From: Clostridia bacterium | GTDB lineage: Bacteria; Bacillota; Clostridia; TANB77; CAG-465 | Direction: 5' to 3' | NCBI GenBank assembly: GCA_028686615.1 | Contig: JAQUBQ010000001.1 | Location: 142 to 64,141, forward strand | Length of the DNA stretch: 64,000 nt | Shown: positions 1-64,000 of the stretch, one piece after another | Layout: the number at the start of each line of letters is the position of its first letter | Numbering within the stretch: the stretch's first letter is position 1 | Translations under genes and position numbers: made by a program | Notes under the pieces: model-generated | What the model was told of the DNA's origin: nothing | What the model saw: the letters and a program-made list of their open reading frames with translations, nothing else | Databases searched by the model: none

Positions 1-123
1 TATTGTATCTATTTTACCATTGGTAATATTAGCAGTATCTAAATAATTAATATAATTTTTATCATAATTTTGGCTAATATTCTTTTTATTAATATCAGTT
101 ATTTCTTTTATTTTTACTATCAT
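1..123 (-). CDS. Partial second hsdS-like gene. It starts with ATG at 123 and runs off the left edge of the window.
   Basis: Reverse-complement translation from 123 gives MIVKIKEITDINKKNISQNYDKNYINYLDTANITNGKIDTI. The (I/V)KxxEI ... Y(I/L)xxxNIxxGKI pattern is typical of an HsdS target-recognition domain N-terminus. It begins 5 nt after the recombinase stop, on the same strand. Confidence 0.45.
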   Translation of the reverse strand, partial: MIVKIKEITDINKKNISQNYDKNYINYLDTANITNGKIDTI

Positions 124-127
124 ATTC

Positions 128-1129
128 TTAACCTATATACTTTCTATGTGATATTTTTACATTATTTTGATTTACCATTGCATAATGCATTGTTGTTTCT
201 ATTTTTACATGTCCTAGCAGTTTTTGGACTTGTTCTATTGGCATTCCTTTATCTATAGCTACTGTTGCTAATGTCCTTCTGAATTTATGAGGGTGTACTC
301 TACTAATATTTGTAGATAGTCCTAATTTTCTTACTATTAATTCAATTCCTGATATTGAAAGTCTTTGATGAGGTTTGTTTTGTGAAACAAATAATGCAAT
401 ATTATTATCGTTTCTTGAATTCAAATATTGTAATAAATGAATTTTTGTTCTTGCATCAAAATAAACTTCTCTTTGCTTATTTCCCTTTCCTAAAACTATA
501 CATGAACGTTCTTCAATATTCAAATCTTTTTTATCTAAATTTACTAACTCTCCTACTCTAATGCCTGTAGAATAAAGCAGTTCTATTACTGCAAGATTTC
601 TAACATTTAAGCACTCATCTCTCATTTTTTCTATATTCTCATCTGTAAAAGTTTCTTTTATTATCGTAGCTGTTTTTATCTTATGAACTCTTCTGACTGG
701 ATTTTTAATAATATAATCTTCTTCTTCCAGCCATGAAAAAAAACTTGAAAATACTCTTCTAATATTATCTACCGTTGTTGAATTACATTTTCCATTATCC
801 TTATATTTTGATAAATAATTTCTTATATCTTCTGTTGTTATTCTCTTTAACGGTTTGTCTATGCTTACTAGCATCTTTTCTATTATTTCTTTATAATACT
901 TTATTGTCCTTTTTGAACAACCTTCTATTTCTTTAGCTGAAATAAAAGCATTTTTATAATTATCATTTATTGTTTTTTCTTCTATTTTTTTTAATTCATC
1001 TGATATAGCAGTAACCTCAACATCTTCAAAATTTCTGATTAAAACATTTTTTAATGCTTCAAGTTGATTATTTGTTAATATTAATGCCATTTCTTGTGTT
1101 ACATTCATTATTACATCATTTTTTACCAT
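128..1129 (-). CDS. Tyrosine site-specific recombinase (XerC/XerD-like phage-integrase family), likely the recombinase of an hsdS shufflon
   Basis: C-terminal catalytic region HPHKFRRTLATVAIDKGMPIEQVQKLLGHVKIETTMHYAMV, with the R...HxxR...Y catalytic signature. It sits between hsdS and a second hsdS-like start. Confidence 0.9.
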   Translation of the reverse strand: MVKNDVIMNVTQEMALILTNNQLEALKNVLIRNFEDVEVTAISDELKKIEEKTINDNYKNAFISAKEIEGCSKRTIKYYKEIIEKMLVSIDKPLKRITTEDIRNYLSKYKDNGKCNSTTVDNIRRVFSSFFSWLEEEDYIIKNPVRRVHKIKTATIIKETFTDENIEKMRDECLNVRNLAVIELLYSTGIRVGELVNLDKKDLNIEERSCIVLGKGNKQREVYFDARTKIHLLQYLNSRNDNNIALFVSQNKPHQRLSISGIELIVRKLGLSTNISRVHPHKFRRTLATVAIDKGMPIEQVQKLLGHVKIETTMHYAMVNQNNVKISHRKYIG

Positions 1130-1194
1130 ATAATATTACTCCTTTCTATGCCAAGTAATATTATATAATATCAAGCAAATAACTATTTGTATGA

Positions 1195-2400
1195 CTAAAT
1201 TTCTATTTTATTTAAGTCTATTTTTCCATTCATTAGTTTTGGTAATAATGTATCCCTTAATTGTGTCAAAGTATTATTCTGCTTATTGTTAATATAAATT
1301 TTTTCAATAATAATTTTCACTTCATTGGTAAAATCAATCATAAATTCACTAGGAGGCAATTTAAATTTGTATTTTTTAAAATCTGCCATTCTAATTCCTT
1401 TTTGTACACTTCCACTTGCTAAACTTACAGAATATTTCTGCATATCAGAACTTAATAATAATAAATACAAAAATTCAGACGATATAAGTTCATTTGGTCT
1501 TATAGTAAATACAGATTCGCTAACATTCCAATTAGTTGGTGTTTCATCTATTAAATACACTCTTCCGATTGTGCCTATACCTGAAAATAGTAAATCTCCT
1601 TTTTGTAAATCAGACCTCTTATTTATTTTAATTATGGCTTCATCATCAACCTTATCGCATTTATCATCTAATATGACTTGATTATTTTGCATATTCTTAA
1701 TTGTTACATAATAATTACTACCTTGCCCTAATACGAAATTTTTTCTTGGATTAAGACCTGTTGCAAATTTAGATGTTGCTTCATCTAATGTTATATCTTT
1801 CCATTTAATTATATCATTATTGTTAAGATATAACTCCTTATAAAGTCTTTTTAATATATTGTACAAATTATCATTTATCTGATTATTAATTTCTATTTTT
1901 TCATCAATATATTTTAAAACATTTACAATTTTATCTTGTTCTTCTTTATCAGGCAAATCAATAATAATATCACTAAACAAAGTTTTACTTAAAATAGGCA
2001 TAGTAGAACCACCTGCAATGCTTTTTAAAAATTCTTTTTTTCCTTTAAAATAATAGTATAAATATTCAGGATTACAAAACAACTTTATATCTGTTATTGA
2101 ATTAATCTGTTGATTGGTTACAGTTTTTCTATCTATTAAATATACTTTACCCATATCAGATCCTATACAACTTACGCAGACACTACCACTTCCCAATATA
2201 ATTGACTTGAAATTATCTGTTACTCTTTTTGTCAAATATCTTTCTGTTTTTCTAATATATTTTTGTTCCTTTTTCATATCTTTTGGAGTTAAAAACATAT
2301 ATATATCTTCAAAGCAAGAAAAGTTTTCACTTCGTTTTGTTGAAGGTGTTTTACCTGTTACAATTCTTCCTATATCACCTAACCTATATTCCATACCCAA
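1195..2400 (-). CDS. hsdS: Type I restriction-modification specificity subunit HsdS, with two target-recognition domains
   Basis: 401 aa. N-terminus reads [13 protein letters not shown], and the TRD2 start reads [20 protein letters not shown]. It overlaps the hsdM stop by 17 nt, which indicates translational coupling. Confidence 0.9.
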
Positions 2401-3907
2401 TTGCTCCTAATACCTTCTTTATTTCTTCATCAAGTTTTCTTGATTCTTCAAATTGTTTCTTTAATTCACTTGTAAGAGTTGTCATTCTTTCTTCAAAAGA
2501 TACTCCATCATCTTCTACTTCTTCTGTTCCTACATATCTACCTGGTGTAAGTAAGCTATTACTTTCTTGTACTTCTTTTTTAGTAGATGATTTACAAAAT
2601 CCTAGTATATCCTCATAGTTTTCATTTTTTCTCCAATTATGATAAGTATCTGCTATTTTTTTAATATCTTCCTCTGATAAATCTCTTACTTTTCTATCTA
2701 CCATATATCCTAAATTTCTTGCATCAATAAATAATATTTTATTTTTTGTTTCTTCTGTTTTTTTCTTCCTCATTATCCATAAGCAACATGGTATTCCAGT
2801 TGCATAGAATAATTGACTAGGCATAGCAACTATACATTCCACTACATCTTTTTCTATCATATTTTTTCTTATCGTTCCTTCATTTGATGTGTCACTAGAA
2901 AGGGAACCATTGGCAAGAACTGTTCCTGCAACTCCTGTTTGCGGGTTTAGATGGTGCAACATGTGTTGTAACCAAGCATAGTTTGCATTTCCTGTAGGTG
3001 GTACTCCGTATTTCCAACGAAGGTCATCTTTTAATCTGTCACCGCCCCAATCTGATATATTAAATGGTGGATTTGCTAATATATAATCTGCTTTAAGAGT
3101 TTTGTGCAAATCATTATGAAATGCATCAGCATTATGCATTCCTAGATTTCCATCTATTCTTCTTATAGCTAAATTCATTTTAGCAAGCTTCCAAGTTGTT
3201 GGGTTTAATTCTTGTCCATATATAGAGACATTTCTAATATTTCCTTGATGTTCCTTTATAAATTTAGTTGATTGTACAAACATTCCTCCAGAACCGCAGC
3301 ATGGATCATATACCCTACCATTATATGGTTCAATCATTTCGACTAATGTTCTAACTATGCACGCCGGAGTATAAAACTCCCCTCCACCTTTTCCTTCAGC
3401 TGAAGCAAATTTGCTTAAGAAGTATTCATATACCCTACCAAGCATGTCCATTTCTTTTGCTTTATCTGTTCCTATTTCTAAATTAGAAAACAGTGTCACT
3501 AGTTCCCCTAGTCTTGTCTTATCAAGTTCAGGTCTTGAATAGTTTTTATTAAGAACTCCTTTTAAAGATGTATTCTCTTTTTCAATAGTCTCCATTGCTA
3601 AGTCAATTATTTTTCCTATTTCTGCTGTATTCGCATGTTTCTTTATTTCGTTCCACCTTGCAATTTTAGGGACCCAAAAAATGTTATCCGATGAATATTC
3701 ATCTTTATCTTCTGGATCTGCTAAATCTTCATTTAAAAGATTATTATATTTTTCTTCAAATGCATCAGATACATACTTTAAAAATATAAGTCCTAAAGCT
3801 ACATGTTTGTATTCTGAAGAATCCATACTTCCTCTTAATTTATCTGCTGCAAGCCATAATTTATCTTCATAACCCAATGTTGTGTTATTATTTATTTTTG
3901 CCATCAT
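2384..3907 (-). CDS. hsdM: Type I restriction-modification DNA methyltransferase subunit HsdM (N6-adenine)
   Basis: 507 aa. Carries the NPPF motif ([13 protein letters not shown]) and an AdoMet-binding region ([12 protein letters not shown]). The N-terminal HsdM_N helix region reads [15 protein letters not shown]. Confidence 0.95.
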
Positions 3908-4233
3908 TATCCTCCTACAATTTTGTATATATTTCTACATATTTATTATACTTTTTTTCTTATTAAAAAGCAAACCATAAACTATAATCTTACTATTCTT
4001 TAACATATTTTGTTAATTAATATATAAAAATGTAAAATATCATCTAAAAAACATATTTATAATATTTAACTAATTTAATAAATAAAGCTGATAATTATTA
4101 AAAAACATAATTAATTACTGCATACTTCTTAAAACAAGCTGTTATAATCGATTTAATTGTTAAAATTCCTTGTCTTGGTGTTACGATACCAAAAGACAAA
4201 ACAAACCCCTCTATACCTTCCTCAGCCTTCACA

Positions 4234-4927
4234 TTGGACCAACAAAAACTCATAATACAATATGTGAATTTATCTAGAGCTACAAATGAAACATTACTTG
4301 CGTTATATACCGGAATGAGAGTTGGTGAAATTATTTCACTATATGTATCAGATATAGACTTTAAAAACAAAACAATAAATGTTAATAAAAACTGTTCCAA
4401 TTATACAGACTTTGATGCAGAGTTCAGAAGTAAAAACAAACAAGAAATATCCAAGACTAAGACTAATTCATCCACTAGGATAATACCATTTATATCTAAT
4501 AAAGTTGAAGAAGTATTAAGAGATCAATTAGAAGTGATTGAATATAATAAAAAAGTTTGGTAAATGTTACAAAAAGAATTCTCAATTACTATTTGCAAAT
4601 GAAAAAGGTAAACTTAAATCTACATCCACTGTTTCAACATGTTTCAATAGACTATGTGAAGTTATAAATGAAATTAAAAACAAAAATATTAAACCTACAA
4701 ATAAAAAATATATTAAAGTATTTAATAAACATAATTTCCATATGATTAGACATACATTTGCTACTAGATGTTTAGAAGCAGGAATGAATATAAAAGTTGT
4801 TTCTAAATTATTAGGTCACTCAAAAATACAATTAACCCTAGATATTTACTCTCATGTACTTGAACAATTTCAAGATGAGGAAATATCTAAGGTTACAGAT
4901 TATTTTAAGGATAAGGAGCTGTTTTAG
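4234..4927 (+). pseudogene. Tyrosine recombinase remnant. It is 5'-truncated and split into two overlapping ORFs by a frameshift.
   Basis: ORF 4234..4563 begins mid-domain at LLALYTGMRVGEIISL (the box I arginine region). ORF 4538..4927 carries HMIRHTFATRCLEAGMNIKVVSKLLGHSKIQLTLDIYSHV. No N-terminal core-binding domain is present. The first ORF opens with a TTG, not a credible start. Confidence 0.7.
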
Positions 4928-4949
4928 AACAGCTCCTTTGTGTATATAT

Positions 4950-7211
4950 TTATAATTTTTTTACATCATCATATATGTTTTTTAACTCTATTATATCCAT
5001 ATCTAAAATTGGTTCATACATAAAAGAATTTAAATGAATATTCTCTGGGGTTACAATATTAACTTTCTCTAGTACTTTAATCTTATCTATCGAACCAATT
5101 TGTATATAACCATTAAAAAGTTCCCTTGTTTGTTTATCACATAAACTTACATGTTGCATTAATAATGTATTATTTCCTGTAACAATACTATTATCTTTAC
5201 TCCAAGAAAATATTTTATTTACATCTTTATTAATTTCTTCAATCATAAACTTTTCTGCTGTCAATCTTGTTGCAATAGCTAAAATAATTTTATTTTCTAA
5301 ATATAAATTAGTAATATTTATGGTGTTAGCTTCAGCAAGTATTTTATCAAAAACTATATCAGTATCTACAACATTTATAAAATTGCTGTTACCAATGTAT
5401 TCATTATATATTATTTTTAGCATTCCAAAAGTCAGCTTATCTGTATGTTCTTTGACATGAAGTAGATTAGTCAAGAACATATAGTCCTCATCTATTAAAG
5501 TATAATTATTTACTCCTTTATCAACTCCATATTCTATTAAATTTCTAACAAAAGGGAGCAAGGCTATTATATATTTTATATTAAGATTTTTTTTCCAAAA
5601 TTGAAACGGTTGTTTTTGATATTTTTCTTTATCCAAACTTATTATGCCGTTAGTTATATTAGCATTTAATCTTTTATCTCTTGGAATAAAAATCCTTGTT
5701 GATATTGTTCTGTAGAAATCGAAATTATGTGATAATATTATTAAATAAAAGTTGTTGTATTTAGACATTTCATATAAATATTCTACTATAGCATATTTAT
5801 TCTTATAATCAAATGAATCAGCAATGTCATCTATAATAAATAATGTTCTCTGATTATCGATTTTTCTTTTTTCAACATCAAAAATTATATTAAGTAAATA
5901 TAAAGCCCTTTTTTCACCTTGACTTAGCACATCCTTGTTTTCTAATTCATCCCTGTCAAATTCAACCCAATTTTCAGGATCTAAATTTTCTTTGTTTCCG
6001 TCCTTACAAAAACTAAAAATAATTTTAGGTAAACTTTCTCCTATTATTGAACTTTTTAAGTTTACTATCTTCATTTTATATGGTACAGTAAATCTTTTTT
6101 CAAATATTTCTAATGCTCTTTTCCAAGGTGTTTCATCAAAATTTATTTCATCTATCTTTTTTTCCAAACTTTCATATTCTTTTTTTAATTCTTCAAATTT
6201 TTTTTCTTCTAACTTAATATATGAAAGCCACAATTGTAATCTTAATTCATTAAGATTATCTATCAAAAGCATCTCTACAATAGATGGGTTGTTCTCTATT
6301 ATATCTTTAAGTACTATTCCTTTTGCATCACTTAATGATTTTTCAATTTCCTTAAGTTCAGGTAAATCTTTTAATAAATCATCAATTTCTTTAAGTTTAT
6401 CAGAGATTTGTTTGATATTTGTTATCTCCATATCCCCAGCCAATATGATTTTATTATCTTTTACAAAATAATTATTTTTTTCTAAGTCTTTTGATATCTC
6501 TTTTAATTTTGGTAATGTAAATCTTCCTTTATCCAAAAAGTTAAAATCATTATACATTTCATCACTTTTTTTGATAAATTCTTTAATGTTTTTTTGAAAT
6601 GTTTCAGATTTAATCTTTTTTAAAACTGCTTCATCAAATATACTTGAATACTTAATGTCTTTTAGATTATCTGCTAACTTTGTTAAATCAAATTTTTTTA
6701 AGTTTAACAAAAAACTGCTATCATCACATTTAAAATCTTTAATTAGCGTGTTCTCCATTTCGTAAACTTTTTTACCTTGTGAAGTTTTTTGAACCTTCAG
6801 TCCTGATTGCTTTTCTAATAACTTAAGAAAATTGTTTCTTAAATTTAAAACACTGTTTATGGATTTTTTCAAGTCACTATTAATCAATAGAGAAGCTATA
6901 TTGTCAGATTCATATGAGTTTTCAAAAGATTTAATTACAAAAATATCATCACAAGATATATTACTATTATCAACTTCTACTTTTAAGATATTTGGAGTTT
7001 TATTAAATATTTCATCTTTAACTTCACTAGATTTACCATCTTGAATCATTTTAAAAGTTTTGGCAAAAGATGTCTTCATGAGACCATTTCTAGCATAAAC
7101 TGCATATACTTTTCCTGTACTAAAATCAAACTCTTTTTCTAATTTATTTATACCATAACAATTTTCAAATTCTAATTTTATATTTTTCATAACTTCCCCC
7201 TTAATATACAT
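4950..7211 (-). CDS. PrrC/RloC-like (AAA_13-type) ABC ATPase with a long coiled-coil insert and an uncharacterised roughly 250-aa C-terminal domain. Candidate anticodon-nuclease or abortive-infection partner of the Type I RM system.
   Basis: N-terminus IKLEFENCYGINKLEKEFDFSTGKVYAVYARNGLMKTSFAKTF parallels the PrrC/RloC N-terminus, but the P-loop is degenerate (NGLMKTS where NGSGKTS is expected). There is a K/E-rich coiled-coil of about 250 aa. The ABC signature is LSQGEKRALYLL and the Walker B is LFIIDDIADSFD. No HEPN Rx4-6H motif was seen in the C-terminal domain. Confidence 0.5.
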   Translation of the reverse strand: MYIKGEVMKNIKLEFENCYGINKLEKEFDFSTGKVYAVYARNGLMKTSFAKTFKMIQDGKSSEVKDEIFNKTPNILKVEVDNSNISCDDIFVIKSFENSYESDNIASLLINSDLKKSINSVLNLRNNFLKLLEKQSGLKVQKTSQGKKVYEMENTLIKDFKCDDSSFLLNLKKFDLTKLADNLKDIKYSSIFDEAVLKKIKSETFQKNIKEFIKKSDEMYNDFNFLDKGRFTLPKLKEISKDLEKNNYFVKDNKIILAGDMEITNIKQISDKLKEIDDLLKDLPELKEIEKSLSDAKGIVLKDIIENNPSIVEMLLIDNLNELRLQLWLSYIKLEEKKFEELKKEYESLEKKIDEINFDETPWKRALEIFEKRFTVPYKMKIVNLKSSIIGESLPKIIFSFCKDGNKENLDPENWVEFDRDELENKDVLSQGEKRALYLLNIIFDVEKRKIDNQRTLFIIDDIADSFDYKNKYAIVEYLYEMSKYNNFYLIILSHNFDFYRTISTRIFIPRDKRLNANITNGIISLDKEKYQKQPFQFWKKNLNIKYIIALLPFVRNLIEYGVDKGVNNYTLIDEDYMFLTNLLHVKEHTDKLTFGMLKIIYNEYIGNSNFINVVDTDIVFDKILAEANTINITNLYLENKIILAIATRLTAEKFMIEEINKDVNKIFSWSKDNSIVTGNNTLLMQHVSLCDKQTRELFNGYIQIGSIDKIKVLEKVNIVTPENIHLNSFMYEPILDMDIIELKNIYDDVKKL

Positions 7212-7445
7212 AAATTATATCACCTTCACCGACAACATTCTTTAGCGAATGCCGTCTAGTTTTGTCGAAATAATAAAATACACCCTATATTTTAATTATA
7301 GAGTGTATTATCTATTCAATTTATCATATAGCAAATCTTGTTGTTACCGGCTGCAGTCAATTTGCAGTCATTGCCTCTTTACTAACCTGCAACCACTGAT
7401 ACATCTAAGCTTGTCAATCTTGTACATACTTTCCTTGTAGTTTTA

Positions 7446-8849
7446 TTATTTTATATTTAATTTTATTCTATTGTATTCCCAGTTTTGAGAAACTTCAGCT
7501 TCTGATAATGCACTGCTGTATAAAGCAAAGTTATATATTGTTCCTGTGTATTTTAATCCTCTACCAAGTCTTAAATCCCCTAATGTTAAGTATTTATATT
7601 GTATTTTTTTACTTCCTGAGTTGAAGGTTTTTACTAAGCTTCCATTTAAATATACTTTTGTATCTTCCCCTCTTCTTCCTACAACTTGTATATTTAAGTA
7701 TTTGTTTTCATATTCTTGAATTGCAATACTTGCAAAGCCCTCTTCTTCGTATTCATAATCTATTTTTAAAAGAGCTCCTCCAGTTTTATAACTATATACA
7801 TGTAAATATCCATATACTATTCCAATCCAATTCAAGTAAACTGCTGATTCTTCAGATAATGCACATAATGTTGCTGGGTAATCTTCCCAACGTTCAGATA
7901 CACCTTTTTGGTTTACAGTTCCTTTAATTGTTAAGTTTATACCATATGTATCTCCTACTGGTTGCATTTCTTGATTCACAGTAATTCTTCCTACTTTTGA
8001 AGCGTTAGAAAGTTGTAATCCTCTATACATGTTATTCTCATAGGTTACATCATTATCCCCTTCCAAACTTTCCAATATTTCGAATTCTCCAAATTGAGTC
8101 AATGTTCTTGGCGAATCAAATGTAACTCCTGTCACTAAGTTATCAAGCACTAATTCAACTTCTTCATCTTGTTCTTGATATTGATTTACAAAATGAATAG
8201 GTACTTCTCCATCCATTATTCCTTGAATGCTCATAACCATACCTGAATTATAATTTACTATATATGGAGCATACTTAGCATTTATTATTCCAATGGATGA
8301 TAAATGATTTTCATCTAAGTAATGCCATCTACTTCCATAAGAAATTCCACGTATTTCTACATTATCAGGATGTGCAGTACCACCAATTTTATCTCCAACT
8401 AATGGTTTTTTTTGTTCTTTAATTTCTAAAACCTTATTTTCAATATTAAGGTTTTCTTTATTAAAGTCATACAGTTCTCTTTTAATAAGGATATATCCTA
8501 ACTTTTCAATATTTTCCTCTTTACTGGTAATATTATCATAGATATATATTAGTTTGTTGCTTAAATAAGCTACATTGTTAAATTCCTTTTCTTGTAGACT
8601 AGGAATTACTTTTTTTATTTCATCCTTTTCAATATATAGTGGATTATCCCTATCATCATTTAACAGCTTTTTAGCTTTGCTATACTCGAATTCTTCCTTA
8701 TATGTAGCAAACTCTGTCATTATTTTCGCTTTACTTGCTTTCCCTATAACTCCACTAGATTGTAAAGTCAAAATAATTGCTCCTGCTAGTATTATCATTA
8801 CTATTATTGTTATTACTAATACTACTAACGATACTCCTTTGTTTTTCAT
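7446..8849 (-). CDS. Type-IV-pilin-like N-terminal segment fused to a LamG/concanavalin-A-like lectin domain protein
   Basis: The likely start is the internal ATG at 8849 (MKNKGVSLVVLVITIIVMIILAGAIILTL), which has an AGAGGT RBS. The track ORF extends to 8879. The C-terminus reads GDLRLGRGLKYTGTIYNFALYSSALSEAEVSQNW, typical of a Laminin_G_3 domain end. Confidence 0.6.
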   Translation of the reverse strand: MKNKGVSLVVLVITIIVMIILAGAIILTLQSSGVIGKASKAKIMTEFATYKEEFEYSKAKKLLNDDRDNPLYIEKDEIKKVIPSLQEKEFNNVAYLSNKLIYIYDNITSKEENIEKLGYILIKRELYDFNKENLNIENKVLEIKEQKKPLVGDKIGGTAHPDNVEIRGISYGSRWHYLDENHLSSIGIINAKYAPYIVNYNSGMVMSIQGIMDGEVPIHFVNQYQEQDEEVELVLDNLVTGVTFDSPRTLTQFGEFEILESLEGDNDVTYENNMYRGLQLSNASKVGRITVNQEMQPVGDTYGINLTIKGTVNQKGVSERWEDYPATLCALSEESAVYLNWIGIVYGYLHVYSYKTGGALLKIDYEYEEEGFASIAIQEYENKYLNIQVVGRRGEDTKVYLNGSLVKTFNSGSKKIQYKYLTLGDLRLGRGLKYTGTIYNFALYSSALSEAEVSQNWEYNRIKLNIK

Positions 8850-8882
8850 TTTTATTACCTCTTTTTTATATGCATACATTTA

Positions 8883-10553
8883 TTATCTACTAAAGCTTCC
8901 ATCTCCTATAAATTCTCTAAGTAATGAATTAATAGGTATTTCTTTTGTTTCAACTGGTAAGAAGTTGCTTAAAAACTCATAAAGTCTTCTTGCTTCAGAG
9001 AAATATTTACTTGTATTTTTAACTTGTAATAATAATGGTTCTGCAAATGTTCTTATAACTCCCATCTCATATATTAAACTACTATTAAATATGTAATCTG
9101 CACTATCTGTAAATGGATATATATTTTTCTCTTCTCCTTTACGTATTTTTTCCCACATTTCTAATGTTTCTTCAACTTTTACACTCCTTGTTGCATAATC
9201 TCTTACTATTCTTCTAAGCATTCTAGTATCAGTAGATGAAACCTTTGTATATGAATCCAAATTTAATGTTGTAATCGGTGCCATATATATTTTAAATTTG
9301 TATTTTGCTTCTACTTGTTTTGTCATTTCATCATTTAAAGCATGAATTCCTTCAACAAGCATTATATCTTTTTTCTCTAATTTTAATTTTTTATCAGAAT
9401 ATGATTTTGAACCTTTACCAAAATCATATCTTGGAATGTTTACAGACTCTCCACTTGTAAGTTTTTTCATATGATCATTAAACAATTCTATATCTAATGA
9501 ATTCACTGACTCATAATCATATTCCCCTGTCTCTTTATTGTAATTTTCTTTTCTTTCCCTATAGTAATTATCCATTGATATTATAATTGGATTGTATCCT
9601 ATTAGTTTTAAATTATCCCCTAGTTTTTGAGCAAAGGTTGTTTTACCTGAAGAAGATGGTCCTGCAATTAGTAGCATCTTTATTTCTTCTTTTTCTTCTA
9701 TTTTTTGTGTAAGCTTTAGTATTTGTTTTTCATGCAATATTTCACTTGTACGTATAATTGTTCCTATATCTTTATTTATAACTTTATCATTTAGCTGTCT
9801 TACAGATTCAACATTTATTTTTGTATTATATTCTTCAAATTCTTCATAAATATCATATAATTTATTTTTAGTAATTTCTTTTGGCATTACATTTATATTA
9901 TCCCTGTTTGGTGCTACAAGTACAAAACCTTTTCTATATGGTTTGATATCGAATCCTTTTATAAATCCTGTCCTTGGTGCTAGAACCCCACTCATATGAT
10001 TTGCAACTGTTTCACAGAAGAATAACGTTACGTATGATTTAAGCTCACTACCCATCATATTTATATAATCTTTGTTTTGCATAGTTTCGTATATAATTTT
10101 TGCTTCCTCAGATGGAACAGCTCTTCTTACAATTTGGCTATTTCTATCAATTATATTTTGCATTTCTTCTCTAATATTATTTGCCATCTCTTCTGTAAAT
10201 GCTTCTTTACATATAAAATAGCTATCATTATTCATATTATTACTGTACTCAACTTTGTATTTAGGATATAGCTTACAAAGAGCCATATATAATATGAATC
10301 TTAGTGTTCTATTATATATCCTGTATCCATCATTACTGTTATATGTTACATGTTCAAGCTTAGTATCAGTTACAATTTCATAATCTAGTGTTCTTACTTC
10401 ATTATTCACTCTTACTGCCATAATTTCTGATATTTTACTAGGGTATTCTGCTTGTTCTATAATTTCGTCTACCTTCGTTTTATAATTTACTACAAGTTCC
10501 CTAGAACCTTCTAATGTCACTTTTATTTTTTTTGCATATAGTTTGTCTAACAT
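8883..10553 (-). CDS. Uridine-kinase/phosphoribulokinase-family P-loop kinase fused to an N-terminal ThrRS/AlaRS-like TGS/SAD domain (putative nucleoside kinase)
   Basis: Walker A LLIAGPSSSGKTTFAQKLGD followed by ISMDNYYRE is uridine-kinase-like. The N-terminal roughly 280 aa begin with a TGS-like segment (KIKVTLEGSRELVV). Confidence 0.55.
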   Translation of the reverse strand: MLDKLYAKKIKVTLEGSRELVVNYKTKVDEIIEQAEYPSKISEIMAVRVNNEVRTLDYEIVTDTKLEHVTYNSNDGYRIYNRTLRFILYMALCKLYPKYKVEYSNNMNNDSYFICKEAFTEEMANNIREEMQNIIDRNSQIVRRAVPSEEAKIIYETMQNKDYINMMGSELKSYVTLFFCETVANHMSGVLAPRTGFIKGFDIKPYRKGFVLVAPNRDNINVMPKEITKNKLYDIYEEFEEYNTKINVESVRQLNDKVINKDIGTIIRTSEILHEKQILKLTQKIEEKEEIKMLLIAGPSSSGKTTFAQKLGDNLKLIGYNPIIISMDNYYRERKENYNKETGEYDYESVNSLDIELFNDHMKKLTSGESVNIPRYDFGKGSKSYSDKKLKLEKKDIMLVEGIHALNDEMTKQVEAKYKFKIYMAPITTLNLDSYTKVSSTDTRMLRRIVRDYATRSVKVEETLEMWEKIRKGEEKNIYPFTDSADYIFNSSLIYEMGVIRTFAEPLLLQVKNTSKYFSEARRLYEFLSNFLPVETKEIPINSLLREFIGDGSFSR

Positions 10554-10738
10554 CTCTAACCTCCAACGTTTCCTCTTATTTAGTTTCCATTAATAATTCT
10601 ACATTCATGATATATTATATTCTGTAAATTGTCAATTTACTATCTTTAATAAAAAATTGTTTTTAACTCGTATTTTTAAGTAATAAAAAAGGGTATTCGA
10701 GTTTTTCTAAACTAGCAAGATTCCCCTTTTCTTTATTT

Positions 10739-11941
10739 TTACTTTATATAAGCTACAATTCGAAGTCCCTTATTATCACCCGCAACATAAGGAAGACTGT
10801 AAAGTGAGCGAGAACTTACAGGAGCGATTGAACCTCTAGAAGCATAAGCTCCGCCAAAACCGACACGTCCATTCCAACTGTAAGCCTCCATAGTCCATTC
10901 ATACACATTTCCTGCCAAATCATATATGTTTTTCTTTTGATAAGTGGCTTCTGAACCTGTTACTTTAAGTCCACCTCCACCAAGATAGTTCCCATACTCA
11001 GAACTATCTTTTACATTTATTCCACTAGCTTTATACCATCTCATTACTGCATCCCATTGCACTCCATAAATCAAATGACTTACTACTCCTCTTGTGTTTT
11101 GACTATTATCTGGATATAAGCTTCTTGCTACCTTTACTGCTCCATTTGCATTATCATCTCCTGCAAACCAATCATATGCTGTATCATCTTGTGTCCCACC
11201 CCATGGAATATAGTTCCACACAGCTATCCCTTGTCTTATTCGTGGTTTCTTTGTTCCATCTGCATCATTTATTGTTGTTTCTGTTGGTGCCTGCATCCCT
11301 TCAGCTATTCCTGCTTCATATCTTCCTATATAAAATCCTTTATACTTCTCTACACTTGCATACATCTTTTCTACTTCTCTATCTTTTCCTGTTTCAGGAG
11401 TTATTTCGTATAAATCATTTTTCGGAGCTTGATCATTCCTAAAATCATATCTTATAAATTCATTAATATTTTCTACTGGTACCCATACAAATTGATTTCC
11501 TTTCAAGCCTTCTGCTATATTATGTGATGTTCCTTGTCCCTCATCCTCGATATTATCCGATATTATTAAACCTTCTTCTACTGTTCCCCCTACATGGTAA
11601 AAGCCTTCTGGAATTATTGATTTAATATCATATACTGTCCCTTTTTCTGTTACGTTATATTCACTTTTTTTAAATCCCGCTTCACTTAATCTGTTTTCAA
11701 TATATTTTATTAAAGTTATTTCTTCTTTTTCAGCATCTGACATAAGTTCATACTCTGCTCTTGCAAGTACAGCTACTTGTTTGGCGTTTGCCTTATCGCT
11801 TTTCATTTTTGCTTCTTCTGCCCTAGCTATAATTCCACTACTATTTAATGATAATATTATTGCCCCTGCTAAGATTATCATTACTATTATTGTAATGACA
11901 AGTACTATTAATGATATTCCTTTTCTTTTATTTGTTTTCAT
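10739..11941 (-). CDS. Pilin-like N-terminal segment fused to an FGE-sulfatase (SUMF1) fold domain protein, paralog 1
   Basis: N-terminus MKTNKRKGISLIVLVITIIVMIILAGAIILSL with a GGAGGG RBS. FGE-fold motifs FYIGRYEAG, IYDLAGNVYEWT, RGS and a terminal GLRIVAYIK are present. The catalytic Cys pair is absent. Confidence 0.7.
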   Translation of the reverse strand: MKTNKRKGISLIVLVITIIVMIILAGAIILSLNSSGIIARAEEAKMKSDKANAKQVAVLARAEYELMSDAEKEEITLIKYIENRLSEAGFKKSEYNVTEKGTVYDIKSIIPEGFYHVGGTVEEGLIISDNIEDEGQGTSHNIAEGLKGNQFVWVPVENINEFIRYDFRNDQAPKNDLYEITPETGKDREVEKMYASVEKYKGFYIGRYEAGIAEGMQAPTETTINDADGTKKPRIRQGIAVWNYIPWGGTQDDTAYDWFAGDDNANGAVKVARSLYPDNSQNTRGVVSHLIYGVQWDAVMRWYKASGINVKDSSEYGNYLGGGGLKVTGSEATYQKKNIYDLAGNVYEWTMEAYSWNGRVGFGGAYASRGSIAPVSSRSLYSLPYVAGDNKGLRIVAYIK

Positions 11942-12171
11942 ATGTTTTTCCCTCCTATAATTATCTTTAATATTATTATATATTATTATTGTTTTAAAAA
12001 ACTTACTATTGCCTATTTACATCTATTTGTAATACAAATTAAATACTAATAATACATAATTGTAATATAGGCATTATGCTTTTTATATGTTTTTTTATAA
12101 CCTTGACTTGGTCTTTACTTTTTCAAGTTTTTTATGTATAATGAACTCTGCTTTAAAGGAGTGAATATTTT

Positions 12172-13266
12172 ATGAAATTAGGAATAGTAGGTCTGCCCAA
12201 TGTAGGAAAAAGCACATTATTTAATGCTATAACAAAAGCAGGTGCAGAAAGTGCTAATTACCCATTTTGCACTATTGAACCAAATGTTGGTATTGTAACA
12301 GTTCCAGATAGTAGAGTTGATAAGCTTTCTACAATGCATGAAACTCTTAAAACACTTTATGCAACAATTGAATTTGTTGATATTGCTGGACTTGTAAAAG
12401 GAGCTTCTAAAGGTGAGGGCCTTGGTAATAAGTTTTTGTCACACATTCGTGAAGTAGATGCAATAGTTCATGTTGTAAGATGTTTTGAAGATGAAAACAT
12501 AGTTCATGTAGATGGAACAATAAATCCTATTAGTGATATTGAAACAATAAATCTTGAACTTATATTTGCTGATATTGAAACAATCATTAAACGTATTGAA
12601 AGGGTATCGAAACAGACTAAGTCTGGTGATAAAAAAGCAGTTGCAGAATTAAATTTATTACAAAAAGTTAAACTACAATTAGAAAACGGGATACCTGCTA
12701 GAAGTATTGATTTAACAGCTGAAGAAAATGATATATTAAAAGATTCTTTTTTACTTACTTCTAAAAAAATGCTTTATGTTGCAAATGTGAATGAGGAACA
12801 ACTTACTGATTTAGATAATGATAAAAATGTCAAAATTGTAAAAGATCTTGCAAGCAAAGAAAAAACTGTTTGTATTCCATTGTGTGCAAAACTTGAAGAA
12901 GATCTTTCAGAGCTCGATAATGATGATAGATTATTACTTATGAACGATTACGGACTAGCTACTTCAGGTCTTGATGAACTTGCTAAACAAAGCTATGCTA
13001 TCTTAAACCTTATCTCATACCTTACTGCTGGCAAACAAGAAGTAAGAGCTTGGACTATAACAAAAGGAACAAAGGCACCAGGTGCAGCTGGAAAAATCCA
13101 CACTGATTTTGAAAGAGGATTTATAAAAGCAGAAGTTATTAACTATGACGAATTAATGAATGTAGGGTCTATGAATGCTGCAAAAGAAAAAGGATTAATA
13201 CGTTTAGAAGGAAAAGAATATGAAGTTAAAGATGGTGATATAATTTTATTTAAATTTAATGTCTAA
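12172..13266 (+). CDS. ychF: Ribosome-binding ATPase YchF (Obg family)
   Basis: [22 protein letters not shown]1 motif, 364 aa, with a C-terminal TGS domain. A rho-independent terminator follows. Confidence 0.95.
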
Positions 13267-13324
13267 GAAGGATAAACTCCTTCTTCTTATATTTAATCCA
13301 AACAACTTAATAAATTAATAAAAT

Positions 13325-13358
13325 AAATCCTCGTTATACACGAGGATTTATACTTTTT
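13325..13358 (+). terminator. Rho-independent terminator after ychF
   Basis: Stem AAATCCTCG, loop TTATACA, stem CGAGGATTT, then ATACTTTTT. Confidence 0.7.
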
Positions 13359-13405
13359 AATCTTTATTTTGTTAAGCTAAAGTCATATATTAATTATAAT
13401 TGTTA

Positions 13406-14620
13406 TTATTTTATATATGCTATAATTCTAAATCCAATAGTGCCATGTTCAAGTGAAGGAGAATATGCATGACGAGCAGATACTGCACCATCAATACTAC
13501 TGCTTACACAACCTCCTCCGCGAACAGCACGAGTATAAATATCCTTCGTCTCCATTGTCCATTCTTCTATATTTCCTGCCAAATCATATATGTTCTTCTT
13601 TTGATAAGTTTCTTCTGATCCTGTTACTTTTAATCCTGGTCCTCCAGCATAATTTCCCATTCCTGTGCTATCTTGCACATTTATTCCACATTCTTTATAC
13701 CATCTCATTATTGCATCCCAATTTACTCCATATATTAATGTAGATACTACTCCTGTTGTATTTGTGCTATCATCTGGATACATGCTTCTTGCTGCTTTTA
13801 CTGCCCCATTTGAGTTATCATTTCCTGGTCCTCCTTCATATGATGATGTATTACTAAATGTTCCTCCCCACGCAATATAGTTCCATACATATAGCCCCCT
13901 TTTTATTCTCGGAATGTTTTGTCCATTTGCCAAGGATGTTGTTGAAGCTGTTGGCTTTGTCATTCCATCTGCTATTCCTGCTTCATATCTTCCTACATAA
14001 AACCCATTATGCTTTTTTATACTTGCATACATTTTGTCTATTTCTTTTGTTCTACCTTTTACTGATCCAATTTCAAAGTATTTACCTGTTCCTCTTGATG
14101 TTGCTGTAAATTGTGCTATTATTAAATGAAAATCATATCTTACAAATTCACTAAATTTTTCTACTGGTACCCATACAAACTGATTTCCCTGTAATGTTGT
14201 TAAATGAGATGTTCCTTTCCCCTCATCATATATGTTATCTGATATTACTAACCCTTCATCAACTGTACCTCCAACATGGTAAAAACCTTTTGGAATTACA
14301 GGTATTGTATATACCTTTCCTGTTTCAGTTATTTCATATTTACCTTCTTTTATTCCAACTTCTTTTAATTTGTCCTCTGCATGTTTCTTAAATGTTTTAC
14401 CTTCCTTCTCTTCATCTGATAATAAATTATATTCTGCTCTTGCTAATGTTACGACTTGTTGTACATTTGCTTTATTAACATTTTTTACTGCTGTATTTGC
14501 ATTTTCTATAACATTGCTACTGCTTAATGATAATATTATTGTTCCTGCTAGTATTATCATTACTATTATTGTGATGACAAGTACTATTAAGCTTATTCCT
14601 TGTTTGCCTTTTGCTTCCAT
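13406..14620 (-). CDS. Pilin-like N-terminal segment fused to an FGE-sulfatase fold domain protein, paralog 2
   Basis: N-terminus MEAKGKQGISLIVLVITIIVMIILAGTIILSL. Motifs FYVGRYEAG, IYDLAGNIEEWT, RGGGC and a terminal GFRIIAYIK are present. It is similar along its whole length to paralogs 1 and 3. Confidence 0.7.
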   Translation of the reverse strand: MEAKGKQGISLIVLVITIIVMIILAGTIILSLSSSNVIENANTAVKNVNKANVQQVVTLARAEYNLLSDEEKEGKTFKKHAEDKLKEVGIKEGKYEITETGKVYTIPVIPKGFYHVGGTVDEGLVISDNIYDEGKGTSHLTTLQGNQFVWVPVEKFSEFVRYDFHLIIAQFTATSRGTGKYFEIGSVKGRTKEIDKMYASIKKHNGFYVGRYEAGIADGMTKPTASTTSLANGQNIPRIKRGLYVWNYIAWGGTFSNTSSYEGGPGNDNSNGAVKAARSMYPDDSTNTTGVVSTLIYGVNWDAIMRWYKECGINVQDSTGMGNYAGGPGLKVTGSEETYQKKNIYDLAGNIEEWTMETKDIYTRAVRGGGCVSSSIDGAVSARHAYSPSLEHGTIGFRIIAYIK

Positions 14621-14712
14621 TTTTTCATCCCCTTTTATTTATATATTATTTCATTTTTAAAGATTTTTCAAGCTTTTATAACATATAACCTTTGAAATTA
14701 TACATATGTTTA

Positions 14713-15645
14713 TTATATTATTTCCTTCATATCTTCTGGTACTTTAGCTTCTAAACTTAGTATATTTCCATTTGGTAGTTGTAATTTAATTTTGTTTGCA
14801 TGCAACATTTGTCTTCTTGCTGTTATACTTTCTTTTGTTATTTCTCCTCTTTCTATACACTCATTTATATACAAGTCATCTCCAACAATTGGATGTCCTA
14901 CACTTGAAAAATGTACTCTTATCTGATGAGTTCTTCCTGTATGAAGTATTACTTTTATAACTGTGTAATTATTTTCTTCATTATATTTAATTTTTTCATA
15001 CTCCGTTTTAGCACATTCTCCTTCTTCATTTTCTGTTGTTTCCCTTAATATAATACTATTTTCTTTTCTTTTGATTCTTTTTTCAATAATACCTTTTTCA
15101 GCTTTTAAATTACCATGAACAATTGCTATGTACTCTTTGTGTACCCTATTTTCTTTCATTTCTTTTGCTAAGTATTCTTGAATATATTTATGTTTTGCTA
15201 TAACTACTATTCCTGTTGTGTTTTTATCAAGTCTATTTGTTATATGAATGGGTCTTTTATCTTCTTTTTTTATATAATAACTCATTAATGCTTGGTAAAG
15301 TGTCTTTTTGGTATGGTTACTGCTTGGATGGCAAGGAATACCTGCTTCTTTATTTATACAAAGAAGCATATCATCTTCATATATGATTTCTATTTTAGAA
15401 TCCCATGGTTTAAATTTAGTATAAGCCTTTTCTACAGTCTCCTTAAAAGTCATATCTAAATATATATCTATTTTATCATTTTGTTTAACTCTATGTATAA
15501 GATAATAATCCTTATTATTTACTTTTATCGCCTTGCTATTAATTAATTCTTTTCTTAATATACTAGAAAAATTATATTTGTTCTTTATTACTTCTTTTAA
15601 TAATTTTCCATCTTCTTCTTTTTTAACAATATATTTTAATTTCAT
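14713..15645 (-). CDS. RluA-family 23S rRNA pseudouridine synthase
   Basis: HRLDKNTTGIVVIAKH catalytic aspartate motif, N-terminal S4-like region, 310 aa. Confidence 0.85.
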   Translation of the reverse strand: MKLKYIVKKEEDGKLLKEVIKNKYNFSSILRKELINSKAIKVNNKDYYLIHRVKQNDKIDIYLDMTFKETVEKAYTKFKPWDSKIEIIYEDDMLLCINKEAGIPCHPSSNHTKKTLYQALMSYYIKKEDKRPIHITNRLDKNTTGIVVIAKHKYIQEYLAKEMKENRVHKEYIAIVHGNLKAEKGIIEKRIKRKENSIILRETTENEEGECAKTEYEKIKYNEENNYTVIKVILHTGRTHQIRVHFSSVGHPIVGDDLYINECIERGEITKESITARRQMLHANKIKLQLPNGNILSLEAKVPEDMKEII

Positions 15646-15775
15646 TTACGCTGCCTTTCATTTTTTCATCATTATATACTATTTTTTCTTTTTATTCTAT
15701 TTTTAATAATAGTTTGTAATATTTTTTAAGATTTAAGCTATACATGTATTAAAGAAAAGTTACGGGAGGTAATAT

Positions 15776-17257
15776 ATGAATAGTTTAGATATATATAAAG
15801 ATATATCAAGTAGAACAAGCGGTGATATATATATTGGTGTGGTTGGACCTGTAAGAACAGGAAAATCTACATTTATAAAGAATTTTATGGAGATGTTTAT
15901 TATTCCAAATATAGACAGTCCATACAAGCAAGACAGGGCTAAAGATGAATTGCCCCAAAGTGCTGCTGGTAGAACCGTTATGACTACTGAACCCAAGTTT
16001 GTTCCAAATGAATCTGTAGAAATATCTTTAGATAACAATGTTAAGATGAGAACTCGATTAGTTGATTGTGTAGGTTATATGATAAATGACGCAATAGGTC
16101 ATATGGAAGGAGATCTTCCTAGAATGGTAAAAACTCCTTGGAGTGATGATGAAATTCCATTTATTCAAGCCGCAGAAACTGGTACTAGGAAAGTAATAAC
16201 AGATCATTCAACTATAGGTCTAGTTGTTACAACTGATGGAAGTATTACTGATATAGAACGTGGTAATTATGTAGAATCTGAAGAAAGAGTTGTAAGAGAA
16301 TTGAAATCTTTAAACAAACCTTTTGTTGTATTGCTCAACTCAAGAAATCCTGAAGATCCTGAAACTCTAGAACTTCGTAGTTCATTAGAAAAAAAATATA
16401 ATGCTCCTGTTATAACTTCTGATATACTTAACTTAAAAGAGAATGATATTGCAAATATCTTTAGCAGGGTCCTTGAAGAATTCCCAGTATCTGAAATAGG
16501 CTTTAAGCTTCCTGCATGGTTTAATGTTTTAGATATTGATCACCCTTTAAAACAAGACTTAATTTCAATTGTAAAAGATAACTTTTATGAGGATACTTCC
16601 ATAAGGGAAATAAACAACATTGTAGAAAACTTAAAAACAACTACAAACCTTTTTGATAGTATAACTATTGATAGTGCTAATATGCAAGATGGAAATGTTA
16701 AGATAATCATGAACATTAAAAATACATTTTTCTTTAAAGTATTAAGTGAAAAGTCTAAGATTCCTATTGAATCTGAAAAAGACATATTTAAAGTTATAGA
16801 TGATTATTCCTCTATAAAACAAAAGTATGATAAAATTGCAATGGCCTTAGAAGAAGTAAATATAAAAGGATATGGAATTGTAACACCTCAAATAGAAGAA
16901 CTTACTCTAGAAGAACCTGAGATTGTAAAGCAAGGCTCTAAATATGGTGTTAAACTTAAAGCTAGTGCTCCATCTATTCATATGATTAAAGCAGATATTG
17001 AAACGGAAGTTTCCCCTATTGTGGGCTCTGAAAAGCAGTCTGAAGATTTGGTAAAATATCTACTTTCTGAATTTGAAAACGATCCTAAAAAGATTTGGGA
17101 ATCTAACATTTTTGGGAAATCTCTTCATGAACTTGTAAATGAAGGATTACACAACAAGTTATACCGTATGCCTGACGAAGCTCAAATGAAAATACAAGAA
17201 ACATTACAAAGAATTATAAATGAAGGTTCTGGCGGGTTAATCTGCATAATATTATAA
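15776..17257 (+). CDS. spoIVA: Stage IV sporulation protein A (spore coat morphogenetic ATPase)
   Basis: MNSLDIYKDISSRTSGDIYIGVVGPVRTGKSTFIKNFME is near-identical to the SpoIVA N-terminal Walker A region. 493 aa. Confidence 0.95.
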   Translation: MNSLDIYKDISSRTSGDIYIGVVGPVRTGKSTFIKNFMEMFIIPNIDSPYKQDRAKDELPQSAAGRTVMTTEPKFVPNESVEISLDNNVKMRTRLVDCVGYMINDAIGHMEGDLPRMVKTPWSDDEIPFIQAAETGTRKVITDHSTIGLVVTTDGSITDIERGNYVESEERVVRELKSLNKPFVVLLNSRNPEDPETLELRSSLEKKYNAPVITSDILNLKENDIANIFSRVLEEFPVSEIGFKLPAWFNVLDIDHPLKQDLISIVKDNFYEDTSIREINNIVENLKTTTNLFDSITIDSANMQDGNVKIIMNIKNTFFFKVLSEKSKIPIESEKDIFKVIDDYSSIKQKYDKIAMALEEVNIKGYGIVTPQIEELTLEEPEIVKQGSKYGVKLKASAPSIHMIKADIETEVSPIVGSEKQSEDLVKYLLSEFENDPKKIWESNIFGKSLHELVNEGLHNKLYRMPDEAQMKIQETLQRIINEGSGGLICIIL

Positions 17258-17262
17258 TAATT

Positions 17263-17308
17263 AAAAAAGAAGAAATGTAGCATAAAATTACTACATTTCT
17301 TCTTTTTT
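17263..17308. terminator. Bidirectional rho-independent terminator between spoIVA (+) and FGE paralog 3 (-)
   Basis: Perfect 18-bp inverted repeat AAAAAAGAAGAAATGTAG / CTACATTTCTTCTTTTTT with a 10-nt loop. Confidence 0.8.
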
Positions 17309-17323
17309 AATTACTTTACCTTT

Positions 17324-18514
17324 TTATTTTATATATGCCACAATACGGAAACCTATTCCTTTATTTTCATTTGCATTAGCACCTCCATAGCGACGAATAC
17401 TTATTGGTATTTCAGAACCCCTGTAATAAAAATCTCCTCCTCGCCAAACGCGGTTACTATTATTGTATGCTTCCATTGTCAATTCCTGCACATTTCCCGC
17501 TAAATCATATATGTTTTTCTTTTGATAATTTGGCTTTAATCCTGTTTTTTCTAAATATCCTGTGAAATGGTTTCCATATGTTGAACTATCTTTCACATTT
17601 ATTCCACTATTTTTATACCATCTCATTATTGCATCCCATTGCACTCCATATATTAAATGACTAACTACTCCTTTTTTATTTTCAGCATTATCTGGATACA
17701 TACTTCTAGCTACTTTTACTGCTCCATTCTCATTATCATTTCCTAGATACCAATCATATAATGAAGATCCACTTCCTCCCCATCTAATATAATTCCATAC
17801 ATATATGTTTTGTTTGATTTGTGGACGCTTAGTTCCATCTGCTAATTCTACCGTTGAACTTGTTGGTTCTCCCATTCCTTCTGCTACTCCTGCTTCATAC
17901 CTTCCTACGTAAAATCCTTTATACTCGTTTACACTTGCATACATCTTTTCTACTTCCCTGTTTTTTCCAACTTCAGGTATTATTTCGTTATATATTGAAT
18001 CTATTGTTGTATCATTATTAAAATCATATCTTATAAATTCACTAAAATTTTCTACAGGTACCCATACAAATTGATTGCCTTGTAATACCGTTTCATGTAA
18101 TGTTCCTTGTCCTTCATCCTCTATATTATCCGATATTACTAAACCTTCTTCTACTGTTCCCCCTACATGGTAAAAGCCTTCTGGGATTATTGATTTAATA
18201 TTATATACTGTCCCTTTTTCTGTTACATTATATTCACTTTCTTTAAATCCTGCTTCCTTTAGCTTATCTTCAACATGTTTTCTTAAAGTTACTCCTTCTT
18301 TTTCAACATCTGACATGAGTTCATATTCTGCATTTGCTAACATTGTTACTTGTTTTGCATTTGATATGTTACTCTTTGTTGTTGCTTCATTTGTTTTGTC
18401 TACAATATTACTACTATTTAATGATAATATTATTGCTCCTGCTAGTATTATCATTACTATTATTGTAATGACTAGTACTATTAAAGATATCCCTTTTCTT
18501 TTATTTGTTATCAT
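17324..18514 (-). CDS. Pilin-like N-terminal segment fused to an FGE-sulfatase fold domain protein, paralog 3
   Basis: N-terminus MITNKRKGISLIVLVITIIVMIILAGAIILSL. Motifs FYVGRYEAG, IYDLAGNVQELT, RGGDFYYRGS and a terminal GFRIVAYIK are present. Confidence 0.7.
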   Translation of the reverse strand: MITNKRKGISLIVLVITIIVMIILAGAIILSLNSSNIVDKTNEATTKSNISNAKQVTMLANAEYELMSDVEKEGVTLRKHVEDKLKEAGFKESEYNVTEKGTVYNIKSIIPEGFYHVGGTVEEGLVISDNIEDEGQGTLHETVLQGNQFVWVPVENFSEFIRYDFNNDTTIDSIYNEIIPEVGKNREVEKMYASVNEYKGFYVGRYEAGVAEGMGEPTSSTVELADGTKRPQIKQNIYVWNYIRWGGSGSSLYDWYLGNDNENGAVKVARSMYPDNAENKKGVVSHLIYGVQWDAIMRWYKNSGINVKDSSTYGNHFTGYLEKTGLKPNYQKKNIYDLAGNVQELTMEAYNNSNRVWRGGDFYYRGSEIPISIRRYGGANANENKGIGFRIVAYIK

Positions 18515-18557
18515 ATGTTTTTCCCCCTTTTATTTCTTTACTTTCTCCTATTATCTT

Positions 18558-19781
18558 TTATTTTTGAAGTTTGTTATAAATATAATTTGTATCACCTAAC
18601 ATTTTTTTCATACTGTTATATTCTGCTGTAGAATATGTTGTTATTCCTTTTTCATATTCATATATTTCTTTTTCTAATGGTAATACCCTAAATCTACTTT
18701 TACCATTTACCCTCTTTAACTCTGTGTATATTGGAGTCACTTTATTATCTGCTATCTTTTTCTCGTCTCCTTTTTTAGAAACCGTAACTGTAGCTATCCC
18801 TCCCAATTTTGTATAATAATCTACTTGGTTCGATACAAAATTCCCAAGGGAATATACAACATATGCTTGTTTTTTCAAGCCATTTTCAAGTTCAACTTCT
18901 TTAATTTCATATGGTTGAGGTACATGTGGGTGTGAACCAAAAACAATATCTACTCCATTGTTTACTAAAAAATCAACCAATTCTTCTTGTGTTTTATTTT
19001 GAGTTGTTTGATATTCTTGTCCAAAATGCATAGAAAAGATTATAAAGTCTGTTTTTTGTTCTTTCATATAATTAATATCTTCTAGCATTGCATCTTTATC
19101 AATTATATTTACACAGTAAGGTGCCGATTTTGGAATAGGTATTCCATTTGTCCCATATGTATATGATGCTATTCCAACTTTAATATTGTTTTTCTCTATT
19201 ATCAATGGTTTCGTATCGTCTGTAAGATATGTTCCCACAACTTTAAGTTCTTTTGATTCTGCATTTTTTATTGTTTCTTGCAATCCCTTTAATCCTTTAT
19301 CAAGTGCATGATTGTTTGCAGTAGAAACTACTTCTACTCCCATATTTTTAACACCATCTAAAAGCTCAACTGGGCTATTAAAATTAGGGTAATTTGATGG
19401 AGGAAACATATTTCCTGCAACAGGAACTTCAAGATTAATCATTGATAAATCTGATTCTTCAAAAACATATTTTATTTTTTCAAATACTGGATCAAAATTA
19501 TATGTGCCATCATTACTTTTTACTGATTTAAAAACAGTATCATGTATCAGTAGATCTCCTCCAGCACTAATTTTAAGAGTATATTCTTCTGCTTCCTTTG
19601 GTTTTAATTCTTCCTTATCATTTTCTTTTGATGTCTCATTATATGGCGTTACCTTCTTATTCTCTTTACTACTAAAATATTTGTATCCATATACAGTGGT
19701 TGTTAACAAGGCTATGATAAATATAACTGATAGTATAAGTTTAGAATAATTTACTTTATACCTTTTTACCTTTCTCCTCAT
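18558..19781 (-). CDS. CapA-family (poly-gamma-glutamate capsule biosynthesis-like) metallophosphoesterase-fold protein, membrane anchored
   Basis: TANNHALDKG and GSHPHVPQPYE motifs, with an N-terminal TM segment. 407 aa. Confidence 0.7.
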   Translation of the reverse strand: MRRKVKRYKVNYSKLILSVIFIIALLTTTVYGYKYFSSKENKKVTPYNETSKENDKEELKPKEAEEYTLKISAGGDLLIHDTVFKSVKSNDGTYNFDPVFEKIKYVFEESDLSMINLEVPVAGNMFPPSNYPNFNSPVELLDGVKNMGVEVVSTANNHALDKGLKGLQETIKNAESKELKVVGTYLTDDTKPLIIEKNNIKVGIASYTYGTNGIPIPKSAPYCVNIIDKDAMLEDINYMKEQKTDFIIFSMHFGQEYQTTQNKTQEELVDFLVNNGVDIVFGSHPHVPQPYEIKEVELENGLKKQAYVVYSLGNFVSNQVDYYTKLGGIATVTVSKKGDEKKIADNKVTPIYTELKRVNGKSRFRVLPLEKEIYEYEKGITTYSTAEYNSMKKMLGDTNYIYNKLQK

Positions 19782-19982
19782 AATAATCTCCCCCTATCTT
19801 TTTATAATCCAAAAAACAATTTTATTTTTTCTTTTTCTATCTTTACAACAGAACCCGTCTCTAAATTCATCATTTCGTATTTATTATCACTCTTTTTAGC
19901 ATAATCTGGTTTATATATTAACCATTCTTTAATAACTTTATTAGTATTATCCTTTTTTCCATTTATAACTTCAAATTTTTGG

Positions 19983-20438
19983 TCAAATCTTATTGTATGT
20001 CCGAAGAACATGTTCTTTTTTATTTTTATATAATCCTGAAGAAAACTTGTATTGGCCTGATGAATAATTATCTTGATCTTCCTTTTTTTCATTCCACACA
20101 TAAGTCCCTCTATCTGTAAAAGTTATATATTCACCTGTCTCTATATTCCAATTTCCAGCTAGCAGATTATCTATATTTAATGAACTAACTAAATTAATGA
20201 ATACAACAATTGTTATTATTGTTCCAACAATTCCTAATATAATGGCTGTAGTGCCTGATTTTGTGTAATATCTTCTTACTGCAAATATTCCATATGTAAT
20301 TGCAAGCACGGCTGCTGGAAATGATACAAAAAAAATCATAGAACTTCCAACAGAAATCAATCCAAGTATAATTGCTGCTATACTATACAATTTACCTGCT
20401 ATCATAAAGATCCTCCTTATTTTATTACACTTTATCAT
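19983..20438 (-). CDS. Small membrane protein (two TM helices) of unknown function. It may continue into the overlapping ORF 19802..20101 through a frameshift.
   Basis: Hydrophobic N-terminal half. The downstream ORF 19802..20101 overlaps it by 119 nt in another frame. Confidence 0.4.
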   Translation of the reverse strand: MIKCNKIRRIFMIAGKLYSIAAIILGLISVGSSMIFFVSFPAAVLAITYGIFAVRRYYTKSGTTAIILGIVGTIITIVVFINLVSSLNIDNLLAGNWNIETGEYITFTDRGTYVWNEKKEDQDNYSSGQYKFSSGLYKNKKEHVLRTYNKI

Positions 20439-20613
20439 GTTTCTAAATATTATTCAATCTTAAAAGTTTAAAATATATGTAAATTTTATAATAATTAAAA
20501 TTCGCATTAACCTATATATTATTATCTTATCTTTATTAACAAAAAACATCTTAATATAAAACTAACAAGTTTAATATTAGATGCTTGCATTCTCTACTAA
20601 TTTAATATGTTTA

Positions 20614-21846
20614 TTACCTTTTTACTGAAAACATGTGCATATCTTTTGCATAATGTTCCCTGTTAATTTCTTTTAACATTTTAGCACCAATTATAGAATA
20701 TAGAATGCCGTTAATTCCATACGACAGATTACAATATACATTAGACATCCCTGGCATTTCATCTATGATGGGCAAGGTATCTTTAGTCTCTGCATATATT
20801 CCAGTAAAACAAAATTCAACCTTTATTTCTTTTAGATTATAAAAAGTTTCTTGAAATAGTTTATATAACCTTTTATATTTCTGTTTTACTATTTGTTTAG
20901 ATATAGTTGTGTTTTGTTCTTTTTCTGTTATTTTGTTTATTAATCCTCCAAACACTATTCTATTATCATGAGTAAACCTCATATATTCATATGGCATTTC
21001 TATATTTCTCGCTGTAAAATTGGTGTCTACTTTTCCTAGCTCTGCTATTGGTTCTGTAACTATATTATATGTCTTATATAAGTCAACAGGCATTTCCGGA
21101 AAATTATTTATAATTTCTGCTCCTTCTGTAATTATTACATTATTTGCTTTTATCTTGAATTTATTATTTGTAATTGCTTCTATATAATCGTCTTTACTTT
21201 TTATTTTTTCTATTTCTGTATGCTCAAATATTTTAACATTTTCTTTTTTTGATAAATAACTCGCTAGTTCTTTAGTAAATTCATAAACATTCATAACTGC
21301 ACTTCCATTTTTTATTTCTATTCCGTGTCTTATATCTATGCACTCATTATCATTTATAATTTCTGCATTAAGTCCAGAATTTAATTTAGCATTATATTCT
21401 TTTACAATCATGCTTTTATTGATATATTTGTTTGTATATAATATTGAATTTACTCTTTTGAAACCTATACTTTCCTTGTTTTCTAATATGTTTACTATTC
21501 TTTCAATCTCATTTAAACTTTCAATACAAAGTTTAGCACATCTTTTTGCCTTTTTATAACCAATTTTTTTAAATAACTTAATTTGCTCAATATTAAGCTG
21601 AAAATCCAGCATTCCTATATTACTACTAGTACTTCCAAATCCAATAATATTCTTATCAACTAAGATAACATTCTTTCCTTCTTCAGACATATAATATGCT
21701 GTAATTAGTCCACTTACTCCTCCGCCTATTATTAATATGTCACATCCTATATTTCTATTTAAATATTCATATGTTTGCTTGTTTGTACTTATATTCCTAA
21801 AGAATAAGTTTCCTTCCGCTAATCTCAAACCTATCACCTCTACCAT
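20614..21846 (-). CDS. FAD-dependent oxidoreductase (DAO/glycine-oxidase-like)
   Basis: GxGxxG dinucleotide fold DILIIGGGVSGLITAYYMSEEGKNVILVDK. 410 aa. Confidence 0.75.
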   Translation of the reverse strand: MVEVIGLRLAEGNLFFRNISTNKQTYEYLNRNIGCDILIIGGGVSGLITAYYMSEEGKNVILVDKNIIGFGSTSSNIGMLDFQLNIEQIKLFKKIGYKKAKRCAKLCIESLNEIERIVNILENKESIGFKRVNSILYTNKYINKSMIVKEYNAKLNSGLNAEIINDNECIDIRHGIEIKNGSAVMNVYEFTKELASYLSKKENVKIFEHTEIEKIKSKDDYIEAITNNKFKIKANNVIITEGAEIINNFPEMPVDLYKTYNIVTEPIAELGKVDTNFTARNIEMPYEYMRFTHDNRIVFGGLINKITEKEQNTTISKQIVKQKYKRLYKLFQETFYNLKEIKVEFCFTGIYAETKDTLPIIDEMPGMSNVYCNLSYGINGILYSIIGAKMLKEINREHYAKDMHMFSVKR

Positions 21847-21940
21847 TATTATTTATATATCTTGGTAAATTTATACATTTTTTATGTTTTTTATCATATT
21901 ATATATAGCTAGTACATATATATAATTATGAACGAAAGAG

Positions 21941-22936
21941 GTGTTTAAATTGTTTTATTCTAATAAAAAAAATATTATTAAAAGAATTGTTGGTTTATTT
22001 ATTTGCCTAACTTTCTTTACTGCCCCTATAATGTCATTAATCTTTGCAAATACAGAAGTTAAAAATTACAAACCAATTTACGGGACATTAACAGCAAATG
22101 TTAATTTTAGAGAGGCCCCTGCACTCAATTCTAAAAAAATATCTGTTCTTAAAAAAGGTGAGGGTATTAAAATGCTTGGAGAATCCGGTAAATTTTATAT
22201 TGTTCAACTTGGATCAAATCAAGTAGGATATGTTTCCAAAAGTTATGTGAAATTCACGAAATCTCCTCCTTCAGGTGCTAAAGTATATCAATCATTAGCT
22301 CCTAAAATGTTAACAGTAAATGCAAATGGTGTAAATTTAAGACGTGGTCCTGGAACAAATTTTTCTAGAATTAGTAGTCTTTCTAAGGGTACTTCTGTAA
22401 AAGTCATTGGAATCATTGGAGAATTTTATCTAGTAATATTAAAAGATTATACTGTGGGAATGATGCACAAGGATTATGTATCTGCTACTACAAACTCTAC
22501 TACAAATTCTGTTAGTACAGCTGAAAAAAATATTAAAGCAAGCCCCACTACAAATCTCTCTAAAGAAGAGTATCTTTTAAAACTTATAAATGATTACCGT
22601 GCAAAAAATGGTGTAAAACCACTTTCATTTGGAGTTACTTTAAATAAAATATCAAAAATGAAATCAGACGATATGGTCCAAAATGATTATTTTTCTCACA
22701 CTTCCCCAAAATATGGTACTCCGTTTGAAATGATGAAAAATAATGGTCTAAATTATAAAAGTGCTGGTGAAAACATAGCTGGTAATCCTAGTTTAGATAA
22801 AGCTATGGATTCTTGGATAAATTCTGAAGGGCACAGAAAGAACATACTTTCCTCATCCTTCAATTATATTGGTATTGGTATTACTGAAAGTCCAAAGTAT
22901 GGCAATGTTATTGTTACTATGTTTGCCGGAATATAA
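21941..22936 (+). CDS. Secreted protein with two SH3b domains and a C-terminal CAP/SCP/PR-1 (YkwD-like) domain
   Basis: Signal/TM segment at the N-terminus. The SH3b-like repeat VNFREAPALNSKKISVLKKGEGIKM occurs twice. The CAP domain reads FSHTSPKYGTPFEMMKNNGLNYKSAGENIA...GHRKNIL. Confidence 0.75.
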   Translation: MFKLFYSNKKNIIKRIVGLFICLTFFTAPIMSLIFANTEVKNYKPIYGTLTANVNFREAPALNSKKISVLKKGEGIKMLGESGKFYIVQLGSNQVGYVSKSYVKFTKSPPSGAKVYQSLAPKMLTVNANGVNLRRGPGTNFSRISSLSKGTSVKVIGIIGEFYLVILKDYTVGMMHKDYVSATTNSTTNSVSTAEKNIKASPTTNLSKEEYLLKLINDYRAKNGVKPLSFGVTLNKISKMKSDDMVQNDYFSHTSPKYGTPFEMMKNNGLNYKSAGENIAGNPSLDKAMDSWINSEGHRKNILSSSFNYIGIGITESPKYGNVIVTMFAGI

Positions 22937-22937
22937 T

Positions 22938-22972
22938 AAAAAGATGATGTTTAAAACATCATCTTTTTTTAT
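22938..22972. terminator. Bidirectional terminator between the CAP-domain gene (+) and the GLUG gene (-)
   Basis: AAAAGATGATGTT / AACATCATCTTTT inverted repeat followed by a T run. Confidence 0.7.
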
Positions 22973-23008
22973 TTTATTATATTTTTATTCTTGCCACTTT
23001 AATATTGG

Positions 23009-25439
23009 TTATCCTCCAGAGCTAGGCATCTTCCACACATTTGTAAAATCCCATCCTGCATTTGTATATGTCTCATGTTGCTTTGCTTGTGCCTCTGTTA
23101 TTGTTGTTCCATCTTTACCATTTTGAGTTGTTTGAGCATTTATAAATGTTGTAGTTCCTGTAGCCGTTGGGCTTGAAAAATATTGCATAGTTCCTAAACC
23201 GTAATTATTATTTGGTGCTCCAAAATTATTTCCTGATATTCTTCCAAAATATGTGCTTGATGTCCCTGTTTGTCTTGTGATTTTTGTATTTAATCCAAAA
23301 CAGTAGCTAACATCTTGCTTATACATATGAATATATGAAATTATGCCTCCTGCTGACCACTTACTAAGAACTTCTCCTGCTGCGTAACACTTTGTAGGAG
23401 AACCATCACCTACTAGTCCACCTCCAGAATCTGTTGCATGAACATTTGCCTTTGAATAGCAATTTCTTAGTATTCCTGTAATATATCCGTCCTAGTCCTC
23501 CACATTCATAACCAGTAACTTTACCCTCTGTATAGCATTCTTCGATAACAGCCTTGTCGGTTTGGTAATTTGAATTTGCATATCCTACTAAAATTCCTGA
23601 TGTTCCGTAATCTATTGCATTAACTTCACCACTTACGCTTGTTCTTTGAATTTTAGTTTCATATGTGTTTCCAGCTAATCCCCCAACGGTACCCTTTGCA
23701 GTAACTTTAACGTTTTCCATTCTTATGTTTTTAAGTGTAGCTTCATATGTTAAACCAAAAAGGCCTATATTATATTCTTCTGGTCTATTAATATTCAAAT
23801 TAGTTATTTTATATCCTGCTCCATCATAAACCCCTGTAAATTTTTCTGTGCTGTCGCCAATTGGAAGCCATCCTGCTCCACTTGAATAGTTTGTTAAATC
23901 TATATTAGCCGTTTGTTTATAATTTTTATTTAGTCCATATCTTATATAATTTAATTCTTCTGCATTAGAAATTAAATATGGATCATTTATTGTTCCTTTT
24001 CCTTTTATATTAAAGCTTTCCATACCTTTAACTGGTAAGAATGTTGGATATGTTGATCCATTTGCTATATTCCATATATTTTCAAAATCCCAACCTATAG
24101 AAGAAAATGTTTCTTTTTGTTTACATGCTTCAAGTGATATATTTAATCCATCTTTTCCTGATAATGTTTTATTTTGGTTTGGAAAGTCTGTTGTCCCTTG
24201 AGAACTTCCTTGTTTAAACAACATTTCCTGATTTGCATATATTCCGCTTTTTTGTGATTGATATTCTTCACCCTCTTCACATAAAACTCTACTTACGTTA
24301 TTATCACTACCTTCACTTCTTGTAATACTATCATTTAATGCAAAAACATTTCTTATTTGTGTTCCCTCTCCAGTTATTCCTACTATTCCTGCAACATAAC
24401 TTTTCCCTTTTATACTAGATGTAGAATAGCTGTTTTTTAGTGAACCAAAGTCATATCCTGAAAAAGATCCTGCTATTCCCCCCACGTAATTTAGTCCATT
24501 TACGCTTCCAGCTGAATAACAATTATCAATAGCAACGTTGTATCCAACACCTATTATTCCTCCTACATTTTGGTTTCCCGTTATATTTCCTGTAGAAGAA
24601 CTATTTATTATAGATATTTCAGAATTACCAGCTATTGCTCCAACATAATTTTTTCCTATAATTTTAGCATTTTCTATTATTACATTTTTTATTTTTTTAT
24701 TTTTATTATAATCATCTTCATAACAATAACCAAATAACCCTTGATAATCTGAATTTGGCCTATTAATTGTTAAATTAATAATTTTATTCCTTCCTCCATC
24801 GTAATTTCCCTTAAATGGATTATTGTAATTGGTTCCTATAGGTTCCCAGCCTTCACCCGAAGAATAAGAACTTAAATCTATATCTGCCACTTGTATGTAT
24901 GACCCGTTTAAATCATTTCTTACATTATATAAATCTTCTGCCGTAACTATTGTGTAAGGATTTGATAAGGTTCCATCACCGCTTTCAGGAATACTATTAG
25001 GTTTGTCCTTTGTTAAAGATATAGGATTTTTCATATAGTAAACATTTCCTGTTTTATCACTATAAATATAATAATCATCTTCACCATTTATTCCTTTACC
25101 CTTTTCCACATTAGATTTTATTAGATTCATATCTAATTTATAAAACTTACCTATTAAACCTCCTACATCTGTTATTATTGTATCCCTTAACGTTGTATTA
25201 CTTAAAATGTCTTGAGTAGACACTTCTGATAAATATGGTTTTACATCTGTTCCCATATTTTCTGCGAAGTATAATTCTACTGCTTTTGATATGTTTCGAG
25301 AATCACTTCTCTCAACTGCTAATTTTGCTTTTCCTATTATATTACTACCTGATAGAGTTAGTATTATAGTAGTTGCTAAAACTATAATTACAATTATAGT
25401 TATAACTAAAACAATTAAACTTATTCCTTTGTTTTTCAT
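23009..25439 (-). pseudogene. Pilin-like N-terminal segment fused to a GLUG-motif repeat surface protein, interrupted by a +1 frameshift near 23480-23500
   Basis: N-terminus MKNKGISLIVLVITIIVIIVLATTIILTL. Many GG(L/I)(A/I/V)G repeats (VGGLIG, VGGIIG, VGGIAG, VGGLAG). Downstream of the frameshift, ORF 23009..23326 carries AGWDFTNVWKM, which parallels IGWDFENIWNI inside the main ORF. The shifted frame continues with NCYSKANVHATDSGGGLVGDG. Confidence 0.65.
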
Positions 25440-25551
25440 AAATACCTCCTAAAGTTAAACTATTTTATCAACATGTAATATATTATCTTATTTTTAAATA
25501 ATACTCAACATATTTTTTATTTTAACTATATATTTTTACATATTTAAATAT

Positions 25552-26016
25552 TTATATTCCTTTTGTAATTTGATTTATATCTGCAGCTATTAATGTATGA
25601 TTGTTTTTTTCTCTAAAGCCGAGGCTTTCATACCATGATATTGGGAAGTTTGTTAAATTATATATACTGGTTTCTATCTGTTCTACCCCATACTTTTTAT
25701 TAGATTTTTCAACCATTTTTTTAAGAATTTTCCCTCCAATTCCTTGCTTTCTAAAGTCTTTATGTACAACTAAAATGTGTGAATCCATTATTAATTGATT
25801 ATATTGCGGTTTTAAAATGCAAAGTCCAGTTCCAATTATTTTGTCTCCTTCCGTTGCAACAAAACATAAATCTTTATTTAGCCTTAAATGTAATAATATA
25901 TATTTTTCTATCATTTCATTATTCCAACGTCTTTTTTTATCTTCCTTTTTATATGAATCAACTATTAAGTTTGATACTTCTTCTAAATCTTTTTTGTTAA
26001 ATAAACGAATTCTCAT
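25552..26016 (-). CDS. GNAT-family N-acetyltransferase
   Basis: VHKDFRKQGIGGKILKKMVE acetyl-CoA binding motif. 154 aa. Confidence 0.8.
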   Translation of the reverse strand: MRIRLFNKKDLEEVSNLIVDSYKKEDKKRRWNNEMIEKYILLHLRLNKDLCFVATEGDKIIGTGLCILKPQYNQLIMDSHILVVHKDFRKQGIGGKILKKMVEKSNKKYGVEQIETSIYNLTNFPISWYESLGFREKNNHTLIAADINQITKGI

Positions 26017-26075
26017 AATATCACCACAGTAATATTATGAGAATTTTTTTGTTTCATATTCTTTATTTAAATACT

Positions 26076-27176
26076 TTATTCAGAAACTTTAAATTCAACA
26101 ACTCTTGCACTTGTTATTTGTGAAGAAATTCCAGTTTCAATATCATAACGATAAACACCTATATCATCTTTAATATTGTAAAAAATTGTGTTTCCTATAA
26201 CTTCTAATATATGTACTTGATCATGTAATACCAATTCTTCTTTACTTCCATCTATTTTAGTCTTATATAATTTGTTTTCACTATTTTCATTAATATAATA
26301 TATTTTATCTTCAAATATCCCCATAACAGATATCCCATTTGTTTGATTTAAGTTGTTTGATTTTATAAGGCTTCCCTTTGTTATCTGTTTCTCTTTTGAA
26401 TTGTTTTTATCTATTTTATATATTTTATTTTCCCTTTTTTTATCACTATAATATATGTTCTTTTCATCTTGAATAATATACCCTATTTCTTTATCATTAG
26501 TTAAAGCTTTCTCTTCTAAACTATTTTTATTGTATTTTATAATGTTTTTATTTTCTTTTTTTACTACATATATATTATTATTATCAATTAGTAATTGATA
26601 TACTTCTCCATCTGTAATTTTCTTATGTTTTCCTTCTTTATTATATTTATATAATCCAGTTTCTACATCCGTTCCTTTTAAAACAACATATATATCATCA
26701 TTAAACATTTCATATGCTTGTACATTTTTATCTATTAAAACTTTTAATTCCTTTGTTTTTCCATTTGGAAATATTTTTATAAGTTTGTTTTCTTTTATAC
26801 CATATATTTCATTTCCTTTTACTTTTAAATGAGCAATACCTTGTCCTATTTTAATGGTATCCTTCATATCAGAAGTTGTTGACATTGTTTTCAGTTGTGT
26901 TTCACCTTCATATGCATAAGATTCACTAGTATAATAAATGTTGTAATTTTCCATGCTAGATATCTCTTCTGGAAGATTTTCAACAAGCCTGTGTTTTGTG
27001 TTATATATATAATATTGGTATATTACATAAGAGGCTATTAGAATCATAAGAAAAAGCGTGAACCAAGTAGATTTTCTAACTCTTTGTATTTTAAAAAGCA
27101 TCTTTTCTCTTTTCTTATTACGCAGGTATTCTTTTCTTGTCATGAATTCATCTTGATTATAATCTAACCTATCCAC
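26076..27176 (-). CDS. Membrane-anchored DUF5050-like beta-propeller repeat protein
   Basis: One TM segment, then repeated IYY / IYK...DGSK motifs (NKLYKTKIDGSKEELV). Confidence 0.45.
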   Translation of the reverse strand: MDRLDYNQDEFMTRKEYLRNKKREKMLFKIQRVRKSTWFTLFLMILIASYVIYQYYIYNTKHRLVENLPEEISSMENYNIYYTSESYAYEGETQLKTMSTTSDMKDTIKIGQGIAHLKVKGNEIYGIKENKLIKIFPNGKTKELKVLIDKNVQAYEMFNDDIYVVLKGTDVETGLYKYNKEGKHKKITDGEVYQLLIDNNNIYVVKKENKNIIKYNKNSLEEKALTNDKEIGYIIQDEKNIYYSDKKRENKIYKIDKNNSKEKQITKGSLIKSNNLNQTNGISVMGIFEDKIYYINENSENKLYKTKIDGSKEELVLHDQVHILEVIGNTIFYNIKDDIGVYRYDIETGISSQITSARVVEFKVSE

Positions 27177-27249
27177 TCTTCCACCCCTTTTCTAAATATA
27201 TATATTTAGCACTATTATACTTTATGAACGCTATAAATTCAATGAAAAA

Positions 27250-27278
27250 GACGGAAAAAGAAAATTTCTTTTTCCGTC
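27250..27278 (-). terminator. Rho-independent terminator after the HdeD-like gene
   Basis: GACGGAAAAAG / CTTTTTCCGTC stems with a 7-nt loop. The minus-strand transcript continues into a U run. Confidence 0.7.
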
Positions 27279-27301
27279 TACCTTTAATTTATAGATATAC
27301 T

Positions 27302-27838
27302 TTATTTTAAATACCTAATTATTGCATACTCTTCTATAATATCAAATATTGAGTATATAATTAATAAAACCGCTGCAGTTTTCACTATAAGCAATGCCCC
27401 TGCAAATGGATTAAATAATAAAAACACACCTAGAATTAATGATAAAATGCTAATAATCAAAATATAAAACCATGCACCATTATCCATGTTTTTAAGAAGT
27501 ATTGCCATTCTAAGTTTTATAAAGCTTCTAAAACATATCCATATTCCTATTATTATTGGAATTATTGAACTTACTATTTGATACTTATATATCATAATAA
27601 TTCCTAAAATTATTGTAGTAATAACATAAACTAGATTTAAACTAAACGAGGCCTCTTTTCTATTTTTTAAATATTGGAACACACCTATTATTCCCAAACC
27701 TATTATTGTAAATCCAATTATTTTAGCTATAACTTCTAATGTGGTTGCAGGATTCATAAATATTAACAAACCTAGTGCTGTAAACATAATAGAAGATATA
27801 ATAGATGGAATAAGTAACTTTCTATATAGTTTTTCCAC
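27302..27838 (-). CDS. HdeD-family (DUF308) small multi-pass membrane protein
   Basis: 178 aa, six predicted TM helices with repeated GxxxIxxG patterns. Confidence 0.45.
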   Translation of the reverse strand: MEKLYRKLLIPSIISSIMFTALGLLIFMNPATTLEVIAKIIGFTIIGLGIIGVFQYLKNRKEASFSLNLVYVITTIILGIIMIYKYQIVSSIIPIIIGIWICFRSFIKLRMAILLKNMDNGAWFYILIISILSLILGVFLLFNPFAGALLIVKTAAVLLIIYSIFDIIEEYAIIRYLK

Positions 27839-27900
27839 AAAATCACTCCCCTTTTTATTTATATTTTATAATATACTAATTTCAAATTTATATCAAGCTT

Positions 27901-28638
27901 TTATAACATTTGAGATAAATAATAATCATTTACAAAATTATAAAATTCATTTAATGTTTTCCCTTTAATTTCAAAACTATATGTTTTTTTAATATCACTT
28001 GATATTACATATAATACTGAATATAATGCTGCTTCTGATATTTCTGAAAAATGCTTTTTATTTATTTCATTCTTTTTGCTATAACAATTGCTACAAGTAG
28101 CCGCATTTGTCGTTTTATCATAGTAATGCTTTATGTCTGTTTTATTATTTTCAAGCATCTTTTTATTACAACTTAAACATTTATACATGTTTGGGGCATA
28201 TCCTAATAAACAAAGAAGTTTTAGTATAAATACGCCTCTTACAAAATCAAACTGTTTGTCCATTTTTTGAATTATAAAAAGAGTATTTAAATATAGTGAA
28301 AGTATTCCAGTTTTTTCTTCTTCTTCATAAGCAAGTTTATTCAATATTTTAGTAACTTCAAAAGCTTTATTAAGCTTTTCATAATCCACTCTTAACGAAT
28401 AAAATGAATCTATCATTTCTGCAGAATTAACATGATAAAAGTTAGTACCTTTATATAATAAAAATTCACTATAAACTAAAAATTGTGATGTTGATAAAAG
28501 AGGACTGTTATTCTTTTTAGCAGCTTTTGCCATGCAAGAAATTTTTCCTAATTTATCTGTCATTATAGTAATTATTTTATCATTCTCTTTGTACTGTACT
28601 TCCTTTATCACTATTCCTTTTACTTTGACTAGTTTCAA
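27901..28638 (-). CDS. recO: DNA repair protein RecO
   Basis: MKLVKVKGIVIKEVQYKENDKIITIMTDKLGKISCMAKAAKK OB-fold N-terminus. The C-terminus has a Cys4 zinc motif (CLSCNKK...CSNC). It lies downstream of era and yqzL as in Bacillus. Confidence 0.85.
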   Translation of the reverse strand: MKLVKVKGIVIKEVQYKENDKIITIMTDKLGKISCMAKAAKKNNSPLLSTSQFLVYSEFLLYKGTNFYHVNSAEMIDSFYSLRVDYEKLNKAFEVTKILNKLAYEEEEKTGILSLYLNTLFIIQKMDKQFDFVRGVFILKLLCLLGYAPNMYKCLSCNKKMLENNKTDIKHYYDKTTNAATCSNCYSKKNEINKKHFSEISEAALYSVLYVISSDIKKTYSFEIKGKTLNEFYNFVNDYYLSQML

Positions 28639-28771
28639 TAAAATTATCTCCCTTTATATCTGTTAACTCTTCACTAAATTCATTGTTATATTTTTTTATT
28701 TCTTTATACTTTAAATAATCATTAATTTTTCCAGAACCTTCAAATTCTTTCCATGCTTTTGTTTCTTCCAT
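28580..28771 (-). CDS. yqzL: YqzL-family small protein
   Basis: AWKEFEGSGKINDYLKYKEIKK matches the WKxFxxTGxIxxYLLYKE YqzL signature. It sits between era and recO, and its 3' end overlaps the recO start. Confidence 0.6.
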   Translation of the reverse strand: MEETKAWKEFEGSGKINDYLKYKEIKKYNNEFSEELTDIKGDNFIETSQSKRNSDKGSTVQRE

Positions 28772-28854
28772 ACATATACTTCCTCTTTTCTTAAGTATAT
28801 TGTATGTGTTTTTTGATCTTATATACCTTTTATTTTGTCTGTTTTTGTAATTAT

Positions 28855-29772
28855 TTATCTAATTTTATCTTTTATATTTCCTAAGAAATTTTCTGTATTT
28901 TCCCAATCTTTTCTAATCTTAACCCAGGTTTTTAAATTAACTCTGGCTCCTGTCATGTTTTGAATTTCTCTTTTAGCAGAAGATGATATTCTTTTAAGCA
29001 TTTCTCCGTTTTTACCAATTATTATTCCTTTATGAGAATCTTTTTTACATATTATTTCAGCTTCGATATCATATACTGGATTTCCATTTTCAGTAGTTCT
29101 AAGTTTCATACTTTCAATGCTTACATTAATACCATGAGGTATTTCTTCATTTAAATAAAACAAAGCTTTTTCTCTTATCGTTTCTTCGGCAATATCTCTT
29201 TCTGTTATATCTGTTACTTCGTCTTCTCCATAAATTAGTTCACCTTCTGGTAATATATTTTCAATAGAATTAAGTAATATATTAATGCCATCATTTTTAT
29301 ACACTGAAATAGGGATTATCTCGACAAAATTTCCTGCCATTTCTTGTATCTCTTTATTGTATTCCTCAATTATTCTAAGAAGATTTTCCTTTTTTATTGC
29401 ATCTATTTTATTAATTGCTAATACGATCTTTTTATTAGATTTAGCGATTGCTTTTATTATCTTTTTATTAGCTTCATCCAGTACTGGTTTTGTCCCATCT
29501 ACTAAATATATGATTACATCTGCATCTTGAAGAACCATATTAACGCCTTTCATCATATACTGCCCTAATTTATGTTTAGGTACATGCACTCCAGGTGTAT
29601 CTATAAATATAATCTGAGAACTAGGACTAGTTCTAATTCCTCTAATATTAAACCTTGTGGTTTGTGGTTTTGGCGTAGTAATTGCAACTTTGAATCCCAC
29701 CAGCTTATTCACTAGACTAGATTTACCTGCATTTGGCTTGCCAACAATTCCTACATATCCAACTTTAAACAT
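28855..29772 (-). CDS. era: GTPase Era
   Basis: G1 VGIVGKPNAGKSSLVN, G3 DTPG, G4 NKID, and a C-terminal KH domain. 305 aa. Confidence 0.95.
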   Translation of the reverse strand: MFKVGYVGIVGKPNAGKSSLVNKLVGFKVAITTPKPQTTRFNIRGIRTSPSSQIIFIDTPGVHVPKHKLGQYMMKGVNMVLQDADVIIYLVDGTKPVLDEANKKIIKAIAKSNKKIVLAINKIDAIKKENLLRIIEEYNKEIQEMAGNFVEIIPISVYKNDGINILLNSIENILPEGELIYGEDEVTDITERDIAEETIREKALFYLNEEIPHGINVSIESMKLRTTENGNPVYDIEAEIICKKDSHKGIIIGKNGEMLKRISSSAKREIQNMTGARVNLKTWVKIRKDWENTENFLGNIKDKIR

Positions 29773-29829
29773 TTTATTCCTCCATTTTTACACTTATATT
29801 ATACACTATGTTGATACATTTTAAAACAA

Positions 29830-29872
29830 CAACAAGTGTAATTTTATCTTACTTGATAATTATTACACTTGT
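29830..29872 (-). terminator. Putative terminator after glyQS
   Basis: 12-bp perfect inverted repeat AACAAGTGTAAT / ATTACACTTGTT with a 19-nt loop. The flanking U content is modest. Confidence 0.45.
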
Positions 29873-29886
29873 TATTTAAATTGAAT

Positions 29887-31275
29887 CTAAAAACAAATTT
29901 TATTTGATAAATATTCTTCTAAATCTGTTATTTTAATTCTTTCTTGTTCCATTGTATCTCTATCACGTATAGTAACACATTCATCTTCTAACGTTTCAAA
30001 ATCTACTGTTAAACAGAACGGTGTTCCTATTTCATCTTGTCTTCTATATCTTTTTCCTATACTTCCTGCTTCATCATACTCACATCTATATTTTTTAATT
30101 AAGCTTCTATATACTTCTTCTGCTTTTTCAGATAATTTTTTTGATAGAGGTAATACTGCTACTTTAATTGGAGCAAGGAATGGATGTAGTTTCATTACCA
30201 CTCTTGTATCTCCTTCTGAGATTTCCTCTTTATTGTATGCCTCTGATAAAAACGCAAGTACTAATCTATCAACTCCAACTGAAGGTTCAACACAATATGG
30301 AACATATTTTTTATTATTATCAAGTGGATCTGTATATGTAAAGTCTTCTCCTGAATGTTCCATGTGTTGCTTTAAGTCATAATCTGTTCTGTCAGCTATT
30401 CCCCAAAGTTCTCCAAAACCAAATGGATATCTGTATTCAATATCTGTTGTTCCAACACTATAGAATGATAATTCTTCTGGCGAATGGTCCCTCATTCTTA
30501 AATTTTCTTTTTTAATTCCTAAATCTATTAACCAATTCTCACAATATTCTTTCCAATATGAAAACCATTCAAGGTCTGTTCCTGGTGCACAGAAAAATTC
30601 TAACTCCATTTGTTCAAATTCACGTACTCTAAATATAAAGTTGCCTGGAGTTATTTCGTTACGGAATGATTTTCCTATTTGAGCAATACCCATTGGCATT
30701 TTACTTCTAGTCGTACGTAATACATTTTTATAATTTACGAATATACCTTGTGCTGTTTCTGGTCTTAAATGTAATTCTGATTGACTATCTTCAGTTACTC
30801 CTTGGAAAGTTTTAAACATAAGATTAAACTTCCTAATATCAGTAAAATCTTCTTTTCCACACTTTGGACATTCTATATGATTTTCTGATATAAAGGATAC
30901 CATTTTTTCATCTGACCAACCATCTACAACAGCTGTTTCATCTTTTTCACTTAACCAATCTTCTATTAACTTATCCGCTCTATGCCTTGTCTTACATGCT
31001 TTACAATCCATTAACGGATCAGAAAAACCACCAACATGACCAGATGCAACCCATACTTTAGGGTTCATTAATATTGCTGAATCAAGTCCCACATTATATC
31101 TTGACTCATCAACAAATTTTTTCCACCAAGCACGTTTAACATTGTTTTTAAACTCTACTCCTAAAGGCCCATAGTCCCATGTATTTGAAAGTCCTCCATA
31201 GATTTCAGAACCTGGGAATACATATCCCCTGTTTTTACATAGTGCCACTAATTCTTGCATTGTTACTTCTTTCAT
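29887..31275 (-). CDS. glyQS: Glycine--tRNA ligase, single-chain (alpha2) form
   Basis: 462 aa. N-terminus [34 protein letters not shown], class II motifs, and a C-terminal anticodon-binding domain. Confidence 0.95.
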
Positions 31276-31354
31276 AATTTTTCTCCTTTTAAATTTATCT
31301 TTTAACGTTTACTATTTTAATACAAATTAAGGTTAATTACAAGTGTTATTAACC

Positions 31355-31393
31355 TTATTCCCTTTCTTTCATTGAGAGTTCTACCTTTTGCAT
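31355..31393 (-). other. 12-codon mini-ORF (MQKVELSMKERE) with a strong RBS in the glyQS leader, abutting a hairpin
   Basis: The minus strand reads AAGGAGG, a 7-nt spacer, then ATG CAA AAG GTA GAA CTC TCA ATG AAA GAA AGG GAA TAA. The stop at 31355-31357 is directly followed by the hairpin GGTTAAT...ATTAACC (31331-31354), then the glyQS RBS. Confidence 0.3.
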
Positions 31394-31537
31394 ATTATCC
31401 TCCTTAATTTTAAATGATGTTTTTAATTATATCATTTAAGAGAACAAATTTTTATTGGTTGGGACATTTTCTCATTTCATTACTTAAGACATTATCACAT
31501 TTCTTTCATAAAATATAAAAACTAAAAAACTAAAAAC

Positions 31538-31566
31538 TTGACAAAACTATAATGTTCTTATATAAT
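31538..31566 (+). promoter_or_regulatory. Consensus sigma-A promoter (TTGACA, 17 nt, TATAAT) for the small gene 31638..31910
   Basis: TTGACA at 31538-31543, a 17-nt spacer, TATAAT at 31561-31566. A GGAGGG RBS lies 9 nt before the ATG at 31638. Confidence 0.7.
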
Positions 31567-31637
31567 GTTTACGTAATATTTAAGAGTTTCCTTATAATTA
31601 TATAGGTTGTTTAATATTTTTTAGGAGGGTTATTTAT

Positions 31638-31910
31638 ATGTATCGTATAAATACTTTTAAAGCATTAGTCTTAGGTAAAATTTCTCGGAAAAGAAATGGT
31701 TCTTTAGTTCTTCATGCAGCGTTGTATGAAACAAATAAAAAAATAGTCATAGATCTAACAGATTATTTATTTGATACTTTTGGTCGTACTAAATTTACTA
31801 ATTTTGAATTAGAGCAAATATCTGCAGCTATTCCTAATACATTAAAAGTTTCGAATTACGGTAGCATTTGGCTACCAACCTCCTTTATCATCAAAGGTGT
31901 ATGCTTTTGA
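31638..31910 (+). CDS. Hypothetical 90-aa protein
   Basis: Perfect -35/-10 promoter, a good RBS, and a rho-independent terminator immediately downstream (31933-31956). No recognisable family. Confidence 0.6.
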   Translation: MYRINTFKALVLGKISRKRNGSLVLHAALYETNKKIVIDLTDYLFDTFGRTKFTNFELEQISAAIPNTLKVSNYGSIWLPTSFIIKGVCF

Positions 31911-31932
31911 TGAAAATAATATTTTTTGGCAA

Positions 31933-31956
31933 GGGCGTATGGGTTTCCATACGCTC
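31933..31956 (+). terminator. Rho-independent terminator
   Basis: GGGCGTATGG, loop GTTT, CCATACGCTC, followed by TTGTACATTTGTTTTT. Confidence 0.7.
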
Positions 31957-31970
31957 TTGTACATTTGTTT

Positions 31971-33011
31971 TTATACTACATTATATTCTACTGCTCTTAT
32001 AATTCTATTTATAATGCTAATCCCAAGACCTTTTTCTTCTATGCCTTCTACAATATAATATGTTGCATCTTCTTTATCGATTTTTCGTAATAAATGAAAA
32101 ATGTTCCTTGATATTTCTTTTAAATCGTTTTTACTTCCCATATTAAATATTTTATTTATATTAGAATAATTATTATACTTAGCTGTCTCTATACTTTCCC
32201 TACTAGCAAGAATAATTATTTTTTCATCTTTTTTTGTTTTAATTTCTTTAATTACTTTTTCGATTATATCTTTATCTTTCTCCCATTTTATTAATACTCC
32301 TGGAATACTAGGTGCATAATGTTTGTATTTCATTCCCGGTGAAGATACAGTTTCAATTTGAGATACCTTTTTAAATATCTTTTCATCATATTTAACATTT
32401 GAGCATATCTTAGATATATCTTCTATGGTTATACTTCCTGGCCTTAAAATTATTACTTCATTTTCTTTTACTGTTACAACAGTAGATTCTATTCCATAAT
32501 TTGAACAGCCACCATCTATTGCATATAGTTGTTTATCTTTAAATTCTTCTTCTATATCTTCAAGTCTTGTACCACTTGGCTTTCCTGATATATTTGCACT
32601 AGGAGCTGCGATTGGTACTCCCGCTGTAGATATAAGTTCTATTGCAACTTTACTCTCTGGCATTCTTATTCCTATCGTATCTAATCCTGCTGTAACTTCA
32701 TATGGTACTTCTTGCTTCTTTTTTAAAACTATTGTAAAAGGACCTGGCCAAAATGCATCCATAAGTTTTTCTTCTAATTTAGAATAACTCTTAACTAATT
32801 TATTTAGCATACTTTTACTTGATATATGTACAATCAGCGGATTATCTTTGGCTCTTTCTTTTATTTTAAATATTTTACTTACAGCTACCTTATCAAGTGC
32901 ATTTGCTCCTATTCCATAAACAGTTTCTGTTGGAAATACAACTATATCTCCTTTTTTGATTAGTTCTGCTGCATAATGTATATTTTCACTATTATTAATT
33001 AATTTATTCAT
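31971..33011 (-). CDS. tsaC: L-threonylcarbamoyladenylate synthase (Sua5/YwlC/TsaC family, with the C-terminal Sua5 domain)
   Basis: VFPTETVYGIGANALD YrdC-domain motif. At 346 aa it fits the long Sua5-type form. Confidence 0.85.
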   Translation of the reverse strand: MNKLINNSENIHYAAELIKKGDIVVFPTETVYGIGANALDKVAVSKIFKIKERAKDNPLIVHISSKSMLNKLVKSYSKLEEKLMDAFWPGPFTIVLKKKQEVPYEVTAGLDTIGIRMPESKVAIELISTAGVPIAAPSANISGKPSGTRLEDIEEEFKDKQLYAIDGGCSNYGIESTVVTVKENEVIILRPGSITIEDISKICSNVKYDEKIFKKVSQIETVSSPGMKYKHYAPSIPGVLIKWEKDKDIIEKVIKEIKTKKDEKIIILASRESIETAKYNNYSNINKIFNMGSKNDLKEISRNIFHLLRKIDKEDATYYIVEGIEEKGLGISIINRIIRAVEYNVV

Positions 33012-33072
33012 TCTTTATCTCCATCAAACAAAAACCACATAAATGTATGCTTCATTTATGTAGTTCTAACAT

Positions 33073-34402
33073 CTATTTTAATTTTATTATAATATCTTTA
33101 ATTATTCCTGTTTCTTGTTCCCCTGTCTCCATGTTCTTAATTGTTAAAGTGTTTGTTTTTATTTCGTCTTCACCTATAAATATTACGTAAGGGATTTTAA
33201 GTTTGTTAGCGTAGTTTAGCATACTCTTAGTTGTTTTTCTGTTATAACAAACTTCTGCATTTATTCCTTCACTTCTAAGGTCACTAGCAATTTTAAATGC
33301 AAAACTTAAATCTTCTATCATAGGTACTATTAAAACCTTTGCTGTTGAAGCCGCTTTTGTTGATATAACATTATTCATTTTTAAATATGTGAACAACCTT
33401 GATAAACCTATAGAGATTCCCACTCCTGGAAGTTTCTTGTTTGTATAATATTCTGCTAAATTATCATATCTTCCTCCCGAACAAATGCTTCCAAGTTCTG
33501 GGTAATCCATAAGTACTGTTTCATATACTGTTCCTGTATAATAATCTAAACCTCTTGCTATTTTTAGATCTATCATGTAGTTTTGTTCTGGAACATTAAA
33601 AGCTTTTACAGCATTAGTTACTTGCTCTAATTCTAATATTCCTTCATTAAACATTTTAGAATTAATATTAAAGTTTTTTAGTTTTATAATTGTCTCTTCA
33701 TTATTTCCTTTAATATTAATAAATTTTAATATTTCATTTGCTTTTTCATCTGATATTTGTATTTCTTTAAGCAACTCCCTAGTAGCATCTTCTCCTATTT
33801 TTTCATATTTGTCTATTAACCTTAGTATTTCTGTTATTTTATCTGTTAATTCTAAATAATCAAAAAAACCATTTAATATTTTTCTATTATTAATTCTAAT
33901 TAGAAATCTTTCAAATCCAAGGTCTTTAAATGTTGTATATATTATTGATGGTATTTCCGCATCATTTAATATATTTAATTCTCCATCACCAATAATATCA
34001 ATATCACATTGATAAAATTCACGGTATCTTCCTTTTTGCGGTCTTTCTCCCCTATATACCTTTCCCATTTGATACCTTCTAAATGGAAATGTTAAACTTC
34101 CATAATTTATCGCCACATATTTTGCCAAAGGAACTGTTAAATCAAATCTCATTGACATATCAGTATCCCCTTTTGTAAATCTATATATTTGTTTTTCTGT
34201 TTCCCCTCCGTGCTTTAGCAAGAAGTACTTCAGATGCTTCTAAAACTGGTGTATCAAGAGGTATAAATCCAAATTTTTCATATGACTTTCTAACACTATC
34301 ATACATTTTATTAAATAATATTTGTTCATCTGGTAATAATTCTAAAAAACCAGGTAAAGTTCTTGCTTTTATTTTTTCTATCTTTTGCATAACATTACTC
34401 AT
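33073..34402 (-). pseudogene. Histidyl-tRNA synthetase-like gene (HisS/HisZ family), split by a frameshift near 34181-34221
   Basis: N-terminal 73-aa ORF ([40 protein letters not shown]) plus a 382-aa ORF. The 382-aa ORF has motif 2 (GERPQKGRYREFYQCDIDIIG), SGGRYDNL, and an anticodon-binding-like C-terminus. RFDLT replaces the canonical RPEGT and is closer to HisZ. Confidence 0.6.
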
Positions 34403-34511
34403 CTCCTATTGCCTTTTATTCTTTGTAATATATTATCATATAACTTAGATAAAATCTAGATTATTTAAAAAGAAAATAAGAGGCATAAATATATACCCCT
34501 TATTTACTATA

Positions 34512-34988
34512 TTAATCTATTCTTGTTACTTCAAGAATTTCTACTCTCTCACCATTAAAAAAAATTACTTCTCCTACTTTTTTACCTAATATTTTAATAA
34601 CTATAGGTGCTTCTACTCCAAGTGCAAAATCATTATATCCTCTTTGATTCATACCATGAATTTCATATTTTTCTGTGGTTCCACCAAAATCTAAAACAAC
34701 ACTTGTACCTATTATTACTGTCAATCCATCATGATTTTTGTAAAAGTCTTCATCTTCAACTTTCACGAAATTTCTTAGCTTTCCATCAATTTTAGATATT
34801 TCATTCGGAATATCATAGTTGATTTTTTTTAATAACATAATACAATTTTCTTCCTTTATATCCTCTTTACTTATAGAGTTTCTTTCCACCAGTAATTTTC
34901 TTTGCTCTTCCTTAAGAAGCTTCTTTTTCTCCTCTAAAAAAAGAATATCCTTTGATGTTAAATATACCTCTTTAGTCCGTATTGACAT
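34512..34988 (-). CDS. GreA/GreB-family transcription elongation factor
   Basis: N-terminal coiled-coil, then a C-terminal FKBP-like domain (GKKVGEVIFFNGERVEILEV). 158 aa. Confidence 0.6.
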   Translation of the reverse strand: MSIRTKEVYLTSKDILFLEEKKKLLKEEQRKLLVERNSISKEDIKEENCIMLLKKINYDIPNEISKIDGKLRNFVKVEDEDFYKNHDGLTVIIGTSVVLDFGGTTEKYEIHGMNQRGYNDFALGVEAPIVIKILGKKVGEVIFFNGERVEILEVTRID

Positions 34989-35180
34989 TGAATTATCCTC
35001 CTTGATGTTATTAATTTAATACTCTCCTTTTTTGGCTATTATCCTCCTTTAATGAAATTAATATTATTAAATACTAAACATATATTATATGTTGCTCTAC
35101 TATTCTACCTTTGTATACATAAAAAGTCAAGTACTATGTAGCACTTGACTTTTATATAATGTTTTTTATCTTTATTCTCT

Positions 35181-36542
35181 TTAGTAGCCTGTTAACTCCA
35201 GCAACGGATATATATGATGATAAGCAAATCCAAAATCCGAATTAAGTCCATTATCTTTATTAAATATATTTAATTTTTTTTCCACATCTTTTAACATACT
35301 TGTTATATATGGATATGTATACTCATAATCTTCTGCTATATATGTAGGAACTAAGTCTGGTCTATTTATTTTAGCCTCTGCTTCTGCTTCAAATACACTT
35401 AAATCAACACCCACTATATAATCCTTTTTATATTTTTCTAATCTTTCTAGTACTGATTCTGTAAGAGTTATAGTTGTTCCATCACCAAAGGTATACTTTC
35501 CTTTATTGTCTAAGCTTAAAAAAATGTTGTTTGCGTTTGTTGTATAATCCATAAATGTAATTTCATCTGCTAATTTTATTACTTCCTCTGCTATATTTTT
35601 TTCTACTCCATCATGTATAGCTGTATATCTATCCCACCAAACAGGAATATCATATCCAATAGTAATGTTTTTACCTTTAGAATAATTATATACTTCTGTT
35701 ATAAAGTCTAAATAACTAGTTCTACAAATGTTACTTTTTGCTGCATCACCTTGACCATCCACCCATTGTGAATTTGCATATGGTTCAACATCATAATGTA
35801 TTCCTCTTATCTTAGAATCGTAACTCGCATTTTCATTATACTCTGTAATTGCATCAATTATTGAATTAACCGAAGAAGGACGTATTTCTTCAAATACAAA
35901 TTGTGGATCCCCATATAATGCATATACGTACATATCTCTCTTATATGCCTCTTTGATAAAATTAGTATATCTATCGGTCTTATCTATATCTATAGGAATA
36001 TATATAATATTTACATTTAATTCCTTTAACTTATCTAAAACTCTTTTGGTTTCCAATGGATTATCTACATATTTAATTTCTTCTGGAATAGTAGAATTAC
36101 ACCAAAACCAAACAGCTATTACTTTTTTTATATCTTCTAATTCATTTTTTTCTATTTCAATAACAGTATTTAGTTTTTTAGAAAAAATATAACTTTTTTT
36201 AGGATCAGTTTTAATATTTAATTTATCTGTTTCTATTTTATAAAAAAAATCTAAAGGTGATAAATTAGTTCCAATTTTACTTTCAATATATGTTTTTAGA
36301 TTACCAGAAAAAGGACTAGCAAAAGGTGTAGACCTTATACAATTTTCTTCTGTGGTAATCTTGCTATAATTAAGAGCCTCATGTATTGTTGATTCATTAT
36401 TTAGTCTTACTGAATCTGATGTTTTATTAATTAAATCATTATTTGTAATTGATAATATTATCGCTGATGCTAAAATTATCATAATTATTATTGTAATAAG
36501 TAATACTATTAATGATATTCCCTTTATTTTATTTGTTTCCAT
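35181..36542 (-). CDS. Pilin-like N-terminal segment fused to a putative glycoside-hydrolase-like TIM-barrel domain protein
   Basis: N-terminus METNKIKGISLIVLLITIIIMIILASAIILSI. The C-terminal roughly 350 aa contain hydrolase-like segments (IAVWFWCN, IGYDIPVWWD). The family assignment is uncertain. It lies 36 nt downstream of the NRPS-coupled kinase. Confidence 0.45.
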   Translation of the reverse strand: METNKIKGISLIVLLITIIIMIILASAIILSITNNDLINKTSDSVRLNNESTIHEALNYSKITTEENCIRSTPFASPFSGNLKTYIESKIGTNLSPLDFFYKIETDKLNIKTDPKKSYIFSKKLNTVIEIEKNELEDIKKVIAVWFWCNSTIPEEIKYVDNPLETKRVLDKLKELNVNIIYIPIDIDKTDRYTNFIKEAYKRDMYVYALYGDPQFVFEEIRPSSVNSIIDAITEYNENASYDSKIRGIHYDVEPYANSQWVDGQGDAAKSNICRTSYLDFITEVYNYSKGKNITIGYDIPVWWDRYTAIHDGVEKNIAEEVIKLADEITFMDYTTNANNIFLSLDNKGKYTFGDGTTITLTESVLERLEKYKKDYIVGVDLSVFEAEAEAKINRPDLVPTYIAEDYEYTYPYITSMLKDVEKKLNIFNKDNGLNSDFGFAYHHIYPLLELTGY

Positions 36543-36578
36543 ATGATTTCCTTTTCTCTCTTAAATTTATAATTCTGT

Positions 36579-38309
36579 TTATGATTTATTATCTTCAAGT
36601 GGAATGTTTATTATAAATTCTGTTCCTTTACCTGTTTCAGTGTTAAAAGATATTTCACCACCAAATGAACCTTTTATAATAGAATAGGCTAAATATAATC
36701 CAAAGCCTGTACCAGATACACCTTTAGTTGTAAGTATATTTTTAAATATATGTTCTCTAACTGTTTCTGGTATTCCTCCTGCATAATCCTTGATTTTAAT
36801 AATTGCATGATGGCTTTCATCTATATACGACTTTATATCTATAGTTCCACCTTTGCCTTCATAAGCTTGAATTGCATTAATTATAAGATTTGTAATTACT
36901 TGACTTAATTTTGCTTGTTCTCCTTTTATTATTATTTCATTTATAATATCAACATTTAAAACTATATTGTTTTTCATAAGCTCGTTGTTTATTATTATTC
37001 TTGTATCTTTAATTAAATCTGATATTTTAATATTTACCTTGATATTAGTTCCGATGTTTCTTATTTGATTTCTCATACTATTAACAAGTGTAATTATTTT
37101 ATCTGCACATCTATCCATACTTCCTAATAAGTTTATTTCATCACTAGATGTTACTCTCTCTTTTAACATTAATATACCACTCTTAATTGCTGCAATAGGT
37201 GTATTAATATCATGGGCAACTCCTCCAGCAAGTTCTCCCAATATTATTAGGTTTTCATTTTTTGTCATTTTCTCTATTTCTTTTTTTTGTTGAGTTATAT
37301 CTCTAAAATATAATAGTGATGCTACGTATTCATTTCCGTTTTTAGCTTTAACTGGTTGTATATCAATTTCAAAATCTCTAGTTAAGTTATCCCTCACGAT
37401 TTTATATTCTCTTACTACAGAACCTTTTGTTTTTTTACTTTCTTCAATATCTACTTTTAATTTTTCTATGTCTATTATATTTTTTTCCTCTATTGCATCA
37501 AATAAATTGCTATTATTACTAAGCCCTAACATTTTACCAAATGTGTTTTTAAATGATTGGTTCATATCTGCTATTGTTCCGTCATCACTTACTACAACAA
37601 AGCCATCAACCATTGTATCTATAATTGTTCTAAACGCTACTGGTGTAACATTTAATGCTTTGAATTTAATTATGGCTAATCCAAAACAAATAATTGTAGC
37701 AGTAAACATTATTGGTGTAATATATACTGTAAGTTTTATTATCCCTATTGTAGCCAATATATTTGGAATTAATGGGAATAAACATCCTAATATTATAAGT
37801 GCTGTTTGTCTAGAGAAAAAACCAGATTTTTTTAAAGATGTTTCTATAAGTAAAATCATACTAATTATCATACAACTATATGAATATATTGAATATATTA
37901 TAAATAGTGGGCCAAATTCTGTAGAATTTATATTTATAGAATAAGTTCTATAAAATAAATGGTGAATATCGTTTGTCCATAAAACTATTAAAAAAAATAC
38001 TGGTATGCAAATAAGAACATTATTCTTTTTTAATATTTTTTTACTTCTATATGATATTGAAAATATTATAAATAGTGGGCCTATAAACATTCCACCTATA
38101 TATGATATATATTCATAATATATTAATGGAATATCATAGATTCCTCCTAAAAACACTTGTAATATAATTCCACTTAATTGAATTATTAATGCTATTAGTA
38201 AATACAAAAGCGTTTTATATTCCAGTTGTTTGTTTTCTTTAGTTCTTATATAATATGTAAACACTATAAGAACTAACAATGATATTAATAATAATGTTTT
38301 TATTACCAT
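36579..38309 (-). CDS. Orphan sensor histidine kinase with a 7TM N-terminal domain, a PAS domain, HisKA and HATPase_c
   Basis: About 7 TM helices in residues 1-210. HisKA box ELAGGVAHDINTPIAAI. G boxes FNTETGKGTEF. Its ATG directly abuts the NRPS TAA stop (TAAATG). No response regulator is adjacent. Confidence 0.85.
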   Translation of the reverse strand: MVIKTLLLISLLVLIVFTYYIRTKENKQLEYKTLLYLLIALIIQLSGIILQVFLGGIYDIPLIYYEYISYIGGMFIGPLFIIFSISYRSKKILKKNNVLICIPVFFLIVLWTNDIHHLFYRTYSININSTEFGPLFIIYSIYSYSCMIISMILLIETSLKKSGFFSRQTALIILGCLFPLIPNILATIGIIKLTVYITPIMFTATIICFGLAIIKFKALNVTPVAFRTIIDTMVDGFVVVSDDGTIADMNQSFKNTFGKMLGLSNNSNLFDAIEEKNIIDIEKLKVDIEESKKTKGSVVREYKIVRDNLTRDFEIDIQPVKAKNGNEYVASLLYFRDITQQKKEIEKMTKNENLIILGELAGGVAHDINTPIAAIKSGILMLKERVTSSDEINLLGSMDRCADKIITLVNSMRNQIRNIGTNIKVNIKISDLIKDTRIIINNELMKNNIVLNVDIINEIIIKGEQAKLSQVITNLIINAIQAYEGKGGTIDIKSYIDESHHAIIKIKDYAGGIPETVREHIFKNILTTKGVSGTGFGLYLAYSIIKGSFGGEISFNTETGKGTEFIINIPLEDNKS

Positions 38310-41300
38310 TTATTCCTCCTTGTTTGGACTAATAATAAAATTTGCTTTTATTAAATAACTAAAATATTTTTTAATATAGTTCTCGTCCAATTTCTCCCAT
38401 CTGAACTTTAAATTATTTAAATATCTTTTTGTTATATCTGATTTTACTATTATATTTGAAGTATACTTTATTTCTTGATTCCTATCTAAGTCTATTATAA
38501 TTCCTGTAATATTTTTATTTTTTTGTTCTATTAACTTATGTAATTTGTTTTTAAATTCAAGTTCTGTTACTTCTTCTATTTTAATATTTAATTCTTTTAT
38601 AATTTGTAGCAATTCTCTCATATATATATGATTGTCATTAAATATATGTAAAATTCTATAATCACAATTATCATATAATGCTCTGACAATTATGTCTGCT
38701 GCTTGATCAATAGGGCTCATTTCAATATATACATCTTTAAATTTATTTGGTATCATCTCAAGTTCTACAAAAGCCTTAATTCTATTTACAAATGCATTTT
38801 CTTCTATGTTAGGTTGGAATTTTCCATCTGTATATCTTCCTGTTAAATTCCCCATTCTCATTATTGTCAAGTTAAGGCCTTCCTCACATAATTTTAAAAG
38901 TTCTACCTCTGCAATGTATTTACTATATACATATCCATTGTATAATTTTTGTTCAATAAACAATTCATTTTCACTATAATTAACTTTTTCTTCAAACTTT
39001 TGTTCTATCTGACCAGTCTCTAACATATTTCCGCATACACTTAATGTAGATACATGATATAAATGCATTTTATTTTTAATACATAATTTTGCTAGATTAA
39101 TAGCTACTTTTACGTTCATTTTTAGAAATAAATCTCTTTCTGCAAAGTGTTTTACAACAGCAGCGGAGTTTATTACACTTCCTATATTATTAATGTTTTC
39201 CACTTTACTAAATATGGTTTCTTCTAATATGTCCCCCTCAATCACTATAATTCTTGTGCCAAAAAAACCTTCATACTTGTTTTTAAAAAAGAATTTCATT
39301 CTTTCTTTTAACCTTGTTTCTCCAGTAATACCGTTTTTAGCCCTTACAATACAATAAATCTTTCTGCTTTTTGAGGTATCTACCATATTGGAAAGAATAT
39401 GCGCTCCTAAAAAACCAGTTGCACCTGTAAGTAATACATCTTCTTTATTATTGTTTTTTTTATTTTTATTTTTTATTGCATTATTTATTTTATCATAATT
39501 ATAATTTGATATATTATACATTTCATCTAACTGATTTGGTAATTTGTTTGACAATTTTCTAATTGTTCTATAATTATACAAGTCAGCATAGGTATAACTA
39601 TATTGTTTCTGTGAAGACTTCATAACAAATTCAGTAGCAAGTATTGAATCTCCACCAATATCAAAAAAATCATCGTCTATCCCAAACTCTTCTTTTTTTA
39701 ACAGACTCTTCCAGATAGAAAAAAGACTTTTTTCTAGTTCTGTTTCAGCTTTAGATTTTTCTTTCTTTTTAGTTATTTTAATGTTTTTTAACGCACCTAT
39801 ATCTACTTTTCCGTTTATGTTTAAAGGAATTTCTTCTAAAAACACTATAACTTCAGGCACCATATAATTTGGCAAATCTTTTTTAAGTTTATTTTTGATA
39901 TCCTCTTCCTTATATTTAAACGTATCATCCTTTAAAATAAATGAATTTATTCTTTTCTTTTCATTATCAAAAATCACATACGCATCTTTTATTCCTTCTA
40001 TTTTTATAATATTATTTTTAATTTCTTCAAGTTCAATTCTATAACCTCTAATTTTTATTTGGTTATCTATTCTGCCTCTATATAAAAGGTTCATATCGTG
40101 ATTTAGTTTTACTAAGTCTCCTGTTTTATATACCATATATTTAGAATTTTCATCGTTTAAAAATAGTTTTTTTATAAGTTTTTCATTATTAACATAACCT
40201 TTACCTAACCCATACCCCCCTACTACTAATTCTCCGATTGCATTCATTGGTAATATTTTATTGCATTTATCATATACATAACAAATACTATTACTAATTG
40301 GTTTTCCTATTGGAACTTCTTTACTAATATCTTTATGGTTTTTCAATGTATATGTAGTAGATATGACAGCATTTTCTGTAGGTCCATATGCATTTATCAA
40401 ACAAGTGTTTTTACATTTATCTAAAACTCTTTTACCAGCTTCAACGGGAAATACTTCTCCTCCTGTTATTAAATATTTTATATTTTTAAACACTTCTGGT
40501 TTGTACATTGCAAACTTGTTAAAAACAGATGTTGTTAAAAGCATAACATTAATATTATTATTATTTATATAATCTTCGAAACTCTCTGGGTTTAGTAATG
40601 TCTCTTTATTTATTACATGAAGACTTGCACCATTTAAAATAGCTGACCATAATTCGAATACAGATGCATCGAAAGCAATAGTACCTGATAACAATACTTT
40701 ATCTTCTGGTAATATATTAATGTAATTTGTATTTTTCACCAATCTTACTACTCCCCCATGAGAGTTCATAGTTCCTTTAGGAAATCCAGTTGTTCCAGAT
40801 GTATACATTATATATGCTAAATCATTTTTTGTAACTTTAATGTTTATCTCTGCATCACTACTAGTAGCAAACACTTCTGAATTTCTATTTACTGATATAT
40901 ATTCAATATTAAAATCCTTGTTAATATTTGTATTGTTAATTATTTTTTCTTTTGAAAGTATAATTTTAGCATTACTATCTTTTAGCATGTATTTAATTCT
41001 ATTTTTAGGTAGCTCATAATCTATTGGTATATAATTCCCTCCTACCTTTAATACTGCAATTATTGAGACAATAAGTTCTTCTGTCTTATCAAGCATTATT
41101 GCTATTGTATCCTTTTTAGTAATACCTTTTTGTAATAATACATTAGCCAGCTGATTAGATTTTTTATCTAATTGTAAATATGTAAGTACCCTATCCTTGT
41201 ATATAACAGCTTTTTGATAGGGATATTTTTTAACATTTTCTCTAAATGTTTCTAATATATTATCAAACTCAAGAGTACTCTCTTCTTCGTTCATTTTAGT

Positions 41301-51776: not shown

Positions 51777-52574
51777 TTACTTTAATAAATCTGTAAATAC
51801 AGGATTAATTAAAGTTATTTGATAAACAATAAGTACCAATAATATTCCAAGTAATGCACTAAGAATTACTTGAGAAGTTGATATTCTATCATTTTCTCTT
51901 TTAAGCTGACTTATCATAAAACATAAAACAAATGATACCCCACCTACTAATAGGCTTTGAGTTAGTATTAATAAGAACGTTGCTAACCCGTAACTTATAA
52001 CTATCCTCGCACTTGGGAAGCTTGCAACATAATTTCTTCCCTTACTAAATATTCCTTTTAGTATTACTACAAATAATGCTACTATAAAAAGAATCGCAAC
52101 TAACATATGCATATCAGAATTTAAAACCTTTTCAAGTAAATCTGTAGAGGCGTCATGTATTTTATCTATAAATAAAAAGTAAGCATTTAGTACTGCTACT
52201 ATAGACGCGAGCAATACTCCTCCTGCAGCTATATCTTTAGCAGATCTTGCTCTGTCGTCGTATTTATCTGTTATTAAATCCACCATGTATTCTACTGTTG
52301 TATTTATCATTTCTGCAAATAAAACAAATCCTATCGTAAGGCAAAGTGTTGCAAATTCCGTTTTAGTAAAGTCAAAAAAGAAGCTTGTACAAAATACTAA
52401 CACACCTATAATATAATCTATTCTTAAATTCCTTTCCGTTTTAAATGCTTCTATTATTCCATTTAATGCATTTTTAGTTGCTGAAAACCAAGTTTTATTT
52501 TTTGTGTGTTTTTCTAGGTTTTCATCAAAACTTTTTGTTTTATCCTGTATATCCTTATTCTCTTTTACATCCAT
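51777..52574 (-). CDS. dgkA: Diacylglycerol/undecaprenol kinase (DgkA family) with an extra C-terminal roughly 130-aa multi-TM extension
   Basis: DgkA core AFKTERNLRIDYIIGVL...FAEMINTTVEYMVDLITDKYDDRARSAKDIAAGGVLLASIVAVL, then about four additional TM helices. It sits between ybeY and cdd as in Bacillus. Confidence 0.7.
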   Translation of the reverse strand: MDVKENKDIQDKTKSFDENLEKHTKNKTWFSATKNALNGIIEAFKTERNLRIDYIIGVLVFCTSFFFDFTKTEFATLCLTIGFVLFAEMINTTVEYMVDLITDKYDDRARSAKDIAAGGVLLASIVAVLNAYFLFIDKIHDASTDLLEKVLNSDMHMLVAILFIVALFVVILKGIFSKGRNYVASFPSARIVISYGLATFLLILTQSLLVGGVSFVLCFMISQLKRENDRISTSQVILSALLGILLVLIVYQITLINPVFTDLLK

Positions 52575-52581
52575 AATATAA

Positions 52582-53118
52582 TTACACTCCCACTACTTTT
52601 AATATTTCTTCTTCCATTTTTCTCATATCCTTCTTATCATTTGTCTCTTCATGGTCATAGCCTAACAAATGACAAACCCCATGTGTTATCATGTATAACA
52701 TTTCTCTATTAAATCCAGTTCCATATTCCTCTGCTTGCTCCTTAATGACATCAGGACAAAGAATAATATCTCCTAACAATATTTCATTTTCTGTTTTTTT
52801 AGAAGCTTTACTTTTTAATTCTTCTATTTCTTTATTTTTAAACATGGGAAAAGATAATACATCTGTTTCTTTGTTTATTCCTCTATGCTCATAATTTATT
52901 TCTTTTATTTTTTCTTTTATCACTACACCTATTCCTATGTATATTTTCTTTGTTATAATTCCATTTGTTTCTAGGGCATATTTAACTATCTTTTCTATTT
53001 TTTCAGAATACTCTTGTATAAATTTATTATACTCTTTAATGTGTATTTCTTCTTCAACATCCAAATAATAATCTATGTTTATTTTCACACTATTCTCCCT
53101 TTTTAACAAAAACACCAA
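52582..53118 (-). CDS. ybeY: rRNA maturation endoribonuclease YbeY
   Basis: HGVCHLLGYDHE zinc motif. 178 aa. Confidence 0.9.
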   Translation of the reverse strand: MVFLLKRENSVKINIDYYLDVEEEIHIKEYNKFIQEYSEKIEKIVKYALETNGIITKKIYIGIGVVIKEKIKEINYEHRGINKETDVLSFPMFKNKEIEELKSKASKKTENEILLGDIILCPDVIKEQAEEYGTGFNREMLYMITHGVCHLLGYDHEETNDKKDMRKMEEEILKVVGV

Positions 53119-54262
53119 TCTTTTCTTCTAAATCATATGTAACTTTATACGTTATTCCTTCTTTACTTTTATTTATTTCTACAATCTCATTACTTATTAT
53201 CTCATTATTTTGTGTTTTTTCTTTCCTATATTTCTTATATTCTTCTACTAGAATTTTCATTATTTTTTCTTCATTTCGATTAATACTTTTCATCTCATAT
53301 TCTTTAAATTCAAGCATCGTAACTTCAAATACTTTTCCTAATAGATTGAGTGTTTTACTTTTTTTGATTTTATCATAAACATAATCTTTTGGCAATTGTT
53401 TAAGCTCAAAGTTTATTTTTCCATAATCAATTTCAATTCCATACCTTTTTCTGTTAGTGTATCTTTTTTCTTTAACCTCATATTTTTCTTCCCTTTCAAA
53501 AACATATGTGTTTTTAATTTTTAAAATTCCGCTGGCCGGAACATATAATGGTTCTATAATTTCACTTTCTATAACTCCTTCAATTGCAATCATTCCCTTT
53601 TCAATATAACTTCCTGTAAGTAATTTTGCTGTTCCTTTTTCTGCTATTATCTTAGTTATTGTTCCAGATTTGTTAGCAATTATATTGCCTGGTACATCTT
53701 TATCATCATCTTTCTTTTCTGTTTTTTTCTCTACGACCTTAACATTCACTCTTGTACCTTTTACTTCAACCCCCACCCAAGCAACATCATAAATAGCTGT
53801 TCTTATTATATTTCCTGCTTTTTTTTCATCTACAAACATTCTATTTTTACCAACATATATTCCTGCTTTTTTTAAGGCATCTTTTATTTCTTCATTTGTT
53901 ACTTTTTTATTTCCACTTATATTTATATTAAATATAAATGTTGATGAAATAATCATCAATACAATCGTAACACAAGTTAAATAGAAAAAAACTCTTCTTT
54001 TTCTATATTTACATAGTATAAAATATATTCCTTTCTTCTTTTTTATCCTAACTTTGCATTTAGTTTTATTAGCTAGGATACGTATTTTAGAAAACTCCCT
54101 TAAATTTGTTTTAAAAATTATAAGGCCAGGAGTTATATATTTTATATCTAATATCTTAACCCCCTGTATTTTACACAGATTTAAAAAACGTTCTATAAAA
54201 AAACCTTCTAATTCAACAATAATTGTTCCATTTACTTTTCTTAATATTTTATTTATTTTCAT
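53090..54262 (-). CDS. yqfD: Sporulation protein YqfD
   Basis: 390 aa membrane protein with typical YqfD architecture, located downstream of yqfC. Confidence 0.75.
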   Translation of the reverse strand: MKINKILRKVNGTIIVELEGFFIERFLNLCKIQGVKILDIKYITPGLIIFKTNLREFSKIRILANKTKCKVRIKKKKGIYFILCKYRKRRVFFYLTCVTIVLMIISSTFIFNINISGNKKVTNEEIKDALKKAGIYVGKNRMFVDEKKAGNIIRTAIYDVAWVGVEVKGTRVNVKVVEKKTEKKDDDKDVPGNIIANKSGTITKIIAEKGTAKLLTGSYIEKGMIAIEGVIESEIIEPLYVPASGILKIKNTYVFEREEKYEVKEKRYTNRKRYGIEIDYGKINFELKQLPKDYVYDKIKKSKTLNLLGKVFEVTMLEFKEYEMKSINRNEEKIMKILVEEYKKYRKEKTQNNEIISNEIVEINKSKEGITYKVTYDLEEKIGVFVKKGE

Positions 54263-54274
54263 TTAATCTCCAAT

Positions 54275-54574
54275 CTAAATATATGAAACATTTATGATCT
54301 CTCCATTAATAATTAAATCAATATCACTTATTTCTTTTATGCTTAAATTCTTCCCATCTATCCCTAAACTATATTCTTCTGTTTTCAGTTTAATATAATG
54401 ATCGTAATAATCAGCTACTTTACTCTTTCCTTCAACTAATATATATTCGTTCCCTATCATTGTTATTCTTAATTTATCCCCAGTAACTTCGAGTGGAAGT
54501 TCCAATATTTTATTAATTTTATCTCTTACCTTTTCTTTCATTTCTTTCTTTTTAATCTTTCCTTTAAAATTCAT
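54275..54574 (-). CDS. yqfC: Sporulation protein YqfC (YabP/YqfC family)
   Basis: 99 aa. Similar to the YabP family, and in the conserved position upstream of yqfD. Confidence 0.75.
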   Translation of the reverse strand: MNFKGKIKKKEMKEKVRDKINKILELPLEVTGDKLRITMIGNEYILVEGKSKVADYYDHYIKLKTEEYSLGIDGKNLSIKEISDIDLIINGEIINVSYI

Positions 54575-54683
54575 ATAATTGTATCACCCCTCTTAACATG
54601 ATATTATAATTGACATGATATTATGAACTTTAATTTTCATTTTTTTATCACTATAAGCGTTGTTTGTACAGCCATTAGTTTAC

Positions 54684-54712
54684 ATTATTTTTGTTGCAAT
54701 TTACATTTTTTT
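54684..54712 (+). promoter_or_regulatory. Sigma-A-type promoter for the LytTR regulator/kinase operon
   Basis: TTGCAA, a 17-nt spacer, TATGAT. An AGGAG RBS lies 11 nt before the ATG at 54774. Confidence 0.55.
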
Positions 54713-54773
54713 GTAATATGATGTATTTATACAATTTTTGTTAACTTTTTAAAAAATAATATTAGGAGATAAT

Positions 54774-55448
54774 ATGATAAACATAGCACTATGTGATGAT
54801 AGTTTAAAAAGTATAGAAAACATATCAAAAGTTATGGAATCTACAATCATAAATTTAGATATCCCTGCAAAAATTACAATTGTAACAAGTGATCAAAACA
54901 AAATCCATGAAGAAATTAAGAATCGAAATATTGATGTTCTTTTTTTAGATATTAACTTTAAAAACACTGGAACTAATGGTATAGATTTTGCAAAGAAACT
55001 TAGAGAATTTAACAAAGATTTTTATTTAATTTTTCTAACTGCACATTTTGAGTATTCCATGTTGTCTTTTAAATGTAAAACTTTTGATTATATTCTCAAA
55101 CCAACTAGTAAACAAAAGATAGAATCAATTCTTGAAAGAATAAAAGAAGAATTTACAAGTAATAATAGTACCTTATTTATTAAGATCACAAAAGATATAT
55201 CCATTAAGGCTAATGATATTCTATTTATTGAAAGAAGCTTAAACAAGTCTTTAGTTCATACTAAAAATACAGTGTATGAAACAAACTTAAGTCTTAATAA
55301 TATTTATGATAACCTTCCTGATGATTTTTATCGTAACCATAGATCTTATATTGTTAATAAAAATGCAATAGAGCAAATAGATAAAAGAAATAAAATTATT
55401 TGTTTTAATTCTTCTAAATCTTGTCCTATTGGCAAATTATATTTATAA
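54774..55448 (+). CDS. LytTR-family response regulator (AgrA-like)
   Basis: REC domain with DVLFLDINF, and a C-terminal LytTR DNA-binding domain (YRNHRSYIVN). 224 aa. Confidence 0.85.
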   Translation: MINIALCDDSLKSIENISKVMESTIINLDIPAKITIVTSDQNKIHEEIKNRNIDVLFLDINFKNTGTNGIDFAKKLREFNKDFYLIFLTAHFEYSMLSFKCKTFDYILKPTSKQKIESILERIKEEFTSNNSTLFIKITKDISIKANDILFIERSLNKSLVHTKNTVYETNLSLNNIYDNLPDDFYRNHRSYIVNKNAIEQIDKRNKIICFNSSKSCPIGKLYL

Positions 55449-55475
55449 ATCTTATAGAAAGTAGGTTAAAATACC

Positions 55476-56831
55476 ATGAAAAAAATATTAGATATTTTAA
55501 TATACATAATGTATATACTTGCTAATGGTATATCTATTTCATACATCATTTATATTAGTTCAAAAGTTTTAAACAAAGTAAGTTATTCTTATAAAAAAAT
55601 TATAACTACATCATTAATAATGTGTTTTGCTGCCACCATTAATAATTGGTTACTTTTTACTGGTAATTTAAATTTTCTTAAACCTATAATTGCCACATTG
55701 GCAGTTGCAATAGCACTAAAATACATTTATAAAAATTCTAATCGCTTTACTATTATAGCTTTAGTAATTATGTTGATTGCTTCATCGCTTTTAGACCTTG
55801 GTACAATTTTGGTTCTTAAATTCTTAAACAAAGATATTACAACAGTACAACAAAGCGTTAATGTACCTAATTGGTTTTACCTTATAAACTCACTTGTTAA
55901 TGTTCTTTCTATATCATTAGTATATGTTTTTTGCTTTTTAACAAATAGGCTTAGAAAAACAGACACAAATTCTAATTTTTATAATTCAAATTTAAGGTAT
56001 ATATCTTATCAAGGCTCAATAATTCTTATATGTTTAATACCATCAATAATATTAATATTTTCTAACAAATACAATTATTCTATACCTATTCTTATTACTA
56101 CCGTAATCCAACTACTAACTGTTTCAATTTTTGCATTTATATATGTTAATAAAAGATTTAAACATAAAGCAACTGAAATAGAGCTTGAAAATAGTAAACT
56201 ACATATAGATGCTCTTTCTACTATAAATGAAGGGGTTAGAGGCTTTAAACATGATATGGCAAATATGGTTCAATCAATGAACGGATATATAGCTATGAAT
56301 AATTTTGACGGTATCAAAGAATATATCAATTCTCTTTCGAAAGGTTTCAATGATATAAACATCCTTTCAATATTATCACCTGAAGTAATTAATGATCCTG
56401 CAATTTATGGGATTGTTGTTGGGAAAATGTTAAAAGCGAGAGAATATAAAATAAATCTATCATTAGATATAAATCTGAGGGTCTCTGAGATAAATTTCCC
56501 TAAATTTGAACTTTCTAGAATCATTGGTATACTTTTAGATAATGCTATTGAAGCTGCAGTAGAAAGTGAAGATAAAAAATTGATAGTAAACATGTATCAT
56601 AATGAAAAGAAAAAAGCTGATATCATTGTTATTGGTAATTCTGTAAAAGATATTCACAATATAGATATAACTAAAATATTTGATAAAAATTATTCTACAA
56701 AAGCGAAAGCTTCGGGCTTTGGATTATATGAAGTTCTAAGATTTTTCAAAAAATATAATAAAGGAGACATTGTTACAAACTTAGATTGTGATAAAAGTCT
56801 ATTTTACCAAACTATTGTTTTCAGTAGATAA
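55476..56831 (+). CDS. AgrC-like GHKL sensor histidine kinase with a six-TM sensor domain
   Basis: About 6 TM helices in residues 1-210, and a C-terminal HATPase_c (NAIEAA ... GFGL). 451 aa. Confidence 0.8.
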   Translation: MKKILDILIYIMYILANGISISYIIYISSKVLNKVSYSYKKIITTSLIMCFAATINNWLLFTGNLNFLKPIIATLAVAIALKYIYKNSNRFTIIALVIMLIASSLLDLGTILVLKFLNKDITTVQQSVNVPNWFYLINSLVNVLSISLVYVFCFLTNRLRKTDTNSNFYNSNLRYISYQGSIILICLIPSIILIFSNKYNYSIPILITTVIQLLTVSIFAFIYVNKRFKHKATEIELENSKLHIDALSTINEGVRGFKHDMANMVQSMNGYIAMNNFDGIKEYINSLSKGFNDINILSILSPEVINDPAIYGIVVGKMLKAREYKINLSLDINLRVSEINFPKFELSRIIGILLDNAIEAAVESEDKKLIVNMYHNEKKKADIIVIGNSVKDIHNIDITKIFDKNYSTKAKASGFGLYEVLRFFKKYNKGDIVTNLDCDKSLFYQTIVFSR

Positions 56832-56885
56832 TCTTAATAAATAAAGCTTGATTTTTTATTAAGTTTTTTTATTTTTAAATATATA

Positions 56886-56922
56886 AAAATCTATAAATTG
56901 TTTAGAGCAATTTATAGATTTT
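56886..56922. terminator. Bidirectional terminator between the kinase (+) and agrD (-)
   Basis: 15-bp perfect inverted repeat AAAATCTATAAATTG / CAATTTATAGATTTT with a 7-nt loop. Confidence 0.75.
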
Positions 56923-56933
56923 TCAACACTTGT

Positions 56934-57047
56934 CTATTCTTTTATTAAGCTTTTTGGCATTTTAGTAGCATGAAATAATAGAAAAAAGCATGTGTTTGTA
57001 GTGGCTTTTGCATATGATGTTACCATTTTCTTTAGTAAAGTTTTCAT
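56934..57047 (-). CDS. agrD: AgrD autoinducing-peptide precursor (37 aa), not in the ORF track
   Basis: Minus strand reads AGGAGGTGG, 4 nt, then ATG. It translates to MKTLLKKMVTSYAKATTNTCFFLLFHATKMPKSLIKE. The N-terminal amphipathic leader, the central Cys followed by hydrophobics, and the C-terminal PKSL tail match the AgrD architecture, for example C. perfringens CLWFT-HQPEEPKSL. It lies 70 nt downstream of agrB. Confidence 0.75.
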   Translation of the reverse strand: MKTLLKKMVTSYAKATTNTCFFLLFHATKMPKSLIKE

Positions 57048-57117
57048 ATTTCCACCTCCTATATATAAAAATATATATCTATATAATTTTAATTATAGAC
57101 TAGTCTATAATCTATAA

Positions 57118-57732
57118 CTAACAGTTTTTAGGAATATAGGTTTCATGCCCATATTCATTTTTAAATAATTTATATACTACTCTTACAGTCATTATATCAA
57201 TGCTTAAAATAGTTATTATTATGATATTAGAATAATAATAGTTTTTAATTAACAAAATAGCTATTAAATATAAGACATTAAGCATTATAAATGACATTGT
57301 TTTATCTCTTTTTCTTCTTTTTTTATTTACTATAGGCATTTCTGGAACATCTGCTGGAACATAAACTATTATCACGTAATTTGAAAAGATATATATTAGT
57401 ATATAAATTAATATTAATTCTTTTATGGCAAAATCAAACAACTTGGGAATATATATACAAGAAAGATTTGAAATTAGTGTCCAAATAAAACATCCAATAT
57501 TTGTTTTCAAATGAACTCCGCCAACAAAAGATTTATATGCAATTATGACTCCATATACTATAGCTAGTTCTTTTATAACCCCTAAAAATAAGCATATTAA
57601 TATTAATACAATATATTTTGGAACATCTTCCACTATTCTAGTAATTCCAAAAAGCAATATTTCTTTTTCCTTACTTGTATCATTTTCATCTGATAATAGT
57701 TTTAAAAGATTATTACTTATTTGCTCTAACAC
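57118..57732 (-). CDS. agrB: AgrB, the membrane peptidase that processes AgrD
   Basis: YKSFVGGVHLKTNIGCFIWT contains the conserved catalytic His/Cys pair in the AgrB context (xxGGxHxxTxxxC). 204 aa with several TM helices. GTG start with an AGGGAGA RBS. Confidence 0.8.
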   Translation of the reverse strand: MLEQISNNLLKLLSDENDTSKEKEILLFGITRIVEDVPKYIVLILICLFLGVIKELAIVYGVIIAYKSFVGGVHLKTNIGCFIWTLISNLSCIYIPKLFDFAIKELILIYILIYIFSNYVIIVYVPADVPEMPIVNKKRRKRDKTMSFIMLNVLYLIAILLIKNYYYSNIIIITILSIDIMTVRVVYKLFKNEYGHETYIPKNC

Positions 57733-57968
57733 TATACATCTTCTCCCTTTATAACATTATATATCCTTATTTGCTTTTTAAGTGATTATTTATCTAATCG
57801 TCCCTAATTTAGTCTTTTTGAACTAGTTTTCCTTTTTTAATCTATAGTTTATACGTTTTCACGAAAGTATCTTGTTTTCACTACTTTGATATTTATTTGT
57901 AACACTTATTTTGTCCTGTTAATAACATAATAGTAAATAGAATATTAAAAATATTAGGAGTTGATAAT

Positions 57969-58133
57969 ATGTTTTGTGAAAATAACGATATTCCATTAAA
58001 TGATTGTAATGACGAAAATCCGTTTAACAAGAAATCTACTTCATCTTTAAATTTTACTGGAATGATCCCTATGATTCTTATTGTTGTTGTGTTTTTTATT
58101 ATTTTTGGAAATAATAAAAATAATATTCTTTAA
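57969..58133 (+). CDS. Unannotated 54-aa small hydrophobic peptide (YjcZ-like?)
   Basis: AGGAG RBS 8 nt upstream. Sequence MFCENNDIPLNDCNDENPFNKKSTSSLNFTGMIPMILIVVVFFIIFGNNKNNIL, with an acidic N-terminus and a single TM helix. The YjcZ resemblance is weak. Confidence 0.4.
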   Translation: MFCENNDIPLNDCNDENPFNKKSTSSLNFTGMIPMILIVVVFFIIFGNNKNNIL

Positions 58134-58214
58134 TTGATTATTCATTTTTATCATTTTGTTTTTTGAATATCTTTTATAATAATGCACAAAATATCTATGT
58201 GTTTGGAGGTTTTT

Positions 58215-58970
58215 ATGAAAGATTTCAATTTTAAAGGTTTTTTATTAATATTGTTAATCTTTATAGTTTTAGGTGGATTTATCTTTGTTATGTTTTCCTC
58301 TACTAGTAGTCCTATCAAAAATTTAAGAAGTAACACTATACAAAACGATTCAGAACATGCTTCGTATATAGACAAAAACAAAAATACTGTTTCTTCTAAA
58401 GATATCCAAAATTCAAATCAAATAATAAGTGATATTAATAAGAATAATAGTAGTTCTATTTCCGATGATGGTATAAATATAACTGAAAATACTACTATGC
58501 ATATTGAAGCTTCTGAAGAAGTGGAAATAGCAAAATATTCAACTACAATCTACGATAAAGAAGAAAACAGAATATATAACATTAAAAAAGCCATTGGGAT
58601 TTTAGACGGTAAAATTTTAGAATCAGGAAAAACTTTTTCTTTTAATGATACTATAGGTCCAATGGGAGAAAAAGAAGGATTTAAAAAGGCTACTGGTTTT
58701 AATGGTAATGCTAAAAAAATTAAAATTTCAGCAGGAGGAATATGTCAAATTAGTAGTACTTTATATAATGTCGCCTTAATTTCAAAGTTTGAAATTGTTG
58801 AAAGACATCCACATAGTAAACGTGTATATTATGTGCCTAAAAATAAAGATGCCACCATTTTATACGGTGGTGCGGATTTGAAATTTAAAAATACTAGTAA
58901 TAATGATATTAAAATTTCTGCCTTAACTGATGGTCATGAAGTAACTATTAAGTTCCTTAAAATAGTATAA
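58215..58970 (+). CDS. VanW-family protein
   Basis: GKTFSFNDTIGPMGEKEGFKKATGF...GGICQISSTLYNVAL...VERHPHS..VYYVPKNKDATI matches the VanW domain. The start is chosen at the ATG at 58215 with a GGAGG RBS. The track ORF begins at 58182. Confidence 0.75.
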   Translation: MKDFNFKGFLLILLIFIVLGGFIFVMFSSTSSPIKNLRSNTIQNDSEHASYIDKNKNTVSSKDIQNSNQIISDINKNNSSSISDDGINITENTTMHIEASEEVEIAKYSTTIYDKEENRIYNIKKAIGILDGKILESGKTFSFNDTIGPMGEKEGFKKATGFNGNAKKIKISAGGICQISSTLYNVALISKFEIVERHPHSKRVYYVPKNKDATILYGGADLKFKNTSNNDIKISALTDGHEVTIKFLKIV

Positions 58971-59026
58971 AAGAGAAATCTAATCTATAAGATTTCCCTT
59001 TTATTTCATTTATATATAAATTCTCC

Positions 59027-59326
59027 TTATTTGTTAACATCCATAAATATTTTTTCGTATGGTTTTACTAAACCTAATCTTTCTCTTGCAACCTTTTCTA
59101 TATATTCTATACTATCTACTTTTTCTCCTAATGCTTCATATTCTGATCTTTCTGCATTTGCTTCAGCAATAGTAGTAGTATAATAGTTTTCTTTTATTTT
59201 ATATTCATTGAGTTTATATTGTTGAATTAAAAAAACAGACAAAAAATATGTAAATGCTACGATTAAAAGCATTTTAGAGATTTTATATTTTTTTCTATTC
59301 TTTGTTACTCTTTGAATATTTCTCAT
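59027..59326 (-). CDS. Septum formation initiator (FtsB/DivIC family)
   Basis: Single TM helix, coiled-coil, and a C-terminal ERLGLVKPYEKIF. It lies downstream of yabP-yabQ as in Bacillus. Confidence 0.7.
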   Translation of the reverse strand: MRNIQRVTKNRKKYKISKMLLIVAFTYFLSVFLIQQYKLNEYKIKENYYTTTIAEANAERSEYEALGEKVDSIEYIEKVARERLGLVKPYEKIFMDVNK

Positions 59327-59817
59327 TTACTTCCCTCAGTTTTAAATTTTTTCTTTGTTTTTTTTAGTTTTAAATTGTTATAATAATAAAATATCATATA
59401 GTATATTTTATTGCAACATATTTTTACTATATTTGATAAAAACTTATAAATTCTGATATTTACTTCCTTTATTATGCTTAATGGTAGTATTATAAAGCTA
59501 AAACTTGCTTTAATTGTTTTTATAAATATTATAAACACTTTCAAAACATATCTACTTATAGTACTAATGTATATAACTATTCCTAAAAACAGAGATAAAA
59601 AGAGATATAGCCTCAGACTATACTCTAAATTGTATATTAACATTGTTGCTGTTACTATACCTACTATTAAAAAAAATGTAATATCTTGTAAATAAATATC
59701 TCTTAGTTCATACTTCTTTACTTTTCTTATTGCTCTAAAAAAATCAAAAAGTATAGCTATAACAATACCAAGTACTATAAAGTTAAGAAATATAAGTGTT
59801 TCTTCTTCTATTTTCAT
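59323..59817 (-). CDS. yabQ: Spore cortex biosynthesis membrane protein YabQ
   Basis: 164-aa multi-pass membrane protein immediately downstream of yabP. Confidence 0.6.
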   Translation of the reverse strand: MKIEEETLIFLNFIVLGIVIAILFDFFRAIRKVKKYELRDIYLQDITFFLIVGIVTATMLIYNLEYSLRLYLFLSLFLGIVIYISTISRYVLKVFIIFIKTIKASFSFIILPLSIIKEVNIRIYKFLSNIVKICCNKIYYMIFYYYNNLKLKKTKKKFKTEGSK

Positions 59818-59842
59818 TATATCTCCTACCTCTTATTAATTA

Positions 59843-60130
59843 TTATCTGAATATTTTGTTAAACATTCCACCCTTTTTCATATGTTCAACTTCATTATAT
59901 TGTAACATTATAATCTGCCCTTCAACAATAAGTTCAGTATTATCTAAGTTCAATTTATTCATCTTTAGCTCTTTCCCTTTTATAGTTAAGATTCCCATCT
60001 CTGTTTCTGTTAATACTAATTCATCGTCAAAACTATGAATATCAATAATACCTGTAATTATAACTTTTTCTCTGTTCTCCATTACTACATTATGATTAAT
60101 TGTTCCTGTGTTTGCTTTCTTATCTTCCAT
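59843..60130 (-). CDS. yabP: Sporulation protein YabP
   Basis: NREKVIITGIIDIHSFDDELVLTETEMGILTIKGKELKMNKLNLDNTELIVEG matches the YabP-family pattern. 95 aa. Confidence 0.8.
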   Translation of the reverse strand: MEDKKANTGTINHNVVMENREKVIITGIIDIHSFDDELVLTETEMGILTIKGKELKMNKLNLDNTELIVEGQIIMLQYNEVEHMKKGGMFNKIFR

Positions 60131-60238
60131 TATACTTTCCTCCTATTTGCCACTTTTACATATTAATATATATTCCCGTTTGTACATCAATATGCAAAAA
60201 AATAGTACAAACCATAACTTTTGTACTATTTTCCATAT

Positions 60239-60892
60239 TTAACATCCTGAATTATTATTGTTTTTTATATCATCATCACATTCAGAATCTTGTATTTCTT
60301 CTGCTAAACCTATAAGTTTTTGTTTAAGTTCTTTCCTTATATCTTCAGTAAAATATTCTTCTACTTTTATTGCCGAAGTAATAGTGCTCATATCATTATT
60401 ATTTCCTTTTATTATACCACCTTTAACAAAGTATGCATCAGGTACATATATTCTTTTATTGCCATTCTCATCGTCATCTAAATATCCGGAAATAATTTTA
60501 ACTATATTTTTGTATTCGTCTGTATTTTCTTCTCTTATTTCTCTTATATTATAATAATAGATTTTATTTATACCATTTTCTACAGCAACTTCGTTTAATA
60601 CAGGTACATAAGCTTGACACCATTTACACGAAGGAAAACCAAAAAAGACTATTCCTGTTCCTTTCGTTAATACATTTATTACTTCATCATAGCTTGCATA
60701 ATAAAAATTATTTGCCTCTTTAACACTTGGATACTCTCTATAAAACCTTATACTATCTGATACATTCTTATCAATTATTTCTCCAACTTCTGTCTTTTTA
60801 AACAAGTCTGTATTTAAATATATCAATGTAAAAGAAAGTAATAGTATTATTACTAATAAAAGTGTAATTAATATTTTTCTATCTTTACTCAT
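60239..60892 (-). CDS. Membrane-anchored thioredoxin-fold thiol-disulfide oxidoreductase (TlpA/ResA-like)
   Basis: N-terminal TM segment and the CxxC motif FFGFPSCKWCQAY. 217 aa. Confidence 0.65.
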   Translation of the reverse strand: MSKDRKILITLLLVIILLLSFTLIYLNTDLFKKTEVGEIIDKNVSDSIRFYREYPSVKEANNFYYASYDEVINVLTKGTGIVFFGFPSCKWCQAYVPVLNEVAVENGINKIYYYNIREIREENTDEYKNIVKIISGYLDDDENGNKRIYVPDAYFVKGGIIKGNNNDMSTITSAIKVEEYFTEDIRKELKQKLIGLAEEIQDSECDDDIKNNNNSGC

Positions 60893-61131
60893 ATTATCTC
60901 ACCCTGATAGGTATTTTACCATTACTAATATTCAATGTCAATCAATAAAATTAGGCTAATCTTAAATTACATTATCTTTTTATTTATAGTAATATTTTTA
61001 TTAAACACTAAAAACTAGTAACGACAATGTTTTTTATTTTTCAAGTAGTTTTTAAATTAGTATTTCATGATCTATAAAATATATTGTTTACATATTAAAG
61101 ATAGTTTATTATGAGTTCCTTAAAATCTCTA

Positions 61132-64000: not shown

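Follow-up and report, generated by a model that had tools for sequence, protein, structure and literature searches.

The left end of the window, the 64,000-nt stretch of Clostridia bacterium DNA analyzed here, encodes on the minus strand a Type I methyltransferase subunit (hsdM), a full-length specificity gene (hsdS1), a tyrosine recombinase of 333 aa and the beginning (41 codons) of a second hsdS, as established from the open reading frames and Pfam scans. This gene order agrees with the original prediction, except that the distance between the stop codon of the recombinase gene and the ATG of the second hsdS is 4 nt (TAA-GAAT-ATG) rather than 5 nt. The features of the window are:

2384..3907, minus strand: hsdM, Type I methyltransferase subunit, about 506-507 aa (PF12161 HsdM_N and PF02384 N6_Mtase, E 1.9e-110)
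1195..2400, minus strand: hsdS1, 401 aa, consisting of TRD1a, the central conserved region, TRD2a and the C-terminal conserved region (two stretches matching PF01420, E 1.9e-37)
1863..1898, minus strand: midpoint site m1, a 36-nt stretch with an exact direct repeat in the second hsdS (L001 6007-6042 = 8266-8301)
1864-1877, minus strand: 14-bp core of m1, TAAATGATAATTTG, encoding ..QINDNL..
1198..1317, minus strand: C-terminal conserved region of hsdS1, repeat family D1 (L001 6588-6707 versus 8807-8926)
1176..1202, minus strand: tail site t1, covering the hsdS1 stop codon plus 19 nt after it, AAATTTAGTCATACAAATAGTTATTTG, direct repeat family D7
1176-1189, minus strand: dyad core of t1, CAAATAGTTATTTG
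128..1129, minus strand: tyrosine recombinase, 333 aa (PF13495 and PF00589, E 2e-36)
1..123, minus strand: first 41 codons of hsdS' (TRD1b), MIVKIKEITDINKK..., from the translation; the frame leaves the window

An NCBI contig, L001, is the reverse complement of positions 1-7904 of the window, with 100% identity over 7904 nt, and extends past the left edge. This extension shows that the edge cuts a complete Type I restriction-modification operon that consists of hsdM, hsdS1, the recombinase gene, hsdS2 (split into hsdS' and hsdS''), orf65, orf136 and hsdR, all on one strand. The features of L001 beyond the window edge are:

up to 8315: hsdS', of which the window holds the first 41 codons, a 177-aa frame in all
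8287-8300: midpoint core m2
between the m2 and m3 cores: stop-linker, 19 nt, which splits hsdS2
8325-8338: midpoint core m3
8336-8941: hsdS'' (TRD2b), 201 aa, passing PF01420
8943-9140: orf65, between hsdS'' and tail site t2
9139-9164: tail site t2, after orf65, the second copy of t1 (26-nt direct repeat)
9197-9607: orf136, between t2 and hsdR
9627-12644: hsdR, 1005 aa, at a distance of about 1.8 kb from the window edge (TIGR00348, E 9.6e-187, 622 bits; PF04313 and PF04851)

The original prediction saw no hsdR upstream of hsdM, and a search of window positions 3908-12000 (open reading frames and Pfam) likewise found none. This part of the window encodes a frameshifted integrase, a PDC-S46 ATPase, pilin-like proteins and a uridine-kinase-like protein. 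The suggestion that the system is a methylase-only phasevarion fails because hsdR, in the orientation of the other operon genes, is located left of the window, where the prediction itself had cautioned that it might lie. Neither orf65 nor orf136, the two small genes, could be placed in a Pfam, NCBIfam or PADLOC family, and none of the loci used for comparison has a counterpart of either. No terminator was found between the genes of the locus, and no claim is made on promoters since the scan of this AT-rich DNA, with 39 promoter-like sites against 31 expected, is uninformative.

The methyltransferase is assigned by its Pfam domains; against TIGR00497 it scores 199 bits, under the model cut-off of 242.75. 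The end of hsdM is overlapped by hsdS1, the TRDs of which differ from those in the downstream hsdS copy, such that four different TRDs are distributed over two hsdS genes. The 41-aa stub of hsdS' does not by itself match any Pfam family, but the second frame is truly an hsdS, since its 177-aa continuation in L001, which ends in ..NDNLYNVA*, passes PF01420 (59 bits versus a cut-off of 22). All four TRDs are intact open frames that pass PF01420. The 120-nt C-terminal conserved region of hsdS1 has a 71% identical counterpart where the downstream hsdS ends. Because the stop-linker, located between two midpoint sites, splits hsdS2, only hsdS1 is intact in this genome.

The recombinase gene begins 65 nt after hsdS1. 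The protein passes NCBIfam NF040815 (245 bits versus a cut-off of 220), is full length and retains all the catalytic residues (R191, K215, H281, R284, H307 and Y316), which are invariant in a sequence alignment.

A scan of the window and L001 revealed that a 14-bp core, YAAAT-N4-ATTTR, occurs five times, always as a direct copy with the same polarity, and that the sites fall into two classes. The three midpoint sites lie in the QINxxL codons of the hsdS central conserved region, the third copy of the midpoint repeat being a 19-nt direct one, whereas the two tail sites lie 5 nt past a stop codon, that of hsdS1 in the case of t1 and that of the inserted orf65 in the case of t2. The arms of the midpoint and tail cores are alike (YAAAT...ATTTR) but the 4-nt centres differ. 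The t1 core is the sole exact match to CAAAT-N4-ATTTG in the 64-kb window; in t2, the right arm is one base off (ATTTA, not ATTTG), and given this difference and the separation of t2 from hsdS'' by orf65, t2 could be impaired. By contrast, the inverted repeats found in positions 1-8000 of the window and 3900-9700 of L001 are just AT-rich chance matches (70-87% complementary), none of which links the hsdS copies; the repeats common to the copies are all direct. The original prediction, which recognized a shuffling locus in the recombinase-flanked hsdS and looked to further hsdS fragments and inverted repeats in the flanking sequence, is therefore borne out with respect to the fragments and, as detailed below for close relatives, to the exchange of TRD modules between two hsdS positions, but not with respect to inversion.

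The same anatomy is found in loci whose recombinases are 63-74% identical to the one analyzed here. These loci also contain five cores each, with the tail element conserved 5 nt past the hsdS stop codon and a homologous stop-linker (GTnGCTTAA ... AGAT followed by the core) bracketed by two cores. In one of the related loci (L020), both classes of sites show co-variation of the arms, which read TAAAT..ATTTA. All the relatives possess the same tail element after both hsdS genes and lack orf65, and the position of the recombinase gene between the hsdS genes is kept across phyla. Exactly one complete hsdS is present in the locus described here and in the cleanly assembled loci L004, L007, L009-L011 and L095, the error-prone long-read assemblies L003, L005, L006 and L008 having been left out of this scoring. 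In the closest relative, L093 (recombinase 94% identical), the downstream hsdS is intact; the contig of L093 begins some 16 nt ahead of the core of the tail site and breaks off within the C-terminal conserved region, a part of the tail repeat.

Among related loci with 73-74% identical recombinases, the modules are 99.6-100% identical in DNA, and all four predicted arrangements are seen across metagenome samples. The flanks of L009 and L010 are 100% and 99.86% identical, yet the TRD2 modules of 680-725 bp are reciprocally swapped, with a left crossover interval of 16 nt that is the core itself. A swap of the same kind distinguishes L004 from L007, both of which come from one sample. Across the relatives, the left crossover intervals span 14-16 nt and coincide with the dyad core, and those on the tail side span 118-143 nt. 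In the set L095-L104, the DNA of the modules denoted A, Y, C, L and X is 100% identical, yet the junctions of all four predicted states are present. The stop-linker, too, moves between the upstream and the downstream hsdS in relatives. Finally, L099, a SPAdes contig of 2296 nt whose ends overlap by 55 nt, forms a circular path (linker, X, tail, recombinase, C) that matches the circle predicted to be excised, although a mixture of states could also have given rise to such a path as a cycle in the assembly graph, with no real circle behind it. In principle, the variants seen in metagenomes could reflect co-existing strains or RecA-dependent exchange.

Taking the anatomy of the locus together with the variation among its relatives, we consider it likely that hsdS is reassorted by excision and reintegration at direct repeats, as at the pneumococcal tvr locus. 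Under this model, the recombinase would pair two midpoint sites and excise a circle containing TRD2 along with the tail site, the recombinase gene and the TRD1 from the second hsdS. The circle would then re-enter at another site whose class matches, be it a tail site or the other midpoint site, with the net outcome that the two TRD2 cassettes trade places, with or without the stop-linker. Four states, A-B, A-D, C-B and C-D, each with exactly one intact hsdS, would result, and these would amount to four methylation and restriction specificities. The recombinase presumably catalyzes the exchange, with the circle as the putative intermediate, and the strain represented here would be expected to switch in the same manner.

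The locus could, alternatively, be static, with a recombinase that is inactive or otherwise employed, an hsdS2 reduced to a decayed pseudogene that a stop mutation has split, and a single specificity, TRD1a plus TRD2a. Only one arrangement of the locus of this strain is on record: look-ups of the exact HsdM and HsdS1 proteins returned the same contig alone, and metagenome scans for sequence of its own lineage (the start of TRD2b; the tail site with the recombinase leader) gave 0 matches. The displacement of the second tail site by orf65 and its arm mismatch are also compatible with a static locus. Nevertheless, we regard this explanation as unlikely given that the stop-linker is no random lesion, being homologous and flanked by two cores in the related loci as well as mobile between the two hsdS genes, and that the recombinase is full length with a complete catalytic site and all four TRDs are intact.

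It is quite unlikely that the TRD cassettes change places without catalysis by the recombinase, through general homologous recombination or gene conversion that acts on conserved hsdS regions of one strain or of different strains. The tail-side crossover interval would suffice for RecA, the long repeats at tvr do recombine, if inefficiently, in the absence of TvrR (PMC6265443), and the presence of identical TRD2 in both positions of L097 looks non-reciprocal. However, the left crossover interval is confined to the dyad core, the swaps are reciprocal inside near-identical flanks, switching of the SsuCC20p system of Streptococcus suis at 14-bp repeats requires a homologous recombinase (PMC10790761), and the recombinase gene stays between the hsdS genes across phyla.

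A further alternative, that the recombinase gene, hsdS', hsdS'' and orf65 comprise a self-contained integrative cassette that is inserted at the 3' end of hsdS1 and moves as a unit, with the 26-nt repeats as attL and attR, would account for the 2436-bp segment that begins with the recombinase gene and is bracketed by these repeats, and for orf65, which is unique to this locus. This scenario is very improbable considering that tail elements follow both hsdS genes in all the relatives, which lack orf65, and that tail-by-tail excision is in any case one of the reactions of the shuffling model; moreover, because the relatives vary by internal swaps of TRD2 and the linker and not by the presence or absence of the whole segment, we rejected it as a separate explanation. 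The classical shufflon or epigenetic inverton, in which inversion between inverted repeats moves TRDs into the expressed gene, can be practically discounted: in 30 of the 58 informative species, S. suis (SsuCC20p) among them, recombinases of the same family do belong to loci where an hsdS piece is inverted, but inversion is not possible in a locus where every hsdS piece points the same way, no inverted repeat connects the copies and the five cores have one polarity.

Returning to excision and reintegration, the locus can be described as a complete Type I system the recognition gene of which is probably reassorted by a built-in recombinase, that is, a known kind of switch in a little-studied layout. 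Because this is a full restriction system and not a methylase alone, switching would alter, within a clone, the methylome as well as the defence against phages or plasmids. Since most searches for phase-variable Type I systems seek inverted repeats, co-directional loci are missed or set aside as "peculiar". For this class, the present analysis offers a defined anatomy, five direct 14-bp cores and a stop-linker, and a simple four-state model, along with metagenome data in which relatives are indeed found in each of the four states.

Among the nearest parallels is the tvr (SpnIV) locus of Streptococcus pneumoniae, where TvrR drives excision-reintegration at direct repeats of two kinds, midpoint ones of about 18 bp and tail-end ones of about 70 bp, with a common core (Kwun et al., 2018, PMC6265443). 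Both loci are co-directional, with hsdM, TRD sequences, the recombinase gene, TRD sequences and hsdR in this order, and both combine short midpoint with longer tail-end direct repeats that have a core in common. At tvr and, as the model predicts, here, four TRD sequences yield four arrangements and the TRD beside hsdM never moves; in both, the predicted circle carries the recombinase gene. Unlike tvr, the locus has neither the tvrA/tvrT (Phd/Doc) toxin-antitoxin pair nor an attenuator beside the recombinase gene, which here follows hsdS1 after 65 nt, with no gene or terminator-like site in the gap, and is itself followed by hsdS' after only 4 nt. Furthermore, whereas tvr has 3+1 and 2+2 layouts, here the stop-linker between two midpoint sites decides which hsdS is intact. 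A clade mentioned by Huang et al. (2020, PMC7672463), 'clade 2, TvrR', the 'peculiar' configurations of which were left uncharacterized, spans Firmicutes, Bacteroidetes, Fusobacteria, Euryarchaeota and others, a distribution similar to that of the recombinase family described here. The inverting hsdS loci, namely SpnD39III/ivr of S. pneumoniae with CreX/PsrA and those of B. fragilis and M. pulmonis, termed 'epigenetic invertons' (Huang et al., 2020, PMC7672463), resemble the present locus in having multiple hsdS copies and a locus-encoded tyrosine recombinase, and in switching Type I specificity, but they depend on inverted repeats and oppositely oriented silent copies, neither of which is present here.

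Judging by sequence, the recombinase and the core site are related to those of S. suis SsuCC20p, a system that needs the locus recombinase, uses 14-bp repeats, TAAATCATCATTTA, and always maintains one complete hsdS (Roodsant et al., 2023, PMC10790761). These repeats are found in the S. suis locus L033, the recombinase of which shares 58% identity, along its full length, with the one described here, and the 14-bp core occupies the same central-region codons (QINxxL) and the same position 5 nt past the stop codon. The core TAAATGATAATTTG matches the published SsuCC20p sequence TAAATGATGATTTA in 12 of 14 positions and, in the homologous coding-strand orientation (TAAATCATCATTTA), in 11 of 14. Both systems have four TRDs and, as the model predicts for the present one, exactly one complete hsdS per state and second-position TRDs that trade places. 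In SsuCC20p, however, one TRD cassette has the opposite orientation and the tail sites repeat the midpoint sites in inverted form, with four sites altogether, whereas here all the cores are direct, the centres of the tail and midpoint sites differ, and there are five sites plus the linker. It seems evenly balanced whether the stop-linker is a mobile gene-breaking cassette which, moved with or apart from TRD2 by excision and reintegration in an all-direct five-site locus, keeps exactly one of the two tandem hsdS genes intact at all times and yields four specificities without inversion, a design that would define a branch of phase-variable Type I systems that is both distinct and widespread. If so, this branch would span gut and rumen Clostridia and, in other layouts, reach up to Methanobrevibacter, and would supply the mechanism ('TRDs switching place') that the authors of the SsuCC20p study left open (PMC10790761), a mechanism that the anatomy of the locus renders directly testable.

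The genes at the left end of the window lie on the minus strand in the predicted order hsdM, hsdS, tyrosine recombinase and the start of a second hsdS, as supported by ORFs, Pfam matches and translation. A single public contig, JAQWFI010000010.1 (NCBI GCA_028704485.1; hereafter L001), encodes the window recombinase protein; over its first 7904 nt it matches the reverse complement of window positions 1-7904 with 0 mismatches. L001 was taken as the leftward continuation of the window (window position = 7905 minus L001 position) and reveals, after the recombinase and on the strand of hsdM, hsdS', a 20-nt gap, hsdS'', orf65, orf136 and hsdR:

window 2384-3907, minus strand: hsdM (PF12161 and PF02384)
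window 1195-2400, minus strand: hsdS1, complete hsdS of 401 aa overlapping the end of hsdM (two PF01420 stretches)
window 128-1129, minus strand: tyrosine recombinase of 333 aa (PF13495 and PF00589)
ATG at window 123, minus strand: open frame, 41 aa in the window, running off the edge (translation)
off-window (L001), hsdM strand: hsdS', 177 aa, TRD1b and most of the central conserved region, ending ..NDNLYNVA-stop
off-window (L001), hsdM strand: hsdS'', 201 aa, TRD2b and the C-terminal conserved region
L001 8943-9140, left of the window, hsdM strand: orf65, a 65-aa CxxC..CxxC mini-protein
L001 9197-9607, left of the window, hsdM strand: orf136
off-window (L001), hsdM strand: hsdR, 1005 aa (TIGR00348, 622 bits)

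The recombinase stop and the next ATG are separated by 4 nt (TAA GAAT ATG), not 5 as originally counted. Both hsdS' and hsdS'' pass PF01420, and the four TRDs of the locus are mutually dissimilar. The product of orf65 has no family match, and neither orf65 nor orf136 has a counterpart among the other fetched loci. As anticipated, ORF listing and Pfam detect no hsdR-like gene in the 8 kb upstream of hsdM in the window, a segment that encodes a frameshifted integrase, a 753-aa ATPase, two pilin-like proteins and a uridine-kinase-like protein. The presence of hsdR in L001 nevertheless makes this a complete restriction system, so that the inference of a phasevarion from a missing hsdR fails.

The ATPase (window 4950-7211, minus strand) matches PDC-S46, a candidate defence family in PADLOC, over its full length (E 2.5e-203) and shows a weak SMC_N match in Pfam; its position just upstream of hsdM gives the neighbourhood a defence-island-like character. 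Downstream of hsdR, left of the window (L001 13300-14749), two proteins, one of 340 aa and one of 144 aa with a Fic domain, correspond to PDC-M59A/B, a candidate two-gene system in PADLOC (E 3.9e-102 and 1.7e-36). The overlapping ORFs of 109 and 129 aa at window 4234-4927 (plus strand), each matching part of the PF00589 catalytic domain, represent a second integrase gene, frameshifted, N-terminally truncated and facing hsdM, which is possibly an island boundary remnant. The proteins encoded at window 7446-8879 and 10739-11941 (both minus strand) share near-identical prepilin-like N-termini, KG[V/I]SL[V/I]VLVITIIVMIILAGAIIL, and one of them has a LamG-like C-terminus. An Rfam search over window 1-64000 yielded 0 families at gathering score, with no tRNA, rRNA or riboswitch.

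The original reading, an hsdS shufflon that would invert or exchange TRD modules, is partly supported: relatives swap TRD2 modules (see below), and the geometry speaks against inversion. The repeat search found no inverted repeat joining the hsdS copies beyond AT-rich chance matches, and inversion could not exchange TRDs because all pieces are co-directional. The shared repeats are direct. In the central conserved region, an exact 36-nt repeat (L001 6007-6042 and 8266-8301) has a third, 19-nt copy at 8321-8339, and the C-terminal conserved region shows a 120-nt repeat at 71% identity. The 26-nt AAATTTAGTCATACAAATAGTTATTT spans the hsdS1 stop and recurs just past the orf65 stop. Every one of these repeats contains a 14-bp dyad core, TAAAT-GATA-ATTTG at the three midpoint sites (m1-m3) and CAAAT-AGTT followed by ATTTG or ATTTA at the two tail sites (t1, t2); within the 64-kb window, exact CAAAT-N4-ATTTG is present at the tail site and nowhere else. 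The second hsdS is split because a 19-nt linker between two midpoint cores carries stop codons.

The window recombinase has thousands of relatives. A 74% related recombinase, P0042, is encoded identically at 10 places, all 10 with hsdM, hsdS, recombinase, hsdS and hsdR in a single direction. These loci and the species representatives L013-L017 and L020 (63-74% identity) have the same five cores, the same tail element 5 nt past the hsdS stop and a homologous linker, GTnGCTTAA ... AGAT plus core; in L020, the arms co-vary to TAAAT..ATTTA in midpoint and tail sites alike. The split of hsdS2 is therefore a conserved design as opposed to a random pseudogene. Of the species-representative loci, 58 were informative: in 28 of them all pieces point in one direction, and 30 include an hsdS piece in inverted orientation.

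The locus can be written A m1 B t1 R C m2 L m3 D t2, where A, B, C and D are TRD modules, R the recombinase and L the linker; in its current state A-B is intact and C/L/D is split. Recombination of m1 with m3 would excise [B t1 R C m L m], which on re-entering at t2 would give A-D and C/L/B, the change from L004 to L007, two loci of one sample with TRD2 swapped without the linker. Recombination of m1 with m2 would excise [B t1 R C m]; re-entry at t2 would yield A/L/D and C-B, the change from L010 to L009, and re-entry at m3 would yield A/L/B and C-D. The distinct 4-nt centres of midpoint and tail sites would block cross-class recombination and hold the cassettes in register. As orf65 separates the C-terminal conserved region of hsdS'' from the t2 core, it would move with TRD2b.

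In L009 and L010, the flanks are 100% and 99.86% identical and TRD2 modules of 680-725 bp are reciprocally swapped: L010 has an intact upstream and a split downstream hsdS, and L009 the reverse. On the left, the crossover falls within a 16-nt interval that is exactly the core; on the right, the interval is about 118 nt and includes the tail core. The 10 contigs encoding another relative, P0107 (73% identity), draw on modules A, Y, C, linker and X, each 100% identical in nucleotide sequence between contigs, and combine them as follows:

whole locus or upstream side: A-Y then rec then C/L/X; A/L/X then rec; L/Y then rec
downstream side: rec then C-Y; rec then C-X; rec then C/L/Y

Each junction of the four predicted states is found among them. 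The SPAdes contig L099 (ERZ14231469 NODE_16179; 2296 nt, 55-nt terminal overlap) follows a circular path of linker, X (TRD2), tail site, recombinase and C (TRD1), exactly the circle expected from midpoint-by-midpoint recombination. It could be an excised circle caught by the assembly or a cycle that mixed locus states created in the assembly graph; either implies that two states co-exist in that sample. Short-read contigs with the P0107 gene are mostly 2-2.4 kb long. Of the 10 examined, L097-L100 and L103 break off no more than about 40 nt from a core, a site too short to fill the k-mer of any assembler, and the tail repeat forms the start of four (L096, L101, L102, L104), which points to real branching in the reads. 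In L097 (ERZ14864037 NODE_16256), 100% identical copies of TRD2 module Y lie on both sides of the recombinase (58-608 and 2344-2894), which may result from a non-reciprocal exchange or from the path that the assembler took through a repeat. In L093, which encodes the nearest relative of the window recombinase (94% identity), the downstream hsdS is intact and the contig starts about 16 nt ahead of the tail-site core. The locus is a complete Type I system that is probably phase-variable, with switching documented in relatives only.

Hosts of the recombinase loci include Clostridia, Lachnospiraceae, Bacteroidota, Fusobacterium, Streptococcus and even Methanobrevibacter. Four contigs of this archaeon encode recombinases 57-60% identical to that of the window, adjoining hsdS, hsdM and hsdR in L064 and L087, hsdS only in L067, and alone in L034, which suggests spread of the module across domains.

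The co-directional tvr/SpnIV locus of S. pneumoniae, in which four TRD sequences are shuffled by TvrR-dependent circle excision and reintegration, contains direct midpoint (~18 bp) and tail-end (~70 bp) repeats with a common core of ~11 bp, and its hsdM-adjacent TRD never moves (PMC6265443). The logic is the same here, the likeness being one of layout and repeats. SsuCC20p of S. suis has the 14-bp repeats TAAATCATCATTTA and TAAATGATGATTTA, requires the locus-encoded recombinase and always has exactly one complete hsdS; the downstream hsdS is the expressed copy, and the mechanism was left open (PMC10790761). By analogy with SsuCC20p, an intact downstream copy may be expressed here as well, and any proteins made from the split copy would follow the same pattern. 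L033, an S. suis locus with a recombinase 58% identical to that of the window, has exactly the SsuCC20p repeats at midpoint and, inverted, at tail positions; TAAATGATGATTTA matches the midpoint core here at 12 of 14 positions, and this core lies in the same codons. In the streptococcal loci L037, L038 and L033 (near 6276-6300 and 8491-8540), the truncated hsdS ends ..HHLVA-stop because the midpoint core is followed by a tail junction (stop, GCCAC, core) in reverse-complemented form. The linker here begins on its left with a sequence, GTAGCTTAA, similar to this reverse-complemented junction, and it may therefore be a remnant of an inverted cassette boundary. The "clade 2 (TvrR)" recombinases of Huang et al. 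(2020) were described as broadly distributed, with "peculiar" hsdS layouts left unanalysed and one direct-repeat locus mentioned (PMC7672463). This locus probably follows the tvr-type excision-reintegration logic with an SsuCC20p-related recombinase and core site, and its co-directional five-site layout with a conserved movable stop-linker is without description in the literature compared.

Follow-up and report, generated by a model that had tools for sequence, protein, structure and literature searches.

The 64,000-nucleotide stretch of DNA from a Clostridia bacterium analyzed here (the window) encodes a member of PDC-S46, a family already catalogued by PADLOC as a phage defence candidate (Payne et al., bioRxiv 10.1101/2024.01.29.577857). 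The window protein consists of a split ABC ATPase head, a helical insert and an all-alpha C-terminal domain. The residues of these parts are conserved among its homologs, whose genes are found in neighborhoods rich in restriction-modification (RM) genes and mobile elements and without a fixed partner. With a little better than even confidence, we read PDC-S46 as a horizontally mobile, stand-alone defence-island protein of one gene that would be switched by a nucleotide. The family is large and has been flagged by PADLOC in genome surveys; what is new here is its anatomy and residue list, along with the fixed odd P-loop and a C-terminal domain without known relatives.

Gene and Family Membership

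The identified features of the PDC-S46 gene, all on the minus strand, were as follows:

7277..7309, minus strand: terminator-like hairpin separating the PDC-S46 gene from the gene upstream
7193..7202, minus strand: Shine-Dalgarno-like AAGGGGGAAG, read from the sequence; the ATG at 7190 follows after 5 nt
4950..7190, minus strand: PDC-S46-family coding sequence, 746 amino acid residues plus stop (PDC-S46 profile, database protein P0001 and sequence reading)
6900..7190, minus strand: ABC ATPase N-lobe, residues 1-97, with beta strands, the Walker A helix and the SFENSYES strand region (AF2, conservation)
7068..7097, minus strand: deviant Walker A Y32-A-R-N-G-L-M38-K39-T40-S41, with Met at the canonical second Gly
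6093..6899, minus strand: mostly helical insert of ~270 residues between the ATPase lobes, residues 98-366 (AlphaFold)
5619..6092, minus strand: ABC ATPase C-lobe, residues 367-524, ending in beta strands
5907-5927, minus strand: ABC signature LSQGEKR, in the C-lobe
5805-5843, minus strand: Walker B (FIIDDIADSFD) and D-loop LFIIDDIADSFDY, in the C-lobe
5715-5735, minus strand: H-loop LSHNFDF, in the C-lobe
4953..5618, minus strand: all-alpha C-terminal domain, presumed effector, residues 525-746 (model, conservation, searches)
5532-5546, minus strand: invariant R549, N550 and E553, in the C-terminal domain
5457-5459, minus strand: invariant H578, in the C-terminal domain
5010-5051, minus strand: invariant T714-P-E-N-I-H719-L-N-S-F-M-Y-E-P727, in the C-terminal domain

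The gene is intact. Its longest open reading frame spans 4950..7211 and encodes 753 amino acid residues. The second ATG, at 7190, is probably the start, because it is preceded by a ribosome binding site and because both the PADLOC profile and P0001, a database protein of 746 residues that is 100% identical to the gene product, begin there. The terminator-like hairpin suggests that the gene is a transcription unit separate from the gene upstream.

The PDC-S46 profile of PADLOC (PDLC05023) was matched end to end (E 2.5e-203, 675.7 bits), from residue 8 to 753 of the 753-residue reading frame and from profile position 1 to 718/719. The C-terminal domain alone matched the same profile at E 1.2e-60. 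No structural difference was found between the window protein and the family. PDC-S46 itself is a bioinformatic candidate: a literature search found no published test or mechanism for it, and it was absent among the tested PDCs. The existing PADLOC entry had been missed by the first-pass annotation, in which the protein was described as PrrC/RloC-like.

More than 6500 clusters of homologs of the window protein were found; when grouped at 50% identity, the PDC-S46 family forms more than 1000 clusters. Homologs were present in the genomes of at least 527 species of Bacillota, Bacteroidota, Pseudomonadota, Patescibacteria, Cyanobacteria and others, as well as on plasmids and on one phage-like contig. 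The family extends over at least six phyla, CPR bacteria included.

In whole-protein scans against Pfam, NCBIfam and PADLOC, PDC-S46 was the sole match, besides a sub-threshold match to SMC_N, a weak one to mad8 and transporter noise, and a PDB search with a 45-sequence profile returned only an Smc4 fragment (E 0.24). A confident SMC or RecN match had been named beforehand as evidence against a PrrC-like protein. Pfam SMC_N (PF02463), which matched 44 of 45 homologs, scored 27.5 bits with the window protein, under its gathering threshold of 40; as the protein also has neither long arms nor a hinge, SMC/RecN identity was rejected. In the proposed search with the AAA_13 and HEPN profiles, the window protein matched neither AAA_13 (PF13166; E ≤ 0.1) nor a HEPN profile. 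AAA_13, whose gathering threshold is 36 bits, was matched above threshold by six of the 45 close homologs (33.8–44.2 bits, profile positions 285–616 of 713). Thus, PDC-S46 is at the edge of AAA_13, given that a few homologs pass and the window protein does not.

ABC ATPase Head and Helical Insert

All motifs listed by the first-pass annotation were found in the reading frame at 4950-7211. Its N-terminal pattern, given as IKxxxxENxxxI, was read as NIKLEFENCYGI; the motif is thus present, with a spacing that differs by one residue from the one given. The Walker A region was read as VYARNGLMKTSFAKTF, in which NGLMKTS, correctly reported in place of GxGKT, is part of YARNGLMKTS. The H-loop SHNFDF was also present and had been missing from the earlier list.

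The ABC motifs are, as judged by their conservation, far beyond chance, since 90 positions were at least 95% conserved in 76 homologs, each only 34–57% identical to the window protein. S423, G425, E426, D454, D455, D458-Y462 and H488 were invariant in all 76, and so were K39, T/S40 and S41. The full-length model had a pLDDT of 83.7, and Foldseek matched it to the heads of SMC, Rad50, AriA (8v45) and the retron PtuA/retron-IA ATPase (9n6b). The head is a split SMC/Rad50-type ABC NTPase with a motif set of the PrrC/AAA_13 kind. The earlier reading of it as an ABC ATPase is supported, with five motifs in the form found in EcoPrrC (AxNGxxKT, LSxGE, hhDDxxxS[LF]D and [ST]Hxxx F-Y among them; the exception is Met for the second Gly) and some homologs passing AAA_13.

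The insert had been described as a coiled coil of about 250 residues. A helical insert is indeed there and is ~270 residues long (residues ~98–366). It was modeled by AlphaFold, however, as many short helices, the longest of 25 residues, plus a few strands, and not as two long arms. In some homologs, the insert partly aligned to AAA_13 profile positions 285–490. No CxxC (zinc hook) occurred anywhere in the window protein by regular-expression search, and the sole conserved Cys of the family was C11.

C-Terminal Domain and Comparison with PrrC and RloC

The ~220 C-terminal residues were modeled as an all-helical domain of 11 helices (pLDDT 90.2, pTM 0.87). The domain contained more than 20 invariant polar residues, which, besides those listed above, included D569, T574, K580, E632, K634, R642, E646 and T688. 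No family other than PDC-S46 was matched in Pfam (E ≤ 1) or PADLOC, and Foldseek found no fold match for the model, with best E values of 0.8 in PDB and 0.34 in BFVD. No Rx4-6H was found anywhere in the window protein by regular-expression search, and no HEPN structure was matched by the C-terminal model, so a canonical HEPN domain was rejected. The earlier description of this domain as uncharacterised and devoid of Rx4-6H and CxxC was thus borne out by regular-expression as well as profile and Foldseek searches. When the C-terminal profile was searched against 1.84 billion representatives for other architectures, it matched 1176 cluster representatives, of which the best 150 all had the same architecture or were fragments. 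By these searches, the domain appears to be family-specific and, among the best 150 of the 1176 matches, confined to the PDC-S46 architecture. By analogy, it would be the effector and, most plausibly, a metal-independent nuclease acting on RNA. Since it is without detectable similarity to any enzyme, we infer both "effector" and "RNase" rather than read them from a match.

Similar to the window protein, PrrC of the E. coli EcoprrI locus combines an ABC NTPase and a C-terminal domain in one polypeptide. PrrC is ~396 residues long, compared with 746 for the PDC-S46 protein, and is without the ~270-residue insert; its HEPN-type Rx6H (RIINFTSH), on the other hand, has no counterpart in the PDC-S46 protein. 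In addition, the PADLOC PrrC model did not match the window protein at E ≤ 0.1, whereas true PrrC homologs, the positive control, matched it (PDLC02360) at 3.4e-147 and 2.1e-146. Membership in PrrC was therefore rejected. BLASTP against EcoPrrC, whose sequence was taken from PMC11555353 (suppl. Fig 12), aligned 37 residues at Walker A (E 0.007), where EcoPrrC reads IYAFNGTGKT (PMC11555353). Likewise, in hhalign comparisons with a PrrC alignment, the Walker A region alone was significant (Prob 37–71%, E 3.5e-4 to 3.8e-5).

Similar to the window protein, RloC has an ABC head that is split by a long helical insert and followed by a C-terminal domain, and it is of similar size class. RloC is also often encoded outside RM operons (PMC3458546), as is the window protein. 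RloC has a zinc hook CxxC, which is absent from the PDC-S46 protein; unlike in RloC, moreover, the insert was not modeled as a long coiled coil, and neither a HEPN nor an ACNase signature was detected. RloC identity was rejected because the zinc hook is absent and the insert is modeled as short helices. The placement of the protein within PrrC/RloC could thus not be upheld for either family.

It is nevertheless conceivable, though rather unlikely, that the window protein belongs to the PrrC/RloC lineage as a true anticodon nuclease that has diverged strongly. Its C-terminal domain would then start with an ACNase core of the PrrC type, with R549/E553/H578 as the catalytic triad, and tRNA would be cleaved when the neighboring RM system is inhibited. 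Experiments have implicated Arg320-Glu324-His356 as the triad of PrrC (PMC1484252), and these residues of EcoPrrC lie within LLRNLYEK ... FTSHS (PMC11555353). The invariant FVRNLIEY ... LLHxK of PDC-S46 occurs in the same order, so that R549-x3-E553...H578 is collinear with the PrrC triad, albeit without significant profile similarity of the two domains. The spacings are also comparable, with 61 residues from the H-loop His to the Arg in PDC-S46 vs 69 in PrrC, and 29 residues from the Arg to the His vs 36. In a permissive hhalign path (Prob 0.45%), RNLIE falls on RNLYE, and this match is collinear with those of the signature, Walker B and H-loop. The PrrC form of the ABC motifs, AxNGxxKT and DD among them, points in the same direction. 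Moreover, AAA_13 reaches the triad region in PrrC (position 668), while the matches of the PDC-S46 homologs end at ~616, just short of it. The E value of the permissive path, however, was 0.13, and the regular comparison of the C-terminal domain with the PrrC alignment found nothing (Prob 0.2–0.3%), a negative result that is weak because both profiles were shallow (Neff 2–3.8). The missing match to the PrrC model, the lack of Rx4-6H and the size and fold of the domain, ~220 residues in 11 helices without a HEPN structure by Foldseek, also argue against such a nuclease. Furthermore, the C-terminal domain of PrrC weakly matched the HEPN protein ApeA and that of PDC-S46 did not, and a second RxxxE (R642...E646) in the same domain illustrates how readily such strings arise.

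Genomic Neighborhood

The following features flank the PDC-S46 gene in the window:

4234..4927, plus strand: frameshifted, N-terminally truncated tyrosine-recombinase pseudogene between the PDC-S46 gene and hsdM
2384..3907, minus strand: hsdM, Type I methyltransferase (Pfam, PADLOC)
1195..2400, minus strand: hsdS, Type I specificity subunit (Pfam, PADLOC)
128..1129, minus strand: intact tyrosine recombinase, downstream of hsdS

The pseudogene matched positions 26–85 and 90–170 of the Phage_integrase profile in two frames. On a second contig, the intact recombinase is followed by two half-hsdS cassettes and hsdR. The order in the genome is hence the PDC-S46 gene, the dead integrase on the opposite strand, and hsdM hsdS int hsdS' hsdS'' hsdR. 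The PDC-S46 gene is directly upstream of a complete Type I locus, outside the hsd operon and not embedded in it. PDC-S46 is described as a single gene in or near RM, BREX or DISARM loci, which agrees with the RM neighbors found here.

RM genes of Type I, II or III adjoined about a third to a half of the homologs, and roughly half of the homologous loci had no RM gene adjacent. Within two genes, the 79 analyzed loci contained Type III mod (15), dcm (8), hsdM (5) and hsdR (4), and the genes adjoining homologs included DpnII, NgoPII, Eco57I, Vsr, Mrr, GmrSD and nSTAND3. Some relatives are located between hsdS and hsdR, similar to PrrC and different from the window gene: the order hsdM-(hsdS)-X-hsdR was observed in L037, L044, L056, L063 and L073, and embedding thus in ~5 of 79 loci. 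Type II and III neighbors were at least as common as those of Type I, and the RM linkage of PDC-S46 is generic, with no specificity for Type I. Of the proposed tie to Type I RM, the adjoining hsdM and hsdS genes and a strong RM linkage therefore hold; the specificity for Type I does not, and the gene is outside the hsd operon. Finally, all-against-all clustering of the neighbor genes of the 79 loci revealed no recurrent partner family.

The neighborhoods also bear on a second alternative, in which PDC-S46 would have an accessory role in mobile elements or DNA methylation, for example as an SMC-like ATPase that handles or repairs DNA or as a methyltransferase regulator, carried on ICEs, plasmids or RM cassettes. 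Several homologs (L007, L012, L018, L029 and H1) were encoded within the backbones of conjugative elements, with topoisomerase III/dcm on one side and a giant protein of 2000–2700 residues on the other, and others were near plasmid rep genes. Methyltransferases were commoner as neighbors than nucleases, and SMC and Rad50 heads were the closest folds. Defence genes, on the other hand, are common in the cargo regions of ICEs. In the PDC-S46 protein, a long coiled coil, a hinge and a hook are all absent, and neither Mre11/SbcD nor a kleisin nor any other fixed partner was found. Moreover, the homologs have a patchy, cross-phylum distribution in variable regions, which is typical of defence genes, and the invariant polar residues of the C-terminal domain point to catalysis. 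We thus regard an accessory role as unlikely.

Deviant Walker A

Nearly all P-loop NTPases have a Gly ahead of the Lys, and swapping this Gly weakens nucleotide binding in textbook P-loops. The canonical Gly was found in none of the 89 full-length cluster representatives from many phyla. Among the 81 representatives that could be scored, this position was Met in 78, Phe in two and Leu in one, indicating selection on the P-loop. Judged from this alignment, Met for Gly is a conserved family trait and not decay.

That the head might be a pseudo-ATPase, i.e., a scaffold or regulatory module in which the Met-containing P-loop no longer binds nucleotide, accords with the absence of GxxxxGK[ST] from the whole window protein by regular-expression search, yet we consider it very unlikely. 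When ABC sites degenerate, it is normally the catalytic carboxylate, the signature or the H-loop His that is lost. In PDC-S46, invariance across phyla extends to K39, T40, S41, LSxGE, D454-D455, the D-loop and H488, and the Met itself is fixed. The suggestion of a degenerate P-loop and a purely regulatory domain is therefore improbable, as both the variant and the catalytic ABC motifs are invariant family-wide. A functional predicted nucleotide site, perhaps with altered specificity, is the simpler reading than lost binding, because PrrC, with the same AxNG context, uses GTP and dTTP and not ATP (PMC1484252).

An ATP-binding transporter subunit, of the ABC or ECF type, as implied by the JGI/NCBI names of a few homologs (EcfA2, phosphonate transport ATPase) and by weak NCBIfam matches over Walker B (ECF_ATPase_2, 16 bits; modC, 14 bits), is effectively refuted by scores far below the cut-offs of 330 and 285, respectively, by a head split by a 270-residue insert, as in SMC, Rad50 and AAA_13, and by the lack of recurring permease or substrate-binding genes nearby.

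Proposed Mechanism and Implications

For the favored reading of PDC-S46 as a one-gene defence protein, a mechanism can be proposed by analogy with PrrC, RloC, OLD, GajA, AriA and PtuA; the defence role, the nucleotide switching and all of the effector chemistry would follow from the same analogy. Two heads would engage via nucleotide that is held by Walker A of one head and by the LSQGE signature of its partner. When the insert or the head senses an infection cue, the nucleotide state would change and thereby release the C-terminal domain, which as an effector would stop the infected cell or the growth of the phage. In this way, the PDC-S46 protein could serve as a back-up layer beside RM systems. 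The logic of a sensor ATPase and an effector is shared with AriA (PARIS), PtuA (Septu, retron Ec78), GajA and OLD. Different from PDC-S46, in which a fused all-alpha domain without known relatives is the candidate effector, these systems have Toprim/HNH or separate effectors, and the Walker A of PDC-S46 is non-canonical, unlike theirs.

A more far-reaching and correspondingly doubtful proposal is that ribotoxins coupled to an ABC NTPase have, in addition to PrrC and RloC, a third and very large lineage in PDC-S46. If so, R549-N-L-x-E553...H578 may be a PrrC-type catalytic center in a new, larger helical domain, the fixed Met-for-Gly P-loop may re-tune the head to a non-ATP nucleotide, and the protein may sense infection-changed nucleotide pools or RM failure, whatever the type of the neighboring RM system. 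If the C-terminal domain turned out to be a toxin, nuclease or other, the ABC-ATPase defence superfamily would gain a new effector fold.

Identity and Distribution of the Protein

The protein encoded by 4950–7211 (−) was matched end to end by the PADLOC phage defense candidate (PDC) profile PDC-S46 (E = 2.5e-203; residues 8–753 versus profile positions 1–718 of 719) and is an additional member of this candidate defense family already catalogued by PADLOC. No publication naming or testing PDC-S46 was found in the literature. The 753-aa ORF was confirmed in the window sequence. The second ATG at 7190, which is preceded by a Shine-Dalgarno-like AAGGGGGAAG 5 nt upstream, is the likely start, and both the PADLOC profile and P0001, a 746-aa database entry of identical sequence ("MAG: Clostridia bacterium hypothetical protein"), begin there. 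Residues are numbered according to P0001.

The Pfam SMC_N match was sub-threshold for the window protein (27.5 bits versus a cut-off of 40) and in 44 of 45 homologs. Thus, a confident SMC assignment, which the first-pass annotation had set against its own proposal of a PrrC/RloC-like ATPase, did not appear. AAA_13, the Pfam family to which the head had been likened, did not match the window protein at E ≤ 0.1, although 6 of the 45 homologs passed its threshold over profile positions 285–616 of 713. NCBIfam matches were transporter noise only.

More than 6500 clusters of homologs (90% identity) were found at E 1e-5. Relatives are encoded by at least 527 of the species genomes scanned, from Bacillota, Bacteroidota, Pseudomonadota, Patescibacteria/Saccharibacteria, Cyanobacteria, Spirochaetota, Verrucomicrobiota and other phyla, as well as by 29 plasmids and one phage-like contig. 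The latter, MT836015.1 (H16), is an unannotated human fecal contig of 13.9 kb, labeled "Bacteriophage sp.," whose full-length homolog (7346–9520; 31% identity) was the sole match among 50,697 phage records. Homologs on Rhizobium plasmids CP140800.1, CP140829.1, and NZ_CP098804.1 (H5, H6, and H11; 32–34% identity) are annotated as "phage infection protein."

Genomic Context

The features around the PDC-S46 gene are as follows; the first three are downstream of it on the same strand.

128–1129 (−): tyrosine recombinase, weak MrpR_C_cat match
1195–2400 (−): hsdS
2384–3907 (−): hsdM
4234–4927 (+): tyrosine-recombinase (integrase) pseudogene, frameshifted over two frames and missing its N-terminal part, inside the 1-kb gap to hsdM
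7277–7309: terminator-like hairpin between the PDC-S46 gene and the upstream pilin-like/LamG gene
8883–10553: uridine-kinase-like P-loop protein, 556 aa, among three pilin-like genes
38310–45494 (−): giant ORF, 2394 aa, TTG start

The integrase pseudogene is convergent with the 3′ end of the PDC-S46 gene, and an inverted repeat (~4913–4938) lies between their stop codons. Upstream lie housekeeping or unrelated genes, including those for the uridine-kinase-like protein, YchF, and a pseudouridine synthase. Three proteins of ~400–480 aa (7446–8879, 10739–11941, and 13406–14620, all −) have a hydrophobic pilin-like N-terminus and C-termini with weak LamG/ConA-like or FGE-sulfatase-like matches; they may constitute one secreted or pseudopilin-like family.

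The window contig stops immediately past the recombinase, where the hsdS repeats probably broke the assembly. On a second contig of the same genome (L081), the gene for an identical protein is followed by the dead integrase, hsdM, hsdS, the recombinase, two half-hsdS cassettes, two small ORFs, and hsdR (1005 aa). The Type I restriction-modification (RM) system is complete there, with the PDC-S46 gene just outside rather than embedded. This RM locus (window 1–3907; L081:4001–12644) looks phase-variable. In common with the full hsdS, the half-length cassettes have 108–120-nt direct repeats (71–80% identity) and one exact 23-mer.

Neighbors were clustered in 79 homologous loci and adjacent genes were scanned against Pfam. 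No recurrent partner gene was found among these loci. RM genes of every type were strongly enriched. Type III mod lay no more than two genes from the homolog in 15/79 loci, dcm in 8/79, hsdM in 5/79, hsdR in 4/79, and Type III res in 4/79. DpnII, NgoPII, Eco57I, Vsr, Mrr, GmrSD, and nSTAND3 genes were also adjacent. The PrrC-like order hsdM-(hsdS)-X-hsdR, where X is the PDC-S46 homolog, occurred in five loci (L037, L044, L056, L063, and L073); other recurring settings were SNF2-DUF4391-X-mod-res and a conjugative-element cargo of topoisomerase III-dcm-X-giant protein. Because RM genes of all types are represented and are directly adjacent in about one third to one half of loci, the linkage is generic to RM/defense islands. 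The proposed RM linkage therefore holds, but specific coupling to Type I systems does not.

ATPase Head and Insert

The full-length AlphaFold model, built from 45 homologs (pLDDT 83.7), consists of an ABC N-lobe (residues 1–97), a mostly helical insert (~98–366), an ABC C-lobe (367–524), and a C-terminal domain. Foldseek matched the full model to PDB structures of SMC, cohesin and condensin heads, Rad50, AriA of PARIS, and the retron-IA ATPase (E 2e-6 to 1e-3). The insert, previously described as a coiled coil of about 250 aa, was modeled as numerous short helices, the longest of 25 aa, plus a few strands, and not as a two-armed coiled coil. Only one cysteine is conserved across the family. 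Thus, the zinc hook of RloC/Rad50 is absent, and RloC membership does not hold.

The motifs quoted in the first-pass annotation (NIKLEFENCYGI, VYARNGLMKTSFAKTF, LSQGEKR, and FIIDDIADSFD) are all present, as is an H-loop, SHNFDF, that it had not listed. They have the same forms as IYAFNGTGKT, LSKGEE, FIDDPVSSLD, and TTHSPIFYN of E. coli PrrC (PMC11555353, supplementary Fig. 12), the sole difference being Met in place of Gly before Lys. The Walker A regions of PDC-S46 and PrrC were aligned by hhalign with Prob 37% and E 3.5e-4, or with Prob 71% and E 3.8e-5 when a more diverse alignment was used.

A regex scan of the window protein found no GxxxxGK[ST], and the P-loop had been called degenerate. 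Among 76 homologs that were 34–57% identical to the window protein, however, Y32, N35, G36, K39, and S41 were invariant or nearly so, A33 was nearly invariant, position 40 was Thr (72) or Ser (4), and position 38 was Met (72) or Leu (4). When clusters at 50% identity were each represented by one full-length sequence (89 in all), position 38 was Met in 78, Phe in 2, Leu in 1, and Gly in none; the other 8 were N-terminally truncated, offset, or had Trp for Gly36, and MK[TS]S was retained in the five of these in which the loop is visible. Trp at Gly36 (P0132, P0139, P0150, and P0168, which read NW.MKTS) is attributed to recoded TGA (code 25 or code 4) in candidate-phyla genomes whose translation used the wrong table, which fits homologs on Absconditabacterales and Patescibacteria contigs (L033 and L044). 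The rest of the composite site was also invariant in the 76 homologs (L422-S-x-G-E426, D454-D455-I-A-D-S-F-D-Y, and H488-N-F-D-F). Thus, on sequence conservation, the site is not decaying but quite the reverse, and the Met-for-Gly loop is fixed throughout the family. Given that PrrC binds GTP and dTTP (PMC1484252), an altered nucleotide preference of the PDC-S46 head is reasonable to infer, though only as an inference.

The segment DDIADSFDYKNKYAIxEYL (residues 454–472; window ~5775–5831) is almost wholly invariant across phyla. Its conservation beyond the needs of the Walker B and D-loop suggests that the helix following the D-loop carries an extra interface.

C-Terminal Domain and Comparison with PrrC

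Modeled alone from 30 sequences, the C-terminal domain (residues ~525–746) is all-alpha with one small hairpin (pLDDT 90.2, pTM 0.87). As previously noted, it is uncharacterized: no Pfam family was found at E ≤ 1, no PADLOC family other than PDC-S46, and no fold match in PDB (best E 0.8, probability 0.07) or BFVD (best E 0.34). When 1.84 billion cluster representatives were searched with a profile of the domain, 1176 proteins were identified; in the best 150, the domain was at the C-terminus of a ~720–760-aa protein or in a fragment. More than 20 polar residues are invariant, including R549, N550, E553, D569, T574, H578, K580, E632, K634, R642, E646, and T688. The block T714-P-E-x-I-H719-x-N-S-F-M-Y-E-P727 and D730, also invariant, fall in the model's sole low-confidence loop. 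With overall identity at ~35%, such dense conservation points to a site that is catalytic or that binds under tight constraint, and the domain is called an effector on this basis.

That the protein is a true, diverged PrrC-type anticodon nuclease is doubtful, and we keep this as a lead rather than a finding. The implicated PrrC triad, Arg320-Glu324-His356 (PMC1484252), sits in LLRNLYEK and FTSHS, and the invariant FVRNLIEY and LLHxK of PDC-S46 follow that order with similar spacing (H-loop His to Arg, 61 residues versus 69 in PrrC; Arg to His, 29 versus 36). A permissive hhalign path, collinear with the ABC motifs, paired RNLIE with RNLYE but was not significant (Prob 0.45%, E 0.13). Comparison of the C-terminal domains alone returned nothing, a weak negative given the shallow profiles (Neff 2–3.8). 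Moreover, the PADLOC PrrC model gave no match to the window protein at E ≤ 0.1, whereas true PrrC scores 3e-147, which argues against PrrC membership. Different from PrrC, PDC-S46 has neither a weak ApeA/HEPN signal nor a counterpart of the Rx6H motif (RIINFTSH); the reported absence of Rx4-6H and CxxC agreed with the regex scan. A second RxxxE string (R642/E646) also weighs against this assignment.

The true PrrC homologs P0270 and P0336 matched several PADLOC PDC-S06 models (~730–850-aa profiles) via the Walker B/H-loop region, and their C-terminal domains weakly matched ApeA. PDC-S06 may thus be related to PrrC and RloC-like; neither link was seen for PDC-S46.

Proposed Function

The first-pass interpretation is partly supported: its view of the head as PrrC-like is correct, but assignment to PrrC or RloC is not upheld. 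We lean slightly toward a stand-alone defense-island protein in which a PrrC/AAA_13-like, family-specific ABC NTPase head would, by analogy with PrrC, RloC, OLD, Gabija, PARIS, and Septu, act as a switch controlling the putative fused C-terminal effector and provide a second layer of defense beside RM. Somewhat less probable than even the anticodon nuclease is an accessory of mobile elements or methylation without immune role. A pseudo-ATPase scaffold is improbable, and a transporter subunit can practically be dismissed. With its fixed non-canonical P-loop and a confidently modeled domain without known relative, the PDC-S46 protein is a good experimental target.

Follow-up and report, generated by a model that had tools for sequence, protein, structure and literature searches.

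Six modular proteins of an uncultured Clostridia bacterium share a Glu5-less N-terminus with the major pilins of its relatives

Introduction

Six genes within 64,000 nucleotides of a metagenome-assembled genome (MAG) of an uncultured Clostridia bacterium, a stretch analysed here as a whole and called the window, encode proteins that open with nearly the same N-terminal block and continue into C-terminal modules of several kinds. What does such a block do on proteins of such different design? The first-pass annotation of this DNA read it as a prepilin-type (class III) signal, implying a dedicated pilus-type step. Type IV pilins are detected by the N_methyl/Glu5 motif, and by Pfam and NCBIfam standards the six proteins are "hypothetical". 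Docking of pilin subunits is normally driven by a salt bridge that Glu5 forms (PMC10191384).

Here, we describe a computational analysis of the six genes and of related loci in uncultured Clostridia from gut, rumen and digester. The block is homologous to pilin N-termini, is used by the major pilin of relatives and is spread over unrelated modules. Judged from sequence, it is probably the class III signal peptide and alpha1-N segment of a lineage-specific pilin that has no Glu5, and the six genes would accordingly encode modular pilin-like proteins. Most likely they are members of a vast family that goes unnoticed by standard pilin detection.

Results

Six genes begin with one near-invariant block

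The six minus-strand genes, ending at 8849, 11941, 14620, 18514, 25439 and 36542, are all present as first described. g8849 (7446..8849, 467 aa) joins a leader to a weak LamG-like C-terminal module; the leader (8763..8849) consists of the n-region MKNK, Gly at -1 and the hydrophobic alpha1-N segment, G-VSLVVLVITIIVMIILAGAIILTL. Its open reading frame extends to 8879, and the start that aligns with the other genes is the ATG at 8849, preceded by a good AAGAGG ribosome-binding site. g11941 (10739..11941, 400 aa) carries an FGE/C-type-lectin-fold module behind MKTNKRK and G-ISLIVLVITIIVMIILAGAIILSL (leader 11846..11941). Two paralogs of this gene also have FGE-like modules: g14620 (13406..14620, 404 aa, 57% identity; leader 14525..14620, MEAKGKQ then G-ISLIVLVITIIVMIILAGTIILSL) and g18514 (17324..18514, 396 aa, 68% identity; leader 18419..18514, MITNKRK then G-ISLIVLVITIIVMIILAGAIILSL). 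g25439 (23406..25439, 677 aa) has a GLUG-motif module with a weak M26 N-terminal-like match (leader 25353..25439, MKNK then G-ISLIVLVITIIVIIVLATTIILTL), and g36542 (35181..36542, 453 aa) a C-terminal region with no assigned fold (leader 36447..36542, METNKIK then G-ISLIVLLITIIIMIILASAIILSI). The deposited MAG contig has a nonsense variant in g14620, at 14044. Counting at least four further FGE-type paralogs on other contigs, the MAG encodes at least ten leader proteins, and their genes all sit among housekeeping genes.

The near-invariant block is real: the alignment of the six proteins contains 16 invariant columns and reads M-x(2-6)-[KQ]-G-[IV]-S-L-[IV]-V-L-[VL]-I-T-I-I-[VI]-[MI]-I-[IV]-L-A-x-x-I-I-L-[ST]-[LI]. 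In all six, the residues up to the Gly at -1 are few and mostly basic, and directly behind the predicted cleavage site comes a hydrophobic stretch of 24 residues, where about 20 are expected of a pilin. The replacement of Glu at +5 by Val, already noted in the first pass, holds in six of six, and leader homologs have V or A there. A degenerate DNA pattern for the leader core matched four of the six copies, against 0.00 in 100 shuffles. The leader DNA varies at synonymous sites, including switches between TCN and AGY serine codons, and the regions upstream of the six genes show no relatedness; the identity of the leaders is therefore upheld by selection at the protein level and is not due to recent gene conversion.

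A profile of the leader matched 19,766 protein clusters. Gly occupies -1, a position that had been left free, in 139 of the 139 top profile matches; the n-region is basic and from 3 to about 40 residues long, and S/T at +2, L at +3, T at +9 and A at +17 are invariant. The earlier annotation had counted it as grounds for abandoning its own reading if the leader were a generic signal anchor present on hundreds of proteins. That number is amply reached, and the conclusion does not follow from it, because the leader is no generic anchor: Sec signals and generic anchors are marked by a variable h-region and an AXA site, whereas the leader is near-invariant and its A-x-A is unconserved. Other exported proteins of the window (18558-19781, 21941-22936 and 50704-51762) have ordinary, non-conserved signals unrelated to the leader. 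Besides the form found in the window there is a sister form, and the two swap on orthologous FGE-type proteins. The literal leader peptide had no match in the literature. A phage origin of the leader proteins was considered and rejected, with just 12 matches in 2.9 million viral contigs.

The sister form fits pilin models in register

Neither Pfam N_methyl (PF07963) nor TIGR02532 matched the six window proteins or the leader alone at E <= 10, and we counted this and the missing Glu5 against a pilin reading. The class III assignment nevertheless gains from the sister form, whose consensus leader fits Pfam N_methyl in register at 22.9 bits (threshold 21.2), whereas real sister-form proteins score 15.3-20.5 bits, below that threshold (17-20.5 for the pilins). 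NCBIfam models gave weak in-register matches of the leader to PpdD, GspG, PilA and ComGE; the window form matched only FliL- and TrbI-type signal-anchor models and no pilin model. Against the PDB the leader profile found nothing significant: a designed membrane protein ranked first, and the best natural match was the MshA pilin, in register at a non-significant E = 0.35.

Relatives use the same N-terminus on their major pilin

Searches with tblastn and Pfam recovered type IV pilus clusters of relatives, ordered pilMN-pilO-x-pilin-pilD'-minor pilins-pilB-pilT-pilC and, by their PilMN, PilO, PilB, PilT and PilC, of T4a type. In five independent clusters (L217; L219/L220; L224; L225/L226; L227-229) the major-pilin slot holds a window-form protein of 106-137 aa that starts with MKK followed by GISLIVLVITIIV; its gene lies directly upstream of pilD' (PF06750), and minor pilins come next. 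Where the contig is long enough, in four clusters, genes for a pair of T2SSE ATPases and for a T2SSF-type platform protein (Pfam-marked in three) come after these. Between the window proteins and these five cluster pilins, 18-27 of the first 30 mature residues are identical (19-23 for g8849 and 23-27 for g11941, each against the relatives' major pilins), although housekeeping proteins of the window are only 42-62% identical to those of relatives with pilus genes. The sister form, GITL[IV]ALV, occupies the major-pilin slot of all 69 metagenome loci (69 of 69), as well as that of several GTDB loci. The residue at +5 of these 69 pilins is A (67 loci), T or S, and never E, and the minor pilin encoded just behind pilD' has Asp at +5 in 53 of 54 loci. 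Thus the claim of a prepilin-type signal that implies a dedicated pilus-type step is supported by the same N-terminus on the relatives' major pilin, encoded beside pilD', pilB, pilT and pilC.

Most leader genes do not adjoin a pilus cluster. No pilus genes lie near any of the six leader genes, and the site HK-RR | YabP-YqfD-YbeY-DAGK ... GlyRS, which holds the pilus cluster in relatives, is occupied by other genes in the window; both facts were counted against the pilin reading. The statement that the window encodes no peptidase, ATPase or platform protein was borne out by Pfam scans of 36 ORFs, the six leader genes included, and by a tblastn search in which PilMN, PilO, PilD', PilB and A24 proteins of the lineage were compared with the entire window. 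A wider finding of ours, that no ATPase gene lies near leader genes in leader loci totalling about 1 Mb, was withdrawn: the motif scans on which it was based, with the PilB Walker A pattern G[PS]TGSGK[ST]T and then a looser one, gave a false negative because the lineage's motif reads AAPTG[AE]GKTT.

The prepilin peptidase is apparently split

An A24 peptidase (PF01478, GxGDxK) is encoded no more than 9 kb from leader genes in three loci (L014, L106 and L120). This candidate enzyme has no methylase domain; its gene lies in a housekeeping operon, yqeG-A24-pepP-efp, and identity among 120 homologs of the protein is 70% or higher. The pilus cluster keeps a separate protein with a methylase-type N-domain, PilD', in which the catalytic GxGD motif is absent, a further point counted against the pilin reading. 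The prepilin peptidase of the lineage is thus apparently divided between a standalone A24 protein and PilD', with a putative pairing of both in the same genome. The peptidase and pilus genes are known from relatives; from this MAG the window and two contigs (L123 and L124) were read, and its own pilus cluster or peptidase was not found in these parts. Homologs of PilD' (P0388, P0399, P0462 and P0477) did not lead to a pilD' of this MAG, since their records belong to other MAGs or, for P0477, to metagenome contigs only; the MAGs that hold PilD' homologs are GCA_045652705.1, GCA_017474105.1 and GCA_017536445.1.

Adhesin-like modules follow a helical stem

The C-terminal modules had been described as unrelated apart from three FGE-fold paralogs. 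Past residue 45, g11941, g14620 and g18514 are indeed 57-68% identical, and every other pair has E > 0.7. An AlphaFold model of g11941 (pLDDT 91.9), together with Foldseek, confirmed its FGE-like fold. In this model, the one used for the AlphaFold check of the stem, the expected long N-terminal helix is seen (helix 9-34, a kink, helix 37-66), the FGE-like domain runs from about residue 100 to 400, and the segment between leader and domain contains only helices, up to residue 87, and no pilin beta-sheet, another point counted against the pilin reading. The pilin stem appears, from this model, to be reduced to helices. This may be the norm of the lineage, since its own major pilin is often a helical mini-pilin of 62-72 aa.

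Among the remaining modules, the GLUG assignment of g25439 was upheld (Pfam Glug, 38.2 bits; threshold 20.5), and the LamG assignment of g8849 was matched by Pfam Laminin_G_3 at 24.4 bits and E = 3.6e-5, short of the threshold of 27.6. The C-terminal region of g36542, for which the first pass had proposed a TIM-barrel hydrolase-like fold, had no Pfam, NCBIfam or PDB match, and its single-sequence AlphaFold model, with a pLDDT of 39, was too poor to use, so that a TIM barrel is at most a putative assignment. Across 141 leader proteins the modules include LRR_5/BspA, FGE, GLUG, RCC1, dockerin and Big_6 and are adhesin-like. Like modular pilins, the window proteins thus bear an extra C-terminal domain foreign to pilus biology, here an FGE/C-type-lectin fold, GLUG or a weak LamG. 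A resemblance of the FGE-like module to TvpA, TaqVP and Mtd led us to consider that it might be the target of a diversity-generating retroelement. We rejected this: the window holds no template repeat for the 3' ends, save matches among the three paralogs, and Pfam showed no reverse transcriptase in the 36 window ORFs to which it was applied; the other ORFs are mostly housekeeping genes.

Discussion

The N-terminus shared with the main pilus subunit of relatives makes it most likely that the six are surface proteins of an adhesin-like, pilin-fused kind. Each would consist of a minimal helical pilin stem onto which a ligand-binding or adhesin module has been grafted, whether of the FGE/C-type-lectin fold, LamG-like, GLUG or, in one case, unassigned. 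The precursor would enter the membrane with its N-terminus inside, and an A24-family prepilin peptidase would cut behind the invariant Gly, removing the short basic n-region. The hydrophobic helix, matching that of the major pilin, could then be handled by the type IV pilus machine (PilB, PilC, PilMNO and PilT), so that the cleaved protein would be incorporated and exposed either on the pilus, at its tip or along its length, or on a short pseudopilus.

An alternative that we regard as unlikely grants the cut by the A24 enzyme and takes the signal to serve peptidase-dependent display only, the proteins remaining membrane-anchored or in short stubs and never entering a long pilus; they would then resemble the archaeal sugar-binding proteins and their bindosome. 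The absence of Glu5, the many gene copies amid housekeeping genes and distant from pilus genes, the size of the proteins with their large modules (400-680 aa) and the lack of a pilin beta-sheet module in the g11941 model all speak for it, as does the conserved place of the A24 gene between yqeG and pepP-efp, which, with at least 70% identity over 120 homologs, would suit a general processing enzyme. The first of these points loses its force: the major pilin of the same lineage likewise has no Glu5 and the same helix, so the missing Glu5 cannot explain exclusion from a filament. Bulkiness is no bar either, in that known modular pilins with bulky modules do assemble at pilus tips (PMC8179133, PMC9934059).

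Two further explanations dispense with prepilin cleavage altogether. The block could be the uncleaved signal anchor of a type II membrane protein, an exon-like unit spread by duplication and domain shuffling and conserved for some membrane interaction unrelated to pili. The FliL- and TrbI-type matches of the window form, in place of any pilin model, and the non-significant MshA match agree with such an anchor, which we nonetheless think very improbable: the boundary Gly is invariant though the length of the n-region varies freely, the leaders differ by synonymous codons, other anchors of the window are unconserved, and the leader stands in the major-pilin slot of five window-form and 69 sister-form clusters. 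Improbable to the point of being negligible is a Sec signal peptide cut by signal peptidase I, for example behind LAGA. An AXA-like A-G-A does occur at +17 to +19 in four of the six window proteins, but the motif varies (AGT, ATT and ASA in the window; AAA, ATA and AGV in homologs), and its lack of conservation led us to reject cleavage there; moreover, the 24-residue hydrophobic stretch runs on beyond it, unlike a c-region.

The modular-pilin reading may be extended, tentatively and with rather more doubt than the reading itself, to a large clade of uncultured low-GC Clostridia that would possess a Glu5-less pilus, a split peptidase and a general display platform for adhesin, lectin and LRR modules. 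On such a platform the standalone A24 protease of the housekeeping operon would work beside a protease-dead, methylase-type PilD' of the pil cluster, and dozens of interchangeable modules per genome, encoded chromosome-wide, would be fused to the helix of the major pilin and presented on the pilus or by it. If so, bacteria would have an equivalent of the archaeal surface proteome with class III signals, mostly unseen by current pilin models; a clade that has dropped Glu5, from its major pilin too, can escape annotation based on N_methyl and Glu5. About 20,000 leader clusters would exceed the 2021 census of modular pilins many times over. The surface adhesins of these Clostridia are the likely interface with host, diet particles and partner cells, and the leader profile would allow adhesin repertoires to be listed straight from metagenomes. 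A pilus that does without the salt bridge between Glu5 and the N-terminus, and methylase-type and protease-type halves of PilD in separate genes, would both touch open questions of pilin docking and the reason for methylation (PMC10191384).

Among known systems the first-pass annotation had likened the proteins to substrates of the archaeal bindosome; bacterial modular pilins are closer (PMC8179133, PMC9934059). In Streptococcus sanguinis these include PilB, with a vWA module, and PilC, with a ConA-like lectin (Raynaud et al. 2021, PMC8179133; Shahin et al. 2023, PMC9934059), and modular pilins with GLUG or with ConA-like lectin modules have already been described (PMC8179133, PMC9934059). Shared features are the class III signal and pilin stem followed by a module foreign to pilus biology, the ConA/LamG type of lectin, a GLUG/M26 architecture (IPR012902-IPR011493, PMC8179133) and a monoderm T4aP-type machine with PilMNO and PilT. 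Known modular pilins are, however, defined by IPR012902/N_methyl, and S. sanguinis PilC has Glu5, whereas the window proteins fail the motif and have Val at +5; theirs are few genes within a pil locus, whereas six lie here in 64 kb, and the 19,766 clusters of the leader profile compare with a 2021 census of about 1,200 proteins.

Minor pilins such as the GspK/PilK-type caps and S. sanguinis PilA also have no Glu5 and a degenerate signal that evades predictors (PMC9934059, PMC10191384). They supply one cap subunit per filament whose major pilin retains Glu5, whereas in the present lineage Glu5 is missing from the major pilin and from the entire repertoire, and the minor pilin after pilD' has Asp at +5. 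Class III signals in archaea are found on pilins, archaellins, the sugar-binding proteins of Sulfolobus and the bindosome (PMC3047682; Szabo et al. 2007, via PMC10191384). The archaeal proteins are like ours in that Glu5 is not required, that the signal occurs on many non-pilin surface proteins and that a methylase domain is missing from the candidate enzyme for cleavage. They differ in that the pilus cluster of the lineage studied here is bacterial and T4aP-type, includes PilMNO and PilT, and keeps a protein with a methylase-type N-domain, and in that its modules are adhesin-like and are not ABC-transporter binding proteins; where bindosome substrates are ABC substrate-binding proteins with Bas-type assembly, we find lectin-, LRR- and GLUG-like modules and a T4aP-type cluster. 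Finally, a conserved pilus cluster of TANB77 has been described as Tad/T4c-type, with CpaB, TadZ/CpaE, CpaF and TadB/C (Kim et al. 2024, PMC11680825), and its pilin-like proteins, of 143-236 aa, have no recognisable motif (PMC11680825). It, too, concerns pilin-like proteins of uncultured low-GC gut Clostridia with reduced genomes, but that cluster is of Tad/T4c type and the cluster of the relatives studied here is of T4a type.

Results

The window is chromosomal DNA of 27% GC from an uncultured Clostridia MAG (GCA_028704485.1, PHR25_ locus tags), and it carries genes of sporulation and housekeeping (SpoIVA, YqfD, YabP/YabQ, Era, RecO, GlyRS, YchF). The six minus-strand genes that the first-pass annotation had united by their N-termini, starting at 8849, 11941, 14620, 18514, 25439 and 36542 and named here by these coordinates (g8849 to g36542), were confirmed. 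One block, M-x(2-6)-[KQ]-G-[IV]SL[IV]VL[VL]ITII[VI][MI]I[IV]LA..IIL[ST][LI], is common to all six, and a polar helical segment comes after it. As had been proposed, this form of the leader carries Val in place of Glu at +5, counted after the Gly at -1, and the C-terminal modules are unrelated: beyond residue 45, kinship is found only among the three genes with a formylglycine-generating-enzyme (FGE)-type module, g11941, g14620 and g18514. The core leader, written as a degenerate DNA pattern, occurs four times in the window, against 0.00 expected from shuffles. The leader codons differ at synonymous sites among the six genes, including TCN/AGY serine switches, and the DNA upstream of the genes is unrelated; it is thus selection acting on the protein that keeps the leader identical. 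The window's other exported or anchored proteins, for example a PGA_cap protein (18558-19781), an SH3/CAP protein (21941-22936) and a DUF3048 protein (50704-51762), have ordinary signals dissimilar to the leader. At position 14044 the window has C where contig JAQWFI010000008.1 of GCA_028704485.1 has A, one of only two base differences across 13 kb; with the A, g14620 acquires a stop and is broken up into genes of 192 and 208 aa in the MAG contig, either through strain variation or through an assembly error.

The leader is widespread. Of 1.84 billion representative proteins searched with a profile of the six leaders, as had been suggested earlier, 19,766 match at E <= 1e-3 and 1,769 still do so at E <= 1e-10. 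Among the best 141 new matches, Gly precedes the hydrophobic run in 139 of 139, and S +2, L +3, V +5, T +9 and A +17 are likewise invariant. The majority of these 141 proteins have no Pfam domain; the remainder carry LRR_5/BspA, FGE-sulfatase, GLUG, LRR_8, RCC1, dockerin, EF-hand, DUF285 or Big_6. The leader exists in two interchangeable forms, GISLIVLVITIIVMIILAG (Val +5, the window form) and GITLIALVITIIVLLILAG (Ala +5, the sister form). Scanning one genome per species with the DNA pattern yielded at least 118 stretches, with n-regions of 3 to ~40 residues; the 80 listed are all from uncultured Clostridia assemblies, mostly MAGs, of gut, rumen and other metagenomes. Only 12 matches lie on viral contigs. 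More than 5,500 homologs share the architecture of g11941, and this MAG itself has at least five more copies. In one subfamily (P0036, P0044, P0053 and similar proteins; locus L224:15754-16668) Ala replaces the Gly at -1, as in MEKKN|AISLIVLV... and MRKNKK|AVSLVVLV.... A leader gene and a PemK-type toxin gene at L120:1657-3889 (a metagenome contig) are missing at the same spot in the otherwise syntenic L121, which shows that leader genes are gained or lost between strains.

Complete type IV pilus clusters are present among the leader loci, in the order pilMN, pilO, a ~130-aa gene, pilin, pilD' (a PF06750 gene), two minor pilins, pilB, pilT and pilC, and it is the pilin gene that bears the leader. 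When metagenomes were searched with a PilD' alignment, all 69 loci having upstream DNA present contained, 63-331 bp upstream of pilD', a gene for a mature protein of 42-192 aa beginning GITL[IV]ALV...; +5 is A in 67 of these pilins, T or S in the others and E in none. The window-form pilin itself (P0205, 127 aa, MKK|GISLIVLVITIIVMIIIAGAIIISLNSSNIIDRANDAV) lies directly upstream of pilD' in L217, and such a pilin occurs in four more clusters: L219/L220 (GCA_017474105.1), L224 (GCA_045652705.1), L225/L226 (GCA_017536445.1) and L227-229. It is followed in each of these four by pilD', minor pilins, two T2SSE genes and a platform gene, which Pfam identifies as T2SSF in three. Of the first 30 mature residues, 18-27 are identical between the six window proteins and the window-form pilins of relatives, whose YqfD, YbeY, DAGK and GlyRS are only 42-62% identical to the window copies. 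The minor pilin encoded just downstream of pilD' (L137-L216; e.g. L044:5395-5808) has Asp at +5 (KG[IF]TG[IV]DL...) in 53 of 54 loci, the major pilin having Ala or Val; canonical systems show the opposite pattern, the cap subunit alone being without the acidic residue.

The six window proteins have no match to Pfam N_methyl or TIGR02532. The sister-form consensus passes N_methyl (22.9 bits, threshold 21.2, aligned over 1-26 of 27), natural sister-form proteins score 15-20.5 bits in register, and NCBIfam gives weak in-register matches to PpdD, GspG, PilA and ComGE.

An AlphaFold model of g11941 (96 homologs, pLDDT 91.9) showed an N-terminal helix (9-34), followed by a kink at SSG, a helix at 37-66 and two short helices; it contained no pilin beta-sheet. 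A mini-pilin of 62-72 mature residues, essentially the alpha1 helix alone, occupies the major-pilin slot of many clusters (L006:4041-4259, L020:6628-6852, L044:4271-4489, L058:648-872 and many of L147-L215), and other clusters have pilins of 120-190 aa there. Since this mini-pilin is all-helical, a helix-only stem fits the lineage. The C-terminal domain of the model (residues ~100 to 400) matches formylglycine-generating enzymes, PvdO and PorK, as well as the C-type-lectin-fold variable proteins TvpA, TaqVP and Mtd, and given these latter matches it is probably a binding module. TvpA, TaqVP and Mtd, which are among the best structural matches, are variable proteins of diversity-generating retroelements; the 3' ends of the three FGE-type genes (10739-11941, 13406-14620, 17324-18514) have no match in the window beyond each other, and the window ORFs scanned with Pfam include no reverse transcriptase.

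PilD' contains only the N-terminal Zn-finger/methylase-type domain (PF06750, E = 8e-31), with PF01478 absent by Pfam; its homologs (P0382-P0501; gene at L044:4576-5388) have two CxxC motifs in 116 of 116 and GxGD in 1 of 116. A standalone 250-aa protein, A24, has PF01478 as its sole domain, with GxGDxK in 120 of 120 homologs and CxxC in none (P0262-P0381; the top 120 are at least 70% identical). Its gene lies in a conserved yqeG-A24-pepP-efp arrangement (L014:4685-5437; L106:6176-6922), with leader genes within 9 kb in L014, L106 and L120. In PilD, two conserved Asp define proteolysis and four Cys the methylase domain (PMC10191384). Because these Asp and Cys motifs lie in separate proteins here, the two activities of PilD appear, from their sequences, to be split between pilD' and A24. 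PilD' of the GISLIVLV lineage does not end in a polytopic peptidase domain: its C-terminal half (...KAG|AINVDIVIAV...) resembles a pilin with Asp at +5 (...KAG|AINVDIVIAVIVF...), so that the protein (L217:2158-2970; L219:10001-10801; P0382) looks like a fusion of the methylase-type domain with a minor pilin.

The earlier observation that no pilus or peptidase gene lies within the 64-kb window holds. In relatives the pil cluster sits downstream of an HK-RR / YabP-YqfD-YbeY-DAGK block, in the interval from DAGK to GlyRS; the synteny of this block is common to the window and L225/L226, the cluster following DAGK only in the latter. The window's DAGK-GlyRS interval (31-52 kb) instead holds FtsH, an NRPS, a histidine kinase and g36542. 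The NRPS (36579-45494; 2,394 aa) has two modules and a terminal reductase domain (Condensation, AMP-binding, PP-binding, NAD_binding_4), adjoins the 7TM-PAS histidine kinase and lies directly upstream of g36542. Two other contigs of the MAG, L123 and L124, contain only additional FGE-type leader genes, and the four PilD' homologs looked up came from other MAGs or metagenome contigs, never from this MAG.

Three other loci of the window are recorded here. A type I restriction-modification module (HsdS 1195-2400, HsdM 2384-3907) is bounded by a tyrosine integrase (128-1129) and a second integrase split in two ORFs (4234-4563, 4538-4927), and specificity may be shuffled or phase-variable at this locus (128-4927). 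An agr-like quorum-sensing set (54774-57732) comprises AgrB (57118-57732), a LytTR response regulator (54774-55448) and a GHKL histidine kinase (55476-56831). Histidyl-tRNA synthetase occupies two overlapping ORFs (34181-34402 and 33073-34221), which suggests a frameshift or sequencing error.

Discussion

Genomic context provides the decisive evidence on the nature of the block. Because the pil clusters of relatives carry it on the pilin gene, the block is, as judged from sequence and gene order, the predicted signal and polymerisation helix of the major pilin in this clade, and it has been reused for many modules that are unrelated. We infer that the leader proteins would be cleaved, methylated and incorporated into a pilus.

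Modular pilins are already a recognised class, whose documented modules include ConA-like lectin and GLUG/M26 (PMC8179133, PMC9934059); pilins without Glu5 are known as single cap subunits (PMC10191384, PMC9934059). The present system differs from these in that Glu5 is gone from the major pilin and the whole repertoire, Asp at +5 being found only on the minor pilin after pilD'; in that curated motif models fail on the window-form leader; in that the repertoire is large and dispersed over the genome; and in that the peptidase is apparently split. By the current motif definition the window proteins are not modular pilins; very probably, they work like them.

Follow-up and report, generated by a model that had tools for sequence, protein, structure and literature searches.

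Type IV pilins with a bulky ligand-binding module have been described in Streptococcus sanguinis, where the modular pilins PilB (vWA module) and PilC (Ig and ConA-like lectin modules) act as tip adhesins (Raynaud et al. 2021, PMC8179133; Shahin et al. 2023, PMC9934059). The catalogue of modular pilins includes eight proteins of the type IPR012902-IPR005532 (Dataset S1), and also IPR012902-PF13385 and IPR012902-IPR011493 (PMC8179133). Some pilins lack Glu5, have a degenerate signal peptide and are assigned to the tip, and in GspK a bulky extra domain and the lack of Glu5 are associated with the tip position (PMC9934059). Here we describe three paralogous genes from the metagenome-assembled genome (MAG) of a Clostridia bacterium that probably encode bimodular proteins of this kind, modular pilins displaying variable binding modules. 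They lie in a stretch of 64,000 nucleotides, which was analysed as a whole and is called the window below.

The three genes are exact minus-strand open reading frames (Table 1) whose products align collinearly along their entire length, as the original prediction had stated. Around residue 168, paralog 2 carries an insertion of 7 residues, and paralog 1 is identical to the NCBI MAG protein PHR25_03025. The conserved core genes that were said to separate the copies do stand between them, namely ychF, an RluA-family pseudouridine synthase gene and spoIVA, and a PGA_cap gene lies 43 bp upstream of paralog 3. The hallmark motifs of the formylglycine-generating enzyme (FGE) family are likewise present, but their quoted wording needs three corrections: the first motif reads FY[IV]GRYEAG, paralog 3 has IYDLAGNVQELT at the YDLAGN-type motif, with L and not W, and the C-terminal end of paralog 1 is GLRIVAYIK. 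As a promoter scan stayed at chance level (51 found against 49 expected, no excess), its result is not used here.

Table 1. Coordinates of the features discussed in the text (window positions).
Feature	Position	Strand	Description
Paralog 1	10739..11941	-	400 aa; pilin-like module ~1-105, FGE-type C-lectin module ~110-400; no Cys
Paralog 2	13406..14620	-	404 aa; architecture as paralogs 1 and 3; Cys311 and Cys371
Paralog 3	17324..18514	-	396 aa; architecture as paralogs 1 and 2; no Cys
ychF	12172..13266		between paralogs
RluA-family pseudouridine synthase gene	14713..15645		between paralogs
spoIVA	15776..17257		between paralogs
Terminator-like hairpin, bidirectional	13323..13351	.	between convergent ychF and paralog 2
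Terminator-like hairpin, 20 bp stem	17262..17309	.	between convergent spoIVA and paralog 3
Leader and hydrophobic alpha1-N segment, paralog 1	11837..11941	-	class III-signal-like, Val at position 5
Equivalent leader segments	14516-14620, 18410-18514, 8745-8849, 25335-25439, 36438-36542		six-frame motif scan
Hypervariable C-terminal ~46 codons, paralog 1	10739..10879	-	equivalents 13406-13546, 17324-17464
Fourth leader-bearing gene	7446..8849	-	~467 aa, from MKNKG followed by VSLVVLVITIIV; C-terminal LamG/concanavalin-like module
Fifth leader-bearing gene	23406..25439	-	677 aa, GLUG-motif repeats; PF07581 E 1.4e-9
Sixth leader-bearing gene	35181..36542	-	453 aa; C-terminal domain without Pfam match

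The main clue to the identity of the three proteins is their pilin-like leader. All of them begin with MKTNKRKG followed by ISLIVLVITIIVMIILAGAIILSL, so that a short hydrophilic leader ending in Gly precedes a hydrophobic stretch at the extreme N-terminus, as in pilins. Judging from the sequence and a structural model, residues 1 to ~105 make up a type IV pilin-like module, in which a basic leader of 4-8 residues ending in Gly is followed first by the hydrophobic alpha1-N of 25 residues, then by the amphipathic alpha1-C and finally by a short helical cap. The alpha-1 helix of this module is ~60 residues long; the AF2 model has helices at residues 7-34 and 37-66, consistent with the ~50-residue alpha1 of pilins, and its pilin moiety has no beta-sheet head. 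Gly occupies position -1 in 137 of the 139 best leader matches. Position 5 is Val in the window proteins and Ala in the GITLIA subtype, the canonical Glu5 being absent, and neither PF07963 nor TIGR02532 matches the window proteins at E<=0.1. The N-terminus of the family profile matches pilin alpha1 in the PDB (geopilin, E 0.005; MshA, 0.12; PilE1, 0.25). Elsewhere in the family, the small pilin of locus L012 matches PF07963 weakly (E 0.0018), a leader+FGE protein of locus L124 matches the GspG N-terminus (E 2.5e-5), one member is labelled 'type II secretion system protein' by NCBI, and some small homologues are labelled 'PilE' by JGI. The leader is almost unchanged between organisms whose GlyRS and YqfD proteins are 59% and 42% identical. 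The original prediction mentioned a leader and did not recognise in it a type IV pilin-like module common to other adhesin-type proteins.

Nor is the leader specific to the three paralogs, as had been implied. Six window ORFs carry it (three with FGE-like modules, one with LamG, one with GLUG and one without an identified module), with a mean identity of 79% across 28 aa, and a window-wide repeat search finds the leader-coding DNA as the 6-copy repeat family D1, with copies 60-74% identical. The LamG-type product matches PF13385 (E 3.7e-5) and is 84% identical to its orthologue in a related MAG (L001). At least 11 leader-bearing genes are present in ~121 kb of the same MAG. At large, 24,116 cluster representatives match the leader profile, in every case N-terminally, the family with the pilin+FGE architecture has more than 5,500 matches, and leader-bearing proteins elsewhere carry LRR, GLUG, RCC1, PA-IIL lectin and dockerin modules. 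The three paralogs are members of a family of uncultured gut and digester Clostridia that is very large and for the most part unannotated. Nearly all of its leader-bearing members are labelled 'hypothetical'; the missing Glu5 signature makes them invisible to current annotation. Searching the literature for the string 'ITLIALV' of the leader gave no match, and no paper on an expanded Glu5-less leader family was found. ORF clustering across 118 genome loci gave no conserved neighbour of the leader genes, the maximum being 8 loci for an ABC/FtsX protein. The same clustering brought up the pilus loci L012, L101 and L109.

By sequence comparison, the leader is homologous to pilins encoded within pilus loci of relatives. 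In loci L124, L125 and L126 the gene order is PilM/N-PilO-x-pilin-A24_N-x-x-PilB-PilT-PilC, and the pilin, of 118 aa, has the family leader and aligns with the N-terminal 58-106 residues of the window paralogs at 45-66% identity. Upstream of the pilus locus, at a distance of two genes and with an Asp23 gene alone in between, a leader+FGE-like protein is encoded, and the arrangement is the same in L123, L101 and L012. Among 48 loci, all retrieved solely via their prepilin-peptidase-like gene, 45 have a Glu5-less leader pilin 109-311 bp upstream of that gene; in other lineages canonical GFTLIE pilins occupy this slot. In GISLIV-type loci the 'prepilin peptidase' has no recognisable A24 catalytic domain, which makes leader cleavage uncertain.

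In the window, Pfam scans were run as well as tblastn searches that took the L124 proteins as queries, and neither there nor in ~121 kb of this MAG was pilus machinery, a prepilin peptidase or a small pilin found, so incorporation of the paralogs into pili is something we infer. No pilus gene was found on three other contigs of the source MAG, and no source-MAG protein (PHR25_) was among the matches of the small-pilin query. Among the matches of the peptidase-family search that could be traced to a genome, a set without the named matches, which carry no locus tag, and without P0340 and P0355, no source-MAG pilus gene was seen. The dagK-glyRS interval, occupied by the pilus locus in L124, holds unrelated genes in the window. 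Two ORFs at 1195-3907 (401 and 507 aa), PilC- and PilB-like by size, turned out to be HsdS and HsdM of a type I R-M system.

These observations bear on another explanation, in which the proteins are not pilus subunits but membrane-anchored proteins of the wall zone. The pilin-derived helix would then be an uncleaved signal-anchor, as a hydrophobic stretch of ~25 residues can serve as a transmembrane anchor, and the FGE-like domain would be tethered at the outside of the membrane and bind a cell-envelope or substrate component, comparably to PorK/GldK, an FGE-fold lipoprotein scaffold, or to the non-catalytic SUMF2. PorK, a T9SS lipoprotein of Bacteroidota, is among both the sequence and the fold matches of the paralogs. 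The absence of Glu5, the lack of pilus genes in the ~121 kb examined, the GISLIV-type loci lacking a recognisable peptidase domain and the very numerous copies per genome all favour an anchor, and each also counts against modular pilins. Three further points weigh against the latter: PF07963 undetected in the window proteins, unrelated genes at the site syntenic to the L124 pilus locus, and a modelled pilin moiety without beta-sheet head. Moreover, we know of no characterised pilus that uses nearly as many minor pilins as at least 11 per ~121 kb. However, a generic anchor leaves unexplained the near-identical helix in organisms with 42-59% identical housekeeping proteins, the homology that reaches through alpha1-C to the small pilin encoded in pilus loci, and the fact that the small pilin beside the peptidase-like gene bears exclusively this same leader (45 of 48 loci); partner modules such as LRR, lectins, GLUG and dockerin are, in addition, typical of exposed adhesins. 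All in all, we find a simple anchor rather unlikely.

The FGE fold put forward by the original prediction, here placed in the C-terminal ~290 residues as a C-type-lectin fold of the FGE type, is supported by profile and model. Against PF03781 the paralogs score 15.8-17.3 bits (cut-off 23.3) and match only in their C-terminal ~17-60 residues, paralog 2 remaining below the Pfam threshold with E 0.0042; for many full-length homologues a PF03781 match is precomputed. As single proteins are sub-threshold, the assignment depends on both the profile of the family and the structural model. A profile of 83 members, run against PDB sequences, matched SUMF2/pFGE (E 2.7e-7), PorK (~1e-3) and TvpA (1e-3). 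The AF2 model of paralog 1 (pLDDT 92.6, pTM 0.83), compared with the PDB by Foldseek, had TvpA as its top match (8e-6), followed by FGE, CarF, TaqVP, EgtB, PvdO, PorK and Mtd.

Catalytic FGE (SUMF1) has a Cys pair in its C-terminal loop (human C336/C341) that binds Cu(I) and substrate. This pair is missing here, as predicted: paralogs 1 and 3 are free of Cys, and paralog 2 has C311 and C371 (two, not the one Cys counted before), which are 60 residues apart and are not the FGE pair. In 51 of the 83 family members the loop segment is Cys-free. Loss of the copper-binding pair points to a binding module and not an enzyme; given the fold as well, the binding or lectin-like role already suggested is the most reasonable one, and the module would bind a ligand. 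That the proteins are active FGE/EgtB/PvdO-type enzymes acting on an extracytoplasmic substrate is hardly credible: the weak PF03781 similarity and the NCBI name of one homologue ('SUMF1/EgtB/PvdO family nonheme iron enzyme') speak for it, but most of the family is Cys-free in the loop that would serve FGE copper chemistry, a DinB-like iron domain such as that of EgtB/OvoA is lacking, the FGE-like fold is preceded by a pilin helix, and the closest sequence match, SUMF2, is a non-catalytic paralogue.

The paralogs had been taken for near-identical, recent duplicates with an unusual dispersal. Their identity is in fact 57-70% at the amino acid and 70-76% at the nucleotide level, with dS 0.56-0.70. 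The sites of paralogs 1 and 3 are kept in related MAGs (L001, L127), and a positional orthologue of paralog 3 was found in MAG GCA_964465775.1; the synteny check thus shows that the insertions are old. As the paralogs are not recent duplicates, their dispersal needs no special explanation, and single scatter among housekeeping genes is the norm across the whole leader family. Repeated recombination through the shared leader, also proposed before, finds no support in dS: the value equals that of the housekeeping genes on either side, which speaks against any recent recombination or conversion. The proteins do diverge at an accelerated pace, with dN 4-6 times that of the neighbouring genes at equal dS (dN/dS 0.37-0.44 against 0.07-0.11). 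The three genes encode fast-evolving surface proteins, and this adhesin-like evolution, together with the adhesin-type partner modules, counts in favour of modular pilins.

Variation is highest in the C-terminal ~46 codons, where amino acid identity falls to 35-39%, dN is ~0.7 compared with 0.2-0.28 in the core, and dN/dS reaches 0.82 in the orthologue pair of paralog 3. The segment, which the SUMF2 alignment covers, is the counterpart of the FGE Cys-loop region and of the variable region of C-lectin proteins diversified by diversity-generating retroelements (DGRs). Its place, and structural matches to the DGR variable proteins TvpA and TaqVP (the best) and to Mtd, would suit DGR targets, in which a reverse transcriptase rewrites the C-terminus on the model of a template repeat. 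On the C-terminal DNA alignment and the window-wide repeat search we reject this as very improbable: the differences affect all four bases, with an indel among them, instead of being adenine-specific, dS is as high as elsewhere, as in ordinary divergence, no template-like extra C-terminal copy was found in the 64 kb, and there is no reverse transcriptase among the identified window ORFs.

If the paralogs are modular pilins, their hydrophobic helix would put them into the membrane, where the type IV pilus machinery of the lineage would recognise them, possibly process the leader, and load them into pili or at the tip, the pili being made of the small pilin with the same leader. The lectin-like head would thereby be shown outside the cell wall. 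Many genes with different heads (FGE-like, LamG and GLUG here; LRR, RCC1 and PA-IIL lectin elsewhere) would form a set of adhesins or ligand binders that serve as alternatives to one another. In the FGE-like head, the C-terminal loops, which correspond to the active-site loop of FGE and to the variable region of DGR proteins, would be the specificity-determining, fastest-evolving part.

It is tempting to go further and propose that this uncultured low-GC Clostridia lineage runs a non-canonical type IV filament with three unusual properties, which we consider distinctly unlikely. Glu5 would be lacking throughout, both from the small pilin, presumably the major one, and from the dozens of modular pilins scattered over each genome. 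The 'prepilin peptidase' of the locus would have a lost or radically altered aspartyl-protease domain, the peptidase-like protein being fused, in the GISLIV subtype, to a Glu5/Asp5-bearing minor pilin instead. Finally, the near-invariant helix would be a general sorting tag by which tens of scattered adhesin heads, the three FGE-like ones among them, could be loaded onto the filament, giving a pilus-based, combinatorial surface-display system.

If the proteins really are subunits of pili, the uncultured Clostridia of guts and digesters would encode very large sets of interchangeable pilus adhesins. The modular pilin concept, so far covering one or two subunits encoded in an operon, would come to include genomes with dozens of scattered genes. 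The pilus-displayed modules would gain the FGE/C-lectin fold, which nature favours as a hypervariable binding scaffold, and the universal need for Glu5 and a canonical prepilin peptidase in bacterial type IV filament assembly would be questioned. The leader profile also offers a simple annotation route to many candidate adhesins in gut metagenomes.

Among known proteins, SUMF2 (pFGE, 1y4j), TvpA (2y3c), TaqVP (5vf4) and PorK/GldK share the fold of the paralogs, and like them keep the YDLxGNVxEW and GFR motifs and have lost the FGE Cys pair. Their role is binding or scaffolding and not catalysis, and we propose the same for the paralogs, which resemble TvpA and TaqVP in concentrating variability in C-terminal loops. 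TvpA and TaqVP owe their diversity to a DGR, whereas no DGR was found in the window, and none of this group has the pilin N-terminus of the paralogs. That N-terminus resembles those of GspK, the K subunit in the HIJK complex, and of S. sanguinis PilA, which are also Glu5-less and have a degenerate signal peptide missed by prediction tools; however, those systems have a single Glu5-less subunit beside a major pilin that retains Glu5, whereas here Glu5 is missing also from the small, presumably major, pilin of the pilus loci. The pilin+FGE architecture itself is already catalogued, though uncharacterised: the eight proteins combining IPR012902 (prepilin N-methylation site) with IPR005532 (sulfatase-modifying factor) have the same two modules. 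They were found by a signature that requires the Glu5 motif; the far larger family described here escapes that signature. With S. sanguinis PilB and PilC the paralogs share a short pilin moiety, a short linker and a bulky ligand-binding module, for which we likewise propose pilus display. PilB and PilC have a canonical class III signal peptide with Glu5, where the paralogs have Val, and are encoded once each within the pil operon, unlike the single dispersed genes, many per genome, of the window family. Their binding module is a vWA or ConA-like lectin instead of an FGE-type C-lectin, and a LamG/ConA-type version is encoded in the same window (7446-8849).

We favour the reading that the three paralogs are modular, type IV pilin-like proteins without Glu at position 5 (counted after the leader Gly), displaying a non-catalytic FGE/C-lectin binding head. 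The three ORFs exist as originally predicted, aligning collinearly over their full length, and the genes between them are indeed ychF, an RluA-family pseudouridine synthase gene and spoIVA. They are true paralogs with an FGE-type fold and no catalytic Cys pair, but neither near-identical nor recent, as had been supposed. Amino acid identity is 57-70% overall: relative to paralog 1 it is 59% for paralog 2 and 70% for paralog 3 by the alignment tool's count, and a separate alignment of all three pairs gives 57-68%, with 70-76% nucleotide identity and a synonymous divergence (dS) of 0.56-0.70. Each gene is preceded by a strong Shine-Dalgarno sequence, and the hairpin terminators at the ends of paralogs 2 and 3 are common to the convergent ychF and spoIVA, respectively.

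Features of the window and of comparison loci from other genomes and metagenomes (prefix L)
Feature	Position	Strand	Length	Remark
Paralog 1	10739-11941	minus	400 aa	
Paralog 2	13406-14620	minus	404 aa	
Paralog 3	17324-18514	minus	396 aa	
Leader ORF, LamG/ConA-like module	7446-8849			PF13385
Leader ORF, GLUG repeats	23406-25439			PF07581
Leader ORF	35181-36542		453 aa	C-terminal domain without Pfam match; directly downstream of NRPS
Tyrosine recombinase	128-1129			
Type I R-M HsdS	1195-2400			
Type I R-M HsdM	2384-3907			
Apparent second, fragmented recombinase	4234-4927			
SMC/AAA-like protein	4950-7211		753 aa	
Membrane histidine kinase	36579-38309			directly downstream of NRPS
Two-module NRPS	38310-45494		2,394 aa	apparent reductase-type terminal domain
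LytTR response regulator	54774-55448			
GHKL histidine kinase	55476-56831			
AgrB	57118-57732			
GISLIV-type A24_N-only protein	L123:2158-2970; L124:10001-10801; L131/L143/L147 ~10001-10800			
Small, presumably major, pilins with Val/Ala5 instead of Glu5	L124:9482-9838; L101:4843-5286; L012:1011-1526; 45 loci among L130-L207			
FGE-like family member, MAG GCA_964465775.1	L128:1817-3061			

Single paralogs give only sub-threshold Pfam FGE-sulfatase matches (E 0.004-0.011; 15.8-17.3 bits, cut-off 23.3). A family profile built from 83 members finds the non-catalytic FGE paralogue SUMF2/pFGE (E 2.7e-7), as well as PorK and TvpA of T. denticola (both about 1e-3). The AlphaFold2 model built on the same alignment is confident (pLDDT 92.6, pTM 0.83), and its listed Foldseek matches in the PDB include the FGE-fold and C-lectin-type proteins TvpA (E 8e-6), S. 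coelicolor and human FGE, CarF, TaqVP, EgtB, OvoA, PvdO, PorK and Mtd. Because profile, model and structural matches agree, the predicted FGE-type C-lectin fold is supported. The motifs proposed for it were nearly right, except that paralog 3 reads NVQELT and the C-terminus of paralog 1 is GLRIVAYIK. None of the three has the Cys pair with which catalytic FGE binds copper; paralogs 1 and 3 are devoid of cysteine, and paralog 2 has two (C311, C371) where one had been counted. Across the family, the segment aligned with the FGE loop lacks Cys in 51 of 83 members. Judged from sequence, the C-terminal domain is non-enzymatic, a putative binding version of the FGE fold.

All three paralogs start with M-x-x-x-K-R-K-G/ISLIVLVITIIVMIILAGAIILSL (the slash follows the leader Gly), that is, a short basic leader and then some 25 hydrophobic residues. 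The model places this region in a single long helix (residues 7-34 and 37-66), which leads into a small helical cap and, from about residue 110, the FGE-like domain. The predicted anatomy, overlooked at first, is that of a class III (prepilin) signal peptide with its alpha1 helix, Val replacing the canonical Glu at position 5. The leader-coding sequence is common to the three paralogs, as originally noticed, but a six-frame scan places it on three other ORFs of the window too, six in total. Its DNA is a six-copy repeat in the window (60-74% identity), and within the 28-residue leader segment otherwise unrelated proteins are on average 79% identical.

Gene order in relatives matches the window around two of the paralogs and shows insertions that are old and stable in position, not recent. 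The locus L127 (MAG GCA_964465775.1) repeats the order around paralog 3 (SH3, DAO oxidoreductase, small ORF, PGA_cap, FGE-like pilin), and L001, a JGI contig, that around paralog 1 (paralog-1 orthologue, uridine kinase, LamG-pilin). Identity is 86-94% for most flanking proteins (79% for the SH3-domain protein) and only 63% (L127) and 73% (L001) for the FGE-like positional orthologues. Since the dS of these orthologues (0.52 and 0.47) equals that of their neighbours (0.43-0.65), they are true orthologues of the same age as the flanking genes. There is no sign in dS of recent conversion or replacement, so the proposed recent duplication and recombination through the shared leader find no trace here. 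Dispersal between core genes, which had seemed unusual, is typical for the whole family, whose members adjoin PNPase/CTP synthase, PcrA/MraZ, ArgRS/spoIIIA, adk and ribosomal protein genes, and ProRS/SodC. The member in L128 borders the ribosomal protein cluster, directly upstream of adk-map-infA-rpmJ-rpsM-rpsK-rpsD-rpoA-rplQ.

The dN of the positional orthologues is 4-6 times that of their neighbours (dN/dS 0.37-0.44 vs 0.07-0.11). Most variable are the last 46 residues, which align with the FGE Cys loop and the variable region of C-lectin proteins diversified by diversity-generating retroelements (DGRs); there, paralog identity falls to 35-39% with dN about 0.7, and dN/dS reaches 0.82 in the paralog-3 orthologue pair. 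These rates indicate relaxed or diversifying selection on the paralogs, which would be concentrated at presumed ligand-binding loops. As TvpA and TaqVP, both matched by the model, are DGR targets, a DGR was sought as well. It was rejected for the window: the C-terminal regions differ at all four bases and also by an indel, and the 64 kb contain no template-like extra copy and no reverse transcriptase among its identified ORFs.

The leader family is large. A MAG matching the window (GCA_028704485.1, 'Clostridia bacterium', locus tags PHR25_*) encodes PHR25_03025, 100% identical to paralog 1, and holds additional FGE-like paralogs on other contigs; about 121 kb of it carries 11 leader-bearing ORFs, every one of at least 380 aa. 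The full-length FGE-like family gives more than 5,500 matches, almost all unnamed. A profile of the N-terminal 70 residues matches 24,116 representatives of 50%-identity clusters at E<=1e-3 (2,176 at E<=1e-10), invariably at the extreme N-terminus of proteins of 60-756 aa. About three quarters of 103 scanned leader-bearing proteins lack a Pfam domain. The remainder carry BspA-type LRR (12), LRR_8, GLUG, RCC1 propellers, DUF285, dockerin, PA-IIL fucose lectin or FGE-like domains, all predicted binding or adhesion modules. A degenerate-DNA scan of species-representative genomes finds the leader at 118 loci or more; the 84 listed are all from uncultured Clostridia, Clostridium or Bacillota genomes, most of them from gut samples of animals or humans and almost every one with the label MAG. 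Paralog 1 has its closest outside homologue (P0002, 73% identical) on L001 (JGI Ga0265293_10014132), and NCBI labels it as from a 'Candidatus Kapaibacterium sp.' MAG. As its contig is syntenic with the Clostridia window (93.5% identity in the uridine kinase), a Clostridia contig has probably been mis-binned into that MAG.

No conserved neighbours were found among the leader-gene genome loci compared, and a pilus-type cluster was found in three of them (L012, L101, L109). Here PilM/N- and PilO-like genes flank a leader protein of 148-172 aa (G/ITLIALVITIIVLLILAG, Ala5) on one side; on its other side comes a protein that has the N-terminal domain of prepilin peptidases (A24_N, PF06750, E 1.9e-31), and after it a minor pilin resembling ComGE (E 1e-7) and an ATPase of the PilB type. 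The small leader protein gives a weak match to PF07963, the N-methylation motif (E 0.0018). For the window's own GISLIV (Val5) subtype, full loci are L123 and, above all, L124/L125/L126, with the order PilM/N-like, PilO-like, 117-aa ORF, 118-aa pilin (MKKG/ISLIVLVITIIVMIIIAGAII...), A24_N protein, ORFs of 144 and 58 aa, PilB (T2SSE), PilT (T2SSE) and PilC (T2SSF). Compared with paralogs 3, 1 and 2, the 118-aa pilin shows 66%, 53% and 45% identity over their first 58, 87 and 106 residues, respectively; homology therefore spans the whole pilin module, beyond the transmembrane stretch. A leader-bearing protein of 683 aa is encoded two genes upstream of the L124 locus, separated from it by an Asp23 gene alone. 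Its N-terminus matches the GspG pseudopilin model (E 2.5e-5), and its C-terminal 330 residues share about 30% identity with the window paralogs. As an independent test, 80 metagenome loci were recovered by the peptidase-like gene alone. In 45 of the 48 evaluable ones a small Glu5-less leader pilin (Val 18, Ala 27) lies upstream of that gene, its end 109-311 bp away; canonical G/FTLIELLVVIAIIG pilins occupy this slot in higher-GC lineages. Almost all known bacterial major pilins carry Glu5, so small, presumably major, pilins lacking it are unusual.

The peptidase itself varies. It keeps both catalytic motifs (VYD..IPD and GFGDVKL) in canonical loci; its counterpart in GITLIA (Ala5) loci keeps the first catalytic Asp and reads TGE or TYE at the second motif. 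In GISLIV loci (compared with L176/L190/L192/L202) the protein named 'prepilin peptidase' by NCBI consists, of A24, of the PF06750 domain only. Its aspartyl-protease membrane domain is entirely absent, replaced by a Lys-rich linker, a prepilin-like segment with Glu/Asp5 (e.g. KKG/VYITEIVIAMIIF) and a beta-rich domain of about 100 aa.

Neither the window nor the rest of the ~121 kb of MAG GCA_028704485.1 yielded PilB, PilC, PilM, an A24_N gene or a small pilin. The dagK-glyRS interval, site of the L124 pilus locus, carries DUF3048, DUF3298, FtsH, NRPS and other unrelated genes in the window. A small GISLIV pilin as query returned no PHR25_ protein among its matches; named matches of the peptidase-family search bear no locus tag, and P0277, the one of three NCBI-named prepilin peptidases that was traced, is from another assembly. 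Because no pilus genes were found in the searched sequence of this MAG, we infer from relatives that the paralogs may be incorporated into a pilus. The main rival, that the N-terminus is a pilin-derived membrane anchor which never enters a pilus, seems to us rather unlikely. The L124 organism is distant from that of the window (YqfD 42%, GlyRS 59% identical) and its leader is nearly identical; a generic anchor is not expected to stay so constant between organisms whose housekeeping proteins have 42-59% identity. Such constancy would suit a helix packed in a filament core or recognised by the machinery.

Other features of the window include a likely mobile/defence island (128-7211); an integrase and HsdM also occur near the LamG-pilin of L001, with other genes in between. 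The region 36579-45494 is where L124 has its pilus locus, and 54774-57732 holds an agr-like quorum-sensing set.

In our literature search, no paper on an expanded Glu5-less leader family was found. The significance of our results rests on the size of this hidden family and on the non-canonical pilus biology it hints at. 'Modular pilins', in which a functional module is grafted onto a pilin, include PilB (vWA) and PilC (ConA-like lectin) of S. sanguinis, which form an adhesive complex at the pilus tip (PMC8179133, PMC9934059). A 2021 catalogue based on the IPR012902 signature lists pilin+PF13385, pilin+IPR011493 (GLUG/M26; 6 proteins) and pilin+IPR005532 (FGE/SUMF; 8 proteins) (PMC8179133). As the last is included, the pilin+FGE architecture is already catalogued, without characterisation; the LamG/ConA-like and GLUG leader architectures of the window also parallel its entries. 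Degenerate class III signal peptides without Glu5 exist as well, in PilA and in the K subunit of HIJK, where they are missed by prediction tools and are tip-associated (PMC9934059).
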